Shown one piece after another: positions 1-64,000 of a DNA stretch of 64,000 nt. The first letter of the stretch is position 1; the number at the start of each line of letters is the position of its first letter. Source of the stretch: an uncultured Acidobacteriota bacterium (GTDB lineage Bacteria > Acidobacteriota > UBA6911); assembly GCA_963827655.1 (NCBI GenBank), contig CAWHCF010000020.1:1-64000 (forward strand), read 5' to 3'. Position numbers and translations under genes: made by a program. The notes beneath the pieces are model-generated. The model had not been told where the DNA came from and ran no database searches. It saw nothing but the letters and a program-made list of their open reading frames with translations.

Positions 1-169
1 GCCTTTGCAGAGCAAGGCGCCATGAATTTTTGGTAAGTTTCGGCAAAGTCAGGGAGGCGCCGCGAGACCCTGGGGGCTCGAGCGCGGCGGCTGGGGAGGC
101 GCATGTCCTCCACCGCTACATGTGCGGACGGGCTATCAAGCCCGTCCGGCCGTCCAACTGGGGGCCGCT

Positions 170-208
170 AATGACAAATGACAGATGACCAATGAGAAAT
201 GACCAATG
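170..208. repeat. Short tandem heptamer array (AATGACN-like units) just past the czcA stop
   Basis: aatgacaaatgacagatgaccaatgagaaatgaccaatg read directly. Confidence 0.7.
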
Positions 209-217
209 GAAGCGCCC

Positions 218-3200
218 TTAGATCTCCACTTCCGGTTTTGTATCTACGAACCAACCATAGATGGCGGGCAATACCAATAGCGTGAGAAGGGTCGAGGTGA
301 TCAAACCGCCAATAACCACGGTCGCCAGGGGCCTTTGTACTTCAGCCCCCGCGCTGGTCGCGATTGCCATGGGGACAAACCCGAGACTGGCGACCAGCGC
401 TGTCATGAGCACCGGACGCAGCCGGGTCACGGCTCCCTGAAATGCCGCCTGCTTCGCGTCAAGACCTTGATTCCGCATCTGGTTGATATATGAGACCAGG
501 ACCACGCCGTTCAAAACCGCCACGCCAAACAACGCTATGAATCCCACGCCGGCTGAAATGCTGAACGGCATTCCTCTGAGAAAGAGGGCGGCCAGGCCGC
601 CCGTGGCCGCCAGCGGGATGTTCATATAGATGAGCACGGCTATCTTCGCCGAGTTGAAGGTCGAATAAAGAAGAACGAAAATAAGAAATAGAGCCAGGGG
701 AACGACGATGGCGAGACGCTTGCCCGCACGTTCGAGATTTTCGAACTGTCCTCCCCATTCAATCCAATAACCCACGGGCAGCTTCAACTTGCTTTCGATG
801 GCATCCCGGGCTTCGGCGACAAAGCTCCCCAGGTCTCGTCCGCGAACGTTGCACTCCACCGCAATCCGGCGATGAATGTTTTCCCGGCTGATCTGCGCCG
901 GCCCCTCCTCGGTCTCGATATCGGCTAACTGGGAAATAGGAATCAGCCGGCCTTGCGGATCGGCAACCTTGATATTCTGGATTGTTTCCGGGTCGTTCCG
1001 GTCGGTTTCTGAGAAACGCACCTGGAGAAAGAACCTCCGCTGGCCTTCCAGGACCTGTCCCATGATTTTGCCGCCCATGACCTCTACCGCGTCCAGTACC
1101 TGCGACGCGTTGATCCCATAGCGGGCAATCTGGTCGCGCCTGATGCGGATGCGCAAGTAGGGCGAACCGGCTATTTGCTCCGCCTTGACGTCTGAGGCTC
1201 CGTTGATTCGGGAAAGGACCTGGGCGATTTCATCCGCCTTGGTCTTGAGTTGCTCAAGATCTTCGCCGTTGAGCTGAACCGCTACGTCGGAGCGGACGCC
1301 TGCTATCAACTCCTGTACGCGCAGTTCGATCGGCTGAGAGTAACTGAAGATATTCCCGGGCACATTCTTCTTCAGCCTTTCGTCCATGGCTGCAATGAGT
1401 TCTTCCTTGGTGCCCGCTGTCTGCCACTGCTCGCGTGGTTTGAGGATGACGTAAATATCGCTGGTTTCGACCCCCATGGGATCCGTTGCAATCTCCGCCC
1501 TGCCTGTGCGTGAGACCACGGTCTCGACTTCGGGAAATTGATTCAGGATCTTTTCGATCAGGCTGGTCGATCTTATTGACTCCTCGAGCGAAACGCTGGG
1601 CAGGCGCCACGCCTGAAGGGCGATTGCCCCTTCGTCCAGCTTCGGTATGAATTCGGTTCCCAGGAAGGGTACCAGGATCAGGCCGGCAAGAAAAACGCCC
1701 GCAGCAATCATTGATACCAGGACAGGCCGTCCGATGGCTCTTTTAAGAACAGGCTCGTAGTATCTCTTGACCGTTCGGATTATCCAGGTCTCCTTATCGC
1801 TAACCGTTGCCTTTCTGAAGGCGAACGAGGCAAGGGTCGGCATCAGGGTAAGAGAGAGCAACAGAGAGCCGATCAAGGCGAAAACCACCGTTAACGCCAT
1901 GGGGCGGAACATTTTCCCTTCCACTCCCTCGAGCGTGAGAATGGGAAGGTACACGATGATAATGATCCCGACAGCGAACACGATCGGACGCGCCACCTCC
2001 CGGGCTGCCTCCCGAATTGTTGTCAGGACTCTGCCGCTTTTCTGTCCAGCCGCCGAGAGATGTCGGACGATGTTTTCGATCATTACGACCGAACCATCCA
2101 CGATCAAACCGAAATCAATAGCGCCCAGACTCATCAGGTTGCCCGAAATCTTGAACCGGACCATCAAGACAAACGCGAACAGCATCGAAAGTGGAATGGC
2201 TGACGCCACAATCAGCCCTCCGCGGATGCTTCCCAGGAGCACAAGGAGTACCAGAATGACCAGAATCCCGCCCTCGCTCAGATTCTTGATGACCGTGTTG
2301 ATGGTCTTTCGCACCAGCTCGGTCCGATCATAATAGGTTTCAACCGTCACTCCGGGCGGAAGGGATTTTTTGATCTCGTCCAGCTTTTGGTGAACCCGGT
2401 GCGCCACTACGCGCGAGTTTTCACCAATCAGCATCATGACCACCCCGGTGACAACCTCTCCTTTGCCATCGCGTGTTGCAGCTCCCTGTCGAATCATTGG
2501 AGCGAAGGTCGCCTGGCCAAGGTTGCGGATGTAAATGGGAGTTCCGTCCTGCTCCGCCGAGACCACGATGGTGTTGATGTCGTCAAGGTTGTTAACCAGG
2601 CCCTCGCCCCGGATGAGATACTGTTCTTGATTGTGCTGGATGTAACCCCCGCCGGAATTGGCATTGTTTCTCTGTAAAGCGTCGAAGACTTTTTCCAGCG
2701 GGATCTTGTAGCTGACCAGCTTGTTTGCGTCCAGCTGGACTTCGTAGGTTTTAAGTTCTCCTCCATAACTGTTAACCTCGACGACGCCCGGCACTGAGCG
2801 AAGCTTGAACGCGATATCCCATTCAAGGACGCTGCGTAATTCCATGAGCGAGTAGCCCGGGCCGCGGACTTCAAACTGGTAGATCTCTCCCAATCCCGTA
2901 CTGATGGGTCCCATCTCCGGGGTCCCAAAACCGGGTGGAATCGCCTCGCGCGCCTGAGGCAGCCGTTCCATGACCAGCTGCCGGGCGAAGTAGATATCCA
3001 TGTCTTCCTCGAAATACAAATAAACCGCCGAAAGCCCGAAGCGTGAGATCGAACGAATATCGGTGATTCCGGGCAAGCCACTCATCGCAGTTTCAACGGA
3101 AAAAGTGATGAGCCTCTCGACCTCGATCGGACCGAGACCCGGCGCTTCGGTCAAGATCTGCACTTGATTGGGAGTGACGTCGGGAACGGCGTCAATCGGC

Positions 3201-3298
3201 AGACGAAGCATCGAATAGATGCCGACTCCCAGAAGCAGGCAGGTAAAAACGAGAATCAAGAAGCGGTTCTTCAGTGCGAAATCCACAATGCGATGCAT
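218..3298 (-). CDS. czcA: Heavy-metal efflux RND permease, CzcA/CusA family
   Basis: RLPIDAVPDVT, SLGAIDFGLIVDGSVV and RLRPVLMTALVASLGFVPMA motifs; likely start is MHRIVD at 3298, not the ORF-track start. Confidence 0.93.
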   Translation of the reverse strand: MHRIVDFALKNRFLILVFTCLLLGVGIYSMLRLPIDAVPDVTPNQVQILTEAPGLGPIEVERLITFSVETAMSGLPGITDIRSISRFGLSAVYLYFEEDMDIYFARQLVMERLPQAREAIPPGFGTPEMGPISTGLGEIYQFEVRGPGYSLMELRSVLEWDIAFKLRSVPGVVEVNSYGGELKTYEVQLDANKLVSYKIPLEKVFDALQRNNANSGGGYIQHNQEQYLIRGEGLVNNLDDINTIVVSAEQDGTPIYIRNLGQATFAPMIRQGAATRDGKGEVVTGVVMMLIGENSRVVAHRVHQKLDEIKKSLPPGVTVETYYDRTELVRKTINTVIKNLSEGGILVILVLLVLLGSIRGGLIVASAIPLSMLFAFVLMVRFKISGNLMSLGAIDFGLIVDGSVVMIENIVRHLSAAGQKSGRVLTTIREAAREVARPIVFAVGIIIIVYLPILTLEGVEGKMFRPMALTVVFALIGSLLLSLTLMPTLASFAFRKATVSDKETWIIRTVKRYYEPVLKRAIGRPVLVSMIAAGVFLAGLILVPFLGTEFIPKLDEGAIALQAWRLPSVSLEESIRSTSLIEKILNQFPEVETVVSRTGRAEIATDPMGVETSDIYVILKPREQWQTAGTKEELIAAMDERLKKNVPGNIFSYSQPIELRVQELIAGVRSDVAVQLNGEDLEQLKTKADEIAQVLSRINGASDVKAEQIAGSPYLRIRIRRDQIARYGINASQVLDAVEVMGGKIMGQVLEGQRRFFLQVRFSETDRNDPETIQNIKVADPQGRLIPISQLADIETEEGPAQISRENIHRRIAVECNVRGRDLGSFVAEARDAIESKLKLPVGYWIEWGGQFENLERAGKRLAIVVPLALFLIFVLLYSTFNSAKIAVLIYMNIPLAATGGLAALFLRGMPFSISAGVGFIALFGVAVLNGVVLVSYINQMRNQGLDAKQAAFQGAVTRLRPVLMTALVASLGFVPMAIATSAGAEVQRPLATVVIGGLITSTLLTLLVLPAIYGWFVDTKPEVEI

Positions 3299-3520
3299 TT
3301 CGTCGGGCTCCGCGAAGCTTAATACTGCTGTTCGCAATTTCGGTAACGTACAGGAGCCGTTGAGGCCTGAAAGGCCGACAGAGAGTAGCGCCGTGAGGCC
3401 GGATAAGGCGTCGATTACGGAGCCCGTGGTGCACAGACCATCCGCCTTCGGCCTGGACGACGACAGAGCCAACTCCTACCGCTCGGCCCAAAAACGTTAA
3501 TTACCGTAATTATCAGCCGC

Positions 3521-4826
3521 TTAATGCTCCTCACCGCCGATTCGTTCCCTCTGCAGTGCGATTTCAAGTAGAAGCTGCCTTCGGTAACCACTTTTTCACC
3601 TCGACTCAAGCCTGAGACGACTTCAACCCAGCCTTCCTGTCGGGCGCCCAGCTGGAGTTCCCTTGGAAGAAATTCGGTTTCTTTCAGTTGAACGAAAGCC
3701 ATGGCCTTGCCATCGATCTTCTGAACCGAGCTCGATGGAATTGCCAGGACTGTGCGCTTCTCGGTTGTCGGAATGTGAATCGTGGCAAACATCTCCAGCT
3801 TCAACTCATGCCTCTTATTGTCGACTACGCAGCGGACTTTCGCCGACCGGGAGGTGGGATCGATCTGGTCGCTGATGTAGGTAATCTTTCCCGTGAAAAT
3901 CCTGTCCGGGTAAGTAGCCACTACGATCTGAACGTCCTGGCCTTCACGGACCGAGGCGAGATTCTTTTCATAGACATCGGCCAGAACCCAGACGGTATCG
4001 ATGTCGGTGATCGTGAGCAATTCACGATCCGGTTGGACCAGCTCTCCTTCCCCAAGCTCGTACCTGGTGATGATTCCCGCGAACGGCGCCCGCAGTATGT
4101 TGTGAGAGGCGGTACGGTGCACCTGCTGATGATCCGGGCCGTGCAGGGCTGTGATCTCCTTCTCGGATAATCCATAGCGATGAAGTTTCTCTTCGTATTT
4201 GGCCAGTTCCGCCCTTTGTCTTTCCAGGGCGGCCAGAGTGTTCTTGTATTCAGCCTGTTTCAGTTCGTATTCTTTTTGAGCGATGGCCTGGTTCTCGAGC
4301 AGACGCGCGCGCGCGGTCGAGAAATTTGGCGCTGACTTCGACATTGGCCTTCTCCTTCTCTTCCTGCGACAGGGCGCTGAGGTATTCATTGATCAATTCA
4401 CCGAGCTCGATGTTGTCGTACCGCACGAGCGGATCGCCTGCCTTTACGCGATCTCCAAGACGGACGAAGACTTTCTCAACCAGACCTCGGGCGAGCGGCC
4501 GGACGTGAGCCACTCGCGTTTCGTTGGAACTGACGATTCCGGTTGTCTGGAGAGTGGTCACCATGTTTCGTCCGGCAGCTTCGACAATCTTGATGCCGGC
4601 GTTTTTCTGCGCTTCCCTGGAGATGGGAACGATACGAGAAGATCTCTTCTCTTCAGGTGGCTTCGTTTTGTTCTCCTCTGGGGGGCCAGGGGGCCCCTGA
4701 ACCCTTCTGGCCTCTGAAAAATCCATAGGAGATGACGATCCCCAGAAGGACGCCGATCGACAGAGACAACAGGATGGGCAGCCAGGGGTGGGAGAAAACA
4801 CCAATCTTGGAAGAGAATCTTTCCAT
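3521..4826 (-). CDS. czcB: RND periplasmic adaptor (CzcB/CusB), split by about 3 frameshifts
   Basis: Fragments 4250-4804 and 3415-4389 carry VRPLARGLVEKVFVRLGDRVKAGDPL and LRAPFAGII; ATG overlaps the czcC stop (TAATG); C-terminus RERIGGEEH*. Confidence 0.85.
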
Positions 4827-6106
4827 TATTGAACCTCCAATCCAATAGCGCTGCCGAGTTCGTAAAGGCTGATCCGATAGTCGTAAAGCGCCTGGTGGTA
4901 AAGCCTGCGTGTTTCGCGGAAAGCTCGTTCTGAATCCAACAGATTAATGAGATCGGTCCCACCCAGGCGATAAGCCGCGGTCAGGATTTGCCGGGCTTCA
5001 TCCGCCTTCCTGATGGATTCCTTCTCAACGTACGCCAGTCGTTCACGGTTGATCTCAACGGCGTTGTAGGCTTTTCGGATATCGAGCAGGATCTGGTTTT
5101 TCGTTTGTGTTGCCAGCTGTGCCGCGCGCTCCCGTTCGGCCATGGCTCTGGCGATCCCGCCTTCGTTCCGATTGAAGATTTTCAGAGGAATCGTCAGTCC
5201 GAAGGCGACGGAATTCTCGTTCAGATTTCTCTTATAGCCTGCGCCGATCGTGATATTGGGAGACCGGATGGCTCGTTGGAGAAGCGTCTCCGTGTCTGCG
5301 CGTCGTTCCTCGACGGCTGCGGACGTGAGGTCGGGCCTCCTGGCCAGCCCCTGCCGTTCCAGCTCAGTCAGAGGGAGGATCGGAGGGATACCCTCCTGGG
5401 CTACAGGAGTCTTCGAATCCAGCAAGAGCGCTTCAGCGAATGTGAACTGGTTGTTCGCTTCGGGAAGGCCGATGGCAGTCACTAATGCGCTCCTGGCATC
5501 GGCGAGAGCAAGGCGGGCGGCAAAGACATCCTCCACAAACCTGAGGCGTTCTACCTCGATGCGCTTGAGCTCAGAGCCTGAAATGTCTCCGTTCTCGAAA
5601 CGCACTTGATTCAGCGCGATGATCCGGTCGATCTCCTGCAGAACTGTTTGCGCGAGTTCCAGGTTGGTCTGGGCCAGAACGCCTTTAAGGTAAGCTCGAC
5701 GCACTTCGAGCCGTAGCGCGCGGACGGCATTTTCATGACTGGCCTTTTCCGATTCGACCCGCCAATCCGCAACCCCGGTTCGTAGCCGCCGTTTCCCGGC
5801 GGTCTCGAGCTCCTGGTCCACGCGAGCCGTGATTTCCTGAGTCTGAAAAAAAGCGCCCGGGTCGCCGCTGAACAGTCGATAGTCTTCGAAGTTCAATGAA
5901 AAAGCCGGATTGAGTTTTTTGGACGCATCCAGGCGCTCGGCCTCGGCAATTTCGATTGCGGTTCTCGCGACTTGTAACGCCGGGCTGTTCTTGATGGCCA
6001 TGTCCAGGGCTGTTGCCAGCGTTAATTGCTCAGGAATCTGTGATGCGGTTTGACCGAGAGCGGATAGAGTAAAGACAAGAACAGAGCAGTGTATGACCGA
6101 TTTCAT
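4826..6106 (-). CDS. czcC: TolC-family outer-membrane efflux protein (CzcC-like)
   Basis: Signal peptide; ELETAGKRRLR and LTIPLKIFNRNEGGI motifs; first gene of the RND operon. Confidence 0.88.
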   Translation of the reverse strand: MKSVIHCSVLVFTLSALGQTASQIPEQLTLATALDMAIKNSPALQVARTAIEIAEAERLDASKKLNPAFSLNFEDYRLFSGDPGAFFQTQEITARVDQELETAGKRRLRTGVADWRVESEKASHENAVRALRLEVRRAYLKGVLAQTNLELAQTVLQEIDRIIALNQVRFENGDISGSELKRIEVERLRFVEDVFAARLALADARSALVTAIGLPEANNQFTFAEALLLDSKTPVAQEGIPPILPLTELERQGLARRPDLTSAAVEERRADTETLLQRAIRSPNITIGAGYKRNLNENSVAFGLTIPLKIFNRNEGGIARAMAERERAAQLATQTKNQILLDIRKAYNAVEINRERLAYVEKESIRKADEARQILTAAYRLGGTDLINLLDSERAFRETRRLYHQALYDYRISLYELGSAIGLEVQ

Positions 6107-6287
6107 TCCAGTCTCCCTAACGACTTTTCAATCGATTTACCTCCGGAGAATCCACGCGCCGGCACCTGATTGAAAGACTATTCGCCTGGGCCAATCATGG
6201 GATTCTGATGGACGTGGAACAGATCCCGATCAGGCATCCCGCTGATTGTTGCCCCGGCAGAGGGCCGGCAATTCTATGGCGGTCGAG

Positions 6288-6635
6288 TTAGACCTGGTTT
6301 ACCCGGGGAGGATTGAATGGACGGAGCTGGACACCGTCGAGCCGTCGCGAGGACCTCAGAATTGAGAGCTGCTCGCCGGCGAAGATACTCTCGTCTCCTG
6401 GTAACAAGGGAAGGGCGATATGCGAGCAACAGCAGAAGCAGTCATCAAAGTAAGAGTTCTCTGAGCCGGGAATTCCCGCGCCGTGCGACGCATTGATAGT
6501 TGCTACGGAATTGAGGGCAGGCGGCAGGTCATCGGTCCGGCAGATCCCGGGGATAAAGAGGTCGGCTGCTGCGTAGGACAGCAGTATTAACGCCACGGTC
6601 TGCTGTATCCTGGCACGCCACCGAGAAGAGTTCAT
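6288..6635 (-). CDS. Small Cys-rich protein upstream of czcCBA (DUF2946/CzcI-like leader)
   Basis: N-terminal hydrophobic segment, DDCFCCCSH, C-terminal PFNPPR. Confidence 0.65.
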   Translation of the reverse strand: MNSSRWRARIQQTVALILLSYAAADLFIPGICRTDDLPPALNSVATINASHGAGIPGSENSYFDDCFCCCSHIALPLLPGDESIFAGEQLSILRSSRRLDGVQLRPFNPPRVNQV

Positions 6636-6685
6636 GTCGAAACCGTACTCGCTTTGGGATTCTTCCGTCAAGGTCTATTGGCGAT

Positions 6686-6746
6686 CTTTTGTGTTTCGTG
6701 GTCAGTGCTACCTAACAAATACCGCGAGGACGCGAAGACACCAAGG
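6686..6746. repeat. REP-like repeat copy (two inverted arms)
   Basis: cttttgtgtttcgtggt ... accgcgaggacgcgaagacaccaagg. Confidence 0.6.
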
Positions 6747-6759
6747 AGGGGGAGCCGAA

Positions 6760-7232
6760 TCAGCGCTGCGAAGCCGGACCCGACCGGCTGCACGTCCCGC
6801 GGTAGTATGCCTCCGCGTCGCACGTCTTGCCGCCCGGCAGCGTGCACGTGCCCTGCTCATCAGCGGTGCCGCTGCGCGCGACCACCGTGTAACGGCCGCC
6901 GTGATGCCGCAGTAGCGCGCGGCGAGCGTCGCGTACCCTGCCGCGCGGATGCCGCCCGTCGGGCACTCACCGCGCAGGAGCGCCCACTCCTCACACTGCC
7001 GGTTGTCGGAGAAAGTGCATACGCCATACTGACCCCCGCCGGGATTACGCTCGATCGTGAGGGTCCCGCCCTGCTCAACACAGTGCTGGGAGGCCGGGTT
7101 GGCGCGCTGCGCGGCGGGTCCCGGAGAGGTCGGCGCCTGTCCCACCGGTGCCGGGGGCCGTGCGCATCCAACCAGGAGCGCTATCGAGATGATCACGACG
7201 AAATGGTCAGAAAGCGCAAGAAAGCGTTTCAT
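6760..7232 (-). CDS. DUF333-domain lipoprotein, one frameshift near 6900
   Basis: Lipobox LLVGC; ANPASQHCVEQGG...CEEWALLRGEC; second Cys repeat continues in frame 6760-6966. Confidence 0.75.
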
Positions 7233-7260
7233 GCAGAGACTCCAGGACGCGCGGTTCCGT

Positions 7261-8307
7261 TTACTTCCTGGAGGCCGGGCCCTTGGCGGGCGGGAACACG
7301 GTGTTCCAGTCGCCCTTCATGCTCACGACGGTCCAGCCCCTGGCCACCGCCTCGTCCCAGCCCTTGTTGAACTGCTGTAGCTTGTCGGCGCGGTCATAGG
7401 CGTACTCACGCGCCGCGTCGTCGTGGTGGACGAAGAGGGCAAAACGCACGCCGGGCCGGCCATGGCCCATTGCAACATCTGGAAGTCGCCGTCGGAGTTG
7501 CCGAACGCAGCAATCGGACGACGTCCGATACGGCTCTGAATGCCGACCGGCTTGCCTTCTTTGTCGTCGATCAGATCCACCTCAGGCAGCTTGATCAAAA
7601 CCGGTTGCCCGTCGCGCACCTCGAGCTTCAGCTTGCCGCTGCTGCCGATGACCTGCTCCGGCGGGATCCCGTAGACCCTTTCGGTCCAGGGCCGCATGAA
7701 CTCGACGCCGCCGCCGGACACGATAAAGGTCTTGAAGTGATTGGCGCGCAGGTAGGCGAGCAGTTCGAGCATGGGCTGATAAACCATGTCCGTGAACAGC
7801 CGTCCGGTCTCAGGATGCTTCGCGGTTGCGATCCAGTCCTGCACTGCCTGGGAGAATTCGTCCGTGGTCATCCCGGTATGGGTCGCGGCCATGATCTGGA
7901 GCATACCCTTCACGACCGGCAGCGGCGACGCCCGCCATGTCGCCCTTGAGCAGGGAAGCGAAAGGCTCCTTGGTCTTCCAGTCGGGACGTTGCGGCGCCA
8001 GCGCCTTCACCCGATCGAAGGCGAACAGGAGCTGAAACGGAACCGGCTTCTCGGCCCAGAGCGTGCCGTCGTTATCGAACGTCGCAATGCGCTCGGGCAC
8101 AGGCACGAACTCGGGACCACCCTCTTTTGTAACCCGGGCGACAAAGTCCAGGATTGCGCGCTTTGACGATCCGTCGTTCCAGGACAGCAGCGGGTCAGCC
8201 GGCGCCACAGTCACGGGTGGCGCAGCCGTCTCGGTTGGTGCGGAGCCACCGCAAGCAGCCGTGAATATCAGAACCAGCAGGAAACCGCGCTTCGACGATC
8301 CGATCAT
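7261..8307 (-). CDS. HAD-family hydrolase/phosphatase lipoprotein, two frameshifts
   Basis: FDNDGTLW, IVSGGG and AFGNSDGD HAD motifs across ORFs 7810-8379, 7323-7913 and 7261-7470. Confidence 0.85.
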
Positions 8308-8477
8308 GCAAGGTCCTTTCCGAATGGCTATCAGGAGACCGCACGGCTTCGAAGGTCTGACGAGTGGAAGACCTCCCAATCGTTCTTGATGCTGACGACC
8401 GTCAATTCTGCTTCGCCAACTCCAGTGCGCGGCGTGTATCTCGGCGCCTGGAGTTGTTGTATTGTCGCCAGACGAAT

Positions 8478-10058
8478 TCAGTGTCCGGCGCCGCTGGCGC
8501 CAGCCGTCATCTTTTCGAGCGCTTCGTCGATGGTGAACGAAGCCGCCTTCTGCCGCGGCGGGAACTCCTTAAACGTCGCCAGAAACTCGGCCGACGATCG
8601 TCTGAGCCGCCAAGACCATGAAGGAATGATAGAGGATCCAGTCGTAGAAGAAGTTCGACGTCATGTCGGCGCGCTCGAAGGGATCGGTCCGCAGATTGAA
8701 GAAATTGGGCAGTCGCAACGGCATGAAGGGCTCCGCCCAGACGCTGAGGCCCTGCGCGCGCTGTTCCATGAAGACGAACTTCCAGTCGTCCAAGCGCAGC
8801 GCGATCAGGTCACCATCGTCATCGAATAAATGAAGCCCTTGGCGCGGGTTTTTCTTCGCCTCACCTTTCAGAAACGGCAACAGGTTGTAGCCGTCCAGAT
8901 GCGACTTTAAATGTCTTGTCTGCCCGCCTTATGCCCTTTCAGCAGTTTATCCATGATGTCCGGCTCGCCGGCCATCGCGAGAAAAGTCGGCAGCCAGTCG
9001 TTATGATGGATGATGTCGTTGGAAACAGCACCCGCCTTGATCTTGCCCGGCCAGCGCACCAGCATCGGGACGCGGAACGCCCCCTCCCAGTTGGTGTTCT
9101 TCTCGCTGCGGAAGGGAGTCATCGCGCCGTCCGGCCAGGTGTTCATGTGCGGCCCGTTGTCGGTCGAGTACATCACGAAGGTGTTGTCGGCAATGCCCAG
9201 CTCGTCCAAAAAGTCCAACAACTCGCCGACGTTCTTGTCGTGGTCGATCATGGTGTCATGATAAGGCGACTGCCAGGCCGGCCTTGCCCGAGGCTCTCCG
9301 GCTTGGTGTGGGTGAACAGGTGCATGTGGGTGGTGTTGACCAAGCAGAAGAAGGGCTTGTCACCGTCCACCTGACGCTTCGATGAAGTCCTTGGCTGCAT
9401 GCCACGAACTCGTCGTCGAAGGTCTCCATCCGCTTCTTGGTGAGCGGGCCGGTGTCTTCGATCTTCTGCTTGCCGACGCGGCCCCATCGCGGTTGCTCCG
9501 TCGCGTCGTCCTTGTCCGTCGCCCAGCAGTGCAGGACACCGCGCGGGCCGAACCGCTTCGCGGAACTTGCGGGAAATCTTTCTCGGGTGGGTAGTCGGGC
9601 ATCTCCGGCTCCTCCTCGGCATTGAGATGGTAGAGGTTGCCGAAGAACTCGTCGAAGCCGTGCGACGGTCGGGAGGTACTTGTTGAGGTCGCCCAGGTGG
9701 TTCTTACCGAACTGCCCGGTGGCATAGCCGAGCGGCTTCAATAGTTCGGCGATGGTCGGGTCCTCGGCGCTGAAGGCCGACGGGCCGCGCCAGGAATACC
9801 GACCTTGGTCAGTCCGGTGCGGATAGCCGCACTGCCCGGTGATGAAGGAAGCACGGCCTGCTGTGCAGCTCTGCTCGCCGTACCAGTCGGTGAACATCAT
9901 ACCTTCTTTGGCGATGCGGTCGATGTTGGGCGTGCGGTAGCCCATGATGCCGTGGTTGTAAGCAGGACAGTTGAACAACCGATGTCGTCCCCCCAGATGA
10001 TGAGGATGTTCGGCTTGGACTCAGTTCCTTTTTTGGGAGCAGTGTCTTTTGCTGGCAT
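8478..10058 (-). CDS. Arylsulfatase, multiple frameshifts
   Basis: KPNILIIWGDD, SCTAGRASFITG, FGKNHLGD, STDNGP and NWEGAFRVP motifs in successive frames. Confidence 0.88.
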
Positions 10059-10498
10059 AGTTGGTTTTCTCCTATCGGTGTGATATGGCTATTCGCCGGA
10101 GAGATTTATGAGGATACGAACGCTCCTGGTGGGGATGCGGCCCGCGGCAGACGCTCTGCTATTCCATACCCGGTCGCCCTGGCCGCTTGGACGTTCATAC
10201 GGAAACGGTTACCTCGCGACTCCCGAAAAGCTTCGTTGATCTATTTCGACTCACGGCCGGAAGCCGTGGAATGCAAAGTGCGATAAGCGTGCGCTTTCTT
10301 GATGGGGGAATGCTTGCGCTAAGCCAGACTAGATGATGATTTTTGGACGTTCAATCGCATAGATCTGGTATTTTGACAGAAAGGATTTCAGGCAGAGATT
10401 GAGCTAAACCGGCATACCCACTTGTGGGTCCACGGTAATCTGAGTCGGTATTTTGCTTGAGTGGACGTTTTCTAGTGCGTTTAGGGCGGAACAAAAGC

Positions 10499-10527
10499 AA
10501 CCACTAAGACTCGAAGAAACTCTAAGG
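10499..10527 (+). repeat. REP-like repeat copy
   Basis: aaccactaagactcgaagaaactctaagg. Confidence 0.6.
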
Positions 10528-10565
10528 ACCTTGTCGCCTTGTCCTTATAACCTTTCCCGCTAAAA

Positions 10566-12824
10566 ATGACCGTGTCTCCTCTCCAGACCGTTGGAAAAAG
10601 CCTTTACCGCAAAGAGGGGATGCAAAAGGTCACCGGCCAGGCAGTCTACGCGGATGACATGAAGGTCGAGAACTGTCTCCACGGAAAGACAGTACGATCC
10701 ACCGTTCCGCGCGGTCTCATCAAGCAGATCCGGTTCAAGGAAGGCATACCCTGGGATCAGTTCACCATTGTTCTGCCCGCAGACATTCCCGGCGAGAACG
10801 TCGTGACCCTGATCGATAAGGAGCAGCCGTTTCTGGCCGAGAAGGAAATCAAGCATATGGCCGAGCCCCTGGCGCTGATTGCGCACCCGGACAAATATCT
10901 GGTTGAAAAGGCGCTCCGGTATGTGGAAGTCGATGTCGACGAACTTCCAGGCATCTTCTCGATCGAAGAGGCGCTACGCGGCGACAACGTCCAGTATGGT
11001 TCCGACAACATTTTCAAGTCCTACACCATTCAAAACGGCGATCCCTCGGGGAAATGGAGCGAGGCGGCCCTGATACTCGAGGAGACCTACAGAACGCCGG
11101 CTCAAGAGCACCTTTACATCGAACCTCAGGCCATGATCGCGCAGGCTGAACCGGGCCGGCACGTCACCGTCTGGGGCTCCATGCAGTGCCCTTACTATGT
11201 CCGCAAGGCGCTGGCGCCTCTGTTCGATCTCGAGCCCGATCGAGTCCGCGTGGTTCAGACTGAAACGGGGGGCGGCTTCGGCGGCAAGGAAGAGTACCCC
11301 AACATGATCGCGGGGCATGCCGCCCTGCTCTCCTGGAAAGCCGGAGGGCGGCCGGTAAAACTCATCTACGATCGACGCGAGGATATGTGGGCCACGACCA
11401 AGCGCCACCCATCCAGGACTCATATCAAGGCCGGATTCAAACGAGACGGCACTTTGATTGCCCTGGAGATCGACTTCGTACTCGACGGAGGCGCGTATCC
11501 GACTCTGTCCTACACCGTGCTCTCGCGCGGCATTCTGCACGCCTGGGGACCTTACCGATGTGACGATACACACCTGCGCGCCCGTTGCGTCATGACCAAC
11601 TCTGTTCCGTATGGCGCATTTCGCGGTTTTGGCGCCCCTCAGTCGATCTTTGCCATGGAAATGCACATGACCCGCGCCGCCCACGAACTGGGCCTGGATC
11701 CCGCGCAGATTCGCCGCAGGAATTTTCTGCGCCAAGGTGACCGGATGCCTACCGGACAGGTCATCAAGGAGGAAATCGACCTGGAAATGCTCATGGATCG
11801 TGCGCTGGAAAAGGCGAGCTATCACGGCAAGCGCGCCGAGTTCGAGCGCACCAATCGTCACGGGGGGAATAGACGAAGAGGGATCGGCCTGTCCTGCTTC
11901 TTCCATGGCTCCGGCTTCACGGGGAGCGGCGAGGTCCGTCTTGCATCGGAGATTGCGCTCCGGCTCACACGCGAGGGTGGAATCGAGGTGCTGGCCGCCA
12001 ACGTCGAGTACGGGCAGGGGACGAATACCACCTTTGCCCAGATCGTGGCCGAGACGTGCAGAATCCCGCCCGACTGGGTAGAGATTCACCAGCCGGATAC
12101 GGCCGAGGTGCCGGACAGCGGCCCCACGGTCGCGTCCCGCACCACCATGATTGTTGGGAAGCTCGTCGAGCGCGCGGCGGAGCAGATACGGGACCGGCTG
12201 CTCGATCAAGGTTACGTCCTGAAAGATTACGCAGCCGCGGATTTCCGCCACGGCGCCAGAAGATACCTCGAAGAAAACAGCGAACTCAAGGTCACGGTGC
12301 GCTACGTGCCCCCCGCTGACGTGCACTGGGATGAGGCAACCTATCGGGGCGACGCCTACGGCGGCTATTCGTGGAGCTGCGACGTCGCGGAAGTCGAAGT
12401 GAATCAGGTGGACTACATGGCGCGGGTCAAGAATTTTGTCTCTGTTGTTGAGTGCGGCCGCGTGATCAACCCCGTCCTTGCCGCCGGCCAGATCGAGGGA
12501 GGCATCGTTCAGGGCATCGGGTTCGCGATTTATGAAGATGTCGTGTTAGAACGAGGCGCCATGAAGAACACCCAGTACACAAATTACATCATTCCCACCA
12601 CGGCCGACACGCCCGGGATCGACGTGGAATTCGTCGAATTTCCTTATGCCAATCACGGTCCCTATCAGGCCAAAGGGATCGGCGAAATGCCGATCGACGG
12701 GCCTGCGCCCGCCGTGGCAGCGGCGGTCGCCCACGCGCTGGGCGGTAATTTCATCAACGAGATTCCCTTGACTCCCGAGCGCATCATGACAGCCGTGGCG
12801 GGAGCAGAGGTCCAGAGGAGATGA
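10566..12824 (+). CDS. Xanthine dehydrogenase family molybdopterin-binding subunit
   Basis: GGGFGGKE, AFRGFGAPQ, GQG, GQIEGG and AKGIGE motifs. Confidence 0.93.
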   Translation: MTVSPLQTVGKSLYRKEGMQKVTGQAVYADDMKVENCLHGKTVRSTVPRGLIKQIRFKEGIPWDQFTIVLPADIPGENVVTLIDKEQPFLAEKEIKHMAEPLALIAHPDKYLVEKALRYVEVDVDELPGIFSIEEALRGDNVQYGSDNIFKSYTIQNGDPSGKWSEAALILEETYRTPAQEHLYIEPQAMIAQAEPGRHVTVWGSMQCPYYVRKALAPLFDLEPDRVRVVQTETGGGFGGKEEYPNMIAGHAALLSWKAGGRPVKLIYDRREDMWATTKRHPSRTHIKAGFKRDGTLIALEIDFVLDGGAYPTLSYTVLSRGILHAWGPYRCDDTHLRARCVMTNSVPYGAFRGFGAPQSIFAMEMHMTRAAHELGLDPAQIRRRNFLRQGDRMPTGQVIKEEIDLEMLMDRALEKASYHGKRAEFERTNRHGGNRRRGIGLSCFFHGSGFTGSGEVRLASEIALRLTREGGIEVLAANVEYGQGTNTTFAQIVAETCRIPPDWVEIHQPDTAEVPDSGPTVASRTTMIVGKLVERAAEQIRDRLLDQGYVLKDYAAADFRHGARRYLEENSELKVTVRYVPPADVHWDEATYRGDAYGGYSWSCDVAEVEVNQVDYMARVKNFVSVVECGRVINPVLAAGQIEGGIVQGIGFAIYEDVVLERGAMKNTQYTNYIIPTTADTPGIDVEFVEFPYANHGPYQAKGIGEMPIDGPAPAVAAAVAHALGGNFINEIPLTPERIMTAVAGAEVQRR

Positions 12825-13313
12825 TCGAGCGAGTCCGAGAGCAGACGATTTCACTCACGGTTAATGGGACGGAGCACCAGAGTCACAACCCACCCGATGA
12901 AACGCCTGCTGGACGTTTTGCGGGAGGATCTTCGGCTGACCGGAACCAAGGAGGGATGCGGCGAAGGGGAGTGCGGGGCCTGCACCGCAATCATGGACGG
13001 CCTTCCGGTCTTGACCTGCATGGTCCCCGTCTGCCAGGCCCGCGAGAGAAGTGTCACAACCATCGAAGGCCTCGCCCGCTCCGGCGAGCTTCATGCGATG
13101 CAGCAAGCTTTTTACGAAATGGGAGGGGCGCAATGCGGTATCTGCACTCCCGGGATGATCGTGGCGGCGGCCTATTACCTTGAGCATCCGGACGAGGCCG
13201 AAGACGTTCGCGAAGCCCTGGCCGGCAATCAGTGCCGCTGCACCGGCTACACGCGCATCTTCGAGTCGGTGACGACGGCCCTCGCGCGGCTGAGAGAAAC
13301 GGCTGCCGGCTGA
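12821..13313 (+). CDS. XDH-family 2Fe-2S subunit, frameshift near 12875
   Basis: GTKEGCGEGECGAC, QCGICTPG and CRCTGY motifs. Confidence 0.9.
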
Positions 13314-14182
13314 TGCGCGCTTACCTTCCCGATTTTGCCGTCGTCAATCTTGCGGAGCTGCATGAGGCGCTGGACGCGCTCGCTTCGGGCGAAAACATCA
13401 TTCCACTGGCCGGCGGCACGGATCTGATGGTTTATCTCGAGGCGGGTGATCTGCCTCCCTGCGCCTTCCTGAATCTCCAGGAGATTCGGGATTTTCAGCG
13501 CGCGCCTCAGATCAATGCTTCGCTGGTTCTCTATCCCCTTACCACTTATCGCGACACGCGCGTCACTGCAGCCATCAGGCAGAAGTTCCCGATGCTGGCC
13601 CGGGCTGCGCGCGAAGTCGGCGCGCTGGCGATTCAGAGCCGCGGGACCTGGGCCGGTAATATCGCCAACGCCTCACCGGCGGCGGACGGCGTTCCTGCGC
13701 TTATGGCGTACGACGCCGAGGTCGAGCTCTCGAGCAGGAGCGGCCGCCGCAGCGTTCCACTGTCGAGATTCTACACAGGCTACAAGAAGACGGAACGGCG
13801 GCCGGACGAATTGATTACCGCGATCCGCCTGCCGCTTCCTCAGCCCGGTGCATTTGAATATTACCGCAAAGTAGGAGCCCGGCGGTTCCAGGCCATTTCC
13901 AAGACTCTGCTGGCGGGGCGCATTCTCCTGGATGGGGATCGAAGGGTGAAGGACGCGCGCATCGTGCTTGCCAGCGTCGCGCCCTGCACGCTGCGCGCGC
14001 TCAAGACGGAAGCCGTCTTGCAAGGACGCGAATTAACTCGCGACATCATAGAAGAGGCCGCGCGAGCGATTCAGGACGAGATCAGGCCGATCGACGACAT
14101 CCGTTCGACTGAAGCCTATCGTCGTCATGTCACCAGCAATCTGGTTCGTGAATTTTTGTCCCTTGCCGCCTTGGCGTCGTGA
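13313..14182 (+). CDS. XDH-family FAD-binding subunit
   Basis: LAGGTDL, GTWAGNIANASPAADG and PIDDIRST motifs; ATG overlaps the upstream stop. Confidence 0.92.
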   Translation: MRAYLPDFAVVNLAELHEALDALASGENIIPLAGGTDLMVYLEAGDLPPCAFLNLQEIRDFQRAPQINASLVLYPLTTYRDTRVTAAIRQKFPMLARAAREVGALAIQSRGTWAGNIANASPAADGVPALMAYDAEVELSSRSGRRSVPLSRFYTGYKKTERRPDELITAIRLPLPQPGAFEYYRKVGARRFQAISKTLLAGRILLDGDRRVKDARIVLASVAPCTLRALKTEAVLQGRELTRDIIEEAARAIQDEIRPIDDIRSTEAYRRHVTSNLVREFLSLAALAS

Positions 14183-14262
14183 AGCTTGTTACCACGAAGT
14201 TCCTCATGAATCCCAAGTGTGCCGGGTTTGAATGACAGCGAACTGCTGCTTTTTTGGCAAGA

Positions 14263-14349
14263 TTCTTGGTGTTTCTTCGTGTCTTTGAGTCTTCGTGGTA
14301 TTTGTTAGACAGCTCTAACCACAAAGACACGAAGACACGAAGAAACACT
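14263..14349. repeat. REP-like repeat with inverted arms; the right arm is interrupted by IS110
   Basis: ttcttggtgtttcttcgtgtctttgagtcttcgtggt ... accacaaagacacgaagacacgaagaaacaCT. Confidence 0.8.
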
Positions 14350-14365
14350 TCTATGTAGTCTTGGG

Positions 14366-14371
14366 TGTCAA
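14366..14371 (-). promoter_or_regulatory. Outward-facing -35 hexamer at the IS end (possible circle-junction promoter half)
   Basis: TTGACA on the minus strand 16 nt inside the terminal core; matching -10 not visible because the other end is lost. Confidence 0.45.
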
Positions 14372-14419
14372 GCTCCTTTTCGGTTGACCTCCTTGGTTAC
14401 GTCTGCAGCTGGTGGCTCG

Positions 14420-14600
14420 GTGTCTGATTCGGGGATAGACCCCGAATGAAACTTCTATCCGTGCCGATCGTGTAGTGATCGGACACCCAATCCTGTATTC
14501 GCGCGGTGGCGAAAAATGTGCGAGCGCTTTCGGGACGCCCCATCTAAGAACCGGTTCCAAAGCGGATACCAGTGTTTCTTTCGGGCAGTCCCACCATGCC
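14420..14600 (-). ncRNA. Putative IS110 bridge/seek RNA with target-binding and donor-binding loops; ends approximate
   Basis: Stem-enclosed loops contain AAGAAACACU and UUCUUAG (target halves) and AUAGAAG (IS terminus). Confidence 0.75.
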
Positions 14601-14620
14601 GAGAAGTTGGTTTACTCTCC

Positions 14621-14752
14621 GTTGTTTTCCTCTTAGCGGCCAAGAATTCCGGTCGGCCCGCGGGGTCAAGGCCGCGCACCGCGCGCCCAAAGGGTTTAGC
14701 CTTGACGCCGCTGGGGCAGGCCGGAGCACAATGGCCGCAAGAGGAAAACAAC
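14621..14752. repeat. ~130-bp hairpin between the transposase stop and the putative bridge RNA
   Basis: gttgttttcctcttagcggcca / tggccgcaagaggaaaacaac arms; inner gtcaaggc / gccttgac. Confidence 0.7.
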
Positions 14753-14812
14753 ACCTGAGGTTTCATAAGCTGTTTAGGTCTCGAACGTTCTCACGTTCTG
14801 GTTTCTCTCCGT

Positions 14813-15817
14813 CTAAGCGACAACTACTTTTTTCAGTTGCGCGCCCTCGGGCAGAGCTCCGGTCTCGAGGAATTTCCACATATCGATCAGCAGGCGTCGT
14901 GCCAGCGCTACGATTCCGACCCTACGGACGCGCTTGCCCGCACCGCCGAAACGCTCCTCGAACCACCGAGTGAGCTTGCTCTCGGGCTGGAAGCGCACCC
15001 AAGACCAGGCCAGCTCAATCATTACCCCCCGGACGTGACGGTTGCCGGCTTTGCTGATCCCTTGCTCACGCCTCGATTCCCCGCTCTGATATGGGGTCGG
15101 CGTCAGGCCCGCGAGCGACCCGACTTCGCGCCGGTTGTTAAATTCCCTCCAGGCGAAGAACTCTCGCACCAGCACCGAACCGCCGTTGACACCAACGCCG
15201 CGCAAAGACGCAAGCTGGCGTACCTGGTCCAGGTCCGGGTTCTCTCCCTCTCTGAGTTCGCGCCTGCGGTCCCCCTCCAGCGACAGGATCTGTCGCTTCA
15301 AAAACACCACATGCGCCCGCTCGCGCTGCAGGCGGCCTTTCAACCCCGGCAGCAAAGGCGAGCCATCCCATAACCTGATCGAGTCCAGTTTCTTGTCCGA
15401 CAGCTCCTTCCCAGGCTCAAGCCTGACCCCCTGGCTCGCCAGTAGTCCCTTGATGCGATTGGTGGTCCGCGTCTTCTCCTTCTTCAGGCTGCGCAGCTCT
15501 CGATTCAACTGCCGGTTATCTTCCTCTTCGGGCGAAGGTACTCGCACCACGCTCCAGACCCTGTGCTCTCCATACTGATACCGAATCAGCATGGTCAGCA
15601 ACTTCTCCACGTCCAGGCGATCCGTCTTAGCTCGCCGCTTTCTCCGGTTCACTTCAATGCTCGCTGAGTCCAACACCAGGTTCCGATCCGAGACTGTGTC
15701 AAGTATCGATGCAGCCAAAACCCATCACGCCCTGCTTCGTAGCAGCTCACCACCTCGGCCGTCTCCGGAAGTTCGAATCGTTTCTTGGCTGCCACGATCT
15801 CCCTCTGTACTTTTTCA
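14813..15817 (-). pseudogene. IS110 transposase/recombinase lacking its N-terminus; frameshift near 15690
   Basis: SCYEAGRDGFWLHR, KTDRLD and LAGLTPTPYQSG...GISKAGN motifs; first RuvC-like acidic motif region absent. Confidence 0.9.
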
Positions 15818-15819
15818 CT

Positions 15820-16197
15820 AAGAGCACTCTCCCATTCAATGCTTTGACTAGCCTCCGGATATGCAATGCCACAGGCTGATTTCATCAAGGCGACCACGAT
15901 CTCATCCGCTATTCGAATCACCTGGTACTCGTCCAGATCTGTCATGGTCATTTCCCGGACCGCTCGATCGGGAAGAGTCATCAAGGCCTGCCTGACAAGC
16001 TCCTGGTTCTCGGGGGAGGAATCAACTAGAAGGTCGATGTCCTCAGTGGCCCGAGCGAATCCCAAACGAATAATAGCCATGCCGCCGACCACGATGTATT
16101 TGGCACCTAACCGATTGAGCTCGCTGCAGAGATGAAGAAGATCCTCTAGCGTAGGCGGCCTGGACTCGCCTTCCTGGCCTGCATCTGAATCGACCAC
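15820..16197 (-). pseudogene. Nucleotidyltransferase-fold protein, 3'-truncated and reading in frame into the IS110 transposase
   Basis: YIVVGGMA...RATEDIDLLVD; similarity appears to stop at about IEWE. Confidence 0.75.
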
Positions 16198-16382
16198 TGG
16201 TGCGCCTCCTCGAAGGTCCGGAACCGATGCACACCCTTGGGAATGAACGGCCGGCCGGTACGCAGCTTGAGCACGAGATGTAACAGGTGGTTCGCTTGCC
16301 GCAGTCCTCTCGTTGCCCGCCGCCTCCCCACAACTTTCGTCTTGAAAGGCTGCACTCTAAGCTCCTTTTTTTTACGTCGCAT
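16146..16382 (-). CDS. Small basic protein coupled to the nucleotidyltransferase (putative TA partner)
   Basis: 78 aa, PKGVHRFRTFEEA motif, overlaps the NTase start. Confidence 0.6.
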   Translation of the reverse strand: MRRKKKELRVQPFKTKVVGRRRATRGLRQANHLLHLVLKLRTGRPFIPKGVHRFRTFEEAHQWSIQMQARKASPGRLR

Positions 16383-16727
16383 CAGCCGCCTGGGATATGT
16401 GGCGCCACAAACAGCAGATTCTTGATTCTGTCCAGGTTGCCCGGAACTTTCAATGGATTTATTGTGGTTCCGGGTACCAGCAAAAGCTGTGAATGTTGCC
16501 GAGTCAGAGCAGCGTTAGAACCTCGCCAAGGAAGCAGTGATTGACTTGTGTTGAAAATCGTTGACCGATACCGGATGCCAGAATTACAGTCGCTGCTCTG
16601 GTTCTGCGCCGCCCACGAGAATCTCTGGAAACCTGCTCACTGATGATTCGATAGGCTCCAAGATGGCTGACCCTGAACACCTGGAAATCGACGTCGATTT
16701 CCCACGACCCCACAATTGGAGTCATCG

Positions 16728-19338
16728 ATGAACCGTCACGTGGGTCACTATCAGATTTTGTCGCTGCTCGGCAAAGGCGGTATGGGCGAGGTCTATCGCG
16801 CGCGGGACACGCGGCTGGACCGCGAAGTGGCTATCAAATCTCTGCCGGTCGCTTATTCCAGAGACTCCGACCGGCTGCGGCGTTTCGAGCAGGAAGCGCG
16901 GGCGGCCGGGAAGCTCAATCATCCGAATGTCCTCACGGTCTACGACACTGGCATGCACGACGAGGCTCCCTACATCGTGACCGAGCTGCTCGAAGGCGAG
17001 GATTTGCGCGCCCGATTGAAGCAAGGTCCGGTTCCACAGCGCCAGGCACTGGATCAGGCGCGGCAGATCGCGAATGGCCTGGCAGCCGCCCATGCCAAAG
17101 GCATCGTGCACCGGGATCTCAAACCCGAGAATATTTTCGTGACGAGCGACGGGCGCGTAAAAATTCTCGATTTCGGTCTGGCGAAATTGAAAGAGCCGCC
17201 GGCCTCCAGCAGCAGCGAAACGGAACCGCTACCAAGCACTGCTCCAGGCGTGGTCCTGGGAACCGTGGGTTATATGGCGCCCGAACAAGTGCTGGGACAT
17301 GAAACCGATGGCCGCGCCGACATCTTCTCGCTGGGCGTGATCCTCTACGAAATGCTCGGTGGCAGACGTCCGTTCTCGGGTGAGTCCGGTGTCGAAATCA
17401 TGACTGCGATTTTGAAGGAGGAGCCCGCGGAACTCACAGAGGTGAATCCGAAAGTTCCTCCTGTGCTCGCGAGAGTTGTCCGTCACTGTCTGGAAAAGAA
17501 ACCGGAGCAGAGGTTTCAGTCGGCGAGTGATCTCGGCTTCGCGCTGGACGCCTTGTCACTGGCATCGCCATCTTCCCCAACTTCCGTCAAGATCCCTTCC
17601 GCCCGGACCTCCCGACACCTGCTTCGGTGGCTGGTTCCAATCTTGGTGCTATTGATTGCCGGCGCGGCGCTCGCCTGGCACCTGAAACGATCGGATTTTT
17701 GGTGGCGCAACCCGCTGACGAATGCACAATTCACACCGCTCACGGATTTCCCCGGAGCAGAGGGAGAGGCCGCGATCTCGCGAGACGGGAAGTTCGTGGC
17801 TTTTCTCTCTGATCGGGACGGGCCCTTCGACGCATGGGTGGGGCAGATTGGCACCGGCGAGTTCAAAAATCTGACCGAAGGCCGAGTCCCCGATATGAGA
17901 AATCCCGAGGTTCGGAGCATCGGATTTTCACCGGATGGAGCGTTGGTTTCCATATGGGTGCGCGTCATGAATCGGCCTACGATGTGGGCGGTGCCCACGA
18001 TGGGTGGTACGGTACGTCCCCATATGGATGCTGCGGAGCGCGAATGGTCGCCTGACGGAACACGAATGGTCTATCACCCCTCCGCGGACGGGGATCCGCT
18101 CTTTGTCACTGCACCCAACGAAAAGGAGGGAAAGCAGATCTACGTCGCGGCGCGGGGGGTCCATTGCCACTTTCCTCTATGGTCGCCCGAGGGCAACTTC
18201 ATTTACTTCGTCCAGGGCTACCCGCCCAATGAGATGGACATCTGGCGGATTCGTCCCACCGGCGGATCGGCCGAGCGCATCACTTTTCACAACTCAAGCG
18301 TGGCGTTTCCGACTCTGTTGGATGAACGAACACTGCTTTATATCTCCAAGGCTTCCGATGGCTCGGGGCCCTGGCTTTTTGGAATGGATGTCGAGCGGCG
18401 TGTTCCACATCGCATCAGCTTTGGAGTCGAACGATATACATCCATTGCGGCGACCGCTGACGGGCGGCGGTTGGTGGCGACCGTGTCTAATCCCGAAGCC
18501 ACTCTCTGGCGCGTTCCGATTTCGCAAGGCATCGTCGAGGAAGCGGGAGCCAGCAGGGTCGCACTTCCGACGGTTCGAGGACTCTCTCCCAGGATTGGCC
18601 GGGACTACATGCTGTACCTCTCCTCAAAGGGCGGCGACGACGGCGTCTGGAAGCTGGCTAACGGAACAGCAGTGGAATTATGGAGCGGGTCGCTCGGGCG
18701 AGTCGCTCACTGGTCCGGCGATCTCACCTGATGGCCGTCTCATTGCGTTCACGCCGCACAAGGGTGGGCGAACCAGGCTTTACCTCATGACCGAAAATGG
18801 GACCAGCGTCCGGGAAGTTGCCGGTGACCTCGATGTTCGAGGCGCTCCGGCCTGGTCACCCGACGGGCAGTGGATCACCGTGGGAGCCGCCGCAGGTTCT
18901 GAAGTCCGGCTCTTCAACATACCATTGGGCGGGGGGCCGCCGGTTCAAATGGGCGACGAACAATCCGTGAACCCCGTTTGGTCTCCAGATGGACGCTTCC
19001 TGGTCTATTCGGGCGTACAGGTCGGCACTGCGCTTACGATCAGGGCCATCGGCGCGGACGGCAAACCGCATCGCCTGCCTGAGTTGATCCTTTCTCGCGG
19101 TGAAAACCGTTTTGCTTTTCTCCCGGGACGTCCCGTGCTGGCGGTGCTTAAGGGAGAGTTCTTGCACAAGAACTTTTGGTTGATCGACCTCACTACCGGG
19201 CAGCAGCGCCAGCTCACCAACTTCAGCCGTGAGTTCCTCATCAGCGACTTCGATATTTCTCCTGACGGAAAGGAAATCATATTTAGCCGCCTGAAGGAAA
19301 ACTCCAATGTCGTCCTGATCGATTTGGCGGAACAGTAG
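16728..19338 (+). CDS. Ser/Thr protein kinase with TM segment and PD40/TolB-like beta-propeller; frameshift near 18710
   Basis: [20 protein letters not shown] and YMAPE motifs; repeated WSPDG; C-terminus in ORF 18004-19338. Confidence 0.92.
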
Positions 19339-19345
19339 GGAGGCT

Positions 19346-19437
19346 TTAGTCTTTGCGTTCGTGGCGCTGGCGGCCACCTATATCCCTGCGGGGAGGGCTA
19401 CGCAGTGGACCCGCTCATCGCATTGAGATACGAGTAG
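19346..19437 (+). pseudogene. C-terminal remnant of an ABC (ADOP/MacB-like) permease
   Basis: Translates to LVFAFVALAATYIPAGRAT / VDPLIALRYE* across one frameshift. Confidence 0.7.
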
Positions 19438-19438
19438 G

Positions 19439-19473
19439 TTCTTAGCGTTTCTTGTCTCGTGTCTTAGTGGTTT
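19439..19473 (-). repeat. REP-like repeat copy
   Basis: ttcttagcgtttcttgtctcgtgtcttagtggtt. Confidence 0.7.
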
Positions 19474-19481
19474 GCTTTTTG

Positions 19482-22112
19482 CTACCTGTAGTTTTCAACC
19501 AGCATGATGTCGGTGTCGCTCGTGTCGATCTGGGTATAGAGGAACCACCGCCGGTCCGGCGAAAGCGCCAGGCCGGAGCTGTATGGGCGCTTCTCGAGCG
19601 GCGCAACGAAAGATTGCTTGCCCGTCTTCAAATTCAGAAACCAGAGTTCATACTTCGGCGTCCCTCCCGGATTAGATTCCTCGCGCTCGAGATAATAGAT
19701 GCCGTCCTCGACCACTACCCAGTACGCCCAGTACCCCGCGCGCAGAGTCTTGAGGACCTGAGCTTCCTCGCCTCCCGCCACGGGGATGCGCCAGAGCCCC
19801 GGCAAATTCAGACCTTTGGTAAAGTAAAGATACTTGCCGTCCGGGGACTCGGCCGCATGGAACCCGCCCTCGTGGGTCACCTGGACAGCATCACCGCCCC
19901 CTTGCGGCTTTTTCCAGATCTGGAAGTTGCCGGTCCGGTTTGACGCAAAGTAGATCCACTGTCCATCCAGCGACCAGTTGGGGACGATATCGTCGGACGG
20001 TTCGGTCGTCAGTCGTACGGGAGTTCCGCCTTCGGAAGCGATGATATAGACGTCGGCGTTTCCCCCGGGACGCGAGTCGAACACGATACGCTTGCCGTCC
20101 GGTGACCAGCGCGGGCTTCCGGTGGGCGGTCCGTTGAAGTTGGTCAACTGGTATGCGTTCGCGCCTTCCTCATCGCAGATCCAGACCTCCAGAGGGCCCG
20201 TGCGGCTCGAATTGAATACGATCCGTTTGCCGTCCGGAGAATACTGCGGCCCCAGCTCGTGGCGCGTCGAGGAAATCAGCCGGCCTGGAACTTCGTGAGC
20301 CTTGGCTCTTCCCAACGGGTAGCGCCAGATGTTCGTGTCGGTAACGGACCGCGTATATGCCAGGCGGTTTCCCTGGCGCGAAATTGCAATGAACGAAGCG
20401 CCGTCACCTATCTGGGGGATCGGCTCGAGGCTGCCGCCTGATGGCGAAAGCCGCCAGAGGCGCGCGCTGGTGGAGCGATTGGACGAGAAGATGAGTTGAT
20501 TGCGACTTGTGTCCCAGGCAAGGCCGTAGATGCGGCGGTTTTCGTTGGTTAGCCGGCGCGGCTCGCCTCCCGAGACAGAGACTACATAAACGTCCTGGAC
20601 TGCCGCATTGATGGTTCTCAGAAAGGCGATGCTTCGCCCGTCAGCCGAGAACGCCGGGCTGCTGTCGCCCAGCCATTTGTCGGGGGGAAACGTCAGCCGC
20701 TGGCGCTCTGCCGTTTCGGGAGAGAGCAGATACAGGTTCATGGGACCCTCTGCCGCCTCCCTATCGACCAGGGCCAGCGTCTTGCCGTCTGGAGACCAGG
20801 CCACGAAGGGACTGTCCACTCCGATCCGGTGCGGATGCGCATCGCTTAATTTGCGCTCCAGGCCGCCGAGCGCCGGGACCATGTAGAATCCTGCGGTGTC
20901 CTCAGACTGCCGCAGGAACACGATGTAGCGGCCGTCAGGCGACCATGCGGGACTGGAATCGGTGGCCGGGTTGGTCGTGAGACGCAGCGGAGTTCCGGCG
21001 CTCACGACCTTTACGTAGATCTCCCAGTCGTCCTCATGCTCGCCGTTCCAAGAAAAAGCGACCTGATTTCCTTCAGGGGAGAAACTCGGCTGGCTCTCGA
21101 TCCCGGGAAAGCTGGTTAACGGCTCGAGGCGCAAGTTGGCGGACGCTGTTTTCGACGAACCCGTGAAGAAATACAACCCCAGGGCAACGGCTCCGGCGAG
21201 AAGACTCGCGACGATCAGAGATGCCACGACAAGCTTCATGCGCGGCGTCTGAACGGCGGCTTTCTGTCTTTCCGAGGCGGAGTCGCGGCGTACGCGCTTC
21301 AGGTCGGCCTTCAGATCGGATGCGCTCTGGTAACGCAGCTCGCGGTCCTTTTCGACGGCCTTCAAGATGATGCGCTCCAGATCCTCGGGAATCTCGGAAT
21401 TGAGCTCGCGCGGCGACACCGGCGGCCGGTTCAGGATGGCATCGTAGATCGCCGCCTGCGTCTTACCGGAGAACGCGCGCTTCCCGGTGGCCATCTCGTA
21501 AAGCACGGTGCCGAGACTGAAGATGTCGCTGCGGTGGTCAACGTCGTGGCCGAGCGCCTGTTCGGGGCTCATGTATTCGGTCGTGCCTACGACTACCCCG
21601 GGACTCGTGATCGTCGAGGTGACTTGCAGGCGAGCGTCCACGAACTTCGCCAATCCGAAATCGAGAACCTTCACGTTCCCGCGCGGCGTGAGGATGATGT
21701 TCACGGGCTTGATGTCGCGATGGGTGATCCCTTTGGAATGGGCCTCTCCAAGGGCATCTGCCAGCTGGATGGACAGGTCGACAACAGTATCAGGGTCGAG
21801 AGGACTTCCGAAAATGCGGGCCGCGAGCGTCGTCCCCTCGACGTACTCCATCACGATGAACCGCATTCCATCGGATTCGTCGATGTCGTAAATCTGCGCT
21901 ACGTTGGGATGATTGAGAGCCGCGACGGCGCGGGCTTCCTGCTGGAAGCGCCGCATGCGGTCGGGGTCGTCCGCGAGGTCTCTCCGGATGATCTTGAGCG
22001 CAACGACCCGGCCGAGCTTGGTGTCATGTGCCAGATAGACCTCCCCCATTCCGCCAGTCCCGAGACGCGCCTGGATGCGGTAGTGTAGAAGGTCGGTACC
22101 CACGGCAATCAT
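19482..22112 (-). CDS. Ser/Thr protein kinase with PD40/TolB-like repeats
   Basis: GTGGMGEVY, HRDIKP, DFG and YMSPE motifs; TM helix; many WSPDG repeats. Confidence 0.94.
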   Translation of the reverse strand: MIAVGTDLLHYRIQARLGTGGMGEVYLAHDTKLGRVVALKIIRRDLADDPDRMRRFQQEARAVAALNHPNVAQIYDIDESDGMRFIVMEYVEGTTLAARIFGSPLDPDTVVDLSIQLADALGEAHSKGITHRDIKPVNIILTPRGNVKVLDFGLAKFVDARLQVTSTITSPGVVVGTTEYMSPEQALGHDVDHRSDIFSLGTVLYEMATGKRAFSGKTQAAIYDAILNRPPVSPRELNSEIPEDLERIILKAVEKDRELRYQSASDLKADLKRVRRDSASERQKAAVQTPRMKLVVASLIVASLLAGAVALGLYFFTGSSKTASANLRLEPLTSFPGIESQPSFSPEGNQVAFSWNGEHEDDWEIYVKVVSAGTPLRLTTNPATDSSPAWSPDGRYIVFLRQSEDTAGFYMVPALGGLERKLSDAHPHRIGVDSPFVAWSPDGKTLALVDREAAEGPMNLYLLSPETAERQRLTFPPDKWLGDSSPAFSADGRSIAFLRTINAAVQDVYVVSVSGGEPRRLTNENRRIYGLAWDTSRNQLIFSSNRSTSARLWRLSPSGGSLEPIPQIGDGASFIAISRQGNRLAYTRSVTDTNIWRYPLGRAKAHEVPGRLISSTRHELGPQYSPDGKRIVFNSSRTGPLEVWICDEEGANAYQLTNFNGPPTGSPRWSPDGKRIVFDSRPGGNADVYIIASEGGTPVRLTTEPSDDIVPNWSLDGQWIYFASNRTGNFQIWKKPQGGGDAVQVTHEGGFHAAESPDGKYLYFTKGLNLPGLWRIPVAGGEEAQVLKTLRAGYWAYWVVVEDGIYYLEREESNPGGTPKYELWFLNLKTGKQSFVAPLEKRPYSSGLALSPDRRWFLYTQIDTSDTDIMLVENYR

Positions 22113-22264
22113 CGGCGAAATCTTAACACGAAGGAGTTAGTGTTCTTCAGATTTTGAGGCGACGCAGAAGGCTGGGCATTGTGCCTTTGAGGCGTTGTGG
22201 TGAATTGAGTTTTGGGCAACGGCTTGAGGTAGGAATGGTTATCGATGGCGGCGCGGTGATGACG

Positions 22265-23189
22265 CTACTTTGTCACATTCCGACTGATGAAATCCTTCAC
22301 CAGACCCAGCCGCTCCTCATCGTAAAATTGCGGTCCGCCATGGACGGCTCCCGGGATCATTACGAGCTTTACCGGCAGCTTCGCCTTTTCATAAGCGGCC
22401 GCGAGTTCTCTGGATTGCTCCGGCGGCATCTGCGGGTCGGCGTCGCCGTGAATCAACAGCAGCGGCGGATCGTTTGCATCAATATGAAACACCGGACTCG
22501 CCAGCCGGGCGAGATCGGCCTTCTCCGCCGGGGGTCCGCCGAGCAGGAGTTGCAGACGCCGGCAGCCGCACCTTCACTCCATGCTCGGTACTCTGGCTGA
22601 GGATGCTCGTCAGATTGGATCCGCCGTAGAAGCTCACGATCCCCTGCACATCGCTGCTTTGATCGGGGCAATCGCCCACCGTGCCTTCGAGTTCCTTGTG
22701 CCTGTTGGTTACGCCCGCGAGCGCCGCCAGATGCCCACCTGCTGATGATCCCGCGATGACGATTCGGCGCGAGTCGATGCCAAGCTGCGTCTGCTTCGAG
22801 CGCAGAAAGCGGATCGCCGCTTTGATGTCATGCGCCTGCGCCGGGAACAGCGCCTGCGTCGAGAGCCGGTAGTCCACGCTCGCAATGGCAAAACCGTCTT
22901 TCAGCAGCGCGGCGAAGGGTACGCTGTCCCTCGTGCCGCCGCGCCAGGCGCCGCCATGCACATAAACAATCAGCGGCGCAGTTTGTTTGTCCGGCAGATG
23001 CAAATCAAGCTTCAGTGACAGATCACCGACCTTCGCGAACTCAATGCCGCGCGTGACGTTGCCGGCAAACGCCACAGTGAACAACCCAGAGACGCACAAC
23101 AGAAGATATGTCTTGGAATGGCTTCGATGGCCCCCAAGCTTCGTCTGCAAGCCGGTCAGAATGACGGGGAAGCACGGAAGAAGTTTCAT
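22265..23189 (-). CDS. Alpha/beta hydrolase (HSL/BD-FAE-like), one frameshift
   Basis: HGGAW, GSSAGG, IHGDAD and GAVHGG motifs. Confidence 0.85.
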
Positions 23190-23224
23190 TGACAACCTAC
23201 CTTTCTGGCAGGAGAGCAAAGGTG

Positions 23225-23353
23225 TTAGGGGCCGTGCGAGTGAAAGCAGGCGGTGTCGTACGGTCCCTTCCCCTCCAATATTCGCTTCGCGGTCAGCAGG
23301 TCGCTATCGGCCTTGAGCAGCCAACCCCGGGCGTGGTCAAGTTTGCTTCTCAT
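23225..23353 (-). pseudogene. Truncated HEPN-domain toxin (42 codons)
   Basis: MRSKLDHARGWLLKADSDLLTAKRILEGKGPYDTACFHSHGP*; overlaps the MNT gene end. Confidence 0.75.
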
Positions 23354-23681
23354 AGAGGGTTGTTCCTTCTCTCAACGCCGTCGTTATGAACGCGTTGGGG
23401 ACTTCCGCCCATTCCTTTACTTCGAACGCCGTCCAGACAACCACGTCCTTCTCTGGGAAGAGTCCAATCAGCGCCCGCAAGTAACGCGCCGGACGCTTGT
23501 ATCTAGGCAAGTCCGAATCCTCGATGATTAAGAGGTCCAGATCGCTGTCCGGTCGCCCCTGACCTTTCGCGCGTGAGCCGAAGAGCACGATTTTGAACGG
23601 ATCGCCTACGGAGACAATCCGTCGCACAACTTCTGCGAGAAAAGCCTCGGTCACAGGTGGATATTCAAGCTGTCGATCCAT
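23337..23681 (-). CDS. Minimal nucleotidyltransferase (MNT antitoxin)
   Basis: LFGSRAKG...DSDLDLLII. Confidence 0.88.
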   Translation of the reverse strand: MDRQLEYPPVTEAFLAEVVRRIVSVGDPFKIVLFGSRAKGQGRPDSDLDLLIIEDSDLPRYKRPARYLRALIGLFPEKDVVVWTAFEVKEWAEVPNAFITTALREGTTLYEKQT

Positions 23682-23694
23682 CGGGATTACTCCT

Positions 23695-23765
23695 TTTTGT
23701 GCCTTCGTGGTTAGCGCTGGGGAAAAAATACCACGAAGACACTAAAACACGAAGAAACACTAAGG
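23695..23765. repeat. REP-like repeat with inverted arms
   Basis: gtgccttcgtggtt ... accacgaagacactaaaacacgaagaaacactaagg. Confidence 0.75.
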
Positions 23766-23783
23766 TTTGCTATACTAGCGCCT

Positions 23784-26706
<2,923 letters not shown>

Positions 26707-26937
26707 GGGCTCGCGCAGAAATAACTTCACATTCTGGCGCGAGAGTCGGTGTCAATCATGAACCGGTTACTGTTAGCCAAGCAGACGAGGATCGCGCCCC
26801 TTCGGGCTGCGGCCCGCAGGCCCGCTGGCTTTGTTGCTCGCTCCTCACGTACCGCCGCGGGTACGCATCGTCGCTCGCGCCTCGCCAGCGGGCCTGGGGG
26901 CCTGCAGCAGAATGCGAACTTATTTCTGCGCGAACCC
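26707..26937. mobile_element. MITE, 231 bp, with ~30-bp terminal inverted repeats and TAA target duplication
   Basis: TAA|gggctcgcgcagaaataacttcacattctg ... cagaatgcgaacttatttctgcgcgaaccc|TAA. Confidence 0.85.
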
Positions 26938-26991
26938 TAAGCGATCGGAGTGTTTATGCATCGAATTCACCCGGACTCTCGATTGCCGGCC

Positions 26992-28421
26992 ATGCCTGGG
27001 CCGATTCAGTTGACTCGCCGCCAGACCCTGAAGGCGGCCGCCTGCGGTTTCGGCTATCTTGCTCTGGCGGGACTCGCCGCCGAGGCTGCCGCTTCGGGCA
27101 CGAATCCGCTCGCGCCGAAGACGCCGCATTTCAGGCCGCGCGCCAGGCGCATGATCTTCCTCTTCATGCAGGGCGGGCCGAGCCACGTCGACACCTTCGA
27201 CTACAAGCCGCTCCTCGACAGGGACGACGGCAAGATGCTCGGCTTCGACGACGCCCGCACCATTGCCAATACGGGCAAGCGCGGTACCTCGCAGCGCGTC
27301 ATGAAGCCGCTGTGGAAGTTTTCGCAGCACGGCCAGAGCGGGCGCTGGGTCTCCGAGCTTTTCCCGGAGATCGCCAGGCACGTGGACGACCTCTGCTTCA
27401 TCCATTCGCTGCACACCGAGGGCGTGGCGCACGGGCCGGCGACGCTGTTCCTGCACTGCGGCTCGACCAACTTCATCCGGCCCTCGATGGGCTCGTGGGT
27501 CACTTACGGCCTGGGCACCGAGAACGAGAACCTGCCGGGATTCGTCACCATCAGCCCCTCCACCGGCAACGGCGGAGCGCGCAACTATGGCAACGCATTC
27601 CTGCCCGCAGTCTACCAGGGCACGGCGCTCGGCGAGAGCCGGCGCGCCCGCGACGGAAGCCACGATCCGCAACCTGGCAAACCCGTCGTTGTCGGAAGCC
27701 GCCCAGCGGCGGCAGTTCGAGCTGCTGCGGGAACTGAACGCTGAGCAGCTGAAGGCAGCGCCCGGCGACACCGAGCTGGAAGCGGTCGTCAATTCCTACG
27801 AGCTGGCCTGGCGCATGCAGAACAACGCGCCCGATGCGCTCGACCTGTCGAAGGAGTCAGCCGGCACCCTTGCGATGTACGGCATCGGCGAAAAGGCCAC
27901 CGACGACTTCGGCCGCCAGTGTCTCATGGCGCGCCGCCTGTGCGAGGCCGGCGTGCGCTACGTCCAGGTAACTTACGGCGACAACACCGCCAACCCGGCC
28001 TGGGACCAGCACTCGAACCTGCCCAAGCACGCCGACCACGCGCGGGCTGTCGACAAGCCGGTGGCTGGTTTGCTGGCCGATCTGAAACAGCGCGGACTGC
28101 TTGACGACACGCTGGTCTGGTGGGGCGGCGAGTTTGGCCGCACGCCCTATGCGCGAGAAGAACGGCACCGGCCGCGACCACAACCCGGGCGGCTTCACGG
28201 TCTGGCTGGCCGGCGGCGGCGTGAAGCCGGGCTTCGCCTACGGCGCGACCGACGAGTTCGGCCACGCCGCGGTGCAGGACAAGGTCCACATGCACGACCT
28301 GCATGCGACCATCCTCCACCTGCTCGGCCTGGACCATGAAAGATTGACCTATCGCTTCCAGGGTCGCGATTTTCGCCTCACGGATGTGCATGGCCGTGTG
28401 GTGAGCGAGATCTTCGCCTGA
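26992..28421 (+). CDS. DUF1501 family Tat-exported protein, two frameshifts
   Basis: TRRQTL Tat-like signal; [24 protein letters not shown] and GRDHNP motifs. Confidence 0.9.
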
Positions 28422-28435
28422 ATCGCCGAAAAACC

Positions 28436-28555
28436 AACCGCTAAGACACGAAGGTTCGTTCGGGGACTTCGCCCCGAACGAAAGCCCTTGCGAACGACAA
28501 CATGTTGGTTTGAACGTTTCGCTAAGCGCCTAAGACTCGTAGAAACACTAAGAAA
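28436..28555. repeat. REP-like repeat enclosing a ~68-bp element (copy 1) and an 11-bp perfect hairpin
   Basis: ttcgttcgggg-acttcg-ccccgaacgaa; 28468-28535 matches the reverse complement of 32279-32347. Confidence 0.8.
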
Positions 28556-28557
28556 TG

Positions 28558-30129
28558 CTAACGCCGGTCGGGAGACGAAGCCTCGGGGTTTTCCAGTCCG
28601 AAAAGCTCCCGCGTGGCAAGGTTTGTCTTCGACCGGCCGCCGCGCCACAGGTCCCACTTCGGGTCGGCGTAGCGGTTGAAGTATAGGTGGAGCTGATCCC
28701 GCAGCTTTGCCTTGACCTCGGCGTGCTCGGGCCGGTCCGCCAGGTTGCGCCGTTCCTGGGAATCGGCTCGAAGGTCGTACAGTTCGTTGGGCTCCTGGCG
28801 GAAGCGTTCGATGTACTTCCACCGTAGAGTCCGAATCGCCCGCACATTCTCAAACTCGTAAAAGACAGCGTCGTCCCCGCCGGCGCGGGCGCCGCGCACA
28901 GCCTGAGCAAAGCTGCGACCCGGGGCGGGCGGGCTCGCCGGCACCTCCCGGGAAAGGCCCAGGTAGTCAACAATCGTCGGGAACAAGTCGTAGTTAGAGA
29001 CCAGCTGCTTTTGCCGGCGACCGGCGGCGATCGTCCCCGGCTGGTGGAAGATCAAGGGAACCCGCATGGTCCAGTCATAGGCGGTAATCGGTTCAGTGTG
29101 ATCCCCCATTCCCCAGAATCCGCTCTGGCCGCCCGCAAGCCCCTGGTCGGCGGTGAAAACCACGAGCGTATTCCGGTCCAGGCCGAGACGGCGCAGTACG
29201 CCGAGGATCTCGCCGACACCGTCGTCAACCGCGCTGATCTCGGCGGCGTAGCGTCGAATCGCCGTCGGGTTTCCGAGCAGGTTGCGCGTAGCCTTGAGCC
29301 AGGGGTGCGGCGGCTCGCGCGGGAATGAGGGCAGCGGCTTGCCGGCATAGTACGCGGCATGACGGTTGCGCGCCGGTTCCAGCATGCTTGCCCCGAGACC
29401 GTACGGTCCGTTGTAGGAGAGGAACAGGAAGAAGGGACGGTCCCGGTGGGTCTCGATGAACTCGATCCCGCGGCGGGTCCAGTACTCGGTCAGATAGGCG
29501 GGTTCGCGGCGCACCTTGCCGTCTTCGATTACCTCGGCATCGTAAAACGTTGTCGTGCCTCCGTGGGGCATCGTGACCCAGAAGGTAAAGCCTTCCTGGG
29601 GCCGCAGGTTGTCGCCGAGGTGCCATTTCCCGCTCAGGCCGCAGACGTATCCGGCGCCAGCCAGTATCTCCGGCAGGGTGCGGAACTCGGCGATCGCGCT
29701 GCGCGCGCCCGGCCCAACCTGAAGGCCGCCGGCCGCCAGGTAGCGGTGGACGCCGTGCTGGGATGGAAGCAGTCCGGTCAGCAGAGTGGCCCGCGTCGGC
29801 GAGCAGACGGCGTTCGAGCTGAAGACGTTCTCGAAGAGCATTCCGGCGCGCGCCAGCCGATCGATGTTCGGCGTGCGGATGTCGCGGTTCCCGTAACATC
29901 CAAGGGTCCAGCTCCCGTGGTTGTCCGTCAGGATCAGGACCAGGTTAGGGGGTCCTGCGACCGCGTTCGGAGAGCAAAGAAAAAGCCAGAGGAAAGCCCA
30001 CCAGCCGCGCGCGAGTCTTCGTGCCTTGGCGGTTAGTGCGTAAAAACAAGAGTCACGTGCGTGCACGACACCGACAGCTGTTCGACGGTTGATCACGGCG
30101 TCCTCCTTTGACTCGGTTGGCTGCGGCAT
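28558..30129 (-). CDS. Sulfatase (Cys-type); true start probably downstream of 30129
   Basis: PNLVLILTD, CSPTRATLLTG and GKWHLG motifs. Confidence 0.9.
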   Translation of the reverse strand: MPQPTESKEDAVINRRTAVGVVHARDSCFYALTAKARRLARGWWAFLWLFLCSPNAVAGPPNLVLILTDNHGSWTLGCYGNRDIRTPNIDRLARAGMLFENVFSSNAVCSPTRATLLTGLLPSQHGVHRYLAAGGLQVGPGARSAIAEFRTLPEILAGAGYVCGLSGKWHLGDNLRPQEGFTFWVTMPHGGTTTFYDAEVIEDGKVRREPAYLTEYWTRRGIEFIETHRDRPFFLFLSYNGPYGLGASMLEPARNRHAAYYAGKPLPSFPREPPHPWLKATRNLLGNPTAIRRYAAEISAVDDGVGEILGVLRRLGLDRNTLVVFTADQGLAGGQSGFWGMGDHTEPITAYDWTMRVPLIFHQPGTIAAGRRQKQLVSNYDLFPTIVDYLGLSREVPASPPAPGRSFAQAVRGARAGGDDAVFYEFENVRAIRTLRWKYIERFRQEPNELYDLRADSQERRNLADRPEHAEVKAKLRDQLHLYFNRYADPKWDLWRGGRSKTNLATRELFGLENPEASSPDRR

Positions 30130-30272
30130 TTTCGTCGCGCATCCTACGCTGGAAGGTGTATGCTAGCAACTCATGTCCTCGCAATTGAGTTCTGAGCTCG
30201 GCGGTTGCCCGGCGCAATCTTCTTAGTCCGCGCTGCTCCCCGGAGCGCGCACTGACCCGAAGGAGTTTTCGC

Positions 30273-32162
30273 ATGCGCGTGCCAAGCATTCCGATCGCGT
30301 TGATTGTCTCCATCCTCGCGGCCGGCTCGGTATCATCGCCCGAAGCGGCCGAAATCACCATGGTGGTCCAGACGAAGATGGCTCCTCCCGCCTGGGCTCA
30401 GCTCGAGCGGGAGCTGCTCCGTGAAGCTTCCCAGGCCTGCGAGCGTTTTGCCGAAAAATTTGTAGACCAGCGCGGTTACCTGGCGCACACGCCGCGCTGG
30501 GGCACGCTGGACGGCCCCGATGATGCCATAGAGACATTTTACAACTGGACGCTGCTTCACGCGCTCGGCGGATCTGACTCGGTGCTGCAGCTCTACAAGA
30601 AGGCGCAAGAGGGGCACTTGAAGCAGTACGGAGAGCTCCGCACCAAGCTCACCGAACTGGCCTCGAATGGCGCCTACCACAAGGAATTCATTACCCAGTC
30701 GGACTGGTTCCACACGGGCGAGGGATGGCGCGCCTTCTTCTTCCTGGGTCTCTCCGAGCCTAACGATGCCAAGTATCGCGAGAGGATGAAGCGCTTCGCC
30801 GGTCTTTACATGAATGAGGATCCCGAAGCTCCGAATTATGATCCAGTCCACAAGGTAATCAAGAGCATCTGGAACGGAAGCAAGGGGCCCATGCTGCGCA
30901 AGGCAACGGTTTACGATTGGGTGGGCGACCCGGTCCCGGGAAAATTCCACCTGCTTCATAATCGGGCGGGCCGCAGCAAGCTGCTCGACCTGGACACGTA
31001 CTACCCGAAGATGCTCGCTCACTGCACCGAGTACCTCGACAGCGTGGGCGACAACTTCCTCAATCTCGCGGCGACCATTCTGGCCACCAATGCCCATATG
31101 CTGACCGGCGAGCCGAAATACCGGAACTGGGTGGTCGAGTACGTGAACGCCTGGAAGGAACGCGCGCAGGCGTGCGGCGGAAACGTCCCGAGCAACGTGG
31201 GGCTCGATGGAAAGCCGGGCGGCGAGCACAACGGACAATGGTGGAAAGGAACCTACGGGTGGAACTTCACGATCTTCGATGGCGAGATCGAACAGATCGC
31301 GCACCGCAACTACTTCACCGCCGGGACTTGGCCCGGATTCGCCAACGCTCTTCTTCTCACGGGCGACCAGAGCTACGTCGGGGTGCTGCGGCGCCAGATG
31401 GACAATATCTACGCGCAAAAGAAGATCGAGAACGGCCGGGTCCTGCTCCCGCAAATGTACGGCGACCCGCGCGGCTACAAGCACAACGGTCCGCCGAGCT
31501 GGTACCACTACACGGAAAACCTCTTCACCGACCGGCTGACCGAAATCTATCTCTGGTCCATGGATCGGAAAGATCTCGAGCGCGTTCCGAAAGAGGGATG
31601 GATCGGGTTCCTCGAGGGGCTCAAACCGGATTATCCGGTCGAGGCGCTCAAGGCCGAGTTGAATTCCGTCCGGCGCAGGCTGGAGATGATCCGCACCGAT
31701 GCCACGACGGCGGAGACCCGCCTGGCCGACTATCTGCTTGACCTCAACCCCGCCGCCACGAATGCGCTGGTCAATCTAACAATGGGCGGTTACTTTCCGA
31801 GAGGACGCATCTGGACCCTTCATTCCCGGTTCCGCTACTTCGATCCTGCGGCCCGGCGCGCCGGCCTTCCACCCGACGTGGGAGCTTTGGTCGAAAAACT
31901 TGCGGCGGACTCGGCCACTCTGACGCTGGTCAATACCAACTCGGCCGAGGCGCGAACCGTTGTGGTACAGGCGGGCGCTCAGGGCGAGCACCAGTTCGAA
32001 TCCGCAAGCCTTGCAGGCAAGACGACGAAGATCGCCGGTCCGCTTGTGACCGTGCGGCTCGACCCCGGCTGCGGCGCGCGCATCGAATTTCAAATGAGCC
32101 GCTACCGCAACCAGCCCACCCTGGCCCAGCCGTGGGACCGAGCCGCGGCGGTGAAAAATTGA
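30273..32162 (+). CDS. Conserved hypothetical secreted protein, 629 aa
   Basis: Long ORF with signal peptide and RBS; aromatic-rich (DWFHTGEG, WWKGTYGW); function not recognised. Confidence 0.8.
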   Translation: MRVPSIPIALIVSILAAGSVSSPEAAEITMVVQTKMAPPAWAQLERELLREASQACERFAEKFVDQRGYLAHTPRWGTLDGPDDAIETFYNWTLLHALGGSDSVLQLYKKAQEGHLKQYGELRTKLTELASNGAYHKEFITQSDWFHTGEGWRAFFFLGLSEPNDAKYRERMKRFAGLYMNEDPEAPNYDPVHKVIKSIWNGSKGPMLRKATVYDWVGDPVPGKFHLLHNRAGRSKLLDLDTYYPKMLAHCTEYLDSVGDNFLNLAATILATNAHMLTGEPKYRNWVVEYVNAWKERAQACGGNVPSNVGLDGKPGGEHNGQWWKGTYGWNFTIFDGEIEQIAHRNYFTAGTWPGFANALLLTGDQSYVGVLRRQMDNIYAQKKIENGRVLLPQMYGDPRGYKHNGPPSWYHYTENLFTDRLTEIYLWSMDRKDLERVPKEGWIGFLEGLKPDYPVEALKAELNSVRRRLEMIRTDATTAETRLADYLLDLNPAATNALVNLTMGGYFPRGRIWTLHSRFRYFDPAARRAGLPPDVGALVEKLAADSATLTLVNTNSAEARTVVVQAGAQGEHQFESASLAGKTTKIAGPLVTVRLDPGCGARIEFQMSRYRNQPTLAQPWDRAAAVKN

Positions 32163-32172
32163 GTTCCCGTCG

Positions 32173-32402
32173 CACCACGAAGACTCGAAGACACCAAGAA
32201 ACGCGAAGCTAAGAATATCTTGGTGGTGCCTTAGACCGTCTGGTATCCCGTGTCTTGCGGCACCCTTCGCTTGGCGTTTCTTAGGCGCTTAGCGAAGCGT
32301 TCAAACTAACATGTCGTCGTTTGCAAGGGCCTTTCGTTCGGGGCGAATTTCAGTCCTTGTGCCATGCTTTGCGTTTCTTAGAGTCTTCGGTCTTCGTGGT
32401 TA
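32173..32402. repeat. REP-like repeat arms enclosing the ~68-bp element (copy 2, inverted)
   Basis: accacgaagactcgaagacaccaag ... gtcttcggtcttcgtggtt. Confidence 0.78.
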
Positions 32403-32414
32403 GCAATATTGCCG

Positions 32415-33566
32415 TCAATAGGATTTCGGCAGCTCCAGCGAGTGCTGCGCCACAAAATTAAGGATCATCTCGCGGGAGATCGGGGCAAGACGGAAGAGCC
32501 GGGTCACTCCCCAGAGATCCGCAAGCCCGTACTCCGTGGCCAGGCCGTTTCCACCGTGGGTCTGAATCGCCCGGTCCAGCGCGAAATCGGCGGCTTCGGC
32601 AGCCGCGAACTTCGCCATGTTCGCCGCCTCGCCGGCGTCCGTGCCGTTGTCGTACAGCCAGGCTGCCTTCGCCGTCATGAGACGCGCCAGCTCCACCTCG
32701 ATCTTGGCCTCAGCGAGCGGATGGGAGATTCCCTGGTGCGCTCCGATCGGCACGCTCCAGACCGAACGCTCGCGCGCGTACGCGGCAGCCTTGTCCAGCG
32801 CGTAGAGACCGACGCCGTTCATTATGGCGGCGCTCGTGATTCGCTCCGGATTGAGTCCGCTGAAAACCTGCCGGAAGCCGTCGCCGGGGGTTCCAACCAG
32901 GCGGTCCGCGCCGACGTACACGTCATCGAAAAAGAGCATGAACTGCTTTTCAGTCGCCACGATCTCCATCGGGATCGCGTTCTTCGTCAAGCCCTCGGCA
33001 TCGGTGTCAACGATGAAGAGCGACAGCTCGGCTCGTCCCCGCGGGTCGGTCCCGGTACGTGCCACGACCAGAACCGCGTCGGATTGCTCCACGCCGGAGA
33101 TATAGTACTTCTGTCCCCGCAGCCGATACCCGGTTCCGTCCGGAGCTGCCCAGGTGGCGAGTTTGTGGGTGTTGGAGCCGGCGTCCGGCTCGGTGATTGC
33201 GAAAGCGATCCTGGTTTCCCCGGTCGCCATCGACGAGAGCCACTGCTTCTTCTGCTCGTCGCTGCCGTGACGGGAAAGGATCGAGGCGCAGATCGCGGGC
33301 GAGACGATGAGAAATATGTGAGGACAGCCCTGGTGCGCGATCTCTTCGCACACGAGCGCCAGCTCGCTGATACCCATTCCGGCGCCGCCATACTCCTCCG
33401 GGATGCTGGCCGAGAGAAAACCGCCGCGACCGAGCTCATTCCAGAGTTCGGCCATGCCGCCGCCGCTCCGAGCCTGCTCCTGGTAATAACGGTGGCCGTA
33501 TCTCGACCCGATCTCGCGCAGCGTTTCGCGCATCAGCGCATGTTCGGATGATTCCGAAAAGTCCAT
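32415..33566 (-). CDS. Acyl-CoA dehydrogenase
   Basis: FAITEPDAGS, LRGQKYYIS and QTHGGNG motifs. Confidence 0.93.
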   Translation of the reverse strand: MDFSESSEHALMRETLREIGSRYGHRYYQEQARSGGGMAELWNELGRGGFLSASIPEEYGGAGMGISELALVCEEIAHQGCPHIFLIVSPAICASILSRHGSDEQKKQWLSSMATGETRIAFAITEPDAGSNTHKLATWAAPDGTGYRLRGQKYYISGVEQSDAVLVVARTGTDPRGRAELSLFIVDTDAEGLTKNAIPMEIVATEKQFMLFFDDVYVGADRLVGTPGDGFRQVFSGLNPERITSAAIMNGVGLYALDKAAAYARERSVWSVPIGAHQGISHPLAEAKIEVELARLMTAKAAWLYDNGTDAGEAANMAKFAAAEAADFALDRAIQTHGGNGLATEYGLADLWGVTRLFRLAPISREMILNFVAQHSLELPKSY

Positions 33567-33612
33567 GGTTCCTCCAACTGCCGATTGAGACATTCTTCGC
33601 GTCGCAATGAGC

Positions 33613-34080
33613 TCACCGCGCCAGGCGATAGTGAAAATCCGTGATGCGGGCCTTGCGCCGGCGCGCCCAACCTAACTTGACTCTGGTCCCGACGGCGAGC
33701 CGCTGCGCCGCCTCGGCGATATTTGAGAGGTCGACCCCCTTCACGAAGTTCACCATTGCGGTGCTTGCTCCCTCCAGAGTGACATAGGCGATGGCATAAG
33801 GAGGGTCAGGGAGCCCGAGAAAAGGTTCGGTCGTGATGGTGAACGACTCGATGACGCCTCGCGGTCCGACGTCGACCCATTCTTCAGTGGCGAGGAAGCA
33901 TCGGTCGCAAAAGGCGCGGGGCGGCAGGATCACGCGCCGGCATTTCGGGCACCGGACGCCGCTGACGCGCTTCTCGTCACGCAGCCGGCGGAGGAATTCG
34001 CTGCCAGTGATGCCGGCGGCGTACTGGTACGAAATGTCCCAGCGGCCCGGAACCGTGAGAATATCCTGATTGGTGTCCAA
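33613..34080 (-). CDS. DUF35 Zn-ribbon/OB-fold protein
   Basis: CPKC...PPRAFCDRC followed by an OB-fold region. Confidence 0.9.
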   Translation of the reverse strand: MDTNQDILTVPGRWDISYQYAAGITGSEFLRRLRDEKRVSGVRCPKCRRVILPPRAFCDRCFLATEEWVDVGPRGVIESFTITTEPFLGLPDPPYAIAYVTLEGASTAMVNFVKGVDLSNIAEAAQRLAVGTRVKLGWARRRKARITDFHYRLAR

Positions 34081-34171
34081 CGATCGACCTCCCTTGGTCT
34101 ATCCGTTCTTCCGTCTCATCGTGGTAGCTCCGAGATATTACTGCGAGCTAACCAGCAAGCTACATAAGACG

Positions 34172-35353
34172 CTAGGCATCAGAAGCGAGGACCATGCACG
34201 TATGAAACTGGAGTGAGCCGCCAACGCCAGTCGCGATGGCCAGGCGGGCGTTTGGCACCTGACGTTCTCCCGCCTGTCCCATGACCTGAAGAGCCGCTTC
34301 CGCGACTCTCACCAGCGCCGTCGCCGAGATCGGATTGGCGCACAAGGTTCCGCCCGAAGGATTGACCGGAAGGTCGCCGTTCATATCCCAGGCGCCCCGC
34401 TCGGTCAGCGCTCCCCCCTCCCCTTTGTCGCAGAATCCCAGGGCTTCGACCGCGGCGATCTCCGTGCAGGTGAAGGGGGCGTAGATTTCAGCGACCGAGA
34501 CCTCCCGGCGGGGGTCTTGGACACCCGCCATCGTATAAGCGCGCCGCGCCGCCAGCGCGAGGTCGTCCCAGTCAGCATAGTCGACCTCGCAGTGTGGACC
34601 CATCCGGTCTCCCATGTAGTATGTGTTGGTGCAGCCAGCGAATCCTCGCACCCATGCGGGCCGCGTAGATTTCCGCAACGCCACATCCTCCGAGGCCAGG
34701 ACGATCGCACACGCTCCGCTGGAGCGCGGGCAGCAGTCCGCCAGCTTCAGCGGGTAGCAGATGTAGCGCGACGCCAGGGCTTCTTCCAACCCGATGGGCT
34801 TGCGCAGATGTGCCAGCGGGTTCCTCACTCCATTGGCCCGGCTGCGCACGGCGACCGTGGCGAACTGTCTCTCGGTCGTCTTGTACTTGTGCATGTGCCG
34901 CACGGCCTGAAAGGAACACATGTTGATGGCATTGAGCGCGAAATCCTTCTCGTAGAACGGGTCCCACGGAGCGTTCAGTACCTTCTGCGCGTCCGGCGAT
35001 TCAGCGACTTTGTCAGCGCAGACGACCAGCACGGTTTGAAACATGCCGGAGGCGATGTGGTAGCAGCCTGCCTGAGCGGCCGATCCGCCGGTTGCCCCCC
35101 CGGTATTGACCCGGAAGTAGGGCTTCCCGGCGGCGCCGACCGACGCTGCCGCCCATTTTTCAGCTTCGTTGACACCGACGAGCGCAGACGGAGCGAGGCC
35201 GAGCACCACGGCCTCGATCTCATCCACCGACATGCCGGCGTGCTCCAGGGCGCTCCGGACCGCGGTTTGGGCCAGCTCGGCCCAGGTCAACTCCGGCGTC
35301 TGGAAGCGGTAGGGCGTCTGGCCCACGCCGATGATGGCGGTGCGAACCGTCAT
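34172..35353 (-). CDS. Thiolase-fold protein lacking the catalytic Cys (Ltp3-like)
   Basis: RVNTGGATGG in place of xCxSG; NPSGGTLCANPISA. Confidence 0.85.
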   Translation of the reverse strand: MTVRTAIIGVGQTPYRFQTPELTWAELAQTAVRSALEHAGMSVDEIEAVVLGLAPSALVGVNEAEKWAAASVGAAGKPYFRVNTGGATGGSAAQAGCYHIASGMFQTVLVVCADKVAESPDAQKVLNAPWDPFYEKDFALNAINMCSFQAVRHMHKYKTTERQFATVAVRSRANGVRNPLAHLRKPIGLEEALASRYICYPLKLADCCPRSSGACAIVLASEDVALRKSTRPAWVRGFAGCTNTYYMGDRMGPHCEVDYADWDDLALAARRAYTMAGVQDPRREVSVAEIYAPFTCTEIAAVEALGFCDKGEGGALTERGAWDMNGDLPVNPSGGTLCANPISATALVRVAEAALQVMGQAGERQVPNARLAIATGVGGSLQFHTCMVLASDA

Positions 35354-36528
35354 CCCCTGTCTCCCTGCGCTTCGCTTGACAGAATGAAGAGAGAATGGCT
35401 CTGCCCGGCGTACCCGGTGCAGCCGTGAGCCAGGGCCGTTCTCGCGCCTGCGACCTGGCGTCCTTCGGCCCGGCCCTGAAGTTGAAGGCACGCTTCGGCC
35501 ACGCGCGTCAGGCCGGCCGACGACACCGGATAGGCGGAGAGGCAGCCACCGGACGGGTTCACGGGAAGCTTTCCACCCATCGCCGTGAAGCCGCTGCGCG
35601 CGAGTTCGCCCGCTTCTCCGGGCTTGCAGAACCCGAGTGCCTCGCAGGCCAGCAGCTCGTGATAGGCTGTGACGTCGCATACCTCGGCCAGGTCCAGATC
35701 ATGAGCCGGATCGCCGATGCCCGCCTGCTCATAGGCGCGGCGCGCCGCCGCTTCGAGCGCGCCGAATCGCCACAGGTCCCTCTCGCCAAGATAGTAGGAC
35801 TCCGAGCACCAACCTATCCCCCGCAGAAACACGGGCCGGACGTCGAGGTCGCGGGCACGCTCCGCCGTGGTCAACACCAGGGCGCAGGCGCCGTCGGCTT
35901 CGGGCGCGATTTCCAGTTTCCGGAGCGGATGAGCGATAACCGGCGAAGCGAGGACCTCATCGATTTCGACGGAGTGAACCCCGTCCAGAAGAGGATTGCT
36001 GGAACCGTGGGTGCGGTTCTTCACCGACACGCGGGCGGCAGCTTCTTCCACCGCGGGGTACCTGTGGCGGTAAGCGCCGGCCATGAGTGCGGACGCGATG
36101 ATATGGTTCAACCCGAATGGCCGGTGATAAAAAGGATCGGAGGCCAGGTTCTGGCCCTCCTGATAGGGAGACTCCGACGGCTTCGACCAGGCCGCCACGA
36201 GACTGGTCTGGAAGTGGCCGGTCATCAGGCGCAGGGCCGCCGCGATCAGGGCGAAGGATCCTTCGTCCGCCGTCTTGATCTCATCATTCAGGTAGGCGCC
36301 CGCGGCATTGGCAGTCAGCATGCTCGAAATGCAGCGCCCGTCGACGAAGTCGGAGGCCGCGATCGCGATGCTGTCCACCTGGTCGCGCGCGATGCCGGCG
36401 TCCTTCAGGGCGGTGGCGCAAGTCTCGAAGATCAGGTCCTCGAGGCGGCGCCCGGTGTGCCCGGCGGAGCGGTAGCTGCTCTGTGCCACACCCACAATCG
36501 CCAGCTGGGAAGTCAAAGCGCCAAGCAC
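35350..36528 (-). CDS. Thiolase-fold protein lacking the catalytic Cys (Ltp4-like)
   Basis: ASDFVDGRCIS, DGACALVL and NPSGGCL motifs; stop overlaps the next ATG. Confidence 0.85.
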   Translation of the reverse strand: MLGALTSQLAIVGVAQSSYRSAGHTGRRLEDLIFETCATALKDAGIARDQVDSIAIAASDFVDGRCISSMLTANAAGAYLNDEIKTADEGSFALIAAALRLMTGHFQTSLVAAWSKPSESPYQEGQNLASDPFYHRPFGLNHIIASALMAGAYRHRYPAVEEAAARVSVKNRTHGSSNPLLDGVHSVEIDEVLASPVIAHPLRKLEIAPEADGACALVLTTAERARDLDVRPVFLRGIGWCSESYYLGERDLWRFGALEAAARRAYEQAGIGDPAHDLDLAEVCDVTAYHELLACEALGFCKPGEAGELARSGFTAMGGKLPVNPSGGCLSAYPVSSAGLTRVAEACLQLQGRAEGRQVAGARTALAHGCTGYAGQSHSLFILSSEAQGDRG

Positions 36529-36587
36529 TCCAGTTTTTCAAGCCCTATACAGTGACCTTGCATTCTGCCACGAATTCGCCAATTCTG

Positions 36588-36637
36588 TCTTCGCGTTTCT
36601 ACCACGAAGGCGCGAAGACACGAAGAAACACCAAGAT
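36588..36637 (+). repeat. REP-like repeat copy
   Basis: accacgaaggcgcgaagacacgaagaaacaccaag. Confidence 0.75.
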
Positions 36638-36662
36638 CACCGCAAACAGAAGGAGGCAAGGC

Positions 36663-38279
36663 ATGAACCTGGCGTGGTGGCTGGAAACGGGGGCGTGGGA
36701 ATACCCGGATAAGACGGCAATCATCAATCCCGACGGATCGGAGATCACCTATTCCGAGCTCAACCAGCTGTCCAATAGAATCGCAAACCTGCTGCGCGAC
36801 CGGTACGCTATCCGGCCGGACGACGTCGTGACCACGCTCGCCGGCGAGACGCACTGGCATGTCGCCATCATGTTCGGACTCTGGAAAATCGGCGCGGTGG
36901 TGTGCCCCTTGAATCGGACCCAGACCTATCCGAAGTTCGTCCAGGACATCCGCATCACAAGGGCGAAGCTGTTGATCGTGGAGCCGAAGTTCCTGGATGT
37001 GGCGATGCGGCTGTCGGCGGAGCGGGAGATCCCGAATGCCGTACTCCTGGGCGAGCAGAGCGATGCCTTCCCTGATTTCAAGACCCTGGTTCGGGACGCC
37101 GGCGATCAGATCCGCATGACTCCGCGAGCCAACGCGGATCTGGCAATCATCAACTTCACAACCGGCACCACGGGTCCCTCGAAGGGCGCGATGCTGCCGC
37201 ACGGGGCGCTCGTGACATCGTATCTTTCGGGCATGCACTGGGCCGGAATGAAGAGCTCCGAGCGCGGTCTCTGCCCGCTCTACCTGTTTCATGCCGGCGG
37301 CCTGAGCATTGTCCTGACCGGACTGGTGGCGCATTCGACCGTCATCATGATGGGAGAACCGTGGAACAGCGACCGGTTCATCGACCTTATGGAACGCTAC
37401 CGCCCGGACTGGGTGTTCATCATGGTTCCGGTAATGACCCGGGACCTGGGACGAAACCCTCGTTTCGCCGGCCTGGACTGCACCGGAGTGAGGCTGCATC
37501 TGGCGGGCGAGCCGGTCCATCCGGAGGTGCAGAAGTTGTGGGAGGACCGGGGCGCCCGAACCTTGATTCTCTACGGCATGACGGAAAGCATGGCGGTCTG
37601 CGTCACTTTGAACTCGTTCTACTACGGCGACGACAAATCGGTCGGGAAAGGTCTGGTCGGCAAGCCCAACCGCGAATTCGGCGACGTCAAGCTCATCGAT
37701 CCCCTCACCCATGAGGAAATAACCGAACCGGGGATCAGGGGGGAACTCTGCTTTCGAGGGGATGTCCTGACGCCCGGCTACTACAACGATCCGGCGCGAA
37801 CGCGCGAGTCGATCGACCCGGAGGGGTGGTTCCATACCTTCGACCTGGCAGTGCGCAATAGCGAGGGCTATTTCACCGTCGGCGGGCGCACGGACGATAT
37901 CATCTCAAGCGGTGGAGAAAAGCTCTCGCTCATCGAGGTGGAAAACGCGATTCTGCAGGCTCCGTTCGTAAAAGACGCGGCCTGTATCGGCGTGCCTCAC
38001 ACGCGCTTCGGACATTCGCCCGCCGCCATCGTCGCTCCGGCTGAAGACCTGGAGGAAAACGAGCTCATGAACCGGCTGGACGAATTCCTGAGGGAAAACC
38101 TCGAGCGATGGAAGCGACCGCGTCTCGTTATACGGGTTGATGAGGTCCCGCGCACCCTGGCCAAGCGGACGAAGATCTGGCCCAAGTTGCGAGAACTGAT
38201 CCAGGGAGTCGAACTCTCAGGGGAAGGCGTAACTACCCTGACAGCCTACCGCCGCGAGCATAGCCGATTGACGATTTGA
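36663..38279 (+). CDS. Acyl-CoA synthetase (AMP-binding, class I adenylate-forming)
   Basis: FTTGTTGPSKG, YGMTES and GRTDDIISSGGEK motifs. Confidence 0.92.
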   Translation: MNLAWWLETGAWEYPDKTAIINPDGSEITYSELNQLSNRIANLLRDRYAIRPDDVVTTLAGETHWHVAIMFGLWKIGAVVCPLNRTQTYPKFVQDIRITRAKLLIVEPKFLDVAMRLSAEREIPNAVLLGEQSDAFPDFKTLVRDAGDQIRMTPRANADLAIINFTTGTTGPSKGAMLPHGALVTSYLSGMHWAGMKSSERGLCPLYLFHAGGLSIVLTGLVAHSTVIMMGEPWNSDRFIDLMERYRPDWVFIMVPVMTRDLGRNPRFAGLDCTGVRLHLAGEPVHPEVQKLWEDRGARTLILYGMTESMAVCVTLNSFYYGDDKSVGKGLVGKPNREFGDVKLIDPLTHEEITEPGIRGELCFRGDVLTPGYYNDPARTRESIDPEGWFHTFDLAVRNSEGYFTVGGRTDDIISSGGEKLSLIEVENAILQAPFVKDAACIGVPHTRFGHSPAAIVAPAEDLEENELMNRLDEFLRENLERWKRPRLVIRVDEVPRTLAKRTKIWPKLRELIQGVELSGEGVTTLTAYRREHSRLTI

Positions 38280-38463
38280 CGATTGACGATTGACGATTGA
38301 AAAAACGACTGCGGGATGAGAACTTCCGACGCTCAAGATCTCCGGTCATGGCGGGCATGCATTCGACCGAATGAATCGGCATGGTCAGATCTTGCAGCGT
38401 CGGAGAGTTCTCATCTCGCAGTCGTTTTTCAATCGTCAATCGTCAATCGTAAATCGTCAATCG
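38265..38463. repeat. ~200-bp foldback with terminal GATTGAC heptamer arrays
   Basis: Left and right arms are near-perfect reverse complements over about 75 bp. Confidence 0.88.
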
Positions 38464-38510
38464 ATTTGACCTGGACCCAGGATGCGGCTTTTCATTACAC
38501 TTCCCGATAA

Positions 38511-38793
38511 ATGCCGGTCACCTTTCTCATACCGGGCCCCTTGCGTCCTTTCGCCGCCGGGAAAAGCCACATCGTCATTGAGCCGTCCCCGGCCACTCTG
38601 GCGGATGCTCTGGAAGCGCTGTGGAAGCGGTGTCCGGGTATTCGCGACCGTGTAGTAACCGAACAGGCTCAAATCCGGGAGCACATCAATGTATTCGTCG
38701 GCAACGAAGATGTCCGCTACACGGGAGGGCTTCAAACACCCCTACGCGATGGCGCGGAGATCTCGATTGTCCCGGCCATCAGCGGCGGATTGA
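38511..38793 (+). CDS. MoaD/ThiS-family ubiquitin-like sulfur carrier; one extra base before the TGA after GG
   Basis: HINVFVGNEDVRY...IVPAISGG followed by T-TGA. Confidence 0.85.
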
Positions 38794-38818
38794 CTCGAGC
38801 CGTAACCTGGCGGTACTG

Positions 38819-39673
38819 CTACCGGACGGCGAAATCGCGCCGATAGCGCTCGAGAAGTTGCTCCCTTGTTCCCTCGAAGAGGTAGATCTTCCCGCGGATT
38901 TCTCTGGATCCTCCCTGCGCCAGCGGGCCGATGTTGACGCTCAGATGCATGCAATCCCACGGATTGTGTCCCTGGGCCGAGAGGAACCGCTCCCACGCTA
39001 TGCCCGTGACCCACCTCCCGCTGGTCGATTCGCGGGCGATCAACCCGCCGGCGGCGTCGATTTCCGACTTGGGCCATTTTCCGGACCAAACGTATTTGCC
39101 CGCTCGATCGGCTTCGGCGTCCACGTCTGGTCGAAGCTTCCGGTTGAAATGAATCTCACGGGCCAGCAGGCGGCCGAGCCCATCAGCGCCGAGAAAAAAG
39201 GTCTTGGTATTGATGAAATCCTTGTTGCGGATCTCCGACGGCCCCGGATTGAAACACGGGATAATGGCCGCCAGCTGCGGCCACGCATGGTCCGACCGGT
39301 TGGTAACTTTCAAGATCATCTCGACAACACCCACCCCCGCTGTAGCCTCAAGACGAAGGCCGAGGGGCTCGGAGACGATAGTGCCGTTCGATCCGTCCGC
39401 GCTCAAGCTGACCTGGTTGCGATGAGTCCCTTGTGTGTGCTGCCCTTTTTGCATCGCCTCGAACATGTTCCACTCATAGAACCAGAGATACATCAGCATG
39501 TCCGGGTGTTCGGGCGGGTGGATGGCGATTCCACGGTCCCATTGAGAGAGTCGTACCAACGGGTCGCGCGCTTGCGTTGCCGTGGAAGCGGAGGCGAACA
39601 GGGCCAGCGCAAGCGTGAGGACGACGATGCCCGCGGATACGCCGCCCGAAGTCGGCGGCACTCCTCGAATCAT
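38819..39673 (-). CDS. Hypothetical secreted protein
   Basis: Signal-like segment and Trp-rich body (LWFYEWNMFEA, GHNPWDCMHLS). Confidence 0.7.
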   Translation of the reverse strand: MIRGVPPTSGGVSAGIVVLTLALALFASASTATQARDPLVRLSQWDRGIAIHPPEHPDMLMYLWFYEWNMFEAMQKGQHTQGTHRNQVSLSADGSNGTIVSEPLGLRLEATAGVGVVEMILKVTNRSDHAWPQLAAIIPCFNPGPSEIRNKDFINTKTFFLGADGLGRLLAREIHFNRKLRPDVDAEADRAGKYVWSGKWPKSEIDAAGGLIARESTSGRWVTGIAWERFLSAQGHNPWDCMHLSVNIGPLAQGGSREIRGKIYLFEGTREQLLERYRRDFAVR

Positions 39674-39796
39674 GGGTTCTTGCGGTCTATACATTTGCAA
39701 CGTTGATTGGCCCTCTACTGGTGGAGTCTGGCGAAGCAAGCTTCGACATCAAGCGGCAGCGTCAAACGAGTGCAGCTCAAACCCGGCGCCTCGTAC

Positions 39797-40216
39797 CTAT
39801 GGCTCCTCCGAGCCGGGATATTCACCCATTGTTGATGCGCTGCTACCAAACTGGGTCAAGGAAAGCTTGTTCCCGTCGGGATCTCTAAACCATGCGACCT
39901 CGGAGCCGCCAGGGAAGCTGCAGATTCCCATATCGTCCTGAGGCAGGCCTTCGTATTGTTCGAAGGTGATGCCTTTTGCCCTGAGATCTGTGATTGCTTG
40001 CCTGACGTCGGGGACTTTCCAACCGAAAACCGTATGGCGGGCGGGGTTGACCATCTGGACCTTTGCGATTCGAAGCATCGTGCCGTTGGCGTCGAAAACC
40101 AGGGCAAATGGCTCGTCGGCCACGAGTCGCAGGCCGAGAATGTTTTCATAGAATTCCTTTGCTTTGGCCGGCTGAGCCGTTGCCACAAACGCGATCACCT
40201 CGCAGGAACCAAGCAT
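39797..40216 (-). CDS. VOC/glyoxalase family protein
   Basis: AKEFYENILGL...AWFRDPDGNKLSL. Confidence 0.88.
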   Translation of the reverse strand: MLGSCEVIAFVATAQPAKAKEFYENILGLRLVADEPFALVFDANGTMLRIAKVQMVNPARHTVFGWKVPDVRQAITDLRAKGITFEQYEGLPQDDMGICSFPGGSEVAWFRDPDGNKLSLTQFGSSASTMGEYPGSEEP

Positions 40217-40452
40217 CGTCACCCCCGTTACCTCAAACGTACCATCGATCTTATGTGAATCAAAAAAGCAAGGAAGTACGCACTGCCACCGTCCGGCGTC
40301 ATATTCGCTCAGCCCTACCGGGGATTCAAGCCTGCATTTGCGACGGGCGGGTGCCCATGCCAGGCCAGGGCTCTCTCCTGATCGCGTCGCCTGGTCGGGG
40401 ACCATGGGCCGAGCGGGCGATTGTGTTATCGTATCGTCTCCGGAGGAATACC

Positions 40453-42157
40453 ATGAAAGTTCGAAAGCGCGGGGCATGGGCGATGCTCCTCTTATTGACT
40501 GCCAGGGCCTTCAGGGTCAACGGCCGGGCGGGAGGATATTGTCCACTCGTTCGGGTACATTTCCATGAAGGACGGCGCGCAGATCTCTTACACACTGCAT
40601 CGGCCGTCCGCCCAGGGACGCTTTCCCACTTTACTGGTCTACAACATGTATGACGCGTCGGCCGTCGCACCCAATTGGAACCAGACGGTGTCGACGGAAG
40701 TCTCCGACTACCTCGAGGAAGGATTCGCGGTCATGGGCGCAAACGTCCGGGGCACGGGCTGCTCCAGCGGGAGCCTCGACCCGCTCGATGCCGAGCAGGT
40801 CGGTAGGGACGGCGCCGAAGTGATCGAGTGGATTGCGCGCCAGCCATGGAGCGATGGTGCCGTCGGGATGTTCGGCCATTCCGGCTCGGGAATCACGCAA
40901 TTCTACGTTGCGGCCCGGAATCCCGCGCCGCTCAAGGCGGTCATCCCGGGCGCGGCCCCGGCTGATCTCTACCGGGATATCGGCTATCCCGGCGGACTGT
41001 TCAACTACACTTTCATGTATCAGTGGTCGGAACGGGCGCAACCGGCTCAGTCGGAGCATGCGGCCCGGGTCCACATTGAAAGCGGCGATAGGGACTGCGC
41101 GGAACGCGTCAGGAGCCGGCAACCCAATACAACATTCAAGGAGCTGACGAGCCGGCCCCTGGACGATGATTGGTACGCGAGGCATTCGGTCTACTCGGTG
41201 GCCTCGCGCATCAAGGTGCCTGCTTTCGTGGTTTTCGGCTGGCAGGACCAGAGCGTTCTCTCAAGCGCCATTCGCGTCTTCGATCAGCTGCAGGGACCGA
41301 AAAGAATGCTGCTGGCCGAGGAGGGGCACAACTTCTACATCCGCTCGATCGAGTTGCGGCGCGAAAAGATTCGCTTCTTTAACCGCTGGCTGAAAGGTGC
41401 GTCCCCGGGCGCTCCTGACGTCAAGCCGATCAAGATCTGGCTCAGCATGCGAGGCTCGATCGAGAGCATCCCGGATCGGGTCCTGCACGTGGACCGGCTC
41501 CCGGCGCCCGGCACGCGCTGGACCGAGCTGTTTCTTGCCAAAGGGAACAGCCTGCAGTCAGAGCCTCCGGGTGAGGGAGCGAGCGCCACGTATCTATATC
41601 CGTCCGGCTCGGCCTTCGTGTACGGAGGCGAGCGCTATCCGCATACGCCGTCCGAACTGGGCGGACTGACGTTCCGGACGAAACCTTTTCCACGAGAGAC
41701 CCTTCTGCTGGGACCCACCGTGGTCCGGCTCTACCTGGCTTCCACGCAGGAGGACACGTCGGTTTTCGCCGTCCTGAACGAAGTGGATCCCTCCGGCGGG
41801 AGAAGGTATTTGCAGCGCGGATATCTGAAAGCCTCGATGCGGGAACTCGACCCTCAGGCTTCCAGGCCGGGATCGCCCGTGTATCGGTTCAAGAAGAGCG
41901 TGCCGCTGCGGCCCGGCGAGGTGACGGCGCTCGAGATCGAGCTGCATCCGACCGGAAGCATCATCGAAGCGGGCAATGCGCTCGAGCTTCTTGTGATGGC
42001 GCCGATGATGGTTCCGGAGCCGTTCGGGCAGTGGGGATTCATGCCGCTCCCGATGGCTATCAACACAATTCACATGTCGCCCGAGTACCGTTCCCGTGTG
42101 CTCTTGCCGTTTGTCGATGAACAAATACCACCAAGAAACAACGGGATTGACGATTGA
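40453..42157 (+). CDS. CocE/NonD family hydrolase; frameshift near the N-terminus
   Basis: NVRGTGCSSG and WSDGAVGMFGHSGSG motifs; C-terminal PepX-like domain. Confidence 0.88.
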
Positions 42158-42221
42158 CGATTTATGGCTGTCGACGAACGTGGACCATGGATCGTCAATC
42201 GTCAATCGTCAATCGTCAATC
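42145..42221. repeat. Inverted GATTGAC heptamer arrays between convergent genes (possible bidirectional terminator)
   Basis: gattgacgattgacgat ... atcgtcaatcgtcaatcgtcaatcgtcaatc. Confidence 0.8.
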
Positions 42222-42222
42222 T

Positions 42223-43023
42223 TTATCGGCCCTGGTAGTTCGGCTCTCGCTTCTCGGCGAAAGCGCGGGGACCCTCGCGCGCGTCGTCCGACGCAAGAAC
42301 CTCTGCGGCCCAGCGCAGCTCTTCATCGAATGCCTTGTCCAGCGGCAGTTCCAGGCAGGCCCGCACGGCGCGCTTGATATTCCGCACCGCGAGAGGACCG
42401 TTGGCCGCAATACGCGCGGCCAGGCCGTTCACTGTGTCCCAGAGCTGCGACGGCGGTACGACCCGGTTGATCAGCCCCGCAGCCAGAGCCTCGCGAGCCG
42501 TCAATCTCCCTCCCGTGAGCAGTATCTCCATCGCCCACGGGAAGGGAATCTGACGCGGCAGGCGCACAACGGAGCCTCCCGCGGGAAACAGTCCCCAGCG
42601 CGGCTCCTGAAGGGAAAACACGGCTCCCTCGACTGCCACCCGCAGGTCGCATGCGTTTAACAACTCGACGCCCCCGGCGTAGCAGAGGCCGTTCACCGCA
42701 GCGATCAAAGGCTTGGAGAGCTGTCCCTGCTTGAGAAATGCGCGCTGCAGCGAGGTCATGTCCGACAGCGTCCGGTAAGGATCTTTCGATTTACGCAAAT
42801 CATCGGTCAGGATCGGGATCAGCTCCTTCAGGTTGGCGCCGGAACAGAAGGCCCGGTCTGCCTCGCCGGTCATCACCACCACCCGCACACGGTCGTCCGC
42901 TTCCAGCTGGTCCCAAAGCTCCGCCAGGGTCTGGAGATCGGCCAGGAAGAGCGCGTTGAGGCTTTCCGGGTTGGCAATGGTCACAGTGGCGGTATAGCCA
43001 TTCCTTTCGACACGGATGGTCAT
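42223..43023 (-). CDS. Enoyl-CoA hydratase/isomerase (crotonase)
   Basis: AFCSGANL, AVNGLCYAGGVEL, EPRWGLFP and AFAEKREP motifs. Confidence 0.92.
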   Translation of the reverse strand: MTIRVERNGYTATVTIANPESLNALFLADLQTLAELWDQLEADDRVRVVVMTGEADRAFCSGANLKELIPILTDDLRKSKDPYRTLSDMTSLQRAFLKQGQLSKPLIAAVNGLCYAGGVELLNACDLRVAVEGAVFSLQEPRWGLFPAGGSVVRLPRQIPFPWAMEILLTGGRLTAREALAAGLINRVVPPSQLWDTVNGLAARIAANGPLAVRNIKRAVRACLELPLDKAFDEELRWAAEVLASDDAREGPRAFAEKREPNYQGR

Positions 43024-43171
43024 AGCAGAGCGTCCTCCGGATTTGAGTGGTGGCCTATCGGATACCGCGGAGACTAATGGACCCCGCGGGCCGAATTCTC
43101 TCTTGTCGGCTCGTCCATAGTACCGCTCTCGTTGCCGCGGCATGGGTGAAATTTGCCGGTCCCCTGAGCCA

Positions 43172-43235
43172 GCCACGAATTCCACGAATTTCACGAAACT
43201 TAAGTTGGCTCTGTGAAATTCGTGTAATCCGTGGC
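43172..43235. repeat. Hairpin of CACGAATT-type 9-mer repeats
   Basis: gccacgaattccacgaatttcacg ... gtgaaattcgtgtaatccgtggc. Confidence 0.72.
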
Positions 43236-43395
43236 AGACGCCTTGCTCTCTGGTTATTGGAAAATCTTGCCCGGAAAAGAAGATGTTTTCTCTTGTTATT
43301 CAGAAACGACCCGAACTATTGAGTCCGACACAATGGTCATGGACATCTTCGACAGTTCCGAACGAGCGACATCGAAGCGGCCTGGTAGATTTGGC

Positions 43396-43425
43396 TTGAC
43401 AATCCATTCCCGCGGCTGTTAGTCA
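43396..43425 (+). promoter_or_regulatory. Possible sigma70 promoter for the TonB receptor
   Basis: TTGACA-N18-TAGTCA with a TG extension. Confidence 0.3.
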
Positions 43426-43510
43426 GGCAACCAACTGGAGTCCACAACTTCCATAAAATCCCCCGCCGCTTGCAGGCGGCAGTTTTGGTCCATCCAGACG
43501 TGGAGGAATT

Positions 43511-46500
43511 ATGAAAGTTGCTGTGGCTTTCCAAAGCTTGACCCTCATGCTGCTCGTTTGCGCAAGCAGTTTCTCGCAAGGAACCACCGGCACGATTCTG
43601 GGCTCTGTCAGAGACCAATCAGGCGCGGCGGTGCCAGGCGTCACCATAACCGTCACCGATCAAGCAACGACATTGTCGCGGACAACATTGAGCAACGAAG
43701 TTGGCGACTATACCGTCTCGCTTCTGCCCCCTGGGGTCTATTCAGTAACGGCGGAACTGGCCGGCTTCAGAAAAGCTATTCAATCCGATGTGGCGTTGCA
43801 GGTCGCACAAAAGGCTCGGATCGATCTGGTCATGGAAGTCGGGGCAGCCGATCAATCCGTCAGTGTAACAGCGCGGGCGGCATTGACCGACACTGCTTCG
43901 GCGGAGATCGGTACCGTGGTCGACACGCGAAAGGTACACGAACTCCCTTTGAATGGCCGCAATTTTTTCGGCTTGACGTTGCTCTCCCCCGGTTCGGTTC
44001 AAAGCAGATCCACTCTGGTGGGCCAGGGCCTATGGGAGGGCGCCGTTCACGTCAGCGGCGCCGGGAGCTATGCGAACAACTATCAGATCGAGGGGATTGA
44101 TAATAACGAGCATCTAACTACGGCGATCAAGCTCAACCCGTCGGTCGACGCGATTCAAGAGTTCCGCATGCAGTCCAGCAATTACTCGGCCGAATATGGA
44201 AGGGGGGGAGGCGCCCAGGTCAACATCGCGATCCGTAGCGGAACCAACGAATTTCACGGCACGGTATTCGAATTCCTTCGAAACGACAATCTGGACGCGC
44301 GCAACTTTTTCGACCGCGCGCCGAAGCGCCCGGAGTTCAAGCTCAATGACTTCGGCGGCACCTTCGGCGGACCGATCGTCAGAAACAGAGCTTTCTTCTT
44401 CTTTTCCTACGAGGGGCTGAGGAGCGGCAAAGGCCTCACAAGCACCCAGACGGTTCCGACGCTTGGTCAGCGCCAGGGCGATCTGTCTGGCGGACCGGTT
44501 ATTTACGATCCTGCGACGACGCGACCGGATCCCGGCAATCCAGGCGCCTTCATCCGGGATCCCTTTCCCAACAACCTGATTCCGCTCAACCGGATTAATT
44601 CTACGTCGCGCAACATGCTGATCGGAGAGTTCGCGCTCTATCCGTTGCCGAATGCACCGGGAATCGTACGAAATTTCTCTTTTGCTCCCACCCAGATCAA
44701 CACGAAGAACCAGTTCGTGAGCAAGATCACATATCGCCTCTCCGAAAAGGACAATCTCAATCTGGCCTGGATCTATGAGGATCACCCAAGCATTCAACCG
44801 TTCTCGTTTACTGCCCCGCTCCCGGGCTTCCAGAGCATCATAAATTTCGAAAACCACAACATCTCGCTTGAGCGAGGTTCACACCTTCAGCCCCAGGGTC
44901 GTCAATGAACTCCGGATTGGAGCAAGTCTGTACCGGGACTTTTTTGGCGAAGAGCGCAGCGATATCCCTTTTGCGGACGCGCTTCCCATCTATGGAGTGG
45001 TCCAGACGGACGGGATCTCCCCGAGTGTCGATCGCAGGTTTTTCAATTACGGGAACCGGCACCAACCTTCCTCAGGGCCGAAGCAACAACAACTATCAAA
45101 TCACCGACAGCCTCACCTACATCGTTAGCAAACATGTGGTCAAGCTCGGGATCGATATTCGCAGAGCCCAGCAAAACGGGGGCTTTATCGGCCCGACTAA
45201 TTCCCGGGGTATGTTCAGTTTTACTCCCCGATTCACAACGGACCCGCAAAACCGTGGCACTACGGGACAGGCCATGGCCGATTTTCTACTGGGTTATCCC
45301 ACCGTTGCTGTGCGCGGCATTGGAGATCTCCATCAATACTTCCGGAATACAAACTGGGGCGGCTATTTCCAGGATGACTGGAAGATTGCCTCGGATCTTA
45401 CGCTGAATCTGGGCCTGCGTTACGAGTACAACTCTCCTCCGAACGAGATCGAGAACAAGATCGCCAATTTCTGGCCCGATCGCTACGCAACCAGAACAGC
45501 TTCGGTAGTGGCTCCCAATTATCCAGGGCTGGTTTACCCGCACGATCCAGGCACACCCGATTCCGGAGCTCTCTTCTTCGGAGACAAGAACAATTTCGCC
45601 CCGCGTTTAGGCTTTGCTTATCGCGTTTTCGGGAGGGACGATTTTGTCATCCGGGGCGGAGCCGGGATCTTTTATTACATGATTCCGCAACAGTACCCAT
45701 CCAGCCAGGCTCTGAACCTTCCTTTTCTGAGAACAGAGACCTTTCAGTCGGATTTGACATTTCCCGATTTGCAATTCCCCGACCCGTTTCCGGCCGCGCT
45801 AGCCAGTTTCGCAGTCTCGCCCAGTTCCGTAATCGACAAGGACTATCGAGATGGTTACATCCAGCAGTTCAGTCTCGGCATTCAAAAATCCTTGCCGCGC
45901 TGGGACCTGGTCATACAGCCGGCCTATGTCGGCTCGAAAGGCACGAAGATCATCGAATTTCGGCAGATCAATCAGCCCCGTCCAGGTCCGGGGCCCATTC
46001 AGGCTTCGAAGACCATTCCCCGAATACGGCCCGATGACCATGCTGGAATCCAGTTCAAGTTCGACCTATCACTCCTTCCAGTTAAGAGCCGAGAAGAGAA
46101 TGTCCAAAGGACTTTCCTTTTTGTCCTCCTACACCTGGTCCAAGCTCATCGATTGGGGTTACACATCCATGTATGAAGGGAATCAAACCGTGATCGACCC
46201 TTACAACGTCAGGGCATCGATGCGGGGAAGAGGGACCAGCGATCTGAGACATCGTTACGTGCTGAGCTATCTCTACGAGCTGCCCTTCGGCCGGGGCAAG
46301 GCACTGGGTGGCGGGCTCACCGGACCACTGGAAAAGATCATCTCCGGATGGCTGTTGACCGGCATAAGCACATTTCAGAGCGGTTTTCCCCTCACCGCCA
46401 CTCTCTCTTTTGACAACACCAACACAGGCGGGCTGAACATACCGGACCGCATCACGAATCCCCAGCTGCCCAGTTCTGAGCGAAGCTATCGATCGATGGT

Positions 46501-46781
46501 TTGACACGGGCGCTCTTGCGCTCCCTCCGCAATTTGTTCAAGGCAATGCGGGCAGGAACTACATGGATGCTCCCGGGTACAAGAATTTCGACATCGGCCT
46601 GATCAAGAATATGCGTGTCGGAGAGGACACGCTGATCCAATTTCGAGCTGAATTCTTCAATGCCTTCAATAACGTGAACTTCGATCCTCCCGACATGGTT
46701 TTCGGAGTGCAGACGTTCGGGAGAATATCCAGCGCTGGTCTGTCACGGGAGATTCAGTTCGGTCTGAAAGTGCAATTCTGA
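43511..46781 (+). CDS. TonB-dependent receptor (Oar-like, carboxypeptidase-regulatory N-domain); three frameshifts
   Basis: LPLNGRNF, PSVDAIQEF, QDDWKI...LNLGLRYEY and FRAEFFNAFN motifs; C-terminal QFGLKVQF. Confidence 0.9.
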
Positions 46782-46792
46782 TGGAGTGAAAA

Positions 46793-48628
46793 ATGAAAAA
46801 TGGTCGACTGTACGGATTGTTCTTCTGCGCACTCGTGGCTGCGAGTTTCCGTCCGTCATGGGCGCAGAAGCCGGATGCTGGTAAATATTCGCCGGAACGA
46901 TTCGAGGTTAAGTCAGCGCGAGGTTACATGGTGCCAATGCGAGACGGCGTCCGCCTATCGGTCGATATTTATCAGCCGACTTCGCCCGACCGGTATCCGG
47001 CGATTCTTAGCCACACACCTTACAACAACATCGGCGGAAATATGGCAGACCGAGCGAAATGGTTCGCTCGGCGCGGTTACGTGGTTGCTCTTTCGGATGC
47101 CCGAGGGCGATTTGATTCCGAAGGACAGTGGGATCCCTTTACTGACAAGCACAAGAGCGATGGTTACGATTTGGTGGAATGGATCGCCAAACAGCCCTGG
47201 TGCAACGGATCCGTAGGCATGATGGGAGGATCGTACCTGGGTTGGACTCAATGGTGGACGGCCTCCGAGGCTCCTCCCCATCTGAAGGCCATTGCCCCGC
47301 AGGTTGCTCCTCCGGACCAATTCAGAAATACCCCCTATCAGAACGGCATTCTGGTCAGCTGGGTAGTGGATTGGATGGCCGGCCTCGCCGGGCGAACGGC
47401 TCAAGTGGTGGGTCCGGGGCCCTACTCGGGCTTCACCGCGTCTAGAGCCAAAAACATGCTGCACCTGCCCAATATCGAGATCAACGAAATCATGGGGGCG
47501 CTGGATGCTCCCTGGTATAAGGAATGGATTCGCAATAACACCAACACGGACTACTGGAAGAGAATCGCCTATCAGGACAAATACTCAAAGATCACGGTTC
47601 CCGCGCTTAACATCTCGGGTTGGTTCGATGCCGATTTTCCAGGTTCCCCGATGAACTATATGGGGATGAGGAAACAGGGCGCAACGCCCGAGTCGCGACA
47701 ACCCAAGTTGATCCTGGGTCCGTGGCCACACTCGATCAACACGGACCGAGTCCTCGCCGGGTTCGACTACGGGGCTGATTCGTTGATCGATTTGGACGGG
47801 TATATCTGCCGCTGGTTTGATTACTGGCTCAAAGGCATCAAGAACGGCGTGTCGGAGGACCCCCCGGTTTATGTTTTCGTAATGGGAACCAACAAATGGT
47901 ACGCCGAAAAAGAGTGGCCCTTACCGCAGACGCAATGGACCAAGTACTACCTGGACAGTTCCGGGCGGGCCAATTCGCTGAAGGGCGACGGCACGCTTGG
48001 CACGACACCTCCTTCCGGCAAGCCTTTTGACAGCTATCGATATGATCCGTCACACCCGACTCGAAGTCCGTTCACAGGCGGCCATATCGATGGCGCGGTC
48101 GACACACGCCTGCCCGCAATCGGCGACGACGTCCTGGTATACACAACACCGCCTTTAGCCCAACCGATCGAAGTGACCGGGCCCATCGTTGCTAAACTCT
48201 ACGCCGCAACCTCGGCCCGGGACACCGATTGGATGGTACGGTTGATTGACGTCTACCCTGATGGGTATGCGGCTCTGCTTTGCGACGGTGTGATTCGCGC
48301 TCGCTACCGCGACCCCGACAATCACGGAGCCTTCACAGCCGAAAGACTGAGTGAGATTGAGCCGAACCAGGTCTACGAATACACCATTGATTTCTGGCGA
48401 GCGACGGGCAATGTGTTCCAGGTTGGACACCGGATTCGCGTGGAACTGTCGAGCAGCTATTTCCCTTACTATCTGAGGAACCTGAACACCGGCGCAGCCA
48501 ACAATGGACTGGAGACCCGCCTCGTCGTTGCCGACCAGAAGGTCTACCATTCGCGTGAGTACCCATCGCACATCACATTGCCCGTGATTCCGGCGCGGGA
48601 AATACGGCAATCGAAGAGAACCAATTAA
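46793..48628 (+). CDS. CocE/NonD family hydrolase
   Basis: VPMRDGVRL, GMMGGSYLG, GWFD and GPWPH motifs. Confidence 0.93.
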   Translation: MKNGRLYGLFFCALVAASFRPSWAQKPDAGKYSPERFEVKSARGYMVPMRDGVRLSVDIYQPTSPDRYPAILSHTPYNNIGGNMADRAKWFARRGYVVALSDARGRFDSEGQWDPFTDKHKSDGYDLVEWIAKQPWCNGSVGMMGGSYLGWTQWWTASEAPPHLKAIAPQVAPPDQFRNTPYQNGILVSWVVDWMAGLAGRTAQVVGPGPYSGFTASRAKNMLHLPNIEINEIMGALDAPWYKEWIRNNTNTDYWKRIAYQDKYSKITVPALNISGWFDADFPGSPMNYMGMRKQGATPESRQPKLILGPWPHSINTDRVLAGFDYGADSLIDLDGYICRWFDYWLKGIKNGVSEDPPVYVFVMGTNKWYAEKEWPLPQTQWTKYYLDSSGRANSLKGDGTLGTTPPSGKPFDSYRYDPSHPTRSPFTGGHIDGAVDTRLPAIGDDVLVYTTPPLAQPIEVTGPIVAKLYAATSARDTDWMVRLIDVYPDGYAALLCDGVIRARYRDPDNHGAFTAERLSEIEPNQVYEYTIDFWRATGNVFQVGHRIRVELSSSYFPYYLRNLNTGAANNGLETRLVVADQKVYHSREYPSHITLPVIPAREIRQSKRTN

Positions 48629-48719
48629 GAAATTGGGGGACGTCCTCGTTTACCTCTTTTTGACTGCGGTGTCCGTTGGAGCAGAAAATAGGTAACCGAG
48701 TGGGAGCGTCCCCATTTTC
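48629..48719. repeat. Imperfect inverted repeat between convergent genes
   Basis: gaaattgggggacgtcctcgtttacct ... aggtaaccgagtgggagcgtccccattttc. Confidence 0.5.
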
Positions 48720-48724
48720 AAGAA

Positions 48725-49213
48725 CTAAAACGAGACCCGCACCGGCATCGGATCATCCACCCGCAGGACAGATTGTTGTTGAAAACTCAGTTTGTAGATC
48801 TCGCGGATTTCTTCGATCCTTAGGCTCTTATCCCTTTGCGCCTCCAACGGGTAGAGCAGGATCAGGACGAAGGTCCGCTCTTGCTCGATCTGGCCCCTGG
48901 AATTGAGGAATCGGCCTATGCCCTCCAGGACTGTCAACCCATCTGGAAATCGCGGGGTGATCACGTCATCGAGGAACCTTTCCCAGTCTCGCCGGCTCAC
49001 CTTCGATCCGTCCGGCTTGTTCCTGCCAAAAAAAAGCTCGGTGCGAACAAACAGTTCCCCGTCGCCTTGCTCCTGACTTGCGGCGCCGTTCTGGGCAACC
49101 GCCGCTACTGAATGGAAGAGAGCAGTCTGATCGAATCCGTAGGACATGGGGGTCACGGCAGAGGTAACGATCAAGGCTAAAACCAGAAACTTGTTGATCA
49201 AGAACTTATTCAT
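48725..49213 (-). CDS. DUF3574 family secreted protein
   Basis: RTELFFG...FLDDVITPRFPDGLTV...FQQQSVLRVD. Confidence 0.88.
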   Translation of the reverse strand: MNKFLINKFLVLALIVTSAVTPMSYGFDQTALFHSVAAVAQNGAASQEQGDGELFVRTELFFGRNKPDGSKVSRRDWERFLDDVITPRFPDGLTVLEGIGRFLNSRGQIEQERTFVLILLYPLEAQRDKSLRIEEIREIYKLSFQQQSVLRVDDPMPVRVSF

Positions 49214-49327
49214 GCATATCTCCCGTTAAGAAATTCATCCTTACTCTTTGCTGGGTTTTGATGCGAACCGTTCAGGCGGGACGCGATGCCGGCTTGGCTC
49301 GGTTCCGTGAGGATTGCCGGCGCGTCG

Positions 49328-49804
49328 TCATCGATCGAAGATTAGCGAGATAGGGGGGTCTCCAACTCCATGGCATGCATGATTGTTGGAGCTAGCAGTA
49401 AATCGTTTCACGAATTCGTCAGTCAGTCTCACCGGTGCGATGAAGAATGAGTATTGGCACGCGGGTTTATGCCGTCCCTCCTTGTTCAAGGGATTTCCCC
49501 GGTTATGAGAAATTCGTGGTTTCTGGGCATGTTGCGATTCCGTCACTATAAGCAAGAATTGATCTAGGGCTTTCCTCGCTTGCCCTGCTTTTCTACGAGG
49601 GCAACCGGCATTTCGGATTCCCCAGAGCGCGGCGCCCAGGTCGGTCAACCACCGCTTCAGCAAAGCCGCGAGCTCCTCCAGCGATTGGAAATGGGTCACT
49701 CGGCCCGAAGCCACATGTTCGAGGCGGCCGTCGTACCGGCCAGCGACGTCGGTTCCGCCTCGAAACTGCACCACGAATGCCTCAGTGTGTTGCTTTCCAG
49801 TCAT
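49328..49804 (-). CDS. Small hypothetical protein divergent from the STAND regulator; only the first ~60 aa look conserved
   Basis: AFVVQF...GRLEHVASGRVTHFQSLEEL. Confidence 0.55.
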   Translation of the reverse strand: MTGKQHTEAFVVQFRGGTDVAGRYDGRLEHVASGRVTHFQSLEELAALLKRWLTDLGAALWGIRNAGCPRRKAGQARKALDQFLLIVTESQHAQKPRISHNRGNPLNKEGRHKPACQYSFFIAPVRLTDEFVKRFTASSNNHACHGVGDPPISLIFDR

Positions 49805-49863
49805 AGCGAGGGGATAATAACAGCGCTCCCCGCAACAAGCGGTTCAATTTCGGTGAGATTTCG

Positions 49864-52800
49864 GTGAGAGCCGTGAGGCCAAACCGCGCTATCGCCTTCC
49901 CCCCATTTCGCCTCGATCTGGTCAACCAGCGTCTGTGCCGGGATGAGCAGGTCATCGCGTTGAGGCCGAAGGCCTTTGCCCTCCTGCAATGCCTGTTGGA
50001 GCGCCCGGGCCAGCTGGTGACCAAAGAGCAATTACTCGACCACGTGTGGCCCGAGACCAGTGTCAGTGATGCGGTGCTGAAAGGCTGCATCCGTGAGCTG
50101 CGAGAGGCACTGGCTGACGAGCCTGCGGCGCCCCGCTTCATCGAGACGGCCCATCGGAGGGGCTACCGGTTTATCGGGAAGATCAGCGAAGACAGCGAGT
50201 TGGAGACATCGAGGCGAGGGCCCTCGCTCCCGGCGCCGTCTCTATCTCTCCCGCTTCAGACCCTGGTCGGGCGCGAACTAGAGCTGGCGCAACTAAGAGC
50301 CTGGTTGGAGCGATCGGTCGCCGGCGAGCGCCAGGTGGTCTTTGTCACCGGAGAGCCAGGAATTGGGAAGACGACGCTGGTCGAAGCCTTCCTGCATCAA
50401 GCCGCCTCGAAACCCGGCGTGAGCATTGCGCGCGGGCAGTGTTTGGACCACTACGGCGCCGGGGAAGCTTACTTACCGGTGCTGGAGGCAGTAGGCCGGC
50501 TCTGCCGCGAGCCGGGCGGAGAGCGCTTTGTGACCCTGCTGGCAGAGCGGGCGCCGACCTGGCTGGCTCAGATGCCCGACCTTGCCAGTCCTGCAGAGCG
50601 CGAAGCATTGCAGCGGCACCTTCTCGGCGCCACGCCCCAACGAATGCTGCGCGAGATGGCCGAAGCCTTCGAAGCGCTGGCCTCCCAGACTACCCTGGTA
50701 TTGGTGCTGGAAGACCTGCACTGGAGCGATTACTCCACCCTTGACCTGGTCTCCTATTTGGCGCGGCGGCGGGAGCCGGCGCGGCTCCTTCTTGTCAGCA
50801 CCTACCGGCCAGTGGAAGTGATCTTGAGTGAGCACCCTCTGAAGGCTGTCAAGCAAGAGTTGGCTCTGCATCGGAAGTGCGGTGAACTGACGTTGGAATT
50901 CCTCACCGAAGACGCAGTGTCGGAATATCTGGCGGCGCGGTTTCCCGTGAGCCAGCTTCCAGCCATGCTGGCGCATTTAATTCACCAGCGCACGGATGGC
51001 AATCCGCTTTTTATGGTCAACGTGGTGGATTACTTGCTGGCCCGAAAGTTGTTGGTCGAGACCGACGGACGATGGGAGCTCAAAGTCAAGTTAGAGGAAT
51101 TGGAAGTAGGGGTTCCTGAGAGCATCCACCAGATGATCGAAAAGCAGGTAGATCGGCTAAGCCTGGAGCAACAGCAGATGCTGGAGGCGGCGAGCGTGGC
51201 CGGGGTAGAGTTCTCGGCTGCAGCCGTGGCGGCGGCCTTAGAGGAAGACATGGATGTGGTTGAGGACCGGTGTGAAGGGCTGGCGCGGCGACATCAGTTT
51301 CTCCATCCCATGACGATCGCGGAATGGCCAGACGGGACAGTGACAGCGCGCTATGCCTTTTTTCACGCCCTCTATCAAAGCGTCCTGTATAACCGGGTGC
51401 CGGGAGCCCGCCGCCGGCTCCTCCATCAGCGAATCGGCGAACGCAGCGAGAGAGCTTATCGAGAGCGTGCCGGAGAAATCGCGGCAGAACTGGCGATGCA
51501 CTTCGAGCAGGGACGGGACTACGTCCGGACGGTCAAGTATTTGCGGCAAGCGGCGGAAAATCATTCGCGACGCCACGCCAACCGGGAAGCAATCGGTTAC
51601 CTCAACCGCGCGCTCGATCTGGTCAAGCGATTACCCGAGCCGCAGCGGGCCCATGAACACATGGCGGCGCTCGAGCAATTCGGCATGGTGCGCCGTTCCA
51701 TGGGTGACCTGAAAGGGGCGGCCGACGTCTTCGCCGCCCTGGCGGCGTGCGCCCGGGAACAGTCTCAGGTTGATGAAGAAGTGAAAGCGTTAATCCGTGA
51801 GGCGAGCGTGACCTCCTGGGTCGATCGCGGGCGGTCTCTGACGGCCCTGGAGCGGGCCCTGGAGCTGACTCCCCAGGTGAAAGACGGGTTGCTGCGCGCA
51901 CACGTGCACAGTTACTGGGGGCACTGGTATTCGCGGTTCCGCACATGGCGAGGGGAAGACGCTCAGGCCTGCGTCGCGGTGATTGGGGCGGCGCGGGAGG
52001 CCGGCGAGCGCAGGCTGCTTAGCCTCCACGTCGCGCGCTACCCCTACTATCAGGTCCTGCGATCAGATTACCGGGCGGCCTGCCGCACCGCGGAAGAGGG
52101 GCTGCAACTGGCGGTAGAGGTGGGCGACGTTTTTGATTACATGTATTGCCAGTACTATTGGGCCTGGGCTCTGCTGCATGTGGGAGAGTGGGGCGAAATG
52201 CTCCGCATTCTCGGCGATGGAACCCGGATGGCAGAGAGGAACGAGCACCGCCTGGCCTCGACGCTCTTTCAGCTGGAACTAGCCTGGTTGCACGAGCAGG
52301 CGTTCGACTTCGCGCGGGCGTGCGAGCTGTGTGAGCGCGGGCTTGCTGAGGCGCGGCAGTCTGAGCATGAAACCAACGAATGGCTGAGCCTCATCCTGCT
52401 GGGGATCGCGCATACCGGTCTGGGCCACGGCAAACGCGCGCTCAACTGCTTCAAGGAAATCACCCATCGCGTGGAGCACAAGCACGGCTTGATGGAGTGG
52501 ATCTTTCAGATGCCGCTCCGCCAGGGCCTGAGCGAATACTGGCTGGCGCAGGAGAAGTTCGACCTGGCGCGCCAGGAGGCCGAACGGGTCTGTGAACTGG
52601 CCGCGCCTCCGGGGGAGCGAACTTACCTGGCGCTGGGCCATCGGACGCTGGCTGAAATCGCGCTGGCCGGGCAGGACTGGGACCAGACCGAGGCTGAGCT
52701 GAGGCAAGCGCTGGGAGCGCTCGAAGGGAGCGAAGCGCCGCTGGCCGAATGGCGCGTGTATGCAACCGTCGCGCAGTTTCGCCAGCAGCGCGGCCACAAG

Positions 52801-52944
52801 GCCGAGGCCAAACGCTACTGGACGCGCAGCGCGGCAACCATAAACCGGCTGGCCGAGTCGCTGGTAGAGGCTGGGGAATTGCGCGCGTCGCTGCTCAACC
52901 ATCCGCAAGTGAAAACCATTCTTCGCCACGCTGGTCGCGGTTAG
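49864..52944 (+). CDS. Winged-helix (CadC/OmpR-type) + AAA ATPase + TPR-like transcriptional regulator
   Basis: FIETAHRRGYRF, Walker A GEPGIGKT, LEDLHWSD and TDGNPLF motifs. Confidence 0.92.
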   Translation: MRAVRPNRAIAFPPFRLDLVNQRLCRDEQVIALRPKAFALLQCLLERPGQLVTKEQLLDHVWPETSVSDAVLKGCIRELREALADEPAAPRFIETAHRRGYRFIGKISEDSELETSRRGPSLPAPSLSLPLQTLVGRELELAQLRAWLERSVAGERQVVFVTGEPGIGKTTLVEAFLHQAASKPGVSIARGQCLDHYGAGEAYLPVLEAVGRLCREPGGERFVTLLAERAPTWLAQMPDLASPAEREALQRHLLGATPQRMLREMAEAFEALASQTTLVLVLEDLHWSDYSTLDLVSYLARRREPARLLLVSTYRPVEVILSEHPLKAVKQELALHRKCGELTLEFLTEDAVSEYLAARFPVSQLPAMLAHLIHQRTDGNPLFMVNVVDYLLARKLLVETDGRWELKVKLEELEVGVPESIHQMIEKQVDRLSLEQQQMLEAASVAGVEFSAAAVAAALEEDMDVVEDRCEGLARRHQFLHPMTIAEWPDGTVTARYAFFHALYQSVLYNRVPGARRRLLHQRIGERSERAYRERAGEIAAELAMHFEQGRDYVRTVKYLRQAAENHSRRHANREAIGYLNRALDLVKRLPEPQRAHEHMAALEQFGMVRRSMGDLKGAADVFAALAACAREQSQVDEEVKALIREASVTSWVDRGRSLTALERALELTPQVKDGLLRAHVHSYWGHWYSRFRTWRGEDAQACVAVIGAAREAGERRLLSLHVARYPYYQVLRSDYRAACRTAEEGLQLAVEVGDVFDYMYCQYYWAWALLHVGEWGEMLRILGDGTRMAERNEHRLASTLFQLELAWLHEQAFDFARACELCERGLAEARQSEHETNEWLSLILLGIAHTGLGHGKRALNCFKEITHRVEHKHGLMEWIFQMPLRQGLSEYWLAQEKFDLARQEAERVCELAAPPGERTYLALGHRTLAEIALAGQDWDQTEAELRQALGALEGSEAPLAEWRVYATVAQFRQQRGHKAEAKRYWTRSAATINRLAESLVEAGELRASLLNHPQVKTILRHAGRG

Positions 52945-53217
52945 GGAACCTTCGCATACAGTCATTCGAGGGCCACAGCAAGACGCCGATGGAGAAAAAC
53001 GAGCCGGTGCACGCGGCTACGAACCGCTTCTGTGGCGGGAAGGGCTTCGATCCGCCGAGCCAGTCGGATATCACCAGTAGCGCCATTATCGGTTCCAATA
53101 CACCTGCGCCAGCAAAGCCCCTCTCGTCTGACTAGCGATTCAGGCGTTCAGCCGCCTCGCGTCTTCTTTGACGTTGGTTGTAGCGTCGTGGGAGCTCGCT
53201 ATTGACAGCTTTTTCGC

Positions 53218-53514
53218 TCACAGGCGATCTCTCCAAATGTCTGGATGACGATGCTGGTGGAGCAGAGCAATAATCTCGATTCTTTCTTCGATAGCGCAGA
53301 AATACACAGAATAGGGGAAGCGATTGAGCAAGCCGCGTCTGATTCCCGGGTGGATTTCAGGGAATTGAAACGGGCTTCTGGTAATACGGCTCATTACATA
53401 GTCGACCTCTTCCAGAAATTCAGTTCCAAGAACCGAGCGCTGGTTTTCGTACCAGACGGCAGCAGCTTCGATGTCATGCTGTGCCTGAAGCCGAATGATG
53501 AGTTTCCTCATCAC
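53218..53514 (-). CDS. RelE/ParE family toxin
   Basis: AQHDIEAAAVWYE...RRGLLNRFPYSVYF. Confidence 0.88.
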   Translation of the reverse strand: MMRKLIIRLQAQHDIEAAAVWYENQRSVLGTEFLEEVDYVMSRITRSPFQFPEIHPGIRRGLLNRFPYSVYFCAIEERIEIIALLHQHRHPDIWRDRL

Positions 53515-53762
53515 CGTTCAGGCTTGCGATGACCAAGTTTCAATCGGATTTCGTCGCGTACCTCGTCCCAGGGCCTTCCAGGCCGCGGATCGGCTTCATG
53601 GGCAGCGATACGCTCGTCAAGTACTCGCCGATGCCATTCGGGAACAGGAACCTGATCCGGCCTGGCTGCGATGCAGGCCCAGAGCGATTGAACGTAATCA
53701 ATTTGATCTTCAATAGAAAGATCATCGAAGCCCGGAGGAGGAAGCCGTAGCTTGTTCACCAT
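53511..53762 (-). CDS. Addiction-module antitoxin
   Basis: LSIEDQIDYVQSLW...VPEWHRRVLDER...PWDEV; overlaps the toxin start. Confidence 0.88.
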   Translation of the reverse strand: MVNKLRLPPPGFDDLSIEDQIDYVQSLWACIAARPDQVPVPEWHRRVLDERIAAHEADPRPGRPWDEVRDEIRLKLGHRKPER

Positions 53763-54006
53763 ACTCTTTGCCTCTGGAACGAAGTATAGTCTGAAGTTCC
53801 GGCGCGAAACGATCTTTTTGTCGGGCTAGGCCTCCTTTCTTGCTCACCACCTCCACCGGGAATATAGTTTCCCCGGCGACGCGGAAGTCGCGCCGGCCGG
53901 GGAAGACGGATGCCCCAAGATTCTCCGGCTCAATGGCGGAGGCCGGTGAGTGGGATCTTGAGCAAACGGGGCTTACGAGCAGGAAACGTTTCAGATGCGT
54001 GGCCGA

Positions 54007-54195
54007 ACTGCTGGTTGCTTTTACGGACGGCGTGACCGAAGCGCTCAACGCTGAAGAGGAGGAGTTTGGCGAAGCGCGGCTGCAAGACGTTCTCGCGCGC
54101 TCGATGCACCTGCCGGTGCAAGAGGTAAGCCAGAGGTTCGTTCAGAGCATGAGTGATTGCATGGGCCGTGCGCCCCAGCACGATGACCCGACTTT
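54007..54195 (+). pseudogene. C-terminal remnant of a PP2C/SpoIIE phosphatase
   Basis: LLVAFTDGVTEA...EFGEARL...PQHDDPTL with no upstream domain. Confidence 0.75.
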
Positions 54196-54294
54196 ATCGT
54201 CCTCAGAATCATGTGAGACCGGGGACGTACCCGGTTTTTCAGGCTTGCTTTTCCGACCCAGCCTCATTGAAACTTACTGCGCGGGGGATAGTCC

Positions 54295-54622
54295 ATGAAC
54301 ACCACGATTGCGCTGAAAGCCGGTCTGGCTGCGGTCATATCGGTGATGGCAGCACAGGCTTATACGGCCGTAGACATGCGAGTCGACCGCAACGTAGCCT
54401 ACGGAATGTATTCCGGGCTGGCGCTGTCGATGGACGTCTATTATCCGGAGAAGGCGAATGGAAACGGCGTTGCTTAAGGCAGGAGTGAAAGTGAAGCTCG
54501 TGAAAGTGCCCGGCGGCGGCCACGGACCCAGATTCGATGGCGCGAAGAATCCCCCGGACTACATCGGAGAGATGATCAGGTGGCTCGACCAGAACCTTCC
54601 GGCCGGGCAAAGTAATCCTTGA
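54295..54622 (+). pseudogene. Alpha/beta hydrolase with a large internal deletion
   Basis: N-terminus NVAYGMYSGLALSMDVYYP is joined near 54470 to C-terminus KAGVKVKLVKVPGGGHG...WLDQNL. Confidence 0.7.
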
Positions 54623-54655
54623 AAACGCTAATGCTCCCAGGCATGAGGCACGATT

Positions 54656-55804
54656 ATGAAACGCAGAACCTTCATGCAAATTCTCGCCACTTCGCCGCTG
54701 GCTTCATCCATCGGCAGCAGGCAAGCTGACGCCAGCGATATTCCTAAATACCTCATTGCCAGCGAGTACAAGCCTGCCGCCGAGCCCGGGATGCCGGGTC
54801 CCTATCGCGGGCAGGTCGTCTCCGTCAAGTCGGACAAGTGTCTCGGTGATAAAGGCGAGTCGATCAACGCCGAGGTTGTGCGCGAGATGATGGAACGTGG
54901 AATGCGCTCCTTGACCGGCGAGGCCAAGACACAGGACGCCTGGCGGCGTTTTTTCACGCCTGCGGATGTCGTCGGCATCAAGGTCAATTGCGGCGGACGC
55001 CCCTGGGTGGTCTCGTCGCACCCGATCGTGGCCGAAGTCGTGCGCAACCTGCTGGCCGTGGGGCTGAAACCGTCTCAGGTCTACGTCTACGAAAGGTTTC
55101 AGAACCAGCTTGATACGGTCAACTACGCGCCCCACCTTCCGGAAGGGGTGACCCTTTTTGCCGCCGAAAGAGGGAACCGTGGCGTCGATAACCAGAACTA
55201 CGATCCGCTGACTTACGTCGAGGCCGACTTCTTCGGCGAAGACGACACGCGCTCGAACATGATCCGGCTGATTTCGCAGCGGTTCACCAAAATCATCAAC
55301 ATCCCTAACATGAAGGATCACGGCGCCACGGGTGCGACGGGCTGTTTGAAGAACATCGCCTACGGCAGCTTTTCCAATGTCGCCCGCACACATTTCAAGG
55401 GCGTGTCGCACACCCTTTCATTCGTTGGAACGCTGGCCGGCGTGGAGCCGCTGCGATCGCGCACGGTGCTGCAGATCATGGACGGGCTGCGCGGCGTCTG
55501 GCACGGCGGGCCCTTCGCCCCGACGCTCAAGTACGTCTTTTTTCCCAAAACGATCATGTTCGGCACCGACCCGGTGGCGATAGACCGTCTGCTGCTTGAC
55601 ATCATCGACGACGAGCGCAAGCGGCACGGCGCGATCTCCATCTGGGATCGTTCCCCGCAGTCCTTGAACAACAGCCGCGCGCGCGATGCCGATCCCAACG
55701 TCAACATCCTGATCCGCGAGCCGGGGCACGTCGAGTATGCGGCCGGGCTTGGCCTGGGCATCGCCGACCTTAAGCAGATCAAGGTACGGGAGCTGGAAGT
55801 ATGA
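54656..55804 (+). CDS. DUF362 family Tat-exported protein
   Basis: KRRTFM signal; VGIKVNC, NIPNMKDH...CLKN and DPVAID motifs. Confidence 0.85.
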   Translation: MKRRTFMQILATSPLASSIGSRQADASDIPKYLIASEYKPAAEPGMPGPYRGQVVSVKSDKCLGDKGESINAEVVREMMERGMRSLTGEAKTQDAWRRFFTPADVVGIKVNCGGRPWVVSSHPIVAEVVRNLLAVGLKPSQVYVYERFQNQLDTVNYAPHLPEGVTLFAAERGNRGVDNQNYDPLTYVEADFFGEDDTRSNMIRLISQRFTKIINIPNMKDHGATGATGCLKNIAYGSFSNVARTHFKGVSHTLSFVGTLAGVEPLRSRTVLQIMDGLRGVWHGGPFAPTLKYVFFPKTIMFGTDPVAIDRLLLDIIDDERKRHGAISIWDRSPQSLNNSRARDADPNVNILIREPGHVEYAAGLGLGIADLKQIKVRELEV

Positions 55805-56736
55805 GGCTGTTTTTACTGCTGCTGAACCTGCCTCTGATCCTCTGGCAACAGGGCATCCAGACGGCGCCGGCATTGAAACAGGCAGGCCTCGAGCAGATAG
55901 CCGTGCCCCCGGAGCAAGCCGACGCCTGGCAAAAAGCCGGGTTCAAACCGGTGGCGATAGGCTCGGACGAGCTTGAGCGCCGCCAGCAGCTGCTGGCGCC
56001 TCGAGTGGCCGGGCGCACCAACGTTGCGTCGGCCACCCGCCGCCCCTGGATTGACGCCAACGGCTGGCGCTTTACGCGCAATCCGGCAGGCAAATTCTAT
56101 TATGATCTGCCGGCGGGAAGGGCGGCGCTCGCCGCCGCCGAAGCCTTCGCCTACAATGCGGATGCGGTTTTGAAGATCGATCCCGCCGATCTGGAGGAGG
56201 CAGGGAAGATGCTGGCCTTCCTGCGCAGCCTGCCGCAAGACACCTGGCCTCCGATCGCGGATCTGGCCGTGGTTGACGACGGTTCGCCGGAGCTCGACGA
56301 AGTCCTGAACCTGCTTGCCCGCCGCAATCTGCTTTTCCGGATCGTTTCGGACTCCGGGTCGCAATTTCCCATCACCATCAAACTCGGCACGAAAGATTAC
56401 CCAAAGTCGGAAGCCGCCGATCCCAGCGCCTTCGCGCAGAAGATTCGCCATCAACTTGGAGACGAAAAGCGATCCCTTCGCATCTACGGGACCGAGGTGG
56501 TAATCGGCCGACTCACCGGCGACGGAAAGCGGGCGCGCGTGCATCTGCTGAATTACAGCGGCCGTGAGGCCGACGGCTTGCGCGTCCGGTTGCGCGGCAT
56601 GTATGGCAAAGGCGAAGCGAGAGTATACGGTCACGACGGCGTCACATTCGCGGATTTCGTCGCGGCCGGGGGCGCGACGGAGTTCACGCTCCCGAGGATG
56701 GGTATTTACGCGATGGCTGAATTAACGGCGAAGTGA
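55801..56736 (+). CDS. Hypothetical protein coupled to the DUF362 gene
   Basis: ATGA overlap; PWIDANGW and VHLLNY motifs. Confidence 0.75.
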   Translation: MRLFLLLLNLPLILWQQGIQTAPALKQAGLEQIAVPPEQADAWQKAGFKPVAIGSDELERRQQLLAPRVAGRTNVASATRRPWIDANGWRFTRNPAGKFYYDLPAGRAALAAAEAFAYNADAVLKIDPADLEEAGKMLAFLRSLPQDTWPPIADLAVVDDGSPELDEVLNLLARRNLLFRIVSDSGSQFPITIKLGTKDYPKSEAADPSAFAQKIRHQLGDEKRSLRIYGTEVVIGRLTGDGKRARVHLLNYSGREADGLRVRLRGMYGKGEARVYGHDGVTFADFVAAGGATEFTLPRMGIYAMAELTAK

Positions 56737-57711
56737 ATCGCCGGGCCAGCGGATCATCTTCCAGGATCTCCCGGCTTCAGGCAAAAAGAAGATCACCTCG
56801 GTGGCCGGAAACTTCTGCCACGACCTTCGGCTCCATTCGACGCCCTGCACGTAAAACACGTTATCGAGCGCGTCGCCCGCCAGGCCGCTCTCGCTGACGA
56901 CCGCTACGCTCAGGATTCCTTCGACCGGCCGGCCGCTGCGCGGATCCATCACGTGTGAATAGCGCACGCCGGCAAGCTCGAAGGACTTTTCGTAACTGCC
57001 GGAGACCGACAGTGCTCGATTCTTCAAGCGCATGGTTGCGGCGGTTTTTGCAGGCTCAATCGGGTCCTGGATTTCCACCTCCCAGCCGTCCTGGTTCGGC
57101 GGAGCCCCCATCCCGTAGATCGTGCTGCCTCCCGCGCTGATGAGCGCGCTCGCGATGCCGTGCTGCTTGAGTACCGCGGCCGCGCGGTCGACCGCGTAGC
57201 CTTTGGCGATGCCGCCCAGGTCGAGCTCAACGCCCGCGCGGTCGAAATAGATGGTTCGCTCCTTGGCATTCACGATCACGTGCTGGTGGCCGACGGCGCG
57301 TCGCGCAGCGGCCAGCTCGTCCGGCGACGGCAGGCGCCCGTCGCCGGCAAAAAATCCCCAGGCCTTCATTAACGGGCCGACCGTGATGTCGAACGCGCCT
57401 TGGGATGCGGCGCTGTAGCGCAGACATTCGACGATGAAGTCGAATAACTCCGGTTCTACCTTCACCGGCTGACTAGCCGCCGTACGATTGAGACGCGACA
57501 GCGGACTATCCGGCTTGTAATGGCTCATTAACCGGTCGATACGATCGACCTCGTCGAGGGCGGCGTTCACCGCCTGGCGCAGTTGCTGCTGATCGGCGCC
57601 ATAGACGGCTATGGTGTAGGTGCAAGCCATCGAGACGCGGCTGTCTTCGTAGCGAATAAGCTCGCTGGCTTGCGGCGAGACGGCGAGCAAGATGATCAAA
57701 ATCCGAGACAC
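56722..57711 (-). CDS. apbE: FAD:protein FMN transferase
   Basis: GAFDITVGPL, DLGGIAKGYAVD and SHVMDPRSG motifs; GTG start inferred. Confidence 0.9.
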   Translation of the reverse strand: MSRILIILLAVSPQASELIRYEDSRVSMACTYTIAVYGADQQQLRQAVNAALDEVDRIDRLMSHYKPDSPLSRLNRTAASQPVKVEPELFDFIVECLRYSAASQGAFDITVGPLMKAWGFFAGDGRLPSPDELAAARRAVGHQHVIVNAKERTIYFDRAGVELDLGGIAKGYAVDRAAAVLKQHGIASALISAGGSTIYGMGAPPNQDGWEVEIQDPIEPAKTAATMRLKNRALSVSGSYEKSFELAGVRYSHVMDPRSGRPVEGILSVAVVSESGLAGDALDNVFYVQGVEWSRRSWQKFPATEVIFFLPEAGRSWKMIRWPGDSLRR

Positions 57712-57794
57712 AGCCCGGATGATACAAGAGTTCCTGAGCGACGACAATCTGTCGTCGGATCGACCTTCGTTCGCGAAGTCCTCGTCGCGCATTC

Positions 57795-57820
57795 CTTCGA
57801 GTCTTCGTGTCTTGGCGGTA
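57795..57820 (-). repeat. REP-like repeat copy
   Basis: cttcgagtcttcgtgtcttggcggt. Confidence 0.65.
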
Positions 57821-57904
57821 TTTTTTTGAAAGATGTGTTGACGCATGGTCGGGCGAAGATTTAGCATCGCCCCCAAACCTCCCCCCCACCTTGAAGGAGG
57901 TCCT

Positions 57905-60900
57905 ATGGTTCCCCGTCTGCATATGTGGTTCGTGGTGTTGCTTTGTTCCGCCGTATCGCTTTTCGCCCAGGGCGACCGTGGTACGATCGCGGGCCTGGTA
58001 AAGGATGCGAGCGGTGCCGTTATTCCCGGGGGCACGATCGAGGCCGTGCAGCAGGGCACGAACCTCAAAGCCGAGACGGTAACGACGACCACCGGTGTGT
58101 ATCGTCTCCTCGCGCTTCCCATCGGCAGGTACACGGTGACCGCCACCGTGCCTGGCTTCCAGAGCCATGTAGTGCAGGACGTCCAGGTGCAGGTCAACCA
58201 GACCACTACCATCGACATCAGCCTGACGGTCGGCCAGGTGGCTGAGACGGTGACGATCACGGGCGCTGCTCCGCTGATTCAGACCGAGAGCGCCGACGTC
58301 GGCCTCGTGGTCGAGTCGAAGCGCTTCCTGGAACTGCCGCTCACGATGGGAGGCGGCATCCGCAACCCGTCGAGCTTCATCAAGCTCTCGCCCGGGGTAG
58401 ACCCGCGCAGCACGTGGACCAAATCGATCAGCGGCGGCGGGTCCTTCACCGACATGACCTATTACGACGGAATCGCGCTCAGCCGCGGGGATCTGTCGAA
58501 CGACGCGCGAGGTGAACCCGTCGGTCGATGCGATCGAGGAGTTCAAGCTCATCACCAACAACTACTCGGCCGAGTATGCGCACGCCCTGGGCGCCATCAC
58601 GAGCTTCACCATGAAGAGCGGCACGAACCGCCTCCATGGCGCGGGCTTCTATTTCCTGCGCAACGAAGTGCTCGATGCCCGCGGGTTCTTCAACTCGAGA
58701 AGGGCGCCGGCAAAACAGAACGAGTGGGGCGGAACGCTGGGCGGCCCCGTCTTGATTCCCAAACTCTACGACGGCCGCGACAAGACCTTCTGGTTCTTCT
58801 CCTGGGATCAGTTTTACCTGCGCGGCGGACAATTGGCAGGGCTCAACACCTTGCCGACGGCGCTCATGCAGACCGGTGACTTCAGCGAGCTGCCGCGAAC
58901 GATCTACGATCCGACGACCACGCGCCTTGACGCGAGCGGCCGCACCATCCGGGATCCGTTCGAAGGCAATCGCATCCCGCAGAACCGCTGGAGCCGCGTG
59001 GCCTCGGCCATGCTGCCATTCCATCCCAAGCCCGAGCTTCCAGGGATCGTGAACAATTCGGTGGCGCCTCTCGGCAGCCCGATGACCGACCAGCTGACGA
59101 CGGGCTTCAAGATCGACCATATCATATCGCCCTCGCACCGCATCAGCGGCGTGTTCAACATGACGCACCGGCCATCGATCAAGAGTCCCGAGCCGTCGCG
59201 GCTGCTCTCCGTCGGCGACCCGACGGCGCTGACCAATTACAATTTCCAGGTGGTCACGACGCGGGTCATCCACATCAATATCGACAGCAGCCTCAGCCCG
59301 ACGACCATCAACCACATCGGCATCGGCTACTCCCGTTTCCGCAACCCGAACTTCAGCACGTCGTTCGAAAAGGGCTGGACCCAGCCCAACGGCGGGAAAC
59401 TCGGTCTTCAGGGGCTGCAGTTCGACCTCTTTCCGACCGTCATGTTCGGAACCGAGGGGTACACGCGCTATGGCGACGACATCGCCTCGGACAACTATTT
59501 CAACACCGGGACGCTGCTCGACACCCTGACGCTCGTCCGGCGCAATCACACGTTCAAGTTCGGCGGCGAGATCCAGCACCACCAGGATAATTATCGAAAC
59601 TTCGGAAACGGGGGCGGGTCGTTCACGTTCCGGCGCGAGTCGACCGGATTGCCGGGCGTCTCGGCCTCAGGCGACGCCTGGGCGAGCTTTCTGCTGGGGG
59701 AGACCTATTCCGGAAACGCGTTCTTCCGCGCCTCGCTGCCGGGCGGACGGTATGACAATATAGGCTTCTTCTTCGACGACACCTGGAAAGTGACCCCGAA
59801 GTTCACCCTGACGATGGGGTTTCGCTGGGAGATTGTCGTGCCCCACGACGACCCGCTGGGCCGGGTCTCGTACATGGACATCAACAGCCCGAACACCGCC
59901 GCCGGGAATCTTCCCGGCGCCATGGTATATGGCGGCGAGCAAGGCTTCGGCAACCGGTTCCTGGACATCCTCTGGTGGAACCCGGCGCCGCGACTGGGCC
60001 TGGCCTATCGGATGAATGAGAAGACCGTGATCCGCGCCGGAGCGGGGATCTTCAACTCCAACTACATCAACCAGGGGCTTGGACTCCCGAGTTTCGGGTT
60101 CTCCACTACGGCCTCGTTCGCCACGGCCGATAGCGGGATTACCCCGGCCTTCAACTGGGACAACGGTTTCCCGCAGGACTTCCGCCGTCCGCCGGTCATC
60201 GACCCGGTAGCCGCCAATGGACAGAGCGTCACAACCGTCCTGCCCGCCGAGTACGACCTTCCCTACACGCCTTCAGTGGAATCTGACCGTCGAGCGCCAG
60301 TTCTCCGATGATCTCGCGCTGAGCGTCTCGTATGTCGCCAACAAGGGAACCCATCTGTACGAGAGCCAGCAGCTCAACCAGCTGCCGCGGGAGTACTGGA
60401 ACCTGCCGCTCTCACTACTGCGGGCTCAGATCAACTCGCCGGCCGCTCAGGCCGCCGGGTTCCGGGAGCCGTTCCCAGGCTTCCTCGCTCTCTGGGGCTC
60501 CCGCGGCACGGTGGCGCAGGCGCTCCGGGCCTACCCGCAGTTCAACGGCGTCGGTATCTACGGCTCAACCTATGGCAACTCGAGCTACAATTCGTTTCAG
60601 TTCAAGCTCGACAAACGGTACCAGGGCGGCCTCTCCGCGACCGCGGCTTACACCTGGTCGAAATTCCTCACCGACGCGCGGCAGTTCGACTCGCTGTCAG
60701 GAAAGCAGGATGAGATGCTGCGCGAGAAGAGCTACCACCCGCTCGACCTCACCCATATCATGACGTTCAGCGTCAATTACCAGATTCCGCTGGGCCAGGG
60801 GCACAAGTTCATGTCCGATGGCATCAAGGCCCAGATCTTCGGCGGGTGGCAGGCCGCGCTGGTCAATGCCTACAACAGCGGCAGCCGCCTCGCTGTGACG

Positions 60901-61299
60901 GTCCCGAACACGCTGCCGTACTTTAACGGCGGTCTTCGGCCCGACCTGATATCCGGCAACATCAGGAGCGACGTCTCGATGTCGGACTTCGACCCTGCGA
61001 CGAACCTCTATCTGAACCGCGGCGCCTTCGCGCTGCCGGCAGATGGAGCCCTGGGGACCGCGCCACGCTACCTGGAAGTCCGCGGACCCGCGCGCCTGGA
61101 CGAGTCTTTTGCGCTGGTGAAGAATACCAGGGTCCGGGAAGGTCTCACGTACCAGTTCCGGATGGAGATCCTGAATCCACTGAACCGTGTGGTGTTCGGC
61201 GCTCCTGTCACCGACATCACGCAGGTCAACTTCGGGCGCATCTCGAGCACGCAGATCAACCCGCGGCAGATCCAGTTCGGGATGAAGCTGATCTTTTAG
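57905..61299 (+). CDS. TonB-dependent receptor (Oar-like); two frameshifts
   Basis: RBS gaaggagg; NPSVDAIEEF and DDTWKVT motifs; C-terminal QFGMKLIF. Confidence 0.9.
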
Positions 61300-61323
61300 C
61301 ACCGAGACGCCGGAATCCCGAGA

Positions 61324-61388
61324 CTTAGTGTTTCTTCGTGTCTTCGTGAGAGGTATTTGTTTCGCAGCGCTAACCACGAAGACACGAG
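61324..61388. repeat. REP-like repeat with inverted arms
   Basis: cttagtgtttcttcgtgtcttcgtg ... aaccacgaagacacg. Confidence 0.75.
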
Positions 61389-61458
61389 ACGCCACCGCCA
61401 CAAAATACCCAGTCAGGATGTGGTGGAAAATTCACCACCAGATGGCTAATATTCTGCC

Positions 61459-62694
61459 ATGTACCGGCGGAATGTGGACGCGAGATTGCGCGCGGCGTTG
61501 GCGGATACCCCGGTCGTACTGCTCAATGGCGCCCGGCAGACAGGAAAGAGCACGCTGGCGCACCAGCTGTCGGCGGATCTGGGCGGGCTTTACGTGACGC
61601 TTGACGATGCGACAGTGCTAGCCGGCGCGGTGGCCGATCCGGTTGGGTTCTTGAATAACCTCGAAGGCTTCGTTGTGATCGACGAAGTCCAGAAGGCTCC
61701 CGGGTTGTTTCCGGCCATCAAAAAGCAGGTGGATGTAGAACGCCGCCCAGGACGCTATCTTCTCACGGGCTCGGCGAACGTATTGCTCCTGCCACGCCTG
61801 TCCGAATCGCTGGCGGGCCGAATGGAGATTGTTACTCTCTGGCCCTTGTCACAGGGAGAGCTGGCAGGTCGTCGCGAAGGTTTTATTAGTGGATTGTTCT
61901 CGAGCCGCATGTCTCACCGCGTCAGAGCGGCGCCGGAGGATCGGCAGCTTGCCGCAAAAATTGCCACCGGAGGTTATCCCGAAGCGGTTGCACGGGATGA
62001 GGAGCCACGACGACAGGCATGGTTTGGCTCATACATCACCGCCATCCTCCAGCGTGATGTGCGAGATCTAGCTAACATTGAAGGATTGACCGAGATGCCT
62101 CGTCTACTGGCGTTGCTTGCCGCGCGCACGTCCGGCCTCATGAACACGGCGGAGCTATCGCGAGCATCCACAATCCCGCAGAGCACGCTCAAGCGTTACC
62201 TGACCCTCTTTGAAACGACTTACCTGCTCCAGCCCTTGCCCGCATGGACGGCCAACATTGGTAAGCGCCTCATTAAATCTCCCAAAATTCACCTCGTCGA
62301 TTGTGGCCTGGCATCCCATCTCACCGGTCAGACCGAAAAAAGAATCGTGAACGATCCGGTGATGCTTGGTCCTTTACTGGAAAGCTTTGTGGTAATGGAG
62401 CTGCGCAAGCAAGCTAGTTGGTCGGATGTCCGGGTATCGATTCATCATTTTCGCTCCGCTGCCGGGCGCGAGGTTGACATTGTGCTCGAAGATTCAAGCG
62501 GGCAAATCGTCGGCGTCGAGGTGAAAGCTGCCGGGAGCGTCGCAAAGAAAGATTTCGCCGGCCTCGAAGCGCTGGCCGAAGCCGCGGGAAAGAAGTTCCT
62601 GCGCGGCGTCGTGCTTTACAGCGGCGATTCTGTTGTGCCTTTCGGACCAAAGTATCAAGCGCTACCCGTCGGCAGCTTGTGGCGGATGGCCTGA
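61459..62694 (+). CDS. AAA_14 ATPase with DUF4143 nuclease-like C-terminal domain
   Basis: GARQTGKST, IDEVQK, LTGSA and EVDIVLE...VEVK motifs. Confidence 0.92.
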   Translation: MYRRNVDARLRAALADTPVVLLNGARQTGKSTLAHQLSADLGGLYVTLDDATVLAGAVADPVGFLNNLEGFVVIDEVQKAPGLFPAIKKQVDVERRPGRYLLTGSANVLLLPRLSESLAGRMEIVTLWPLSQGELAGRREGFISGLFSSRMSHRVRAAPEDRQLAAKIATGGYPEAVARDEEPRRQAWFGSYITAILQRDVRDLANIEGLTEMPRLLALLAARTSGLMNTAELSRASTIPQSTLKRYLTLFETTYLLQPLPAWTANIGKRLIKSPKIHLVDCGLASHLTGQTEKRIVNDPVMLGPLLESFVVMELRKQASWSDVRVSIHHFRSAAGREVDIVLEDSSGQIVGVEVKAAGSVAKKDFAGLEALAEAAGKKFLRGVVLYSGDSVVPFGPKYQALPVGSLWRMA

Positions 62695-62711
62695 TCATTT
62701 TTCGAAAGGTA

Positions 62712-62741
62712 CTTAGCGTTTCGGTCGTGTCTTCGTGGTTA
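62712..62741 (-). repeat. REP-like repeat copy overlapping the CRTAC1 stop
   Basis: cttagcgtttcggtcgtgtcttcgtggtta. Confidence 0.65.
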
Positions 62742-64000
62742 GTGCGGCTCTCTCACCTGCAGCACCTGATTCGCAGGCACCTTCTTGAGCACCTGAACCG
62801 CGCCGCTCGGCCAGCGAATCTCGATCTCATCGACGATCTCGAGCTCCCCGAGCCCGAAATGAATCGACGCAGGGCTCGACGAGGCATAGCCCACGCTTGT
62901 GGTGGCCTGGTTATGCCGGCCGCCGATTCGGACACGCGCGCCCAGAGCCTGGCGATTGCTGCGCGTGCCTTCGAGTTGCAGGTCCAGCCAGTGGTTGCGC
63001 TCGTCGCTTTCATTCTTCCAAAGCTCTGCGGGACCTCCGAGCGCGCTCACGACCACGTCGATCCGACCGTCATTGTTGAAGTCAGCGAAGGCGGCTCCCC
63101 GGTGCGGCGCTCGTGAGCGGAGCAGTTCGTCCGTGGTCGCCTCCTCGAACGTGCCGTTTCCAGCATTCGCGAACACGCTGTTCGATTGCCGGTAGCGGTC
63201 TGTATGATCCGAGACATGGGAGTTGGCGGAGAAGATGTCTTTCCAGCCGTCATTGTTGAAGTCGTACAGCCCGACGCTCCAGCCGCTCCGTTCGAAGCTC
63301 AGTAGCCCGACACGGCTCGGATAGGTAGCGTCGCGGAAGAAGCCCTTACCCTGGTTGCGAAAGACCGGAAAAGTCTCTCCGCTCAGAGCAGTGACAATGA
63401 TGTCGGGCAGGCCATCGCCGTCGTAGTCGCGGAAGTCGGCCCCCATGCTCGAAATGGCCCGGCCATCATCGTTGACGGCGACGCCGGCCTGAAGACCGGT
63501 CTCGTCGAAGGTCCCGTCGCCGCGGTTCCGGAAGAGAAAGTTCGGCACAGTGTCATTGGTCACGAATGCGTCCATGCGACCGTCGCCGTCGTAGTCGGCA
63601 AATGCCACGCTCATCCCCTTTCCCGCGTGGGCAGCGATCCCGCTCTTCACCGAGACGTTTTCGAAGCTCCCGTCACCACGGTTGCGGTAGAGCGCATTGG
63701 GAAGGGCGTCGTACCGGTCGGGATGACAGTAGACGCGGAGTTTGCCCGCAGGGTCCAGACACAGGGGCTCGGACGCGGCCGACCACTTGACGTAGTTCAC
63801 GATGAAAAGGTCGAGGCGCCCGTCGTTATCGTAGTCGAACCACCCGGCTGCAACCGACCAGCAATCGCTCTTGATGCCCGCGCGTTCGGTGACATCCTCG
63901 AAGGTACCGTCTCCCCGGTTCCGGTAAAGGATATTCCGGTTCACTCCGGCGACGAACAGGTCCGTGAAGCCGTCGTTGTCGAAATCGGCGGCGGCCGCGC
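62739..64000 (-). CDS. CRTAC1-family FG-GAP repeat / ASPIC-UnbV protein; 5' end outside the window
   Basis: Repeated DYDNDGRLD-type motifs; HFGLG...IRWPSG. Confidence 0.92.
   Translation of the reverse strand, partial: AAAADFDNDGFTDLFVAGVNRNILYRNRGDGTFEDVTERAGIKSDCWSVAAGWFDYDNDGRLDLFIVNYVKWSAASEPLCLDPAGKLRVYCHPDRYDALPNALYRNRGDGSFENVSVKSGIAAHAGKGMSVAFADYDGDGRMDAFVTNDTVPNFLFRNRGDGTFDETGLQAGVAVNDDGRAISSMGADFRDYDGDGLPDIIVTALSGETFPVFRNQGKGFFRDATYPSRVGLLSFERSGWSVGLYDFNNDGWKDIFSANSHVSDHTDRYRQSNSVFANAGNGTFEEATTDELLRSRAPHRGAAFADFNNDGRIDVVVSALGGPAELWKNESDERNHWLDLQLEGTRSNRQALGARVRIGGRHNQATTSVGYASSSPASIHFGLGELEIVDEIEIRWPSGAVQVLKKVPANQVLQVREPH

Follow-up and report, generated by a model that had tools for sequence, protein, structure and literature searches.

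Tandem-heptad repeat arms in an Acidobacteriota genome: the landing site of an IS1111-type element and probable relics of a GxxExxY nuclease system

REP families are usually limited to one species or genus, and a REP unit is itself an imperfect palindrome. By the definition given in the accessible text of PMC3733652, one end of a REP is marked by a conserved GTAG (or CGTC) tag. REPs of E. coli and Pseudomonas are targets of IS110 elements, and the traits of the IS1111 group are sub-terminal inverted repeats, a long 3′ non-coding region (NCR) with a guide RNA and REP targets (PMC11208160 and PMC11187229, in the portions available). Here we analyze a family of short intergenic repeats in a 64,000-nucleotide stretch of an uncultured Acidobacteriota bacterium (hereafter the window) and in the genome that it belongs to (G000). 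An initial annotation of the window had described a REP-like repeat at about 11 intergenic loci, often as inverted pairs, that an IS110 element uses as its target. We find that an IS1111-type element lands in the dispersed family, at sites that its putative guide RNA would specify, and we think it probable, though far from certain, that its members are at the same time REPIN/RAYT-like copies belonging to a GxxExxY nuclease system.

Heptad arms and their genomic placement

The repeat unit, here called an arm, is made of ACC followed by three to four tandem CACNAAG heptads with spacing 8/8/10; arms start ACC(A/G)C. Among the arms of the genome, heptad spacings have maxima at 8 (455), 10 (232) and 16 (201), and inverted spacings at 29 (68). 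Most variation falls on the N position while CAC and AAG are fixed, and few copies are identical, the commonest doublet centre accounting for 12 of 134. Arms often form inverted doublets about a conserved 18-nt centre, in the orientation '-+' in 138 cases vs '+-' in 13. The unit is a run of direct heptads and not a palindromic REP, and hairpins come from doublets only, which can fold into a hairpin of ~30 bp. In the window, 14258-14352 folds at -45.9 kcal/mol (z -8.1) and the doublet 61324-61390 at -28.5 kcal/mol (z -3.5), with two weaker inverted pairs at z -2.1 and, for 6686..6745, z -0.9.

On direct reading, all 11 intergenic places named in the initial annotation hold arms, and the inverted pairs among them are doublets or, in one case, a distant convergent pair (Table 1). 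The sequence ACGAAGACACGAAGA, allowing up to two mismatches, has 14 matches in the window vs 0.13 expected, a number reached by 0 of 100 shuffles. The predicted IS target AAGAAACACTAAG, allowing up to one mismatch, has 7 matches vs 0.01 expected; these include exact copies at 23752-23764(+) and 61324-61336(-), a one-mismatch copy at 19441-19453(-) and a match at 28540-28552. A genome-wide motif scan, which the initial annotation had proposed, returned 1046 arm loci, of which 954 are intergenic according to a crude ORF-based gene caller that assigns 19.7% of the genome to intergenic space.

Arms lie close behind stop codons in either orientation, with a median of 23.5-29 nt to the upstream stop vs ~80 nt to the next start. 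This placement, the fixed CAC/AAG, the scarcity of identical copies and the leader-like position of the 5′ arm of gene-bearing elements, which stops 0-40 nt short of the start codon, would agree with arms being host-selected functional elements (3′-end stabilisers, terminator-like hairpins or protein-binding arrays) maintained through selection on their heptads, with GxxExxY genes merely sharing a regulatory module and no mobile copying of arms. We regard this as unlikely. Arms are equally present in divergent intergenic regions, where there are no 3′ ends, and host genes are bracketed by arms at chance level (39 observed vs 34.7 expected). The consensus of 108 oriented doublets has a T-run 5′ and an A-run 3′ of the doublet (cf. 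window 14250-14260) and no T-run 3′ of the hairpin on either strand, which does not correspond to an intrinsic terminator. Arm counts among relatives are also patchy, from 0-7 to >1000 per genome, and some genomes, such as G043, hold near-clonal variants. Another regulatory reading, that arms are a promoter or 5′-leader motif of many operons, could draw on the window arms at 36601, 57794, 23730 and 6721, which face start codons and have a ribosome-binding site just after them, and on the -10-like TAAT-TTC that precedes ACCAC in other phyla. It is hardly credible, since only 467 of the 952 intergenic arms face a gene start, single arms in tandem regions have no orientation bias (174 same vs 186 anti), and 165 convergent intergenic regions contain arms.

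Table 1. Arms, mobile elements and related genes in the window and, where a contig is given, elsewhere in the genome
Feature	Position	Strand	Details
Inverted doublet	6686..6745		Short degenerate arm 6686-6702(-), 18-nt centre 6703-6720, arm 6721-6745(+)
Single arm	10500..10526	+	ACCACTAAGACTCGAAGAAACTCTAAG
Full doublet	14261..14349		Arm 14261-14299(-), centre 14300-14317, arm 14318-14349(+), the latter interrupted by the IS at CT core 14348-14349
5′-truncated IS1111-type IS	14350..15817	-	Corresponds to nt 255-1723 of the intact element (1723 bp); transposase remnant 14813-15718; 3′ NCR 14350-14812 with putative bridge/seek RNA
Single arm	19439..19471	-	One-mismatch IS target
Doublet	23696..23764		Divergent genes either side; short arm 23696-23711(-), centre 23712-23729, arm 23730-23764(+) with exact AAGAAACACTAAG
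239-bp MITE fam3	26707..26945		TIRs GGGTTCGCGCAGAAATAAG..., CTWAG duplication
Arm split by 77-nt element	28437..28554	+	5′ part 28437-28453, fam2 28454-28530, 3′ part 28531-28554 with AGAAACACTAAGAA
Distant convergent pair	32175..32401		Arms 32175-32216(+) and 32367-32401(-); between them fragments of degenerate arms and another copy of fam2 (32284-32347)
Single four-heptad arm	36601..36636	+	27 nt 5′ of ATG with AGGAGG ribosome-binding site
Single arm	57794..57819	-	Adjoins start of ApbE-family gene
Doublet	61324..61390		Arm 61324-61348(-) with exact IS target, centre 61355-61372, arm 61373-61390(+)
Single arm	62712..62739	-	
Broken GxxExxY gene	C19:35526-35878		Arm ACCGCGAAGACGCGAAG... on one side, GCTAAGACTCGAAGTCACAAAG on the other
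Single Y1 (PF01797) gene	C35:41713-42383		Flanked by 25-bp TIR unlike arms

Elements that insert into the arms

The genome contains five copies of the IS, four full and the truncated one in the window, which is 99.5% identical to the full copies. The transposase remnant matches Pfam Transposase_20 (PF02371, 2.8e-18) and part of DEDD_Tnp_IS110 (PF01548), a model on which the full copies score 28.8-29.2 bits at a cut-off of 29 bits. Judged by these recombinase domains, by sub-terminal inverted repeats (CTATGTAG / CTACATAG) and by a long 3′ NCR (466 nt vs 102 nt for the 5′ NCR), features read from its sequence, the element is assigned to the IS1111 group of the IS110 family. All five copies sit at the same CT core in the heptad CACT^AAGA, and all five have the junctions ...TCTT-AG on one side and AG-TG(T/G)... 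on the other. The 3′ NCR folds with z -5.5, had no match in an Rfam search and contains the guide-like stretches AAGAAACACT and TTCTTAG. As RNA, AAGAAACACU and UUCUUAG equal the two halves of AAGAAACA-CT-AAGAA, core included, and would form the predicted guide/target pairing; the donor-loop match is partial, with ATAGAAG exact and 6/9 positions by eye on the other side. Because 5/5 copies lie at the CT core and both target halves are found in the 3′ NCR, we conclude that the IS targets the repeat, as the initial annotation had held.

The many unoccupied targets that had been expected are present, with 17 exact sites in the genome, 94 at up to one mismatch and 174 at up to two mismatches keeping the CT core, while 20 shuffled 15-mers give 0-1 sites. 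The arms may thus offer the IS a safe harbour. With 5 occupied and ~17-170 free sites, this is a natural IS1111-type bridge/seek-RNA case in which guide and target are readable from the genome, and the pair could be useful for work on target choice and off-target tolerance.

Two MITE-like elements have a similar relation to the arms. The 77-nt fam2, present 70 times in the genome at a length of 65 nt or more, inserts in arms after ...CTAAGG, and its insert at 28454-28530 is missing in one X4 contig. The other element, fam3 (87 copies of 180 nt or more in the genome), is outside the arm family; elsewhere it is often inserted in the CTAAG of arms, and the window copy is missing in contigs of 4/4 metagenome runs (joint 26706>26946). 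The IS and these two elements would now be using old arms as insertion sites. For the arm doublet itself, the consensus flanks contained no target-site duplication and no empty/filled site was found; the only joint at an arm doublet is weak (14185>14328; one contig, side 22).

GxxExxY nuclease genes and the origin of the arms

High copy number, intergenic sites, inverted doublets and service as an IS110 target, as for the REPs of E. coli and Pseudomonas, would all suit a REP/REPIN family of the classical kind, moved by a RAYT (Y1 HUH transposase), and the label REP-like remains apt as far as high-copy intergenic inverted doublets are meant. In the RAYT sense it does not apply. We give very little credence to this class, on the grounds that the arms are direct heptads with no GTAG/CGTC tag and that the sole PF01797 gene found in the assembled genome (10% of the genome is unassembled) has its own 25-bp TIR with GGGGACAG, in two genome copies, and no arm within 6 kb. 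In relatives, heptad doublets occur at 1/30 Y1 loci, 700 bp from the gene, and Y1 genes are present in 37/41 relatives whatever the arm count.

To our knowledge, no function is known for the GxxExxY PD-(D/E)XK proteins (PF13366/TIGR04256), small nucleases that are very common. No mobiliser for the repeat was found in the window, in agreement with the initial annotation, and the search that it had suggested for RAYT or other genes flanked by the repeat led to no Y1 gene but to GxxExxY genes. The architecture, as defined here, consists of inverted ACC(A/G)C-type tandem units of 8-9 nt directly flanking the gene. Two or more heptads of one type lie within 110 nt of 21 of the 33 intact PF13366 genes vs 14 of 320 control windows taken from the same loci. 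In an independent metagenome set, a flanking inverted repeat score of at least 12 was obtained for 35/69 genes vs 0/69 shuffled and 8/69 mismatched pairs; here too the arms consist of ACC(A/G)C-type tandem units. Detectable arms were absent at 12 of the 33 genes and at 34 of the 69 metagenome genes. Examples include a Gemmataceae MAG, in which arms bracket a 132-aa gene, and Ampullimonas, in which a gene remnant lies between arms. In an alignment of 29 rows, the catalytic D...ExK and GxxExxY motifs show 90% conservation or more. Heptad arms flank GxxExxY nuclease genes across phyla. The arm type is found in Planctomycetota, Bacteroidota, Cyanobacteria, Acidobacteriota, Chloroflexota, Proteobacteria and others, and such a cross-phylum 27-nt arm contrasts with the usual species or genus specificity of REP families. 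The initial annotation, made from the window, had missed both the spread of the arm sequence over many phyla and its position beside nuclease genes.

Gene and dispersed arms also correspond within genomes. In G025 (33 of the 39 listed) and G043 (57/62), the variant that dominates among the dispersed arms is also the one at the gene, and G025 has paralogous genes with different arm types (CACAGAG and CACNAAG), each matched by dispersed arms of its own type. Ten or more generalised arms were counted in 14 of 23 PF13366-positive relatives vs 3 of 18 negative ones, although kin genomes among these are not independent samples; the three PF13366-negative genomes have 16-280 arms and are MAGs of 84-93% completeness. 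The genome analyzed here keeps the GxxExxY gene in a broken, arm-flanked copy only. In gene-bearing elements the arm often runs right up to the start codon, and the ACC ends point outward, vs inward in the doublets of G000. The PF13366 tree is poorly resolved, and on it CACNAAG-type arms need 5 changes, no better than shuffles.

These observations are consistent with a cross-phylum class of inverted tandem-heptad arms around small GxxExxY nuclease genes, in which arms that lack the gene would, by analogy with REPIN/RAYT, be non-autonomous copies whose spread was aided by the nuclease; we infer the mobiliser role of the nuclease from this analogy. Since the gene is broken, the ~1000 arms of G000 are probably ageing and no longer mobile. 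It could be argued instead that the arms are pre-existing hairpins targeted by several mobile things and that the GxxExxY cassette is a guest and not the mobiliser. Three elements do insert in the arms of G000 (the IS110 element at CACT^AAGA, fam2 after ...CTAAGG and fam3 at CTWAG), and Ampullimonas has between arms a GGGGACAG-type hairpin resembling the TIR core of that genome's Y1 gene. We nevertheless hold this to be quite unlikely, given that the arm type differs between the G025 paralogues and matches a dispersed population in each case, that arm and start codon are often directly adjacent, and that the search for an arm-independent mobiliser in the genome found no multi-copy gene between arms and no matching or high-copy IS.

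If the nuclease reading is right, arms bracketing nuclease genes in many phyla may point to a mobiliser of an undescribed kind. A broader proposal, which we put forward tentatively and think somewhat less likely to be true than false, is that GxxExxY nucleases are the enzymes of a second, RAYT-independent REPIN-like class across bacterial phyla, each recognising its own heptad arrays. Gene-less doublets would then be amplified to hundreds or thousands, and fossil arms would persist after gene loss and then take in insertions of RNA-guided IS1111 elements and MITEs. This would suggest that REPIN-like genome parasites or symbionts arose more than once, with different nucleases. The link to arms gives a common small nuclease family of unknown function a testable role. 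In a search of the openly accessible literature, we found no paper linking GxxExxY/PF13366 nucleases to such arms.

Comparison with described systems

Like MITEs, the arms are short, non-coding and of high copy number with inverted ends, and they coexist in the genome with the MITE-like fam2 and fam3, which are polymorphic between strains; unlike MITEs, they have no target-site duplication or DDE-type autonomous partner that we could find. The Y1 gene of G000, with its TIR GGGGACAGGCTAC..., resembles TIRYT/TIRtron elements, which are Y1 genes with GGGGWSAS TIRs in the accessible text of Di Nocera et al. 2013 (PMC3733652). This TIR, in 2 copies, is confined to the gene and bears no relation to the heptad arms.

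The IS shares with IS621, ISPpu9/ISPpu10 and other IS110/IS1111 elements in REPs under a bridge/seek RNA, as far as they are described in the available parts of PMC11208160, PMC11187229 and PMC12288879, a DEDD recombinase with Transposase_20, sub-terminal inverted repeats, a long 3′ NCR, a CT core beyond which nothing is duplicated, and a target within a high-copy intergenic repeat. It differs in that it targets a heptad in a family other than REPs, that the window copy is truncated and that the pairing is predicted from sequence alone.

The closest parallel to the arms is REPIN/RAYT (Bertels and Rainey, PMC3116915 and PMC3337134, in the text accessible to us). Both comprise hundreds of short intergenic inverted doublets and a small nuclease gene flanked by sequence that is dispersed in the genome; in both, different gene/repeat pairs coexist per genome and distribution among relatives is patchy. 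REP doublets go with a single-copy Y1 HUH transposase, the heptad arms with a PD-(D/E)XK (PF13366) gene. Unlike REPs, the arms are tandem direct and not palindromic, lack the GTAG tag and are common to many phyla, and their mobilisation is putative, read here from genomes.

A family of inverted heptad arms

The initial annotation described a REP-like repeat scattered between the genes of the window and containing the predicted target of an IS110-family element. Both sequences are recovered at frequencies well above expectation: in the window, ACGAAGACACGAAGA gives 14 matches with up to 2 mismatches (0.13 expected), and the target-like motif AAGAAACACTAAG gives 7 with up to 1 mismatch (0.01 expected), at the positions where it had been reported. 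As read at these sites, the unit is an arm in which ACC precedes three or four CACNAAG heptads; two inverted arms around a centre form a doublet. The source genome (8.18 Mb, 53 contigs, 60% G+C, 90% complete; the window is C20:1-64000) carries PSCyt1/PSCyt2 and sulfatase genes, on which its assignment to a planctomycete is based. The proposed intergenic enrichment holds genome-wide, with 954 of 1046 arm loci falling in intergenic DNA, which makes up 19.7% of the genome as called by a crude custom ORF and codon-bias gene caller. Judged from such sequence counts, the arm family is real.

Genome-wide, heptad spacing peaks at 8 (455), 10 (232) and 16 (201) on the same strand and at 29 (68) on opposite strands. 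Doublets are mostly oriented '-+' (CTT.GTGGT, centre, ACCAC.AAG; 138 vs 13 '+-'). Their centre is most commonly 18 nt long (55 of 134) with the form TAG.GC.G...AACAAAT, the most frequent exact centre occurring 12 times among the 134. After exclusion of 25 non-orientable doublets from the 133 extracted, the consensus of the remaining 108 reads ...CTT.G.GTTTCTT.GTGTCTTCGTGTCTTCGTGGT-TAGAGCTG...AACAAAT-ACCAC.AAGACTCGAAGACACGAAGAAACACCAAGAATCTTGCCAAAAAAGC. The best window doublet is predicted to fold at -45.9 kcal/mol (z -8.1); another reaches z -3.5, and two degenerate ones z -2.1 and -0.9. Rfam returned no family at gathering score for the window, and sub-threshold miRNA models were its sole matches for hairpins from other phyla.

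The strict arm pattern is patchily distributed: it occurs 473 times in the source genome and, across 40 relatives, 308, 95, 39 and 10 times in four others and 0-3 times in the rest, with a reversed-pattern control of 0. The closest relative shares 57% protein-level identity. With one genome per species, ACCACNAAGACNCNAAGAAACAC is present in at least 97 stretches, where about 1 is expected by our own estimate assuming uniform composition. Among the matches listed, record titles include Bacteroidota, Acidobacteria, Cyanobacteria, Chloroflexi, Planctomycetes, several Proteobacteria, Nitrospirota, Ignavibacteriota and others, often with several matches per genome. Conservation in these genomes extends to the third heptad and to a T-rich 5′ flank, N is often identical across all heptads within one copy, and many copies are hairpins a few nt past a stop codon; copy numbers in five of them were 15, 1, 62, 12 and 28. 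A generalised pattern, ACCRCNRAGNCRCNRAG, is found 648 times in the source genome (600 intergenic) and 1134, 1034, 345, 280, 187, 144 times and downwards in others (reversed control, 0-4 per genome).

The window also holds a second heptamer family (see the table), exemplified by (CGATTGA)x5 separated from (TCAATCG)x5 by a palindromic filler of about 128 nt. With up to 2 mismatches, its motif GATTGACGATTGACGATTGAC matches the genome 804 times, overlaps included (control, 0), and +/- pairs are frequent.

Locations of the features described, and IS targets as read on the arm strand
Feature	Location	Strand	Description
Second heptamer family	window 38264-38463, 42145-42221, 170-208		arm-like architecture; inverted tandem GATTGAC heptamer arrays
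Single arm	window 43173-43198		AGCCACGAATTCCACGAATTTCACGAAA; 9-nt CACG(A/G)AT type
Truncated IS copy	window 14350-15817	-	99.5% identical to four full copies over their nt 255-1723
ORF in the IS	window 14813-15718	-	Transposase_20 (2.8e-18) and C-terminal part of DEDD_Tnp_IS110
ORF adjoining the IS truncation point (15817)	window 15649-16197	-	weak AbiEii/nucleotidyltransferase match (1.8e-5)
fam3 copy	window 26707-26945		
fam2 copy	window 28454-28530		arm split there
fam2 copy	window 32284-32347		
Second IS110-family element, copy 1	C50:~128110-130079		
Second IS110-family element, copy 2	C53:~86465-88433		
Y1 (PF01797) gene	C35:41713-42383		
Y1 unit	C35:41647-42862		
PF13366 gene	C19:35526-35878		sole copy; frame-broken; arms on either side
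IS target 1			CACGAAGAAACA-CT-AAGACAC
IS target 2			CACCAAGAAACA-CT-AAAGCAC
IS target 3			CAAATACCA-CT-AAGACGCG
IS target 4			GATCAAACA-CT-AGGCACG
IS target of window copy			CACGAAGAAACA-CT-, then the IS

The IS1111-type element and other guests in the arms

The window contains a truncated copy of an IS1111-type element of the IS110 family (hereafter the IS), and full copies lie on contigs C10 (two), C44 and C37. When the five copies, one of which has a 1-nt deletion, are aligned, all left junctions read ...(C)TT-AG followed by ATCCTATGTAGGG, and all right junctions read CTACATAGA followed by AG-TG(T/G)..., which defines an element of 1723 bp between two AG (= CT) cores. The tnp gene occupies nt 103-1257 and is followed by a 3′ non-coding region of 466 nt; this long region and the sub-terminal inverted repeats CTATGTAG/CTACATAG are traits of the IS1111 group as outlined in PMC11187229 and PMC11208160. 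All five targets lie in or at arm heptads, in line with the proposed association, and four of the five have AAGAAACA-CT in common. On the evidence of its junctions, the IS evidently uses the arm family. The abundance of unoccupied targets was likewise confirmed: 17 sites match the 15-mer exactly, 94 match it when 1 mismatch is allowed, and 174 when 2 are allowed and the CT core is kept (20 shuffled 15-mers gave 0-1 matches each). The arms may offer a safe harbour in which insertion would be harmless to the host.

The 3′ non-coding region has a predicted stable fold (z -5.5) and carries AAGAAACACT at its nt 236-245 with TTCTTAG about 30 nt beyond. Together these are both halves of AAGAAACA-CT-AAGAA, and each includes the core, as the published target-binding loop does. 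The region further contains a donor-like ATAGAAG, and the second donor half is partial as judged by eye. Past the truncation point, contigs of two runs depart from the window sequence over more than 100 nt, a stretch we take to be the remainder of the IS; one contig of metagenome run X2 skips 14822-15726, inside the IS. A second IS110-family element (~1970 bp, 2 copies, 99.4% identity) was rejected as an arm user, its flanks being unrelated to the arms.

Two MITE-like elements also occupy arms. fam3 (239 bp, long TIRs, CTWAG duplication) has 87 genome copies of at least 180 nt, many of them in the CTAAG of arms. Soil and rhizosphere metagenomes contain related strains, and in 4 of 4 such runs one contig lacks the window copy (empty-site joint 26706>26946; sides 255/30/102/255), indicating recent mobility of fam3. 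fam2, a 77-nt hairpin element with 70 copies of at least 65 nt, is inserted regularly just after ...CACTAAGG of an arm, and the copy that splits an arm is lacking in one contig from a related strain (run X4). For the arm doublets themselves there is one weak case of polymorphism (14185>14328, one contig, side 22).

Host function and candidate mobilisers

A less probable reading is that the arms are kept by selection for a host function. Their orientation is neutral (467 of 952 point toward a gene start), and arm-bearing intergenic regions are tandem (459), convergent (165) and divergent (157), giving derived densities of 0.49, 0.68 and 0.41 per kb, respectively. The median distance to the upstream stop codon is 23.5-29 nt in either orientation, and the next start is ~80 nt away. 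These orientation and position counts rule out a promoter or 5′-leader motif. Inward-pointing arms around host genes, a possible 'gene bracket', show no excess over chance (39 observed, 34.7 expected).

The repeat does not prove REP-like in the sense of RAYT, the Y1 enzyme of REPIN systems. The sole Y1 (IS200-like) gene of the source genome lies between 25-bp inverted repeats that start with GGGGACAG, are unrelated to the arms and occur nowhere else in the assembly; its unit is of the TIRYT type presented by Di Nocera et al. (PMC3733652). Y1 genes are found in 37 of 41 relatives with no relation to arm counts, and heptad doublets occur at 1 of 30 Y1 loci, 700 bp off the gene. RAYT mobilisation was thus ruled out by the unrelated TIRs, the distribution in relatives and the Y1 loci without adjoining heptads. 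Because Y1 loci have TIRs of their own, they are a poor control for flanking inverted repeats. An autonomous transposon with arm TIRs was also rejected: in an all-vs-all comparison of 585 arm pairs 0.3-8 kb apart, the common content was fam3 and a few paralogues. Self-comparison of the genome revealed no high-copy IS. On the Ampullimonas aquatilis chromosome (L143-L156), arms surround ~100 nt with a GGGGACAGAG...CTCTGTCCCC hairpin. It resembles GGGTCAGAGT, the TIR core of the one Y1 gene in that genome, which makes this an apparent nesting of two repeat systems.

Arms around GxxExxY nuclease genes

In a Gemmataceae MAG, arms 492 nt apart enclose a 132-aa gene matching PF13366 (7.6e-42) and TIGR04256 ('GxxExxY protein'), a PD-(D/E)XK nuclease family. 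From 40 PF13366 loci fetched, 33 intact genes were kept; a contig-edge locus, a locus of one relative (G034), the broken copy of the source genome, one weak match and three fragments were excluded. Within 110 nt of the gene, 21 of the 33 have two or more heptads of a single type, vs 14 of 320 control windows from the same loci, and 18 of 33 have three or more, vs 4 of 320. The arm types are CACNAAG, C(A/G)CAGAG, CACGGAT, CGCNAAG and GCGGAGG, every one built of ACC(A/G)C-led tandem 8-9-nt units, inverted, with ACC ends outward, and the start codon often meets the end of the 5′ arm. Arms of the CACG(A/G)AT type, seen singly in the window, adjoin PF13366 genes in other genera (L181, L188, L200).

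An independent metagenome set of 80 loci left 69 usable after removal of 11 in which the flanks fell short of 150 nt or an ORF of 105-150 aa was lacking. On a pattern-free score for flanking inverted repeats, 35 of 69 genes scored at least 12; with shuffled flanks the figure was 0 of 69, and with flanks taken from different loci it was 8 of 69. The arms were again of the ACC(A/G)C-led tandem inverted type. In two samples independent of each other, arms are associated with GxxExxY genes both statistically and in their architecture. Literature searches on the arm sequence, the names of the gene family and PDDEXK in combination with repeat classes gave no account of inverted arms around these genes; PMC3424549 lists PF13366 as 'Unknown' and notes 'multiple transfers'.

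Conservation reaches at least 90% at the GxxExxY and D...ExK residues (29 rows, 4 long-branch rows dropped). A PDB sequence search with a GxxExxY protein gave zero matches, and the sole PADLOC match was a weak one to Cas4 (E 0.0056). With 7 of 30 branches starred, the protein tree is unresolved and does not cleanly separate arm types; their labels cluster overall (12 changes vs 18.9 shuffled), while the CACNAAG type does not. Of 23 PF13366-positive genomes (including unpublished G034), 14 have 10 arms or more, vs 3 of 18 negative ones, all being kin and hence non-independent.

In two genomes, the variant that forms the arms beside the gene also dominates among the dispersed arms: ACCACAAAGACACGAAGA in G025 (33 of 39 among the matches listed) and ACCACAAAGACACAAAGA in G043 (57 of 62). 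A C-terminal PF13366 gene remnant lies between arms in Ampullimonas. Less probably, the GxxExxY gene is a guest in pre-existing hairpins. The reading we favour is that the GxxExxY nuclease could itself mobilise the arms, by analogy with the REPIN/RAYT systems.

Follow-up and report, generated by a model that had tools for sequence, protein, structure and literature searches.

A probable bridge-RNA gene in a truncated IS1111-type element within a REP-like repeat of an uncultured Acidobacteriota bacterium

The element remnant and its host repeat

The window analyzed here is a 64,000-nt stretch from the genome of an uncultured Acidobacteriota bacterium (8.18 Mb in 53 contigs, 59.1% GC). Its minus strand carries a 5'-truncated remnant of an IS1111-type element of the IS110 family (14350-15817, 1,468 nt, delimited by alignment of copies). 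The remnant consists of part of a transposase gene (14813-15817), a 134-nt near-perfect hairpin seen on folding (14613-14746), the gene of a 196-nt RNA (14405-14600), and a right-end tail (14350-14404). The hairpin lies between the transposase stop codon and the RNA, and its BLAST matches in the genome are confined to the five copies of the element. The tail contains the terminal sequence CTACATAGA (14350-14358) and, 16 nt from the right end, a TTGACA (14366-14371) that is conserved; many homologues share CATAGA(A)G and GCTTGACA in their right ends. The right end adjoins a REP-like palindromic host repeat (14247-14349), and the junction (14348-14349) is occupied by the core dinucleotide CT, which reads AG in element orientation.

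The genome contains five copies of the element, namely, the window copy (L001), L002 and L003 on contig C10, L004 on C44, and L005 on C37, with L004 and L005 being about 97% identical to the other three. The full-length element measures 1,718 to 1,723 nt, and alignment of the copies and their flanks revealed, at the left of L002 to L005, 254 nt that the window copy lacks. In these four copies the true left end reads flank-(C/T)TAG|ATCCTATGTAGGGCG, and the right end of the element reads CCCAAGACTACATAGA|AGTGTTTCTT, which in L002 is mutated to CATGAAG. The transposase is intact in three of the five copies (385 amino acids in L002 and L003, 384 in L005), and its frame is shifted by a +1 insertion in L004. 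In the window copy, the left end is missing within the lost 254 nt, about 50 N-terminal codons are gone, and the remaining coding part has two substitutions and a 1-nt deletion near 15684/15685 that shifts the frame. Two overlapping minus-strand ORFs, 14813-15718 and 15649-16197, look like a frameshifted IS110-family transposase joined to an unrelated upstream ORF. To judge from its sequence, the truncated and frameshifted window copy cannot move alone, since the left end is gone and the transposase gene is disrupted.

The intact protein (P0001, from L003) matched the NCBIfam model NF033542, "IS110 family RNA-guided transposase," with 173.1 bits (cut-off, 140) and Pfam PF02371 with an E value of 5.4e-18, whereas the match to PF01548 was weak (26.7 bits, below the cut-off of 29) and began only at profile position 42. 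Its C-terminal domain aligns with the PDB transposases of IS621 and ISCro4, the IS621 alignment being limited to this domain (E = 3.3e-07). The first-pass annotation had placed an IS110 transposase upstream of the RNA; the family is supported by NF033542 in the intact copies, but the gene in the window is only a frameshifted remnant, and it is the intact protein that has the IS110-type recombinase domain. The element has the IS1111 layout, with a short left end (about 102 nt of noncoding sequence in L003) and a long right end that includes 463 nt of noncoding sequence downstream of the transposase gene (14350-14812 in the window). The IS1111 group is recognized by sub-terminal inverted repeats of 7 to 17 bp, and here the left-end repeat TCCTATGTAG, which starts 1 nt in, is complementary to CTACATAGA at 9 of 10 positions with a 1-nt gap. 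All four full-length copies lie in REP-like sequence and have AG (CT on the other strand) at both junctions, as in site-specific insertion with a shared 2-nt core.

The arms of the host repeat (14269-14299 and 14318-14348) are 31 nt long and 90% complementary, and its end contains the left target half with the core, AAGAAACA-CT (14340-14349). The repeat gave 209 BLAST HSPs of at least 80 nt in the genome, a number that may count units twice because the repeat unit is a palindrome, and copies of the hairpin elsewhere in the genome are 95 to 100% identical. The repeat core CACGAAGAAACAC occurs 276 times, with about 0.2 occurrences expected. Related repeats are present in two of 30 relatives searched; no empty orthologous site was found in these 30, the nearest match to the flanking gene being only about 66% identical.

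On the other side, an internal point of the element abuts CT-AAGAGCAC (15818-15827), the core and right half of the REP target. This sequence, CTAAGAGCAC, is the exact continuation after AAGAAACA in 10 other copies of the host repeat, which indicates that the window copy sits in a true target with both halves in place; AAGAGC is the commonest 6-mer after AAGAAACACT in the genome (17 of 150). The far junction, read in the first-pass annotation as CTAAGAG at 15818-15824, is thus a true target half but not a natural end of the element. The left 254 nt are missing exactly from this junction, and 15817/15818 is, on the alignment of copies, a truncation point. One possibility is that the truncation arose by abortive excision followed by one-sided degradation. 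Another is a deletion within the circle before integration, by analogy with the ISPpu9 copy with a truncated transposase gene, for which the available part of PMC12288879 proposes a deletion within the minicircle and subsequent integration at a REP site. A guide-like internal site was also considered and rejected, since the breakpoint in the full-length copies, AACCT|TGAAAAAG, resembles neither target nor donor by eye.

Guide segments of the RNA and the DNA they match

The RNA gene (14405-14600, minus strand) was matched by a covariance model with 125.4 bits and reads, from 5' to 3', closing helix P1, target arm, long-range helix P2, hairpin P3, donor arm, and hairpin P5. The target arm occupies 14532-14592 and reads GGGACTGCCC-GA-AAGAAACACT-GGTATCC-GCTTT-GGAACC-GG-TTCTTAG-AT-GGGGCGTCCC on the minus strand. 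All strings and coordinates quoted in the first-pass annotation were found in the sequence. That annotation had proposed a bispecific IS110/IS1111 bridge RNA downstream of the transposase, aimed at AAGAAACA-CT-AAGAA, and this proposal is supported by the match between the left donor guide and the left end, the second allele in L004, the covariation among homologues, and the repeated target, all of which are described below.

Four segments of the RNA correspond to flanking or terminal DNA. The left target guide (LTG; AAGAAACACU, 14571-14580) has the same sequence as the left target half and core and would therefore pair with the complementary strand; in DNA letters, AAGAAACACT (14580-14571) is identical to the flank at 14340-14349 in all 10 positions, as had been claimed. 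The right target guide (RTG; UUCUUAG, 14544-14550) pairs with CT-AAGAA. The left donor guide (LDG; ACAGGAU, 14490-14496) corresponds to the left end ATCCTAT with one recurrent C-for-T difference, and its bases at the expected core position (UG here) fail to match CT. The right donor guide (RDG; AUAGAAG, 14452-14458) covers the last 5 nt of the right end and the core, and the complementarity of ATAGAAG (14458-14452) to the element terminus CTTCTAT (14348-14354) noted earlier was confirmed. Taking CT for the core, one obtains AAGAAACA-CT-AAGAA as the predicted target and CATAGGAT-CT-TCTATGT as the predicted donor, the circle junction.

The same relation was found in the other copies of the genome. 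The LTG AAGAAACACT matches the flank at 10 of 10 positions in L001, L002, and L003, and the RTG TTCTTAG matches at 6 of 7 in L001 (CTAAGAG, 15818-15824), 4 of 7 in L002, and 6 of 7 in L003. The LDG ACAGGAT agrees with the left end at 6 of 7 positions in all four copies that have one (L002 to L005), which is an independent confirmation because the window lacks the left end, whose sequence comes from the other copies. The RDG matches 7 of 7 positions in four of the five copies, the exception being L002 with its end CATGAAG.

L004 and L005 carry a second guide allele (type B), with the LTG AAATACCACT and the RTG TTCCTAG. Between the type A and type B RNAs, 5 of 196 positions are changed; the target arm contains all of them, and four fall within guides. 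The type B LTG (AAAUACCACU in RNA letters) fits the L004 flank at 10 of 10 positions, whereas the other allele's LTG fits this flank at only 7 of 10; the RTG of L004 matches at 5 of 7. In L005, its own LTG matches at 6 of 10 positions, that of the other allele at 8 of 10, and the RTG at 6 of 7. The right flank of L005 leaves the repeat consensus directly after AGTG, so that a later rearrangement, an off-target insertion, or use of the other allele's RNA is possible. Overall, the LTG fits its own flank perfectly in four of the five copies, the second allele in L004 included, and the expectation that further genomic copies lie at guide-related sites holds for L002 to L004, L005 being the exception with respect to its LTG. 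The natural allele pair AAGAAACACT/TTCTTAG versus AAATACCACT/TTCCTAG, with a matching flank in L004, is the sole proxy for reprogramming.

The predicted targets are abundant in the genome. The full type A 15-mer AAGAAACACTAAGAA occurs 17 times (about 0.02 expected by chance), the 13-mer AAGAAACACTAAG occurs 85 times (about 0.2 expected by chance), and 63 copies of the type B site AAATACCACTA[AG]G are present. Several of the listed repeat units contain both sites in the order AAATACCACT-AGGACACGAAGACACG-AAGAAACACT-AAG, which indicates that each RNA allele has its own target position within a single repeat family.

Conserved fold and covariation in relatives

Relatives of the transposase were sought by scanning one genome per species, and the best 80 of 148 were used, with identities of 50 to 62%. 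They come mostly from metagenome-assembled genomes labeled as Chloroflexota, Planctomycetota, Gemmatimonadota, Acidobacteriota, delta-proteobacteria, and others. At the DNA level, the 3' region was found conserved in 39 loci by nhmmer (E ≤ 0.001). A covariance model built from alignment A2 (MAFFT, 33 sequences, not fitted to structure) and a seven-helix structure found the RNA in 82 of 83 sources, L087 being without a match; eight duplicates (L001, L006 to L010, L027, and L075) had been left out. The RNA lies downstream of the transposase and on the same strand in every locus encoding a homologous transposase, and in the loci checked it begins about 50 to 60 nt past the end of the protein match. 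L026 and L050 each contain a second, inverted copy of the RNA. Within its own genome, the model matches only the five copies of the element, which indicates that there are no solo RNA modules. No Rfam 15 family matched the RNA, the only hit being a spurious one to MIR1027 on the REP hairpin (22.3 bits; gathering score, 150).

Folded as a single sequence, the 196 nt give a z score of -3.71 and show P1, the target arm, P3, the donor hairpin, and P5, in line with the target arm first drawn on the minus strand. RNAalifold on A2 predicted the target-arm outer stem, the target-arm hairpin, and the donor-arm hairpin. In A2, 84.6% of the cells of the seven-helix structure pair, and 28 of 44 pairs change on both sides; none of 500 shuffles reached the observed values, and slid controls were 33 to 45% paired. 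By helix, the share of paired cells in A2 is 78.5% for P1, 87.1% for the target-arm outer stem, 91.3% for the target-arm hairpin, 82.0% for P2, whose 3' strand adjoins that of P1, 93.1% for the small hairpin P3 (UCGC/GCGA), 98.5% for the donor-arm hairpin, and 54.1% for P5. The target arm is thus an outer stem with an inner hairpin, as first described. A model-fitted alignment of 75 distinct rows, which leans towards the structure by construction, has 89.5% of its cells paired and 38 of 44 pairs covarying. Many G-U pairs fit the transposase-sense strand only (e.g., UG 35 times in columns 7/287), which indicates that the RNA strand is the transposase strand.

The donor loop had been drawn as closed by CGAAT/ATTCG, and this stem was not supported by comparison with the homologues. 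In the register first proposed, only 34.8% of the cells pair; in the register best for the homologues, 63.1% pair, a value reached by 63 of 500 shuffles, and 98 of 500 reached the covariation score. Both strands are used elsewhere: changes in the GCGA strand (GCGU, GCGC) are matched by the upstream strand of P3, a covarying hairpin with 95% pairing, and ATTCG pairs with CGAAT in P5, which places the donor guides between two hairpins inside P2. The RNA therefore has the conserved, covarying secondary structure of a bridge RNA, with a donor part in which no covarying stem closes an internal loop. Structurally, the donor guides could sit in a multi-helix junction, and P3 and P5 could re-pair into a loop-closing stem.

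The guides vary together with the flanks. The right junction was placed by each element's own RDG 6-mer in 63 distinct loci and was unusable in 14, in which the motif was not found or the downstream sequence was too short. One locus per distinct LTG was then scored (n = 50) by the longest substring that the junction shares with the reverse-complemented LTG. The mean score was 5.90 for an LTG with its own right junction and 3.30 with those of others, and 0 of 20,000 permutations reached the observed value. Scores of at least 7 were obtained in 16 of 50 own pairs versus 20 of 2,450 non-own pairs, and the match was only 3 to 4 nt long in 15 of the 50 own pairs. Many of the matches start exactly after CATAGA(A), for example, in L063, L064, L049, L061, L069, L081, and L085. 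The left junction was placed in 23 of 73 loci by the exact core and the LDG-predicted 7-mer with at most one mismatch; about four of these 23 (L037, L057, L078, and L085) are without the conserved CTATG and are probably false. The six noncore bases of the RTG matched their own left flank at 3.91 of 6 positions and those of others at 1.93 of 6, again with 0 of 20,000 permutations. The left-end variants ATCCTAT, ATAATAT, ATACTAT, AACCTAT, ATGCTAT, and ATTCTAT are paired with matching LDGs, a covariation that is not independent because the left end was located through the LDG. In L041, the core positions of the RTG and RDG and the right end read CG rather than AG, and in L069 the right end and the RDG both read ATGGGAG. 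In many LDGs, ACAG takes the place of the ATAG expected from the left end, and subgroups differ by one base in where the core falls within the LTG segment.

As in bridge RNAs, the 5' and 3' guides pair with opposite strands on either side of the core, both in the source genome and in the homologues. The covariation anticipated by the first-pass annotation is present on both sides, and the guides do not stay constant across differing flanks. The guide/flank relation is far above chance, since four other copies show the same relation and the permutation tests across homologues agree. It is scarcely credible, then, that the region is an ordinary 3' untranslated region or terminator of the transposase mRNA that matches the flanks by chance. 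A terminator-like hairpin within it (14540-14522) and the long 134-nt hairpin upstream of the RNA would suit such a role, but the two permutation results, the allele-specific match of 10 of 10 positions in L004, and the 17 genomic occurrences of the predicted 15-mer speak against it.

The conserved 3' region might also act as DNA, offering sites for protein binding or DNA pairing (sub-terminal repeats or decoy targets), with the guides being mere copies. In favor of this view, the guides repeat flank and end DNA letter for letter, directly or as complements; conservation of the right end, with CATAGAAG and TTGACA, is seen at the DNA level; the RNA-library contigs are strandless; and a promoter scan of 14300-15000 was empty. 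However, compensatory changes occur in seven helices, and the frequent G-U pairs are tolerated on just one of the strands, a sign of selection on RNA. In addition, the layout, with a 5' guide equal to the target strand and a 3' guide complementary to it, is that of the tested IS621 and ISEc11 RNAs as presented in the available parts of PMC11208160 and PMC11187229. A role as DNA alone is accordingly considered very improbable.

Bridge-RNA interpretation and comparison with known systems

The guide/DNA complementarities, their covariation, the conserved fold, the abundance of the target, and the CT core at both junctions are direct observations, and with them 14405-14600 on the minus strand very probably encodes the bridge RNA (seekRNA) of an IS110-family element of the IS1111 type. 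By analogy with IS621 and ISEc11, the element would move in circular form, with the right end linked to the left end through the 2-nt core CT (AG on the transposase strand), in the predicted order of right end CATAGA, AG, and left end ATCCTATG. The DEDD/serine recombinase would bind the RNA, as in IS621 and ISEc11, and the RNA would pair with four DNA segments. Its 5' arm would read the target, with the LTG on the strand complementary to AAGAAACA-CT and the RTG on CT-AAGAA, and its 3' arm would read the circle junction, with the LDG corresponding to the left end and the RDG to the right end and core. Recombination at the core, if its chemistry resembles that of IS621 and ISEc11, would place the element in one orientation within the REP-like hairpin repeat. 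The type B guides have a predicted specificity for AAATACCACTAGG. The recurrent C-for-T mismatch of the LDG and its non-CT bases at the core position could serve as a switch or brake on donor recognition, for example, in the balance of excision and insertion.

The RNA gene of the window copy is 100% identical to those of two intact type A copies, so that it may be either a relic or a source of trans-acting guide RNA, two outcomes judged about equally probable. In the former case it would be a fossil, a promoterless gene in a dead copy that contributes nothing, with functional RNA coming only from the intact copies on C10 and C37. We regard this as quite possible, though slightly less so than its contrary. 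Consistent with a fossil, the left end and about 50 codons are gone, the frame is shifted, and three intact copies are present at other places in the genome. No sigma-70-like promoter was found in 14300-15000 by the promoter scan, and the window copy has lost the left end, the expected place of a native or junction promoter. However, the RNA has stayed identical to that of the intact type A copies while the coding part has mutated, and the host ORF at 15649-16197 (minus strand) runs straight into the element, so that read-through transcription is possible. The IS621 bridge RNA, moreover, works when supplied in trans, according to the available part of PMC11208160.

Contigs from soil RNA libraries of three studies cover 14341-14865, 14348-14652, and 14335-14585 with 93 to 99% likeness; they are strandless and may include DNA carry-over. 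Their differences within the RNA gene cluster in the LTG, at 14575, 14577, 14578, and 14580. These contigs document presence in RNA libraries and further LTG variants in relatives, and they hint at expression of the RNA; stretches that they leave uncovered, such as 15762-15817, carry no evidential weight. A broader reading would combine a distinct class of bridge RNA with a donor switch or brake, alleles that divide the REP sites between them, and a dead copy serving as a source of guides in trans. Taken jointly, these propositions seem rather unlikely.

RNA guidance of this kind is widespread in the group: bridge RNAs were predicted in 93.0% of the IS1111 elements in ISfinder, within the right end (Durrant et al. 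2024, PMC11208160, as far as its available text goes). The IS621 bridge RNA is reportedly also the subject of Hiraizumi et al. in 2024 (PMC11208158). The excision and directionality of such elements are the subject of PMC13626964, as its available part indicates. In common with IS621, as characterized in the accessible sections of PMC11208160, a single RNA has a 5' target-binding part and a 3' donor-binding part, the core is CT, and the 5' guide of each part pairs with one strand to the left of the core and the 3' guide with the other strand to its right. The core is included in the pairings of the LTG, RTG, and RDG here, as stated for IS621 in the same source. Unlike IS621, in which the RNA lies upstream of the transposase, the present RNA lies downstream, and its guides are longer (LTG 8+2 and RTG 2+5, against a nine-base LTG and a four-base RTG in IS621). 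In addition, the long-range helices P1 and P2 enclose both arms, the donor guides are flanked by the hairpins P3 and P5 without a covarying closing stem, and the LDG departs from CT at the expected core position. At 196 nt, the present RNA is similar in length to the bridge RNA of IS621, which measures about 177 nt.

Compared by description with the ISEc11 seekRNA and IS1111 elements in the available part of Siddiquee et al. 2024 (PMC11187229), the present element likewise has its guide region downstream of the transposase gene, sub-terminal inverted repeats, a presumed circle junction, and an RNA that matches both target strands. It differs in size, the minimal active seekRNA of ISEc11 being 82 nt (PMC11187229) and the conserved unit here being 196 nt. 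It also differs in its junction: ISEc11 is described there as forming a -35/-10 junction promoter, whereas only TTGACA, 16 nt from the right end, was found here. No convincing -10 hexamer to partner it across the circle junction was seen when the two end sequences were read by eye.

A parallel in target choice is with ISPpu9 and ISPpu10 of Pseudomonas putida, which, in the portion of PMC12288879 at hand, also occupy a fixed position in a palindromic repeat of the REP/BIME type, have AG at both ends, and occur in several copies per genome, including one with a truncated transposase gene. ISPpu10 also appears in Fig. 6 of Durrant et al. (PMC11208160, as available). The host repeat is a different one, and the element itself is presumably unrelated in sequence. 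The bridge RNA of ISPpu9 is described as preceding the transposase gene on a long transcript (PMC12288879, same portion), and, in contrast to ISPpu9 and ISPpu10, solo RNA modules are absent here, all five RNA matches lying in copies of the element.

The mechanism is therefore not new, since RNA guidance in IS110/IS1111 elements (first described in 2024), a downstream IS1111 RNA, and REP targeting have all been published, as the available parts of these sources attest. The present locus adds a specific and well-supported guide/target pair, a scaffold found across soil phyla, two alleles in one genome, and an intact RNA gene in a dead copy. It offers a natural bridge-RNA system that can be read from sequence, with four pairings, the core, the target repeat, and the fold, together with about 50 naturally reprogrammed relatives. 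The two alleles, addressed to two positions of the same REP-like repeat, amount to a natural change of target inside a single genome. Comparison and engineering of bridge recombinases can draw on this IS1111-type scaffold, which has long guides (8+2 and 2+5) and occurs with many target variants in nature.

Copies of the element and their target repeat

Two full-length copies of the element lie on contig C10 of the same genome, L003 at about 24139 to 25862 and L002 at about 27331 to 29053. Both carry the type A guide allele of the bridge RNA, and they are arranged in direct orientation with approximately 1.47 kb between them. The right end of L002 has a 1-nt deletion and reads CATGAAG in place of CATAGAAG. 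The host target, a REP-like hairpin of approximately 92 nt, is present in many copies in the genome, with identities of 95% to 100%. Related but shorter matches recur many times in the genomes of two relatives (G007 and G019, of the same family and the same class), so this genome is younger than the repeat family it carries. In L005, a type B copy on contig C37, the right target guide matches the left flank at 6 of 7 positions. The right flank of this copy (AGTGTTTGATCGGG) departs from the repeat consensus, and its own left target guide matches there at just 6 of 10 positions. This misfit suggests a later rearrangement beside the element, an off-target insertion, or guidance by the RNA of the other allele.

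Truncation of the window copy

The left 254 nt of the element are missing from the window copy exactly from the junction at 15817/15818, where the other target half (CTAAGAGCAC) is preserved intact. Read by eye, the internal breakpoint shows no resemblance to the target or the donor. A host ORF on the minus strand (15649 to 16197) has no stop codon before the truncated transposase frame, resulting in a chimeric ORF of 182 amino acids. The dead window copy could be transcribed by read-through from this host ORF.

Transposase N-terminus and distant family members

The Pfam and NCBIfam IS110-family transposase matches of P0001, the intact transposase of L003, begin only at residue 65, aligned to position 42 or 43 of the profile, leaving residues 1 to 64 (L003:1349 to 1540) unmatched. 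In IS110 proteins, the first catalytic Asp is usually found in an N-terminal motif, and a conserved FMAFELGM motif, in which Glu may stand in for the Asp, occupies this place in the N-terminus of P0001. Other, more distant IS110-family transposase genes are located on contigs C50, C53, and C49 of the genome, with two of them, on C50 and C53, being identical 461-aa open frames that score below the NF033542 cut-off. No RNA was found beside these distant genes with R1, the covariance model of the bridge RNA.

Hairpin and right end of the element

A near-perfect hairpin of 134 nt (14613 to 14746, minus strand) separates the transposase stop codon from the bridge RNA, and its BLAST matches are confined to the five IS copies of this genome. 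Homologous elements elsewhere lack this hairpin at the loci checked, where the RNA starts approximately 50 to 60 nt past the end of the protein match. The hairpin may be an inserted palindrome or an RNase III-type processing signal.

At the right end, a conserved TTGACA (14366 to 14371) lies 16 nt from the terminus, inside the conserved GGAGCTTGACA motif, and is also present in the right ends of homologues. ISEc11 has a circle-junction promoter with a −35 box; here, whereas no convincing −10 box was recognized by eye in the left end, the TTGACA is a candidate that could act as the −35 box of such a promoter, as in ISEc11.
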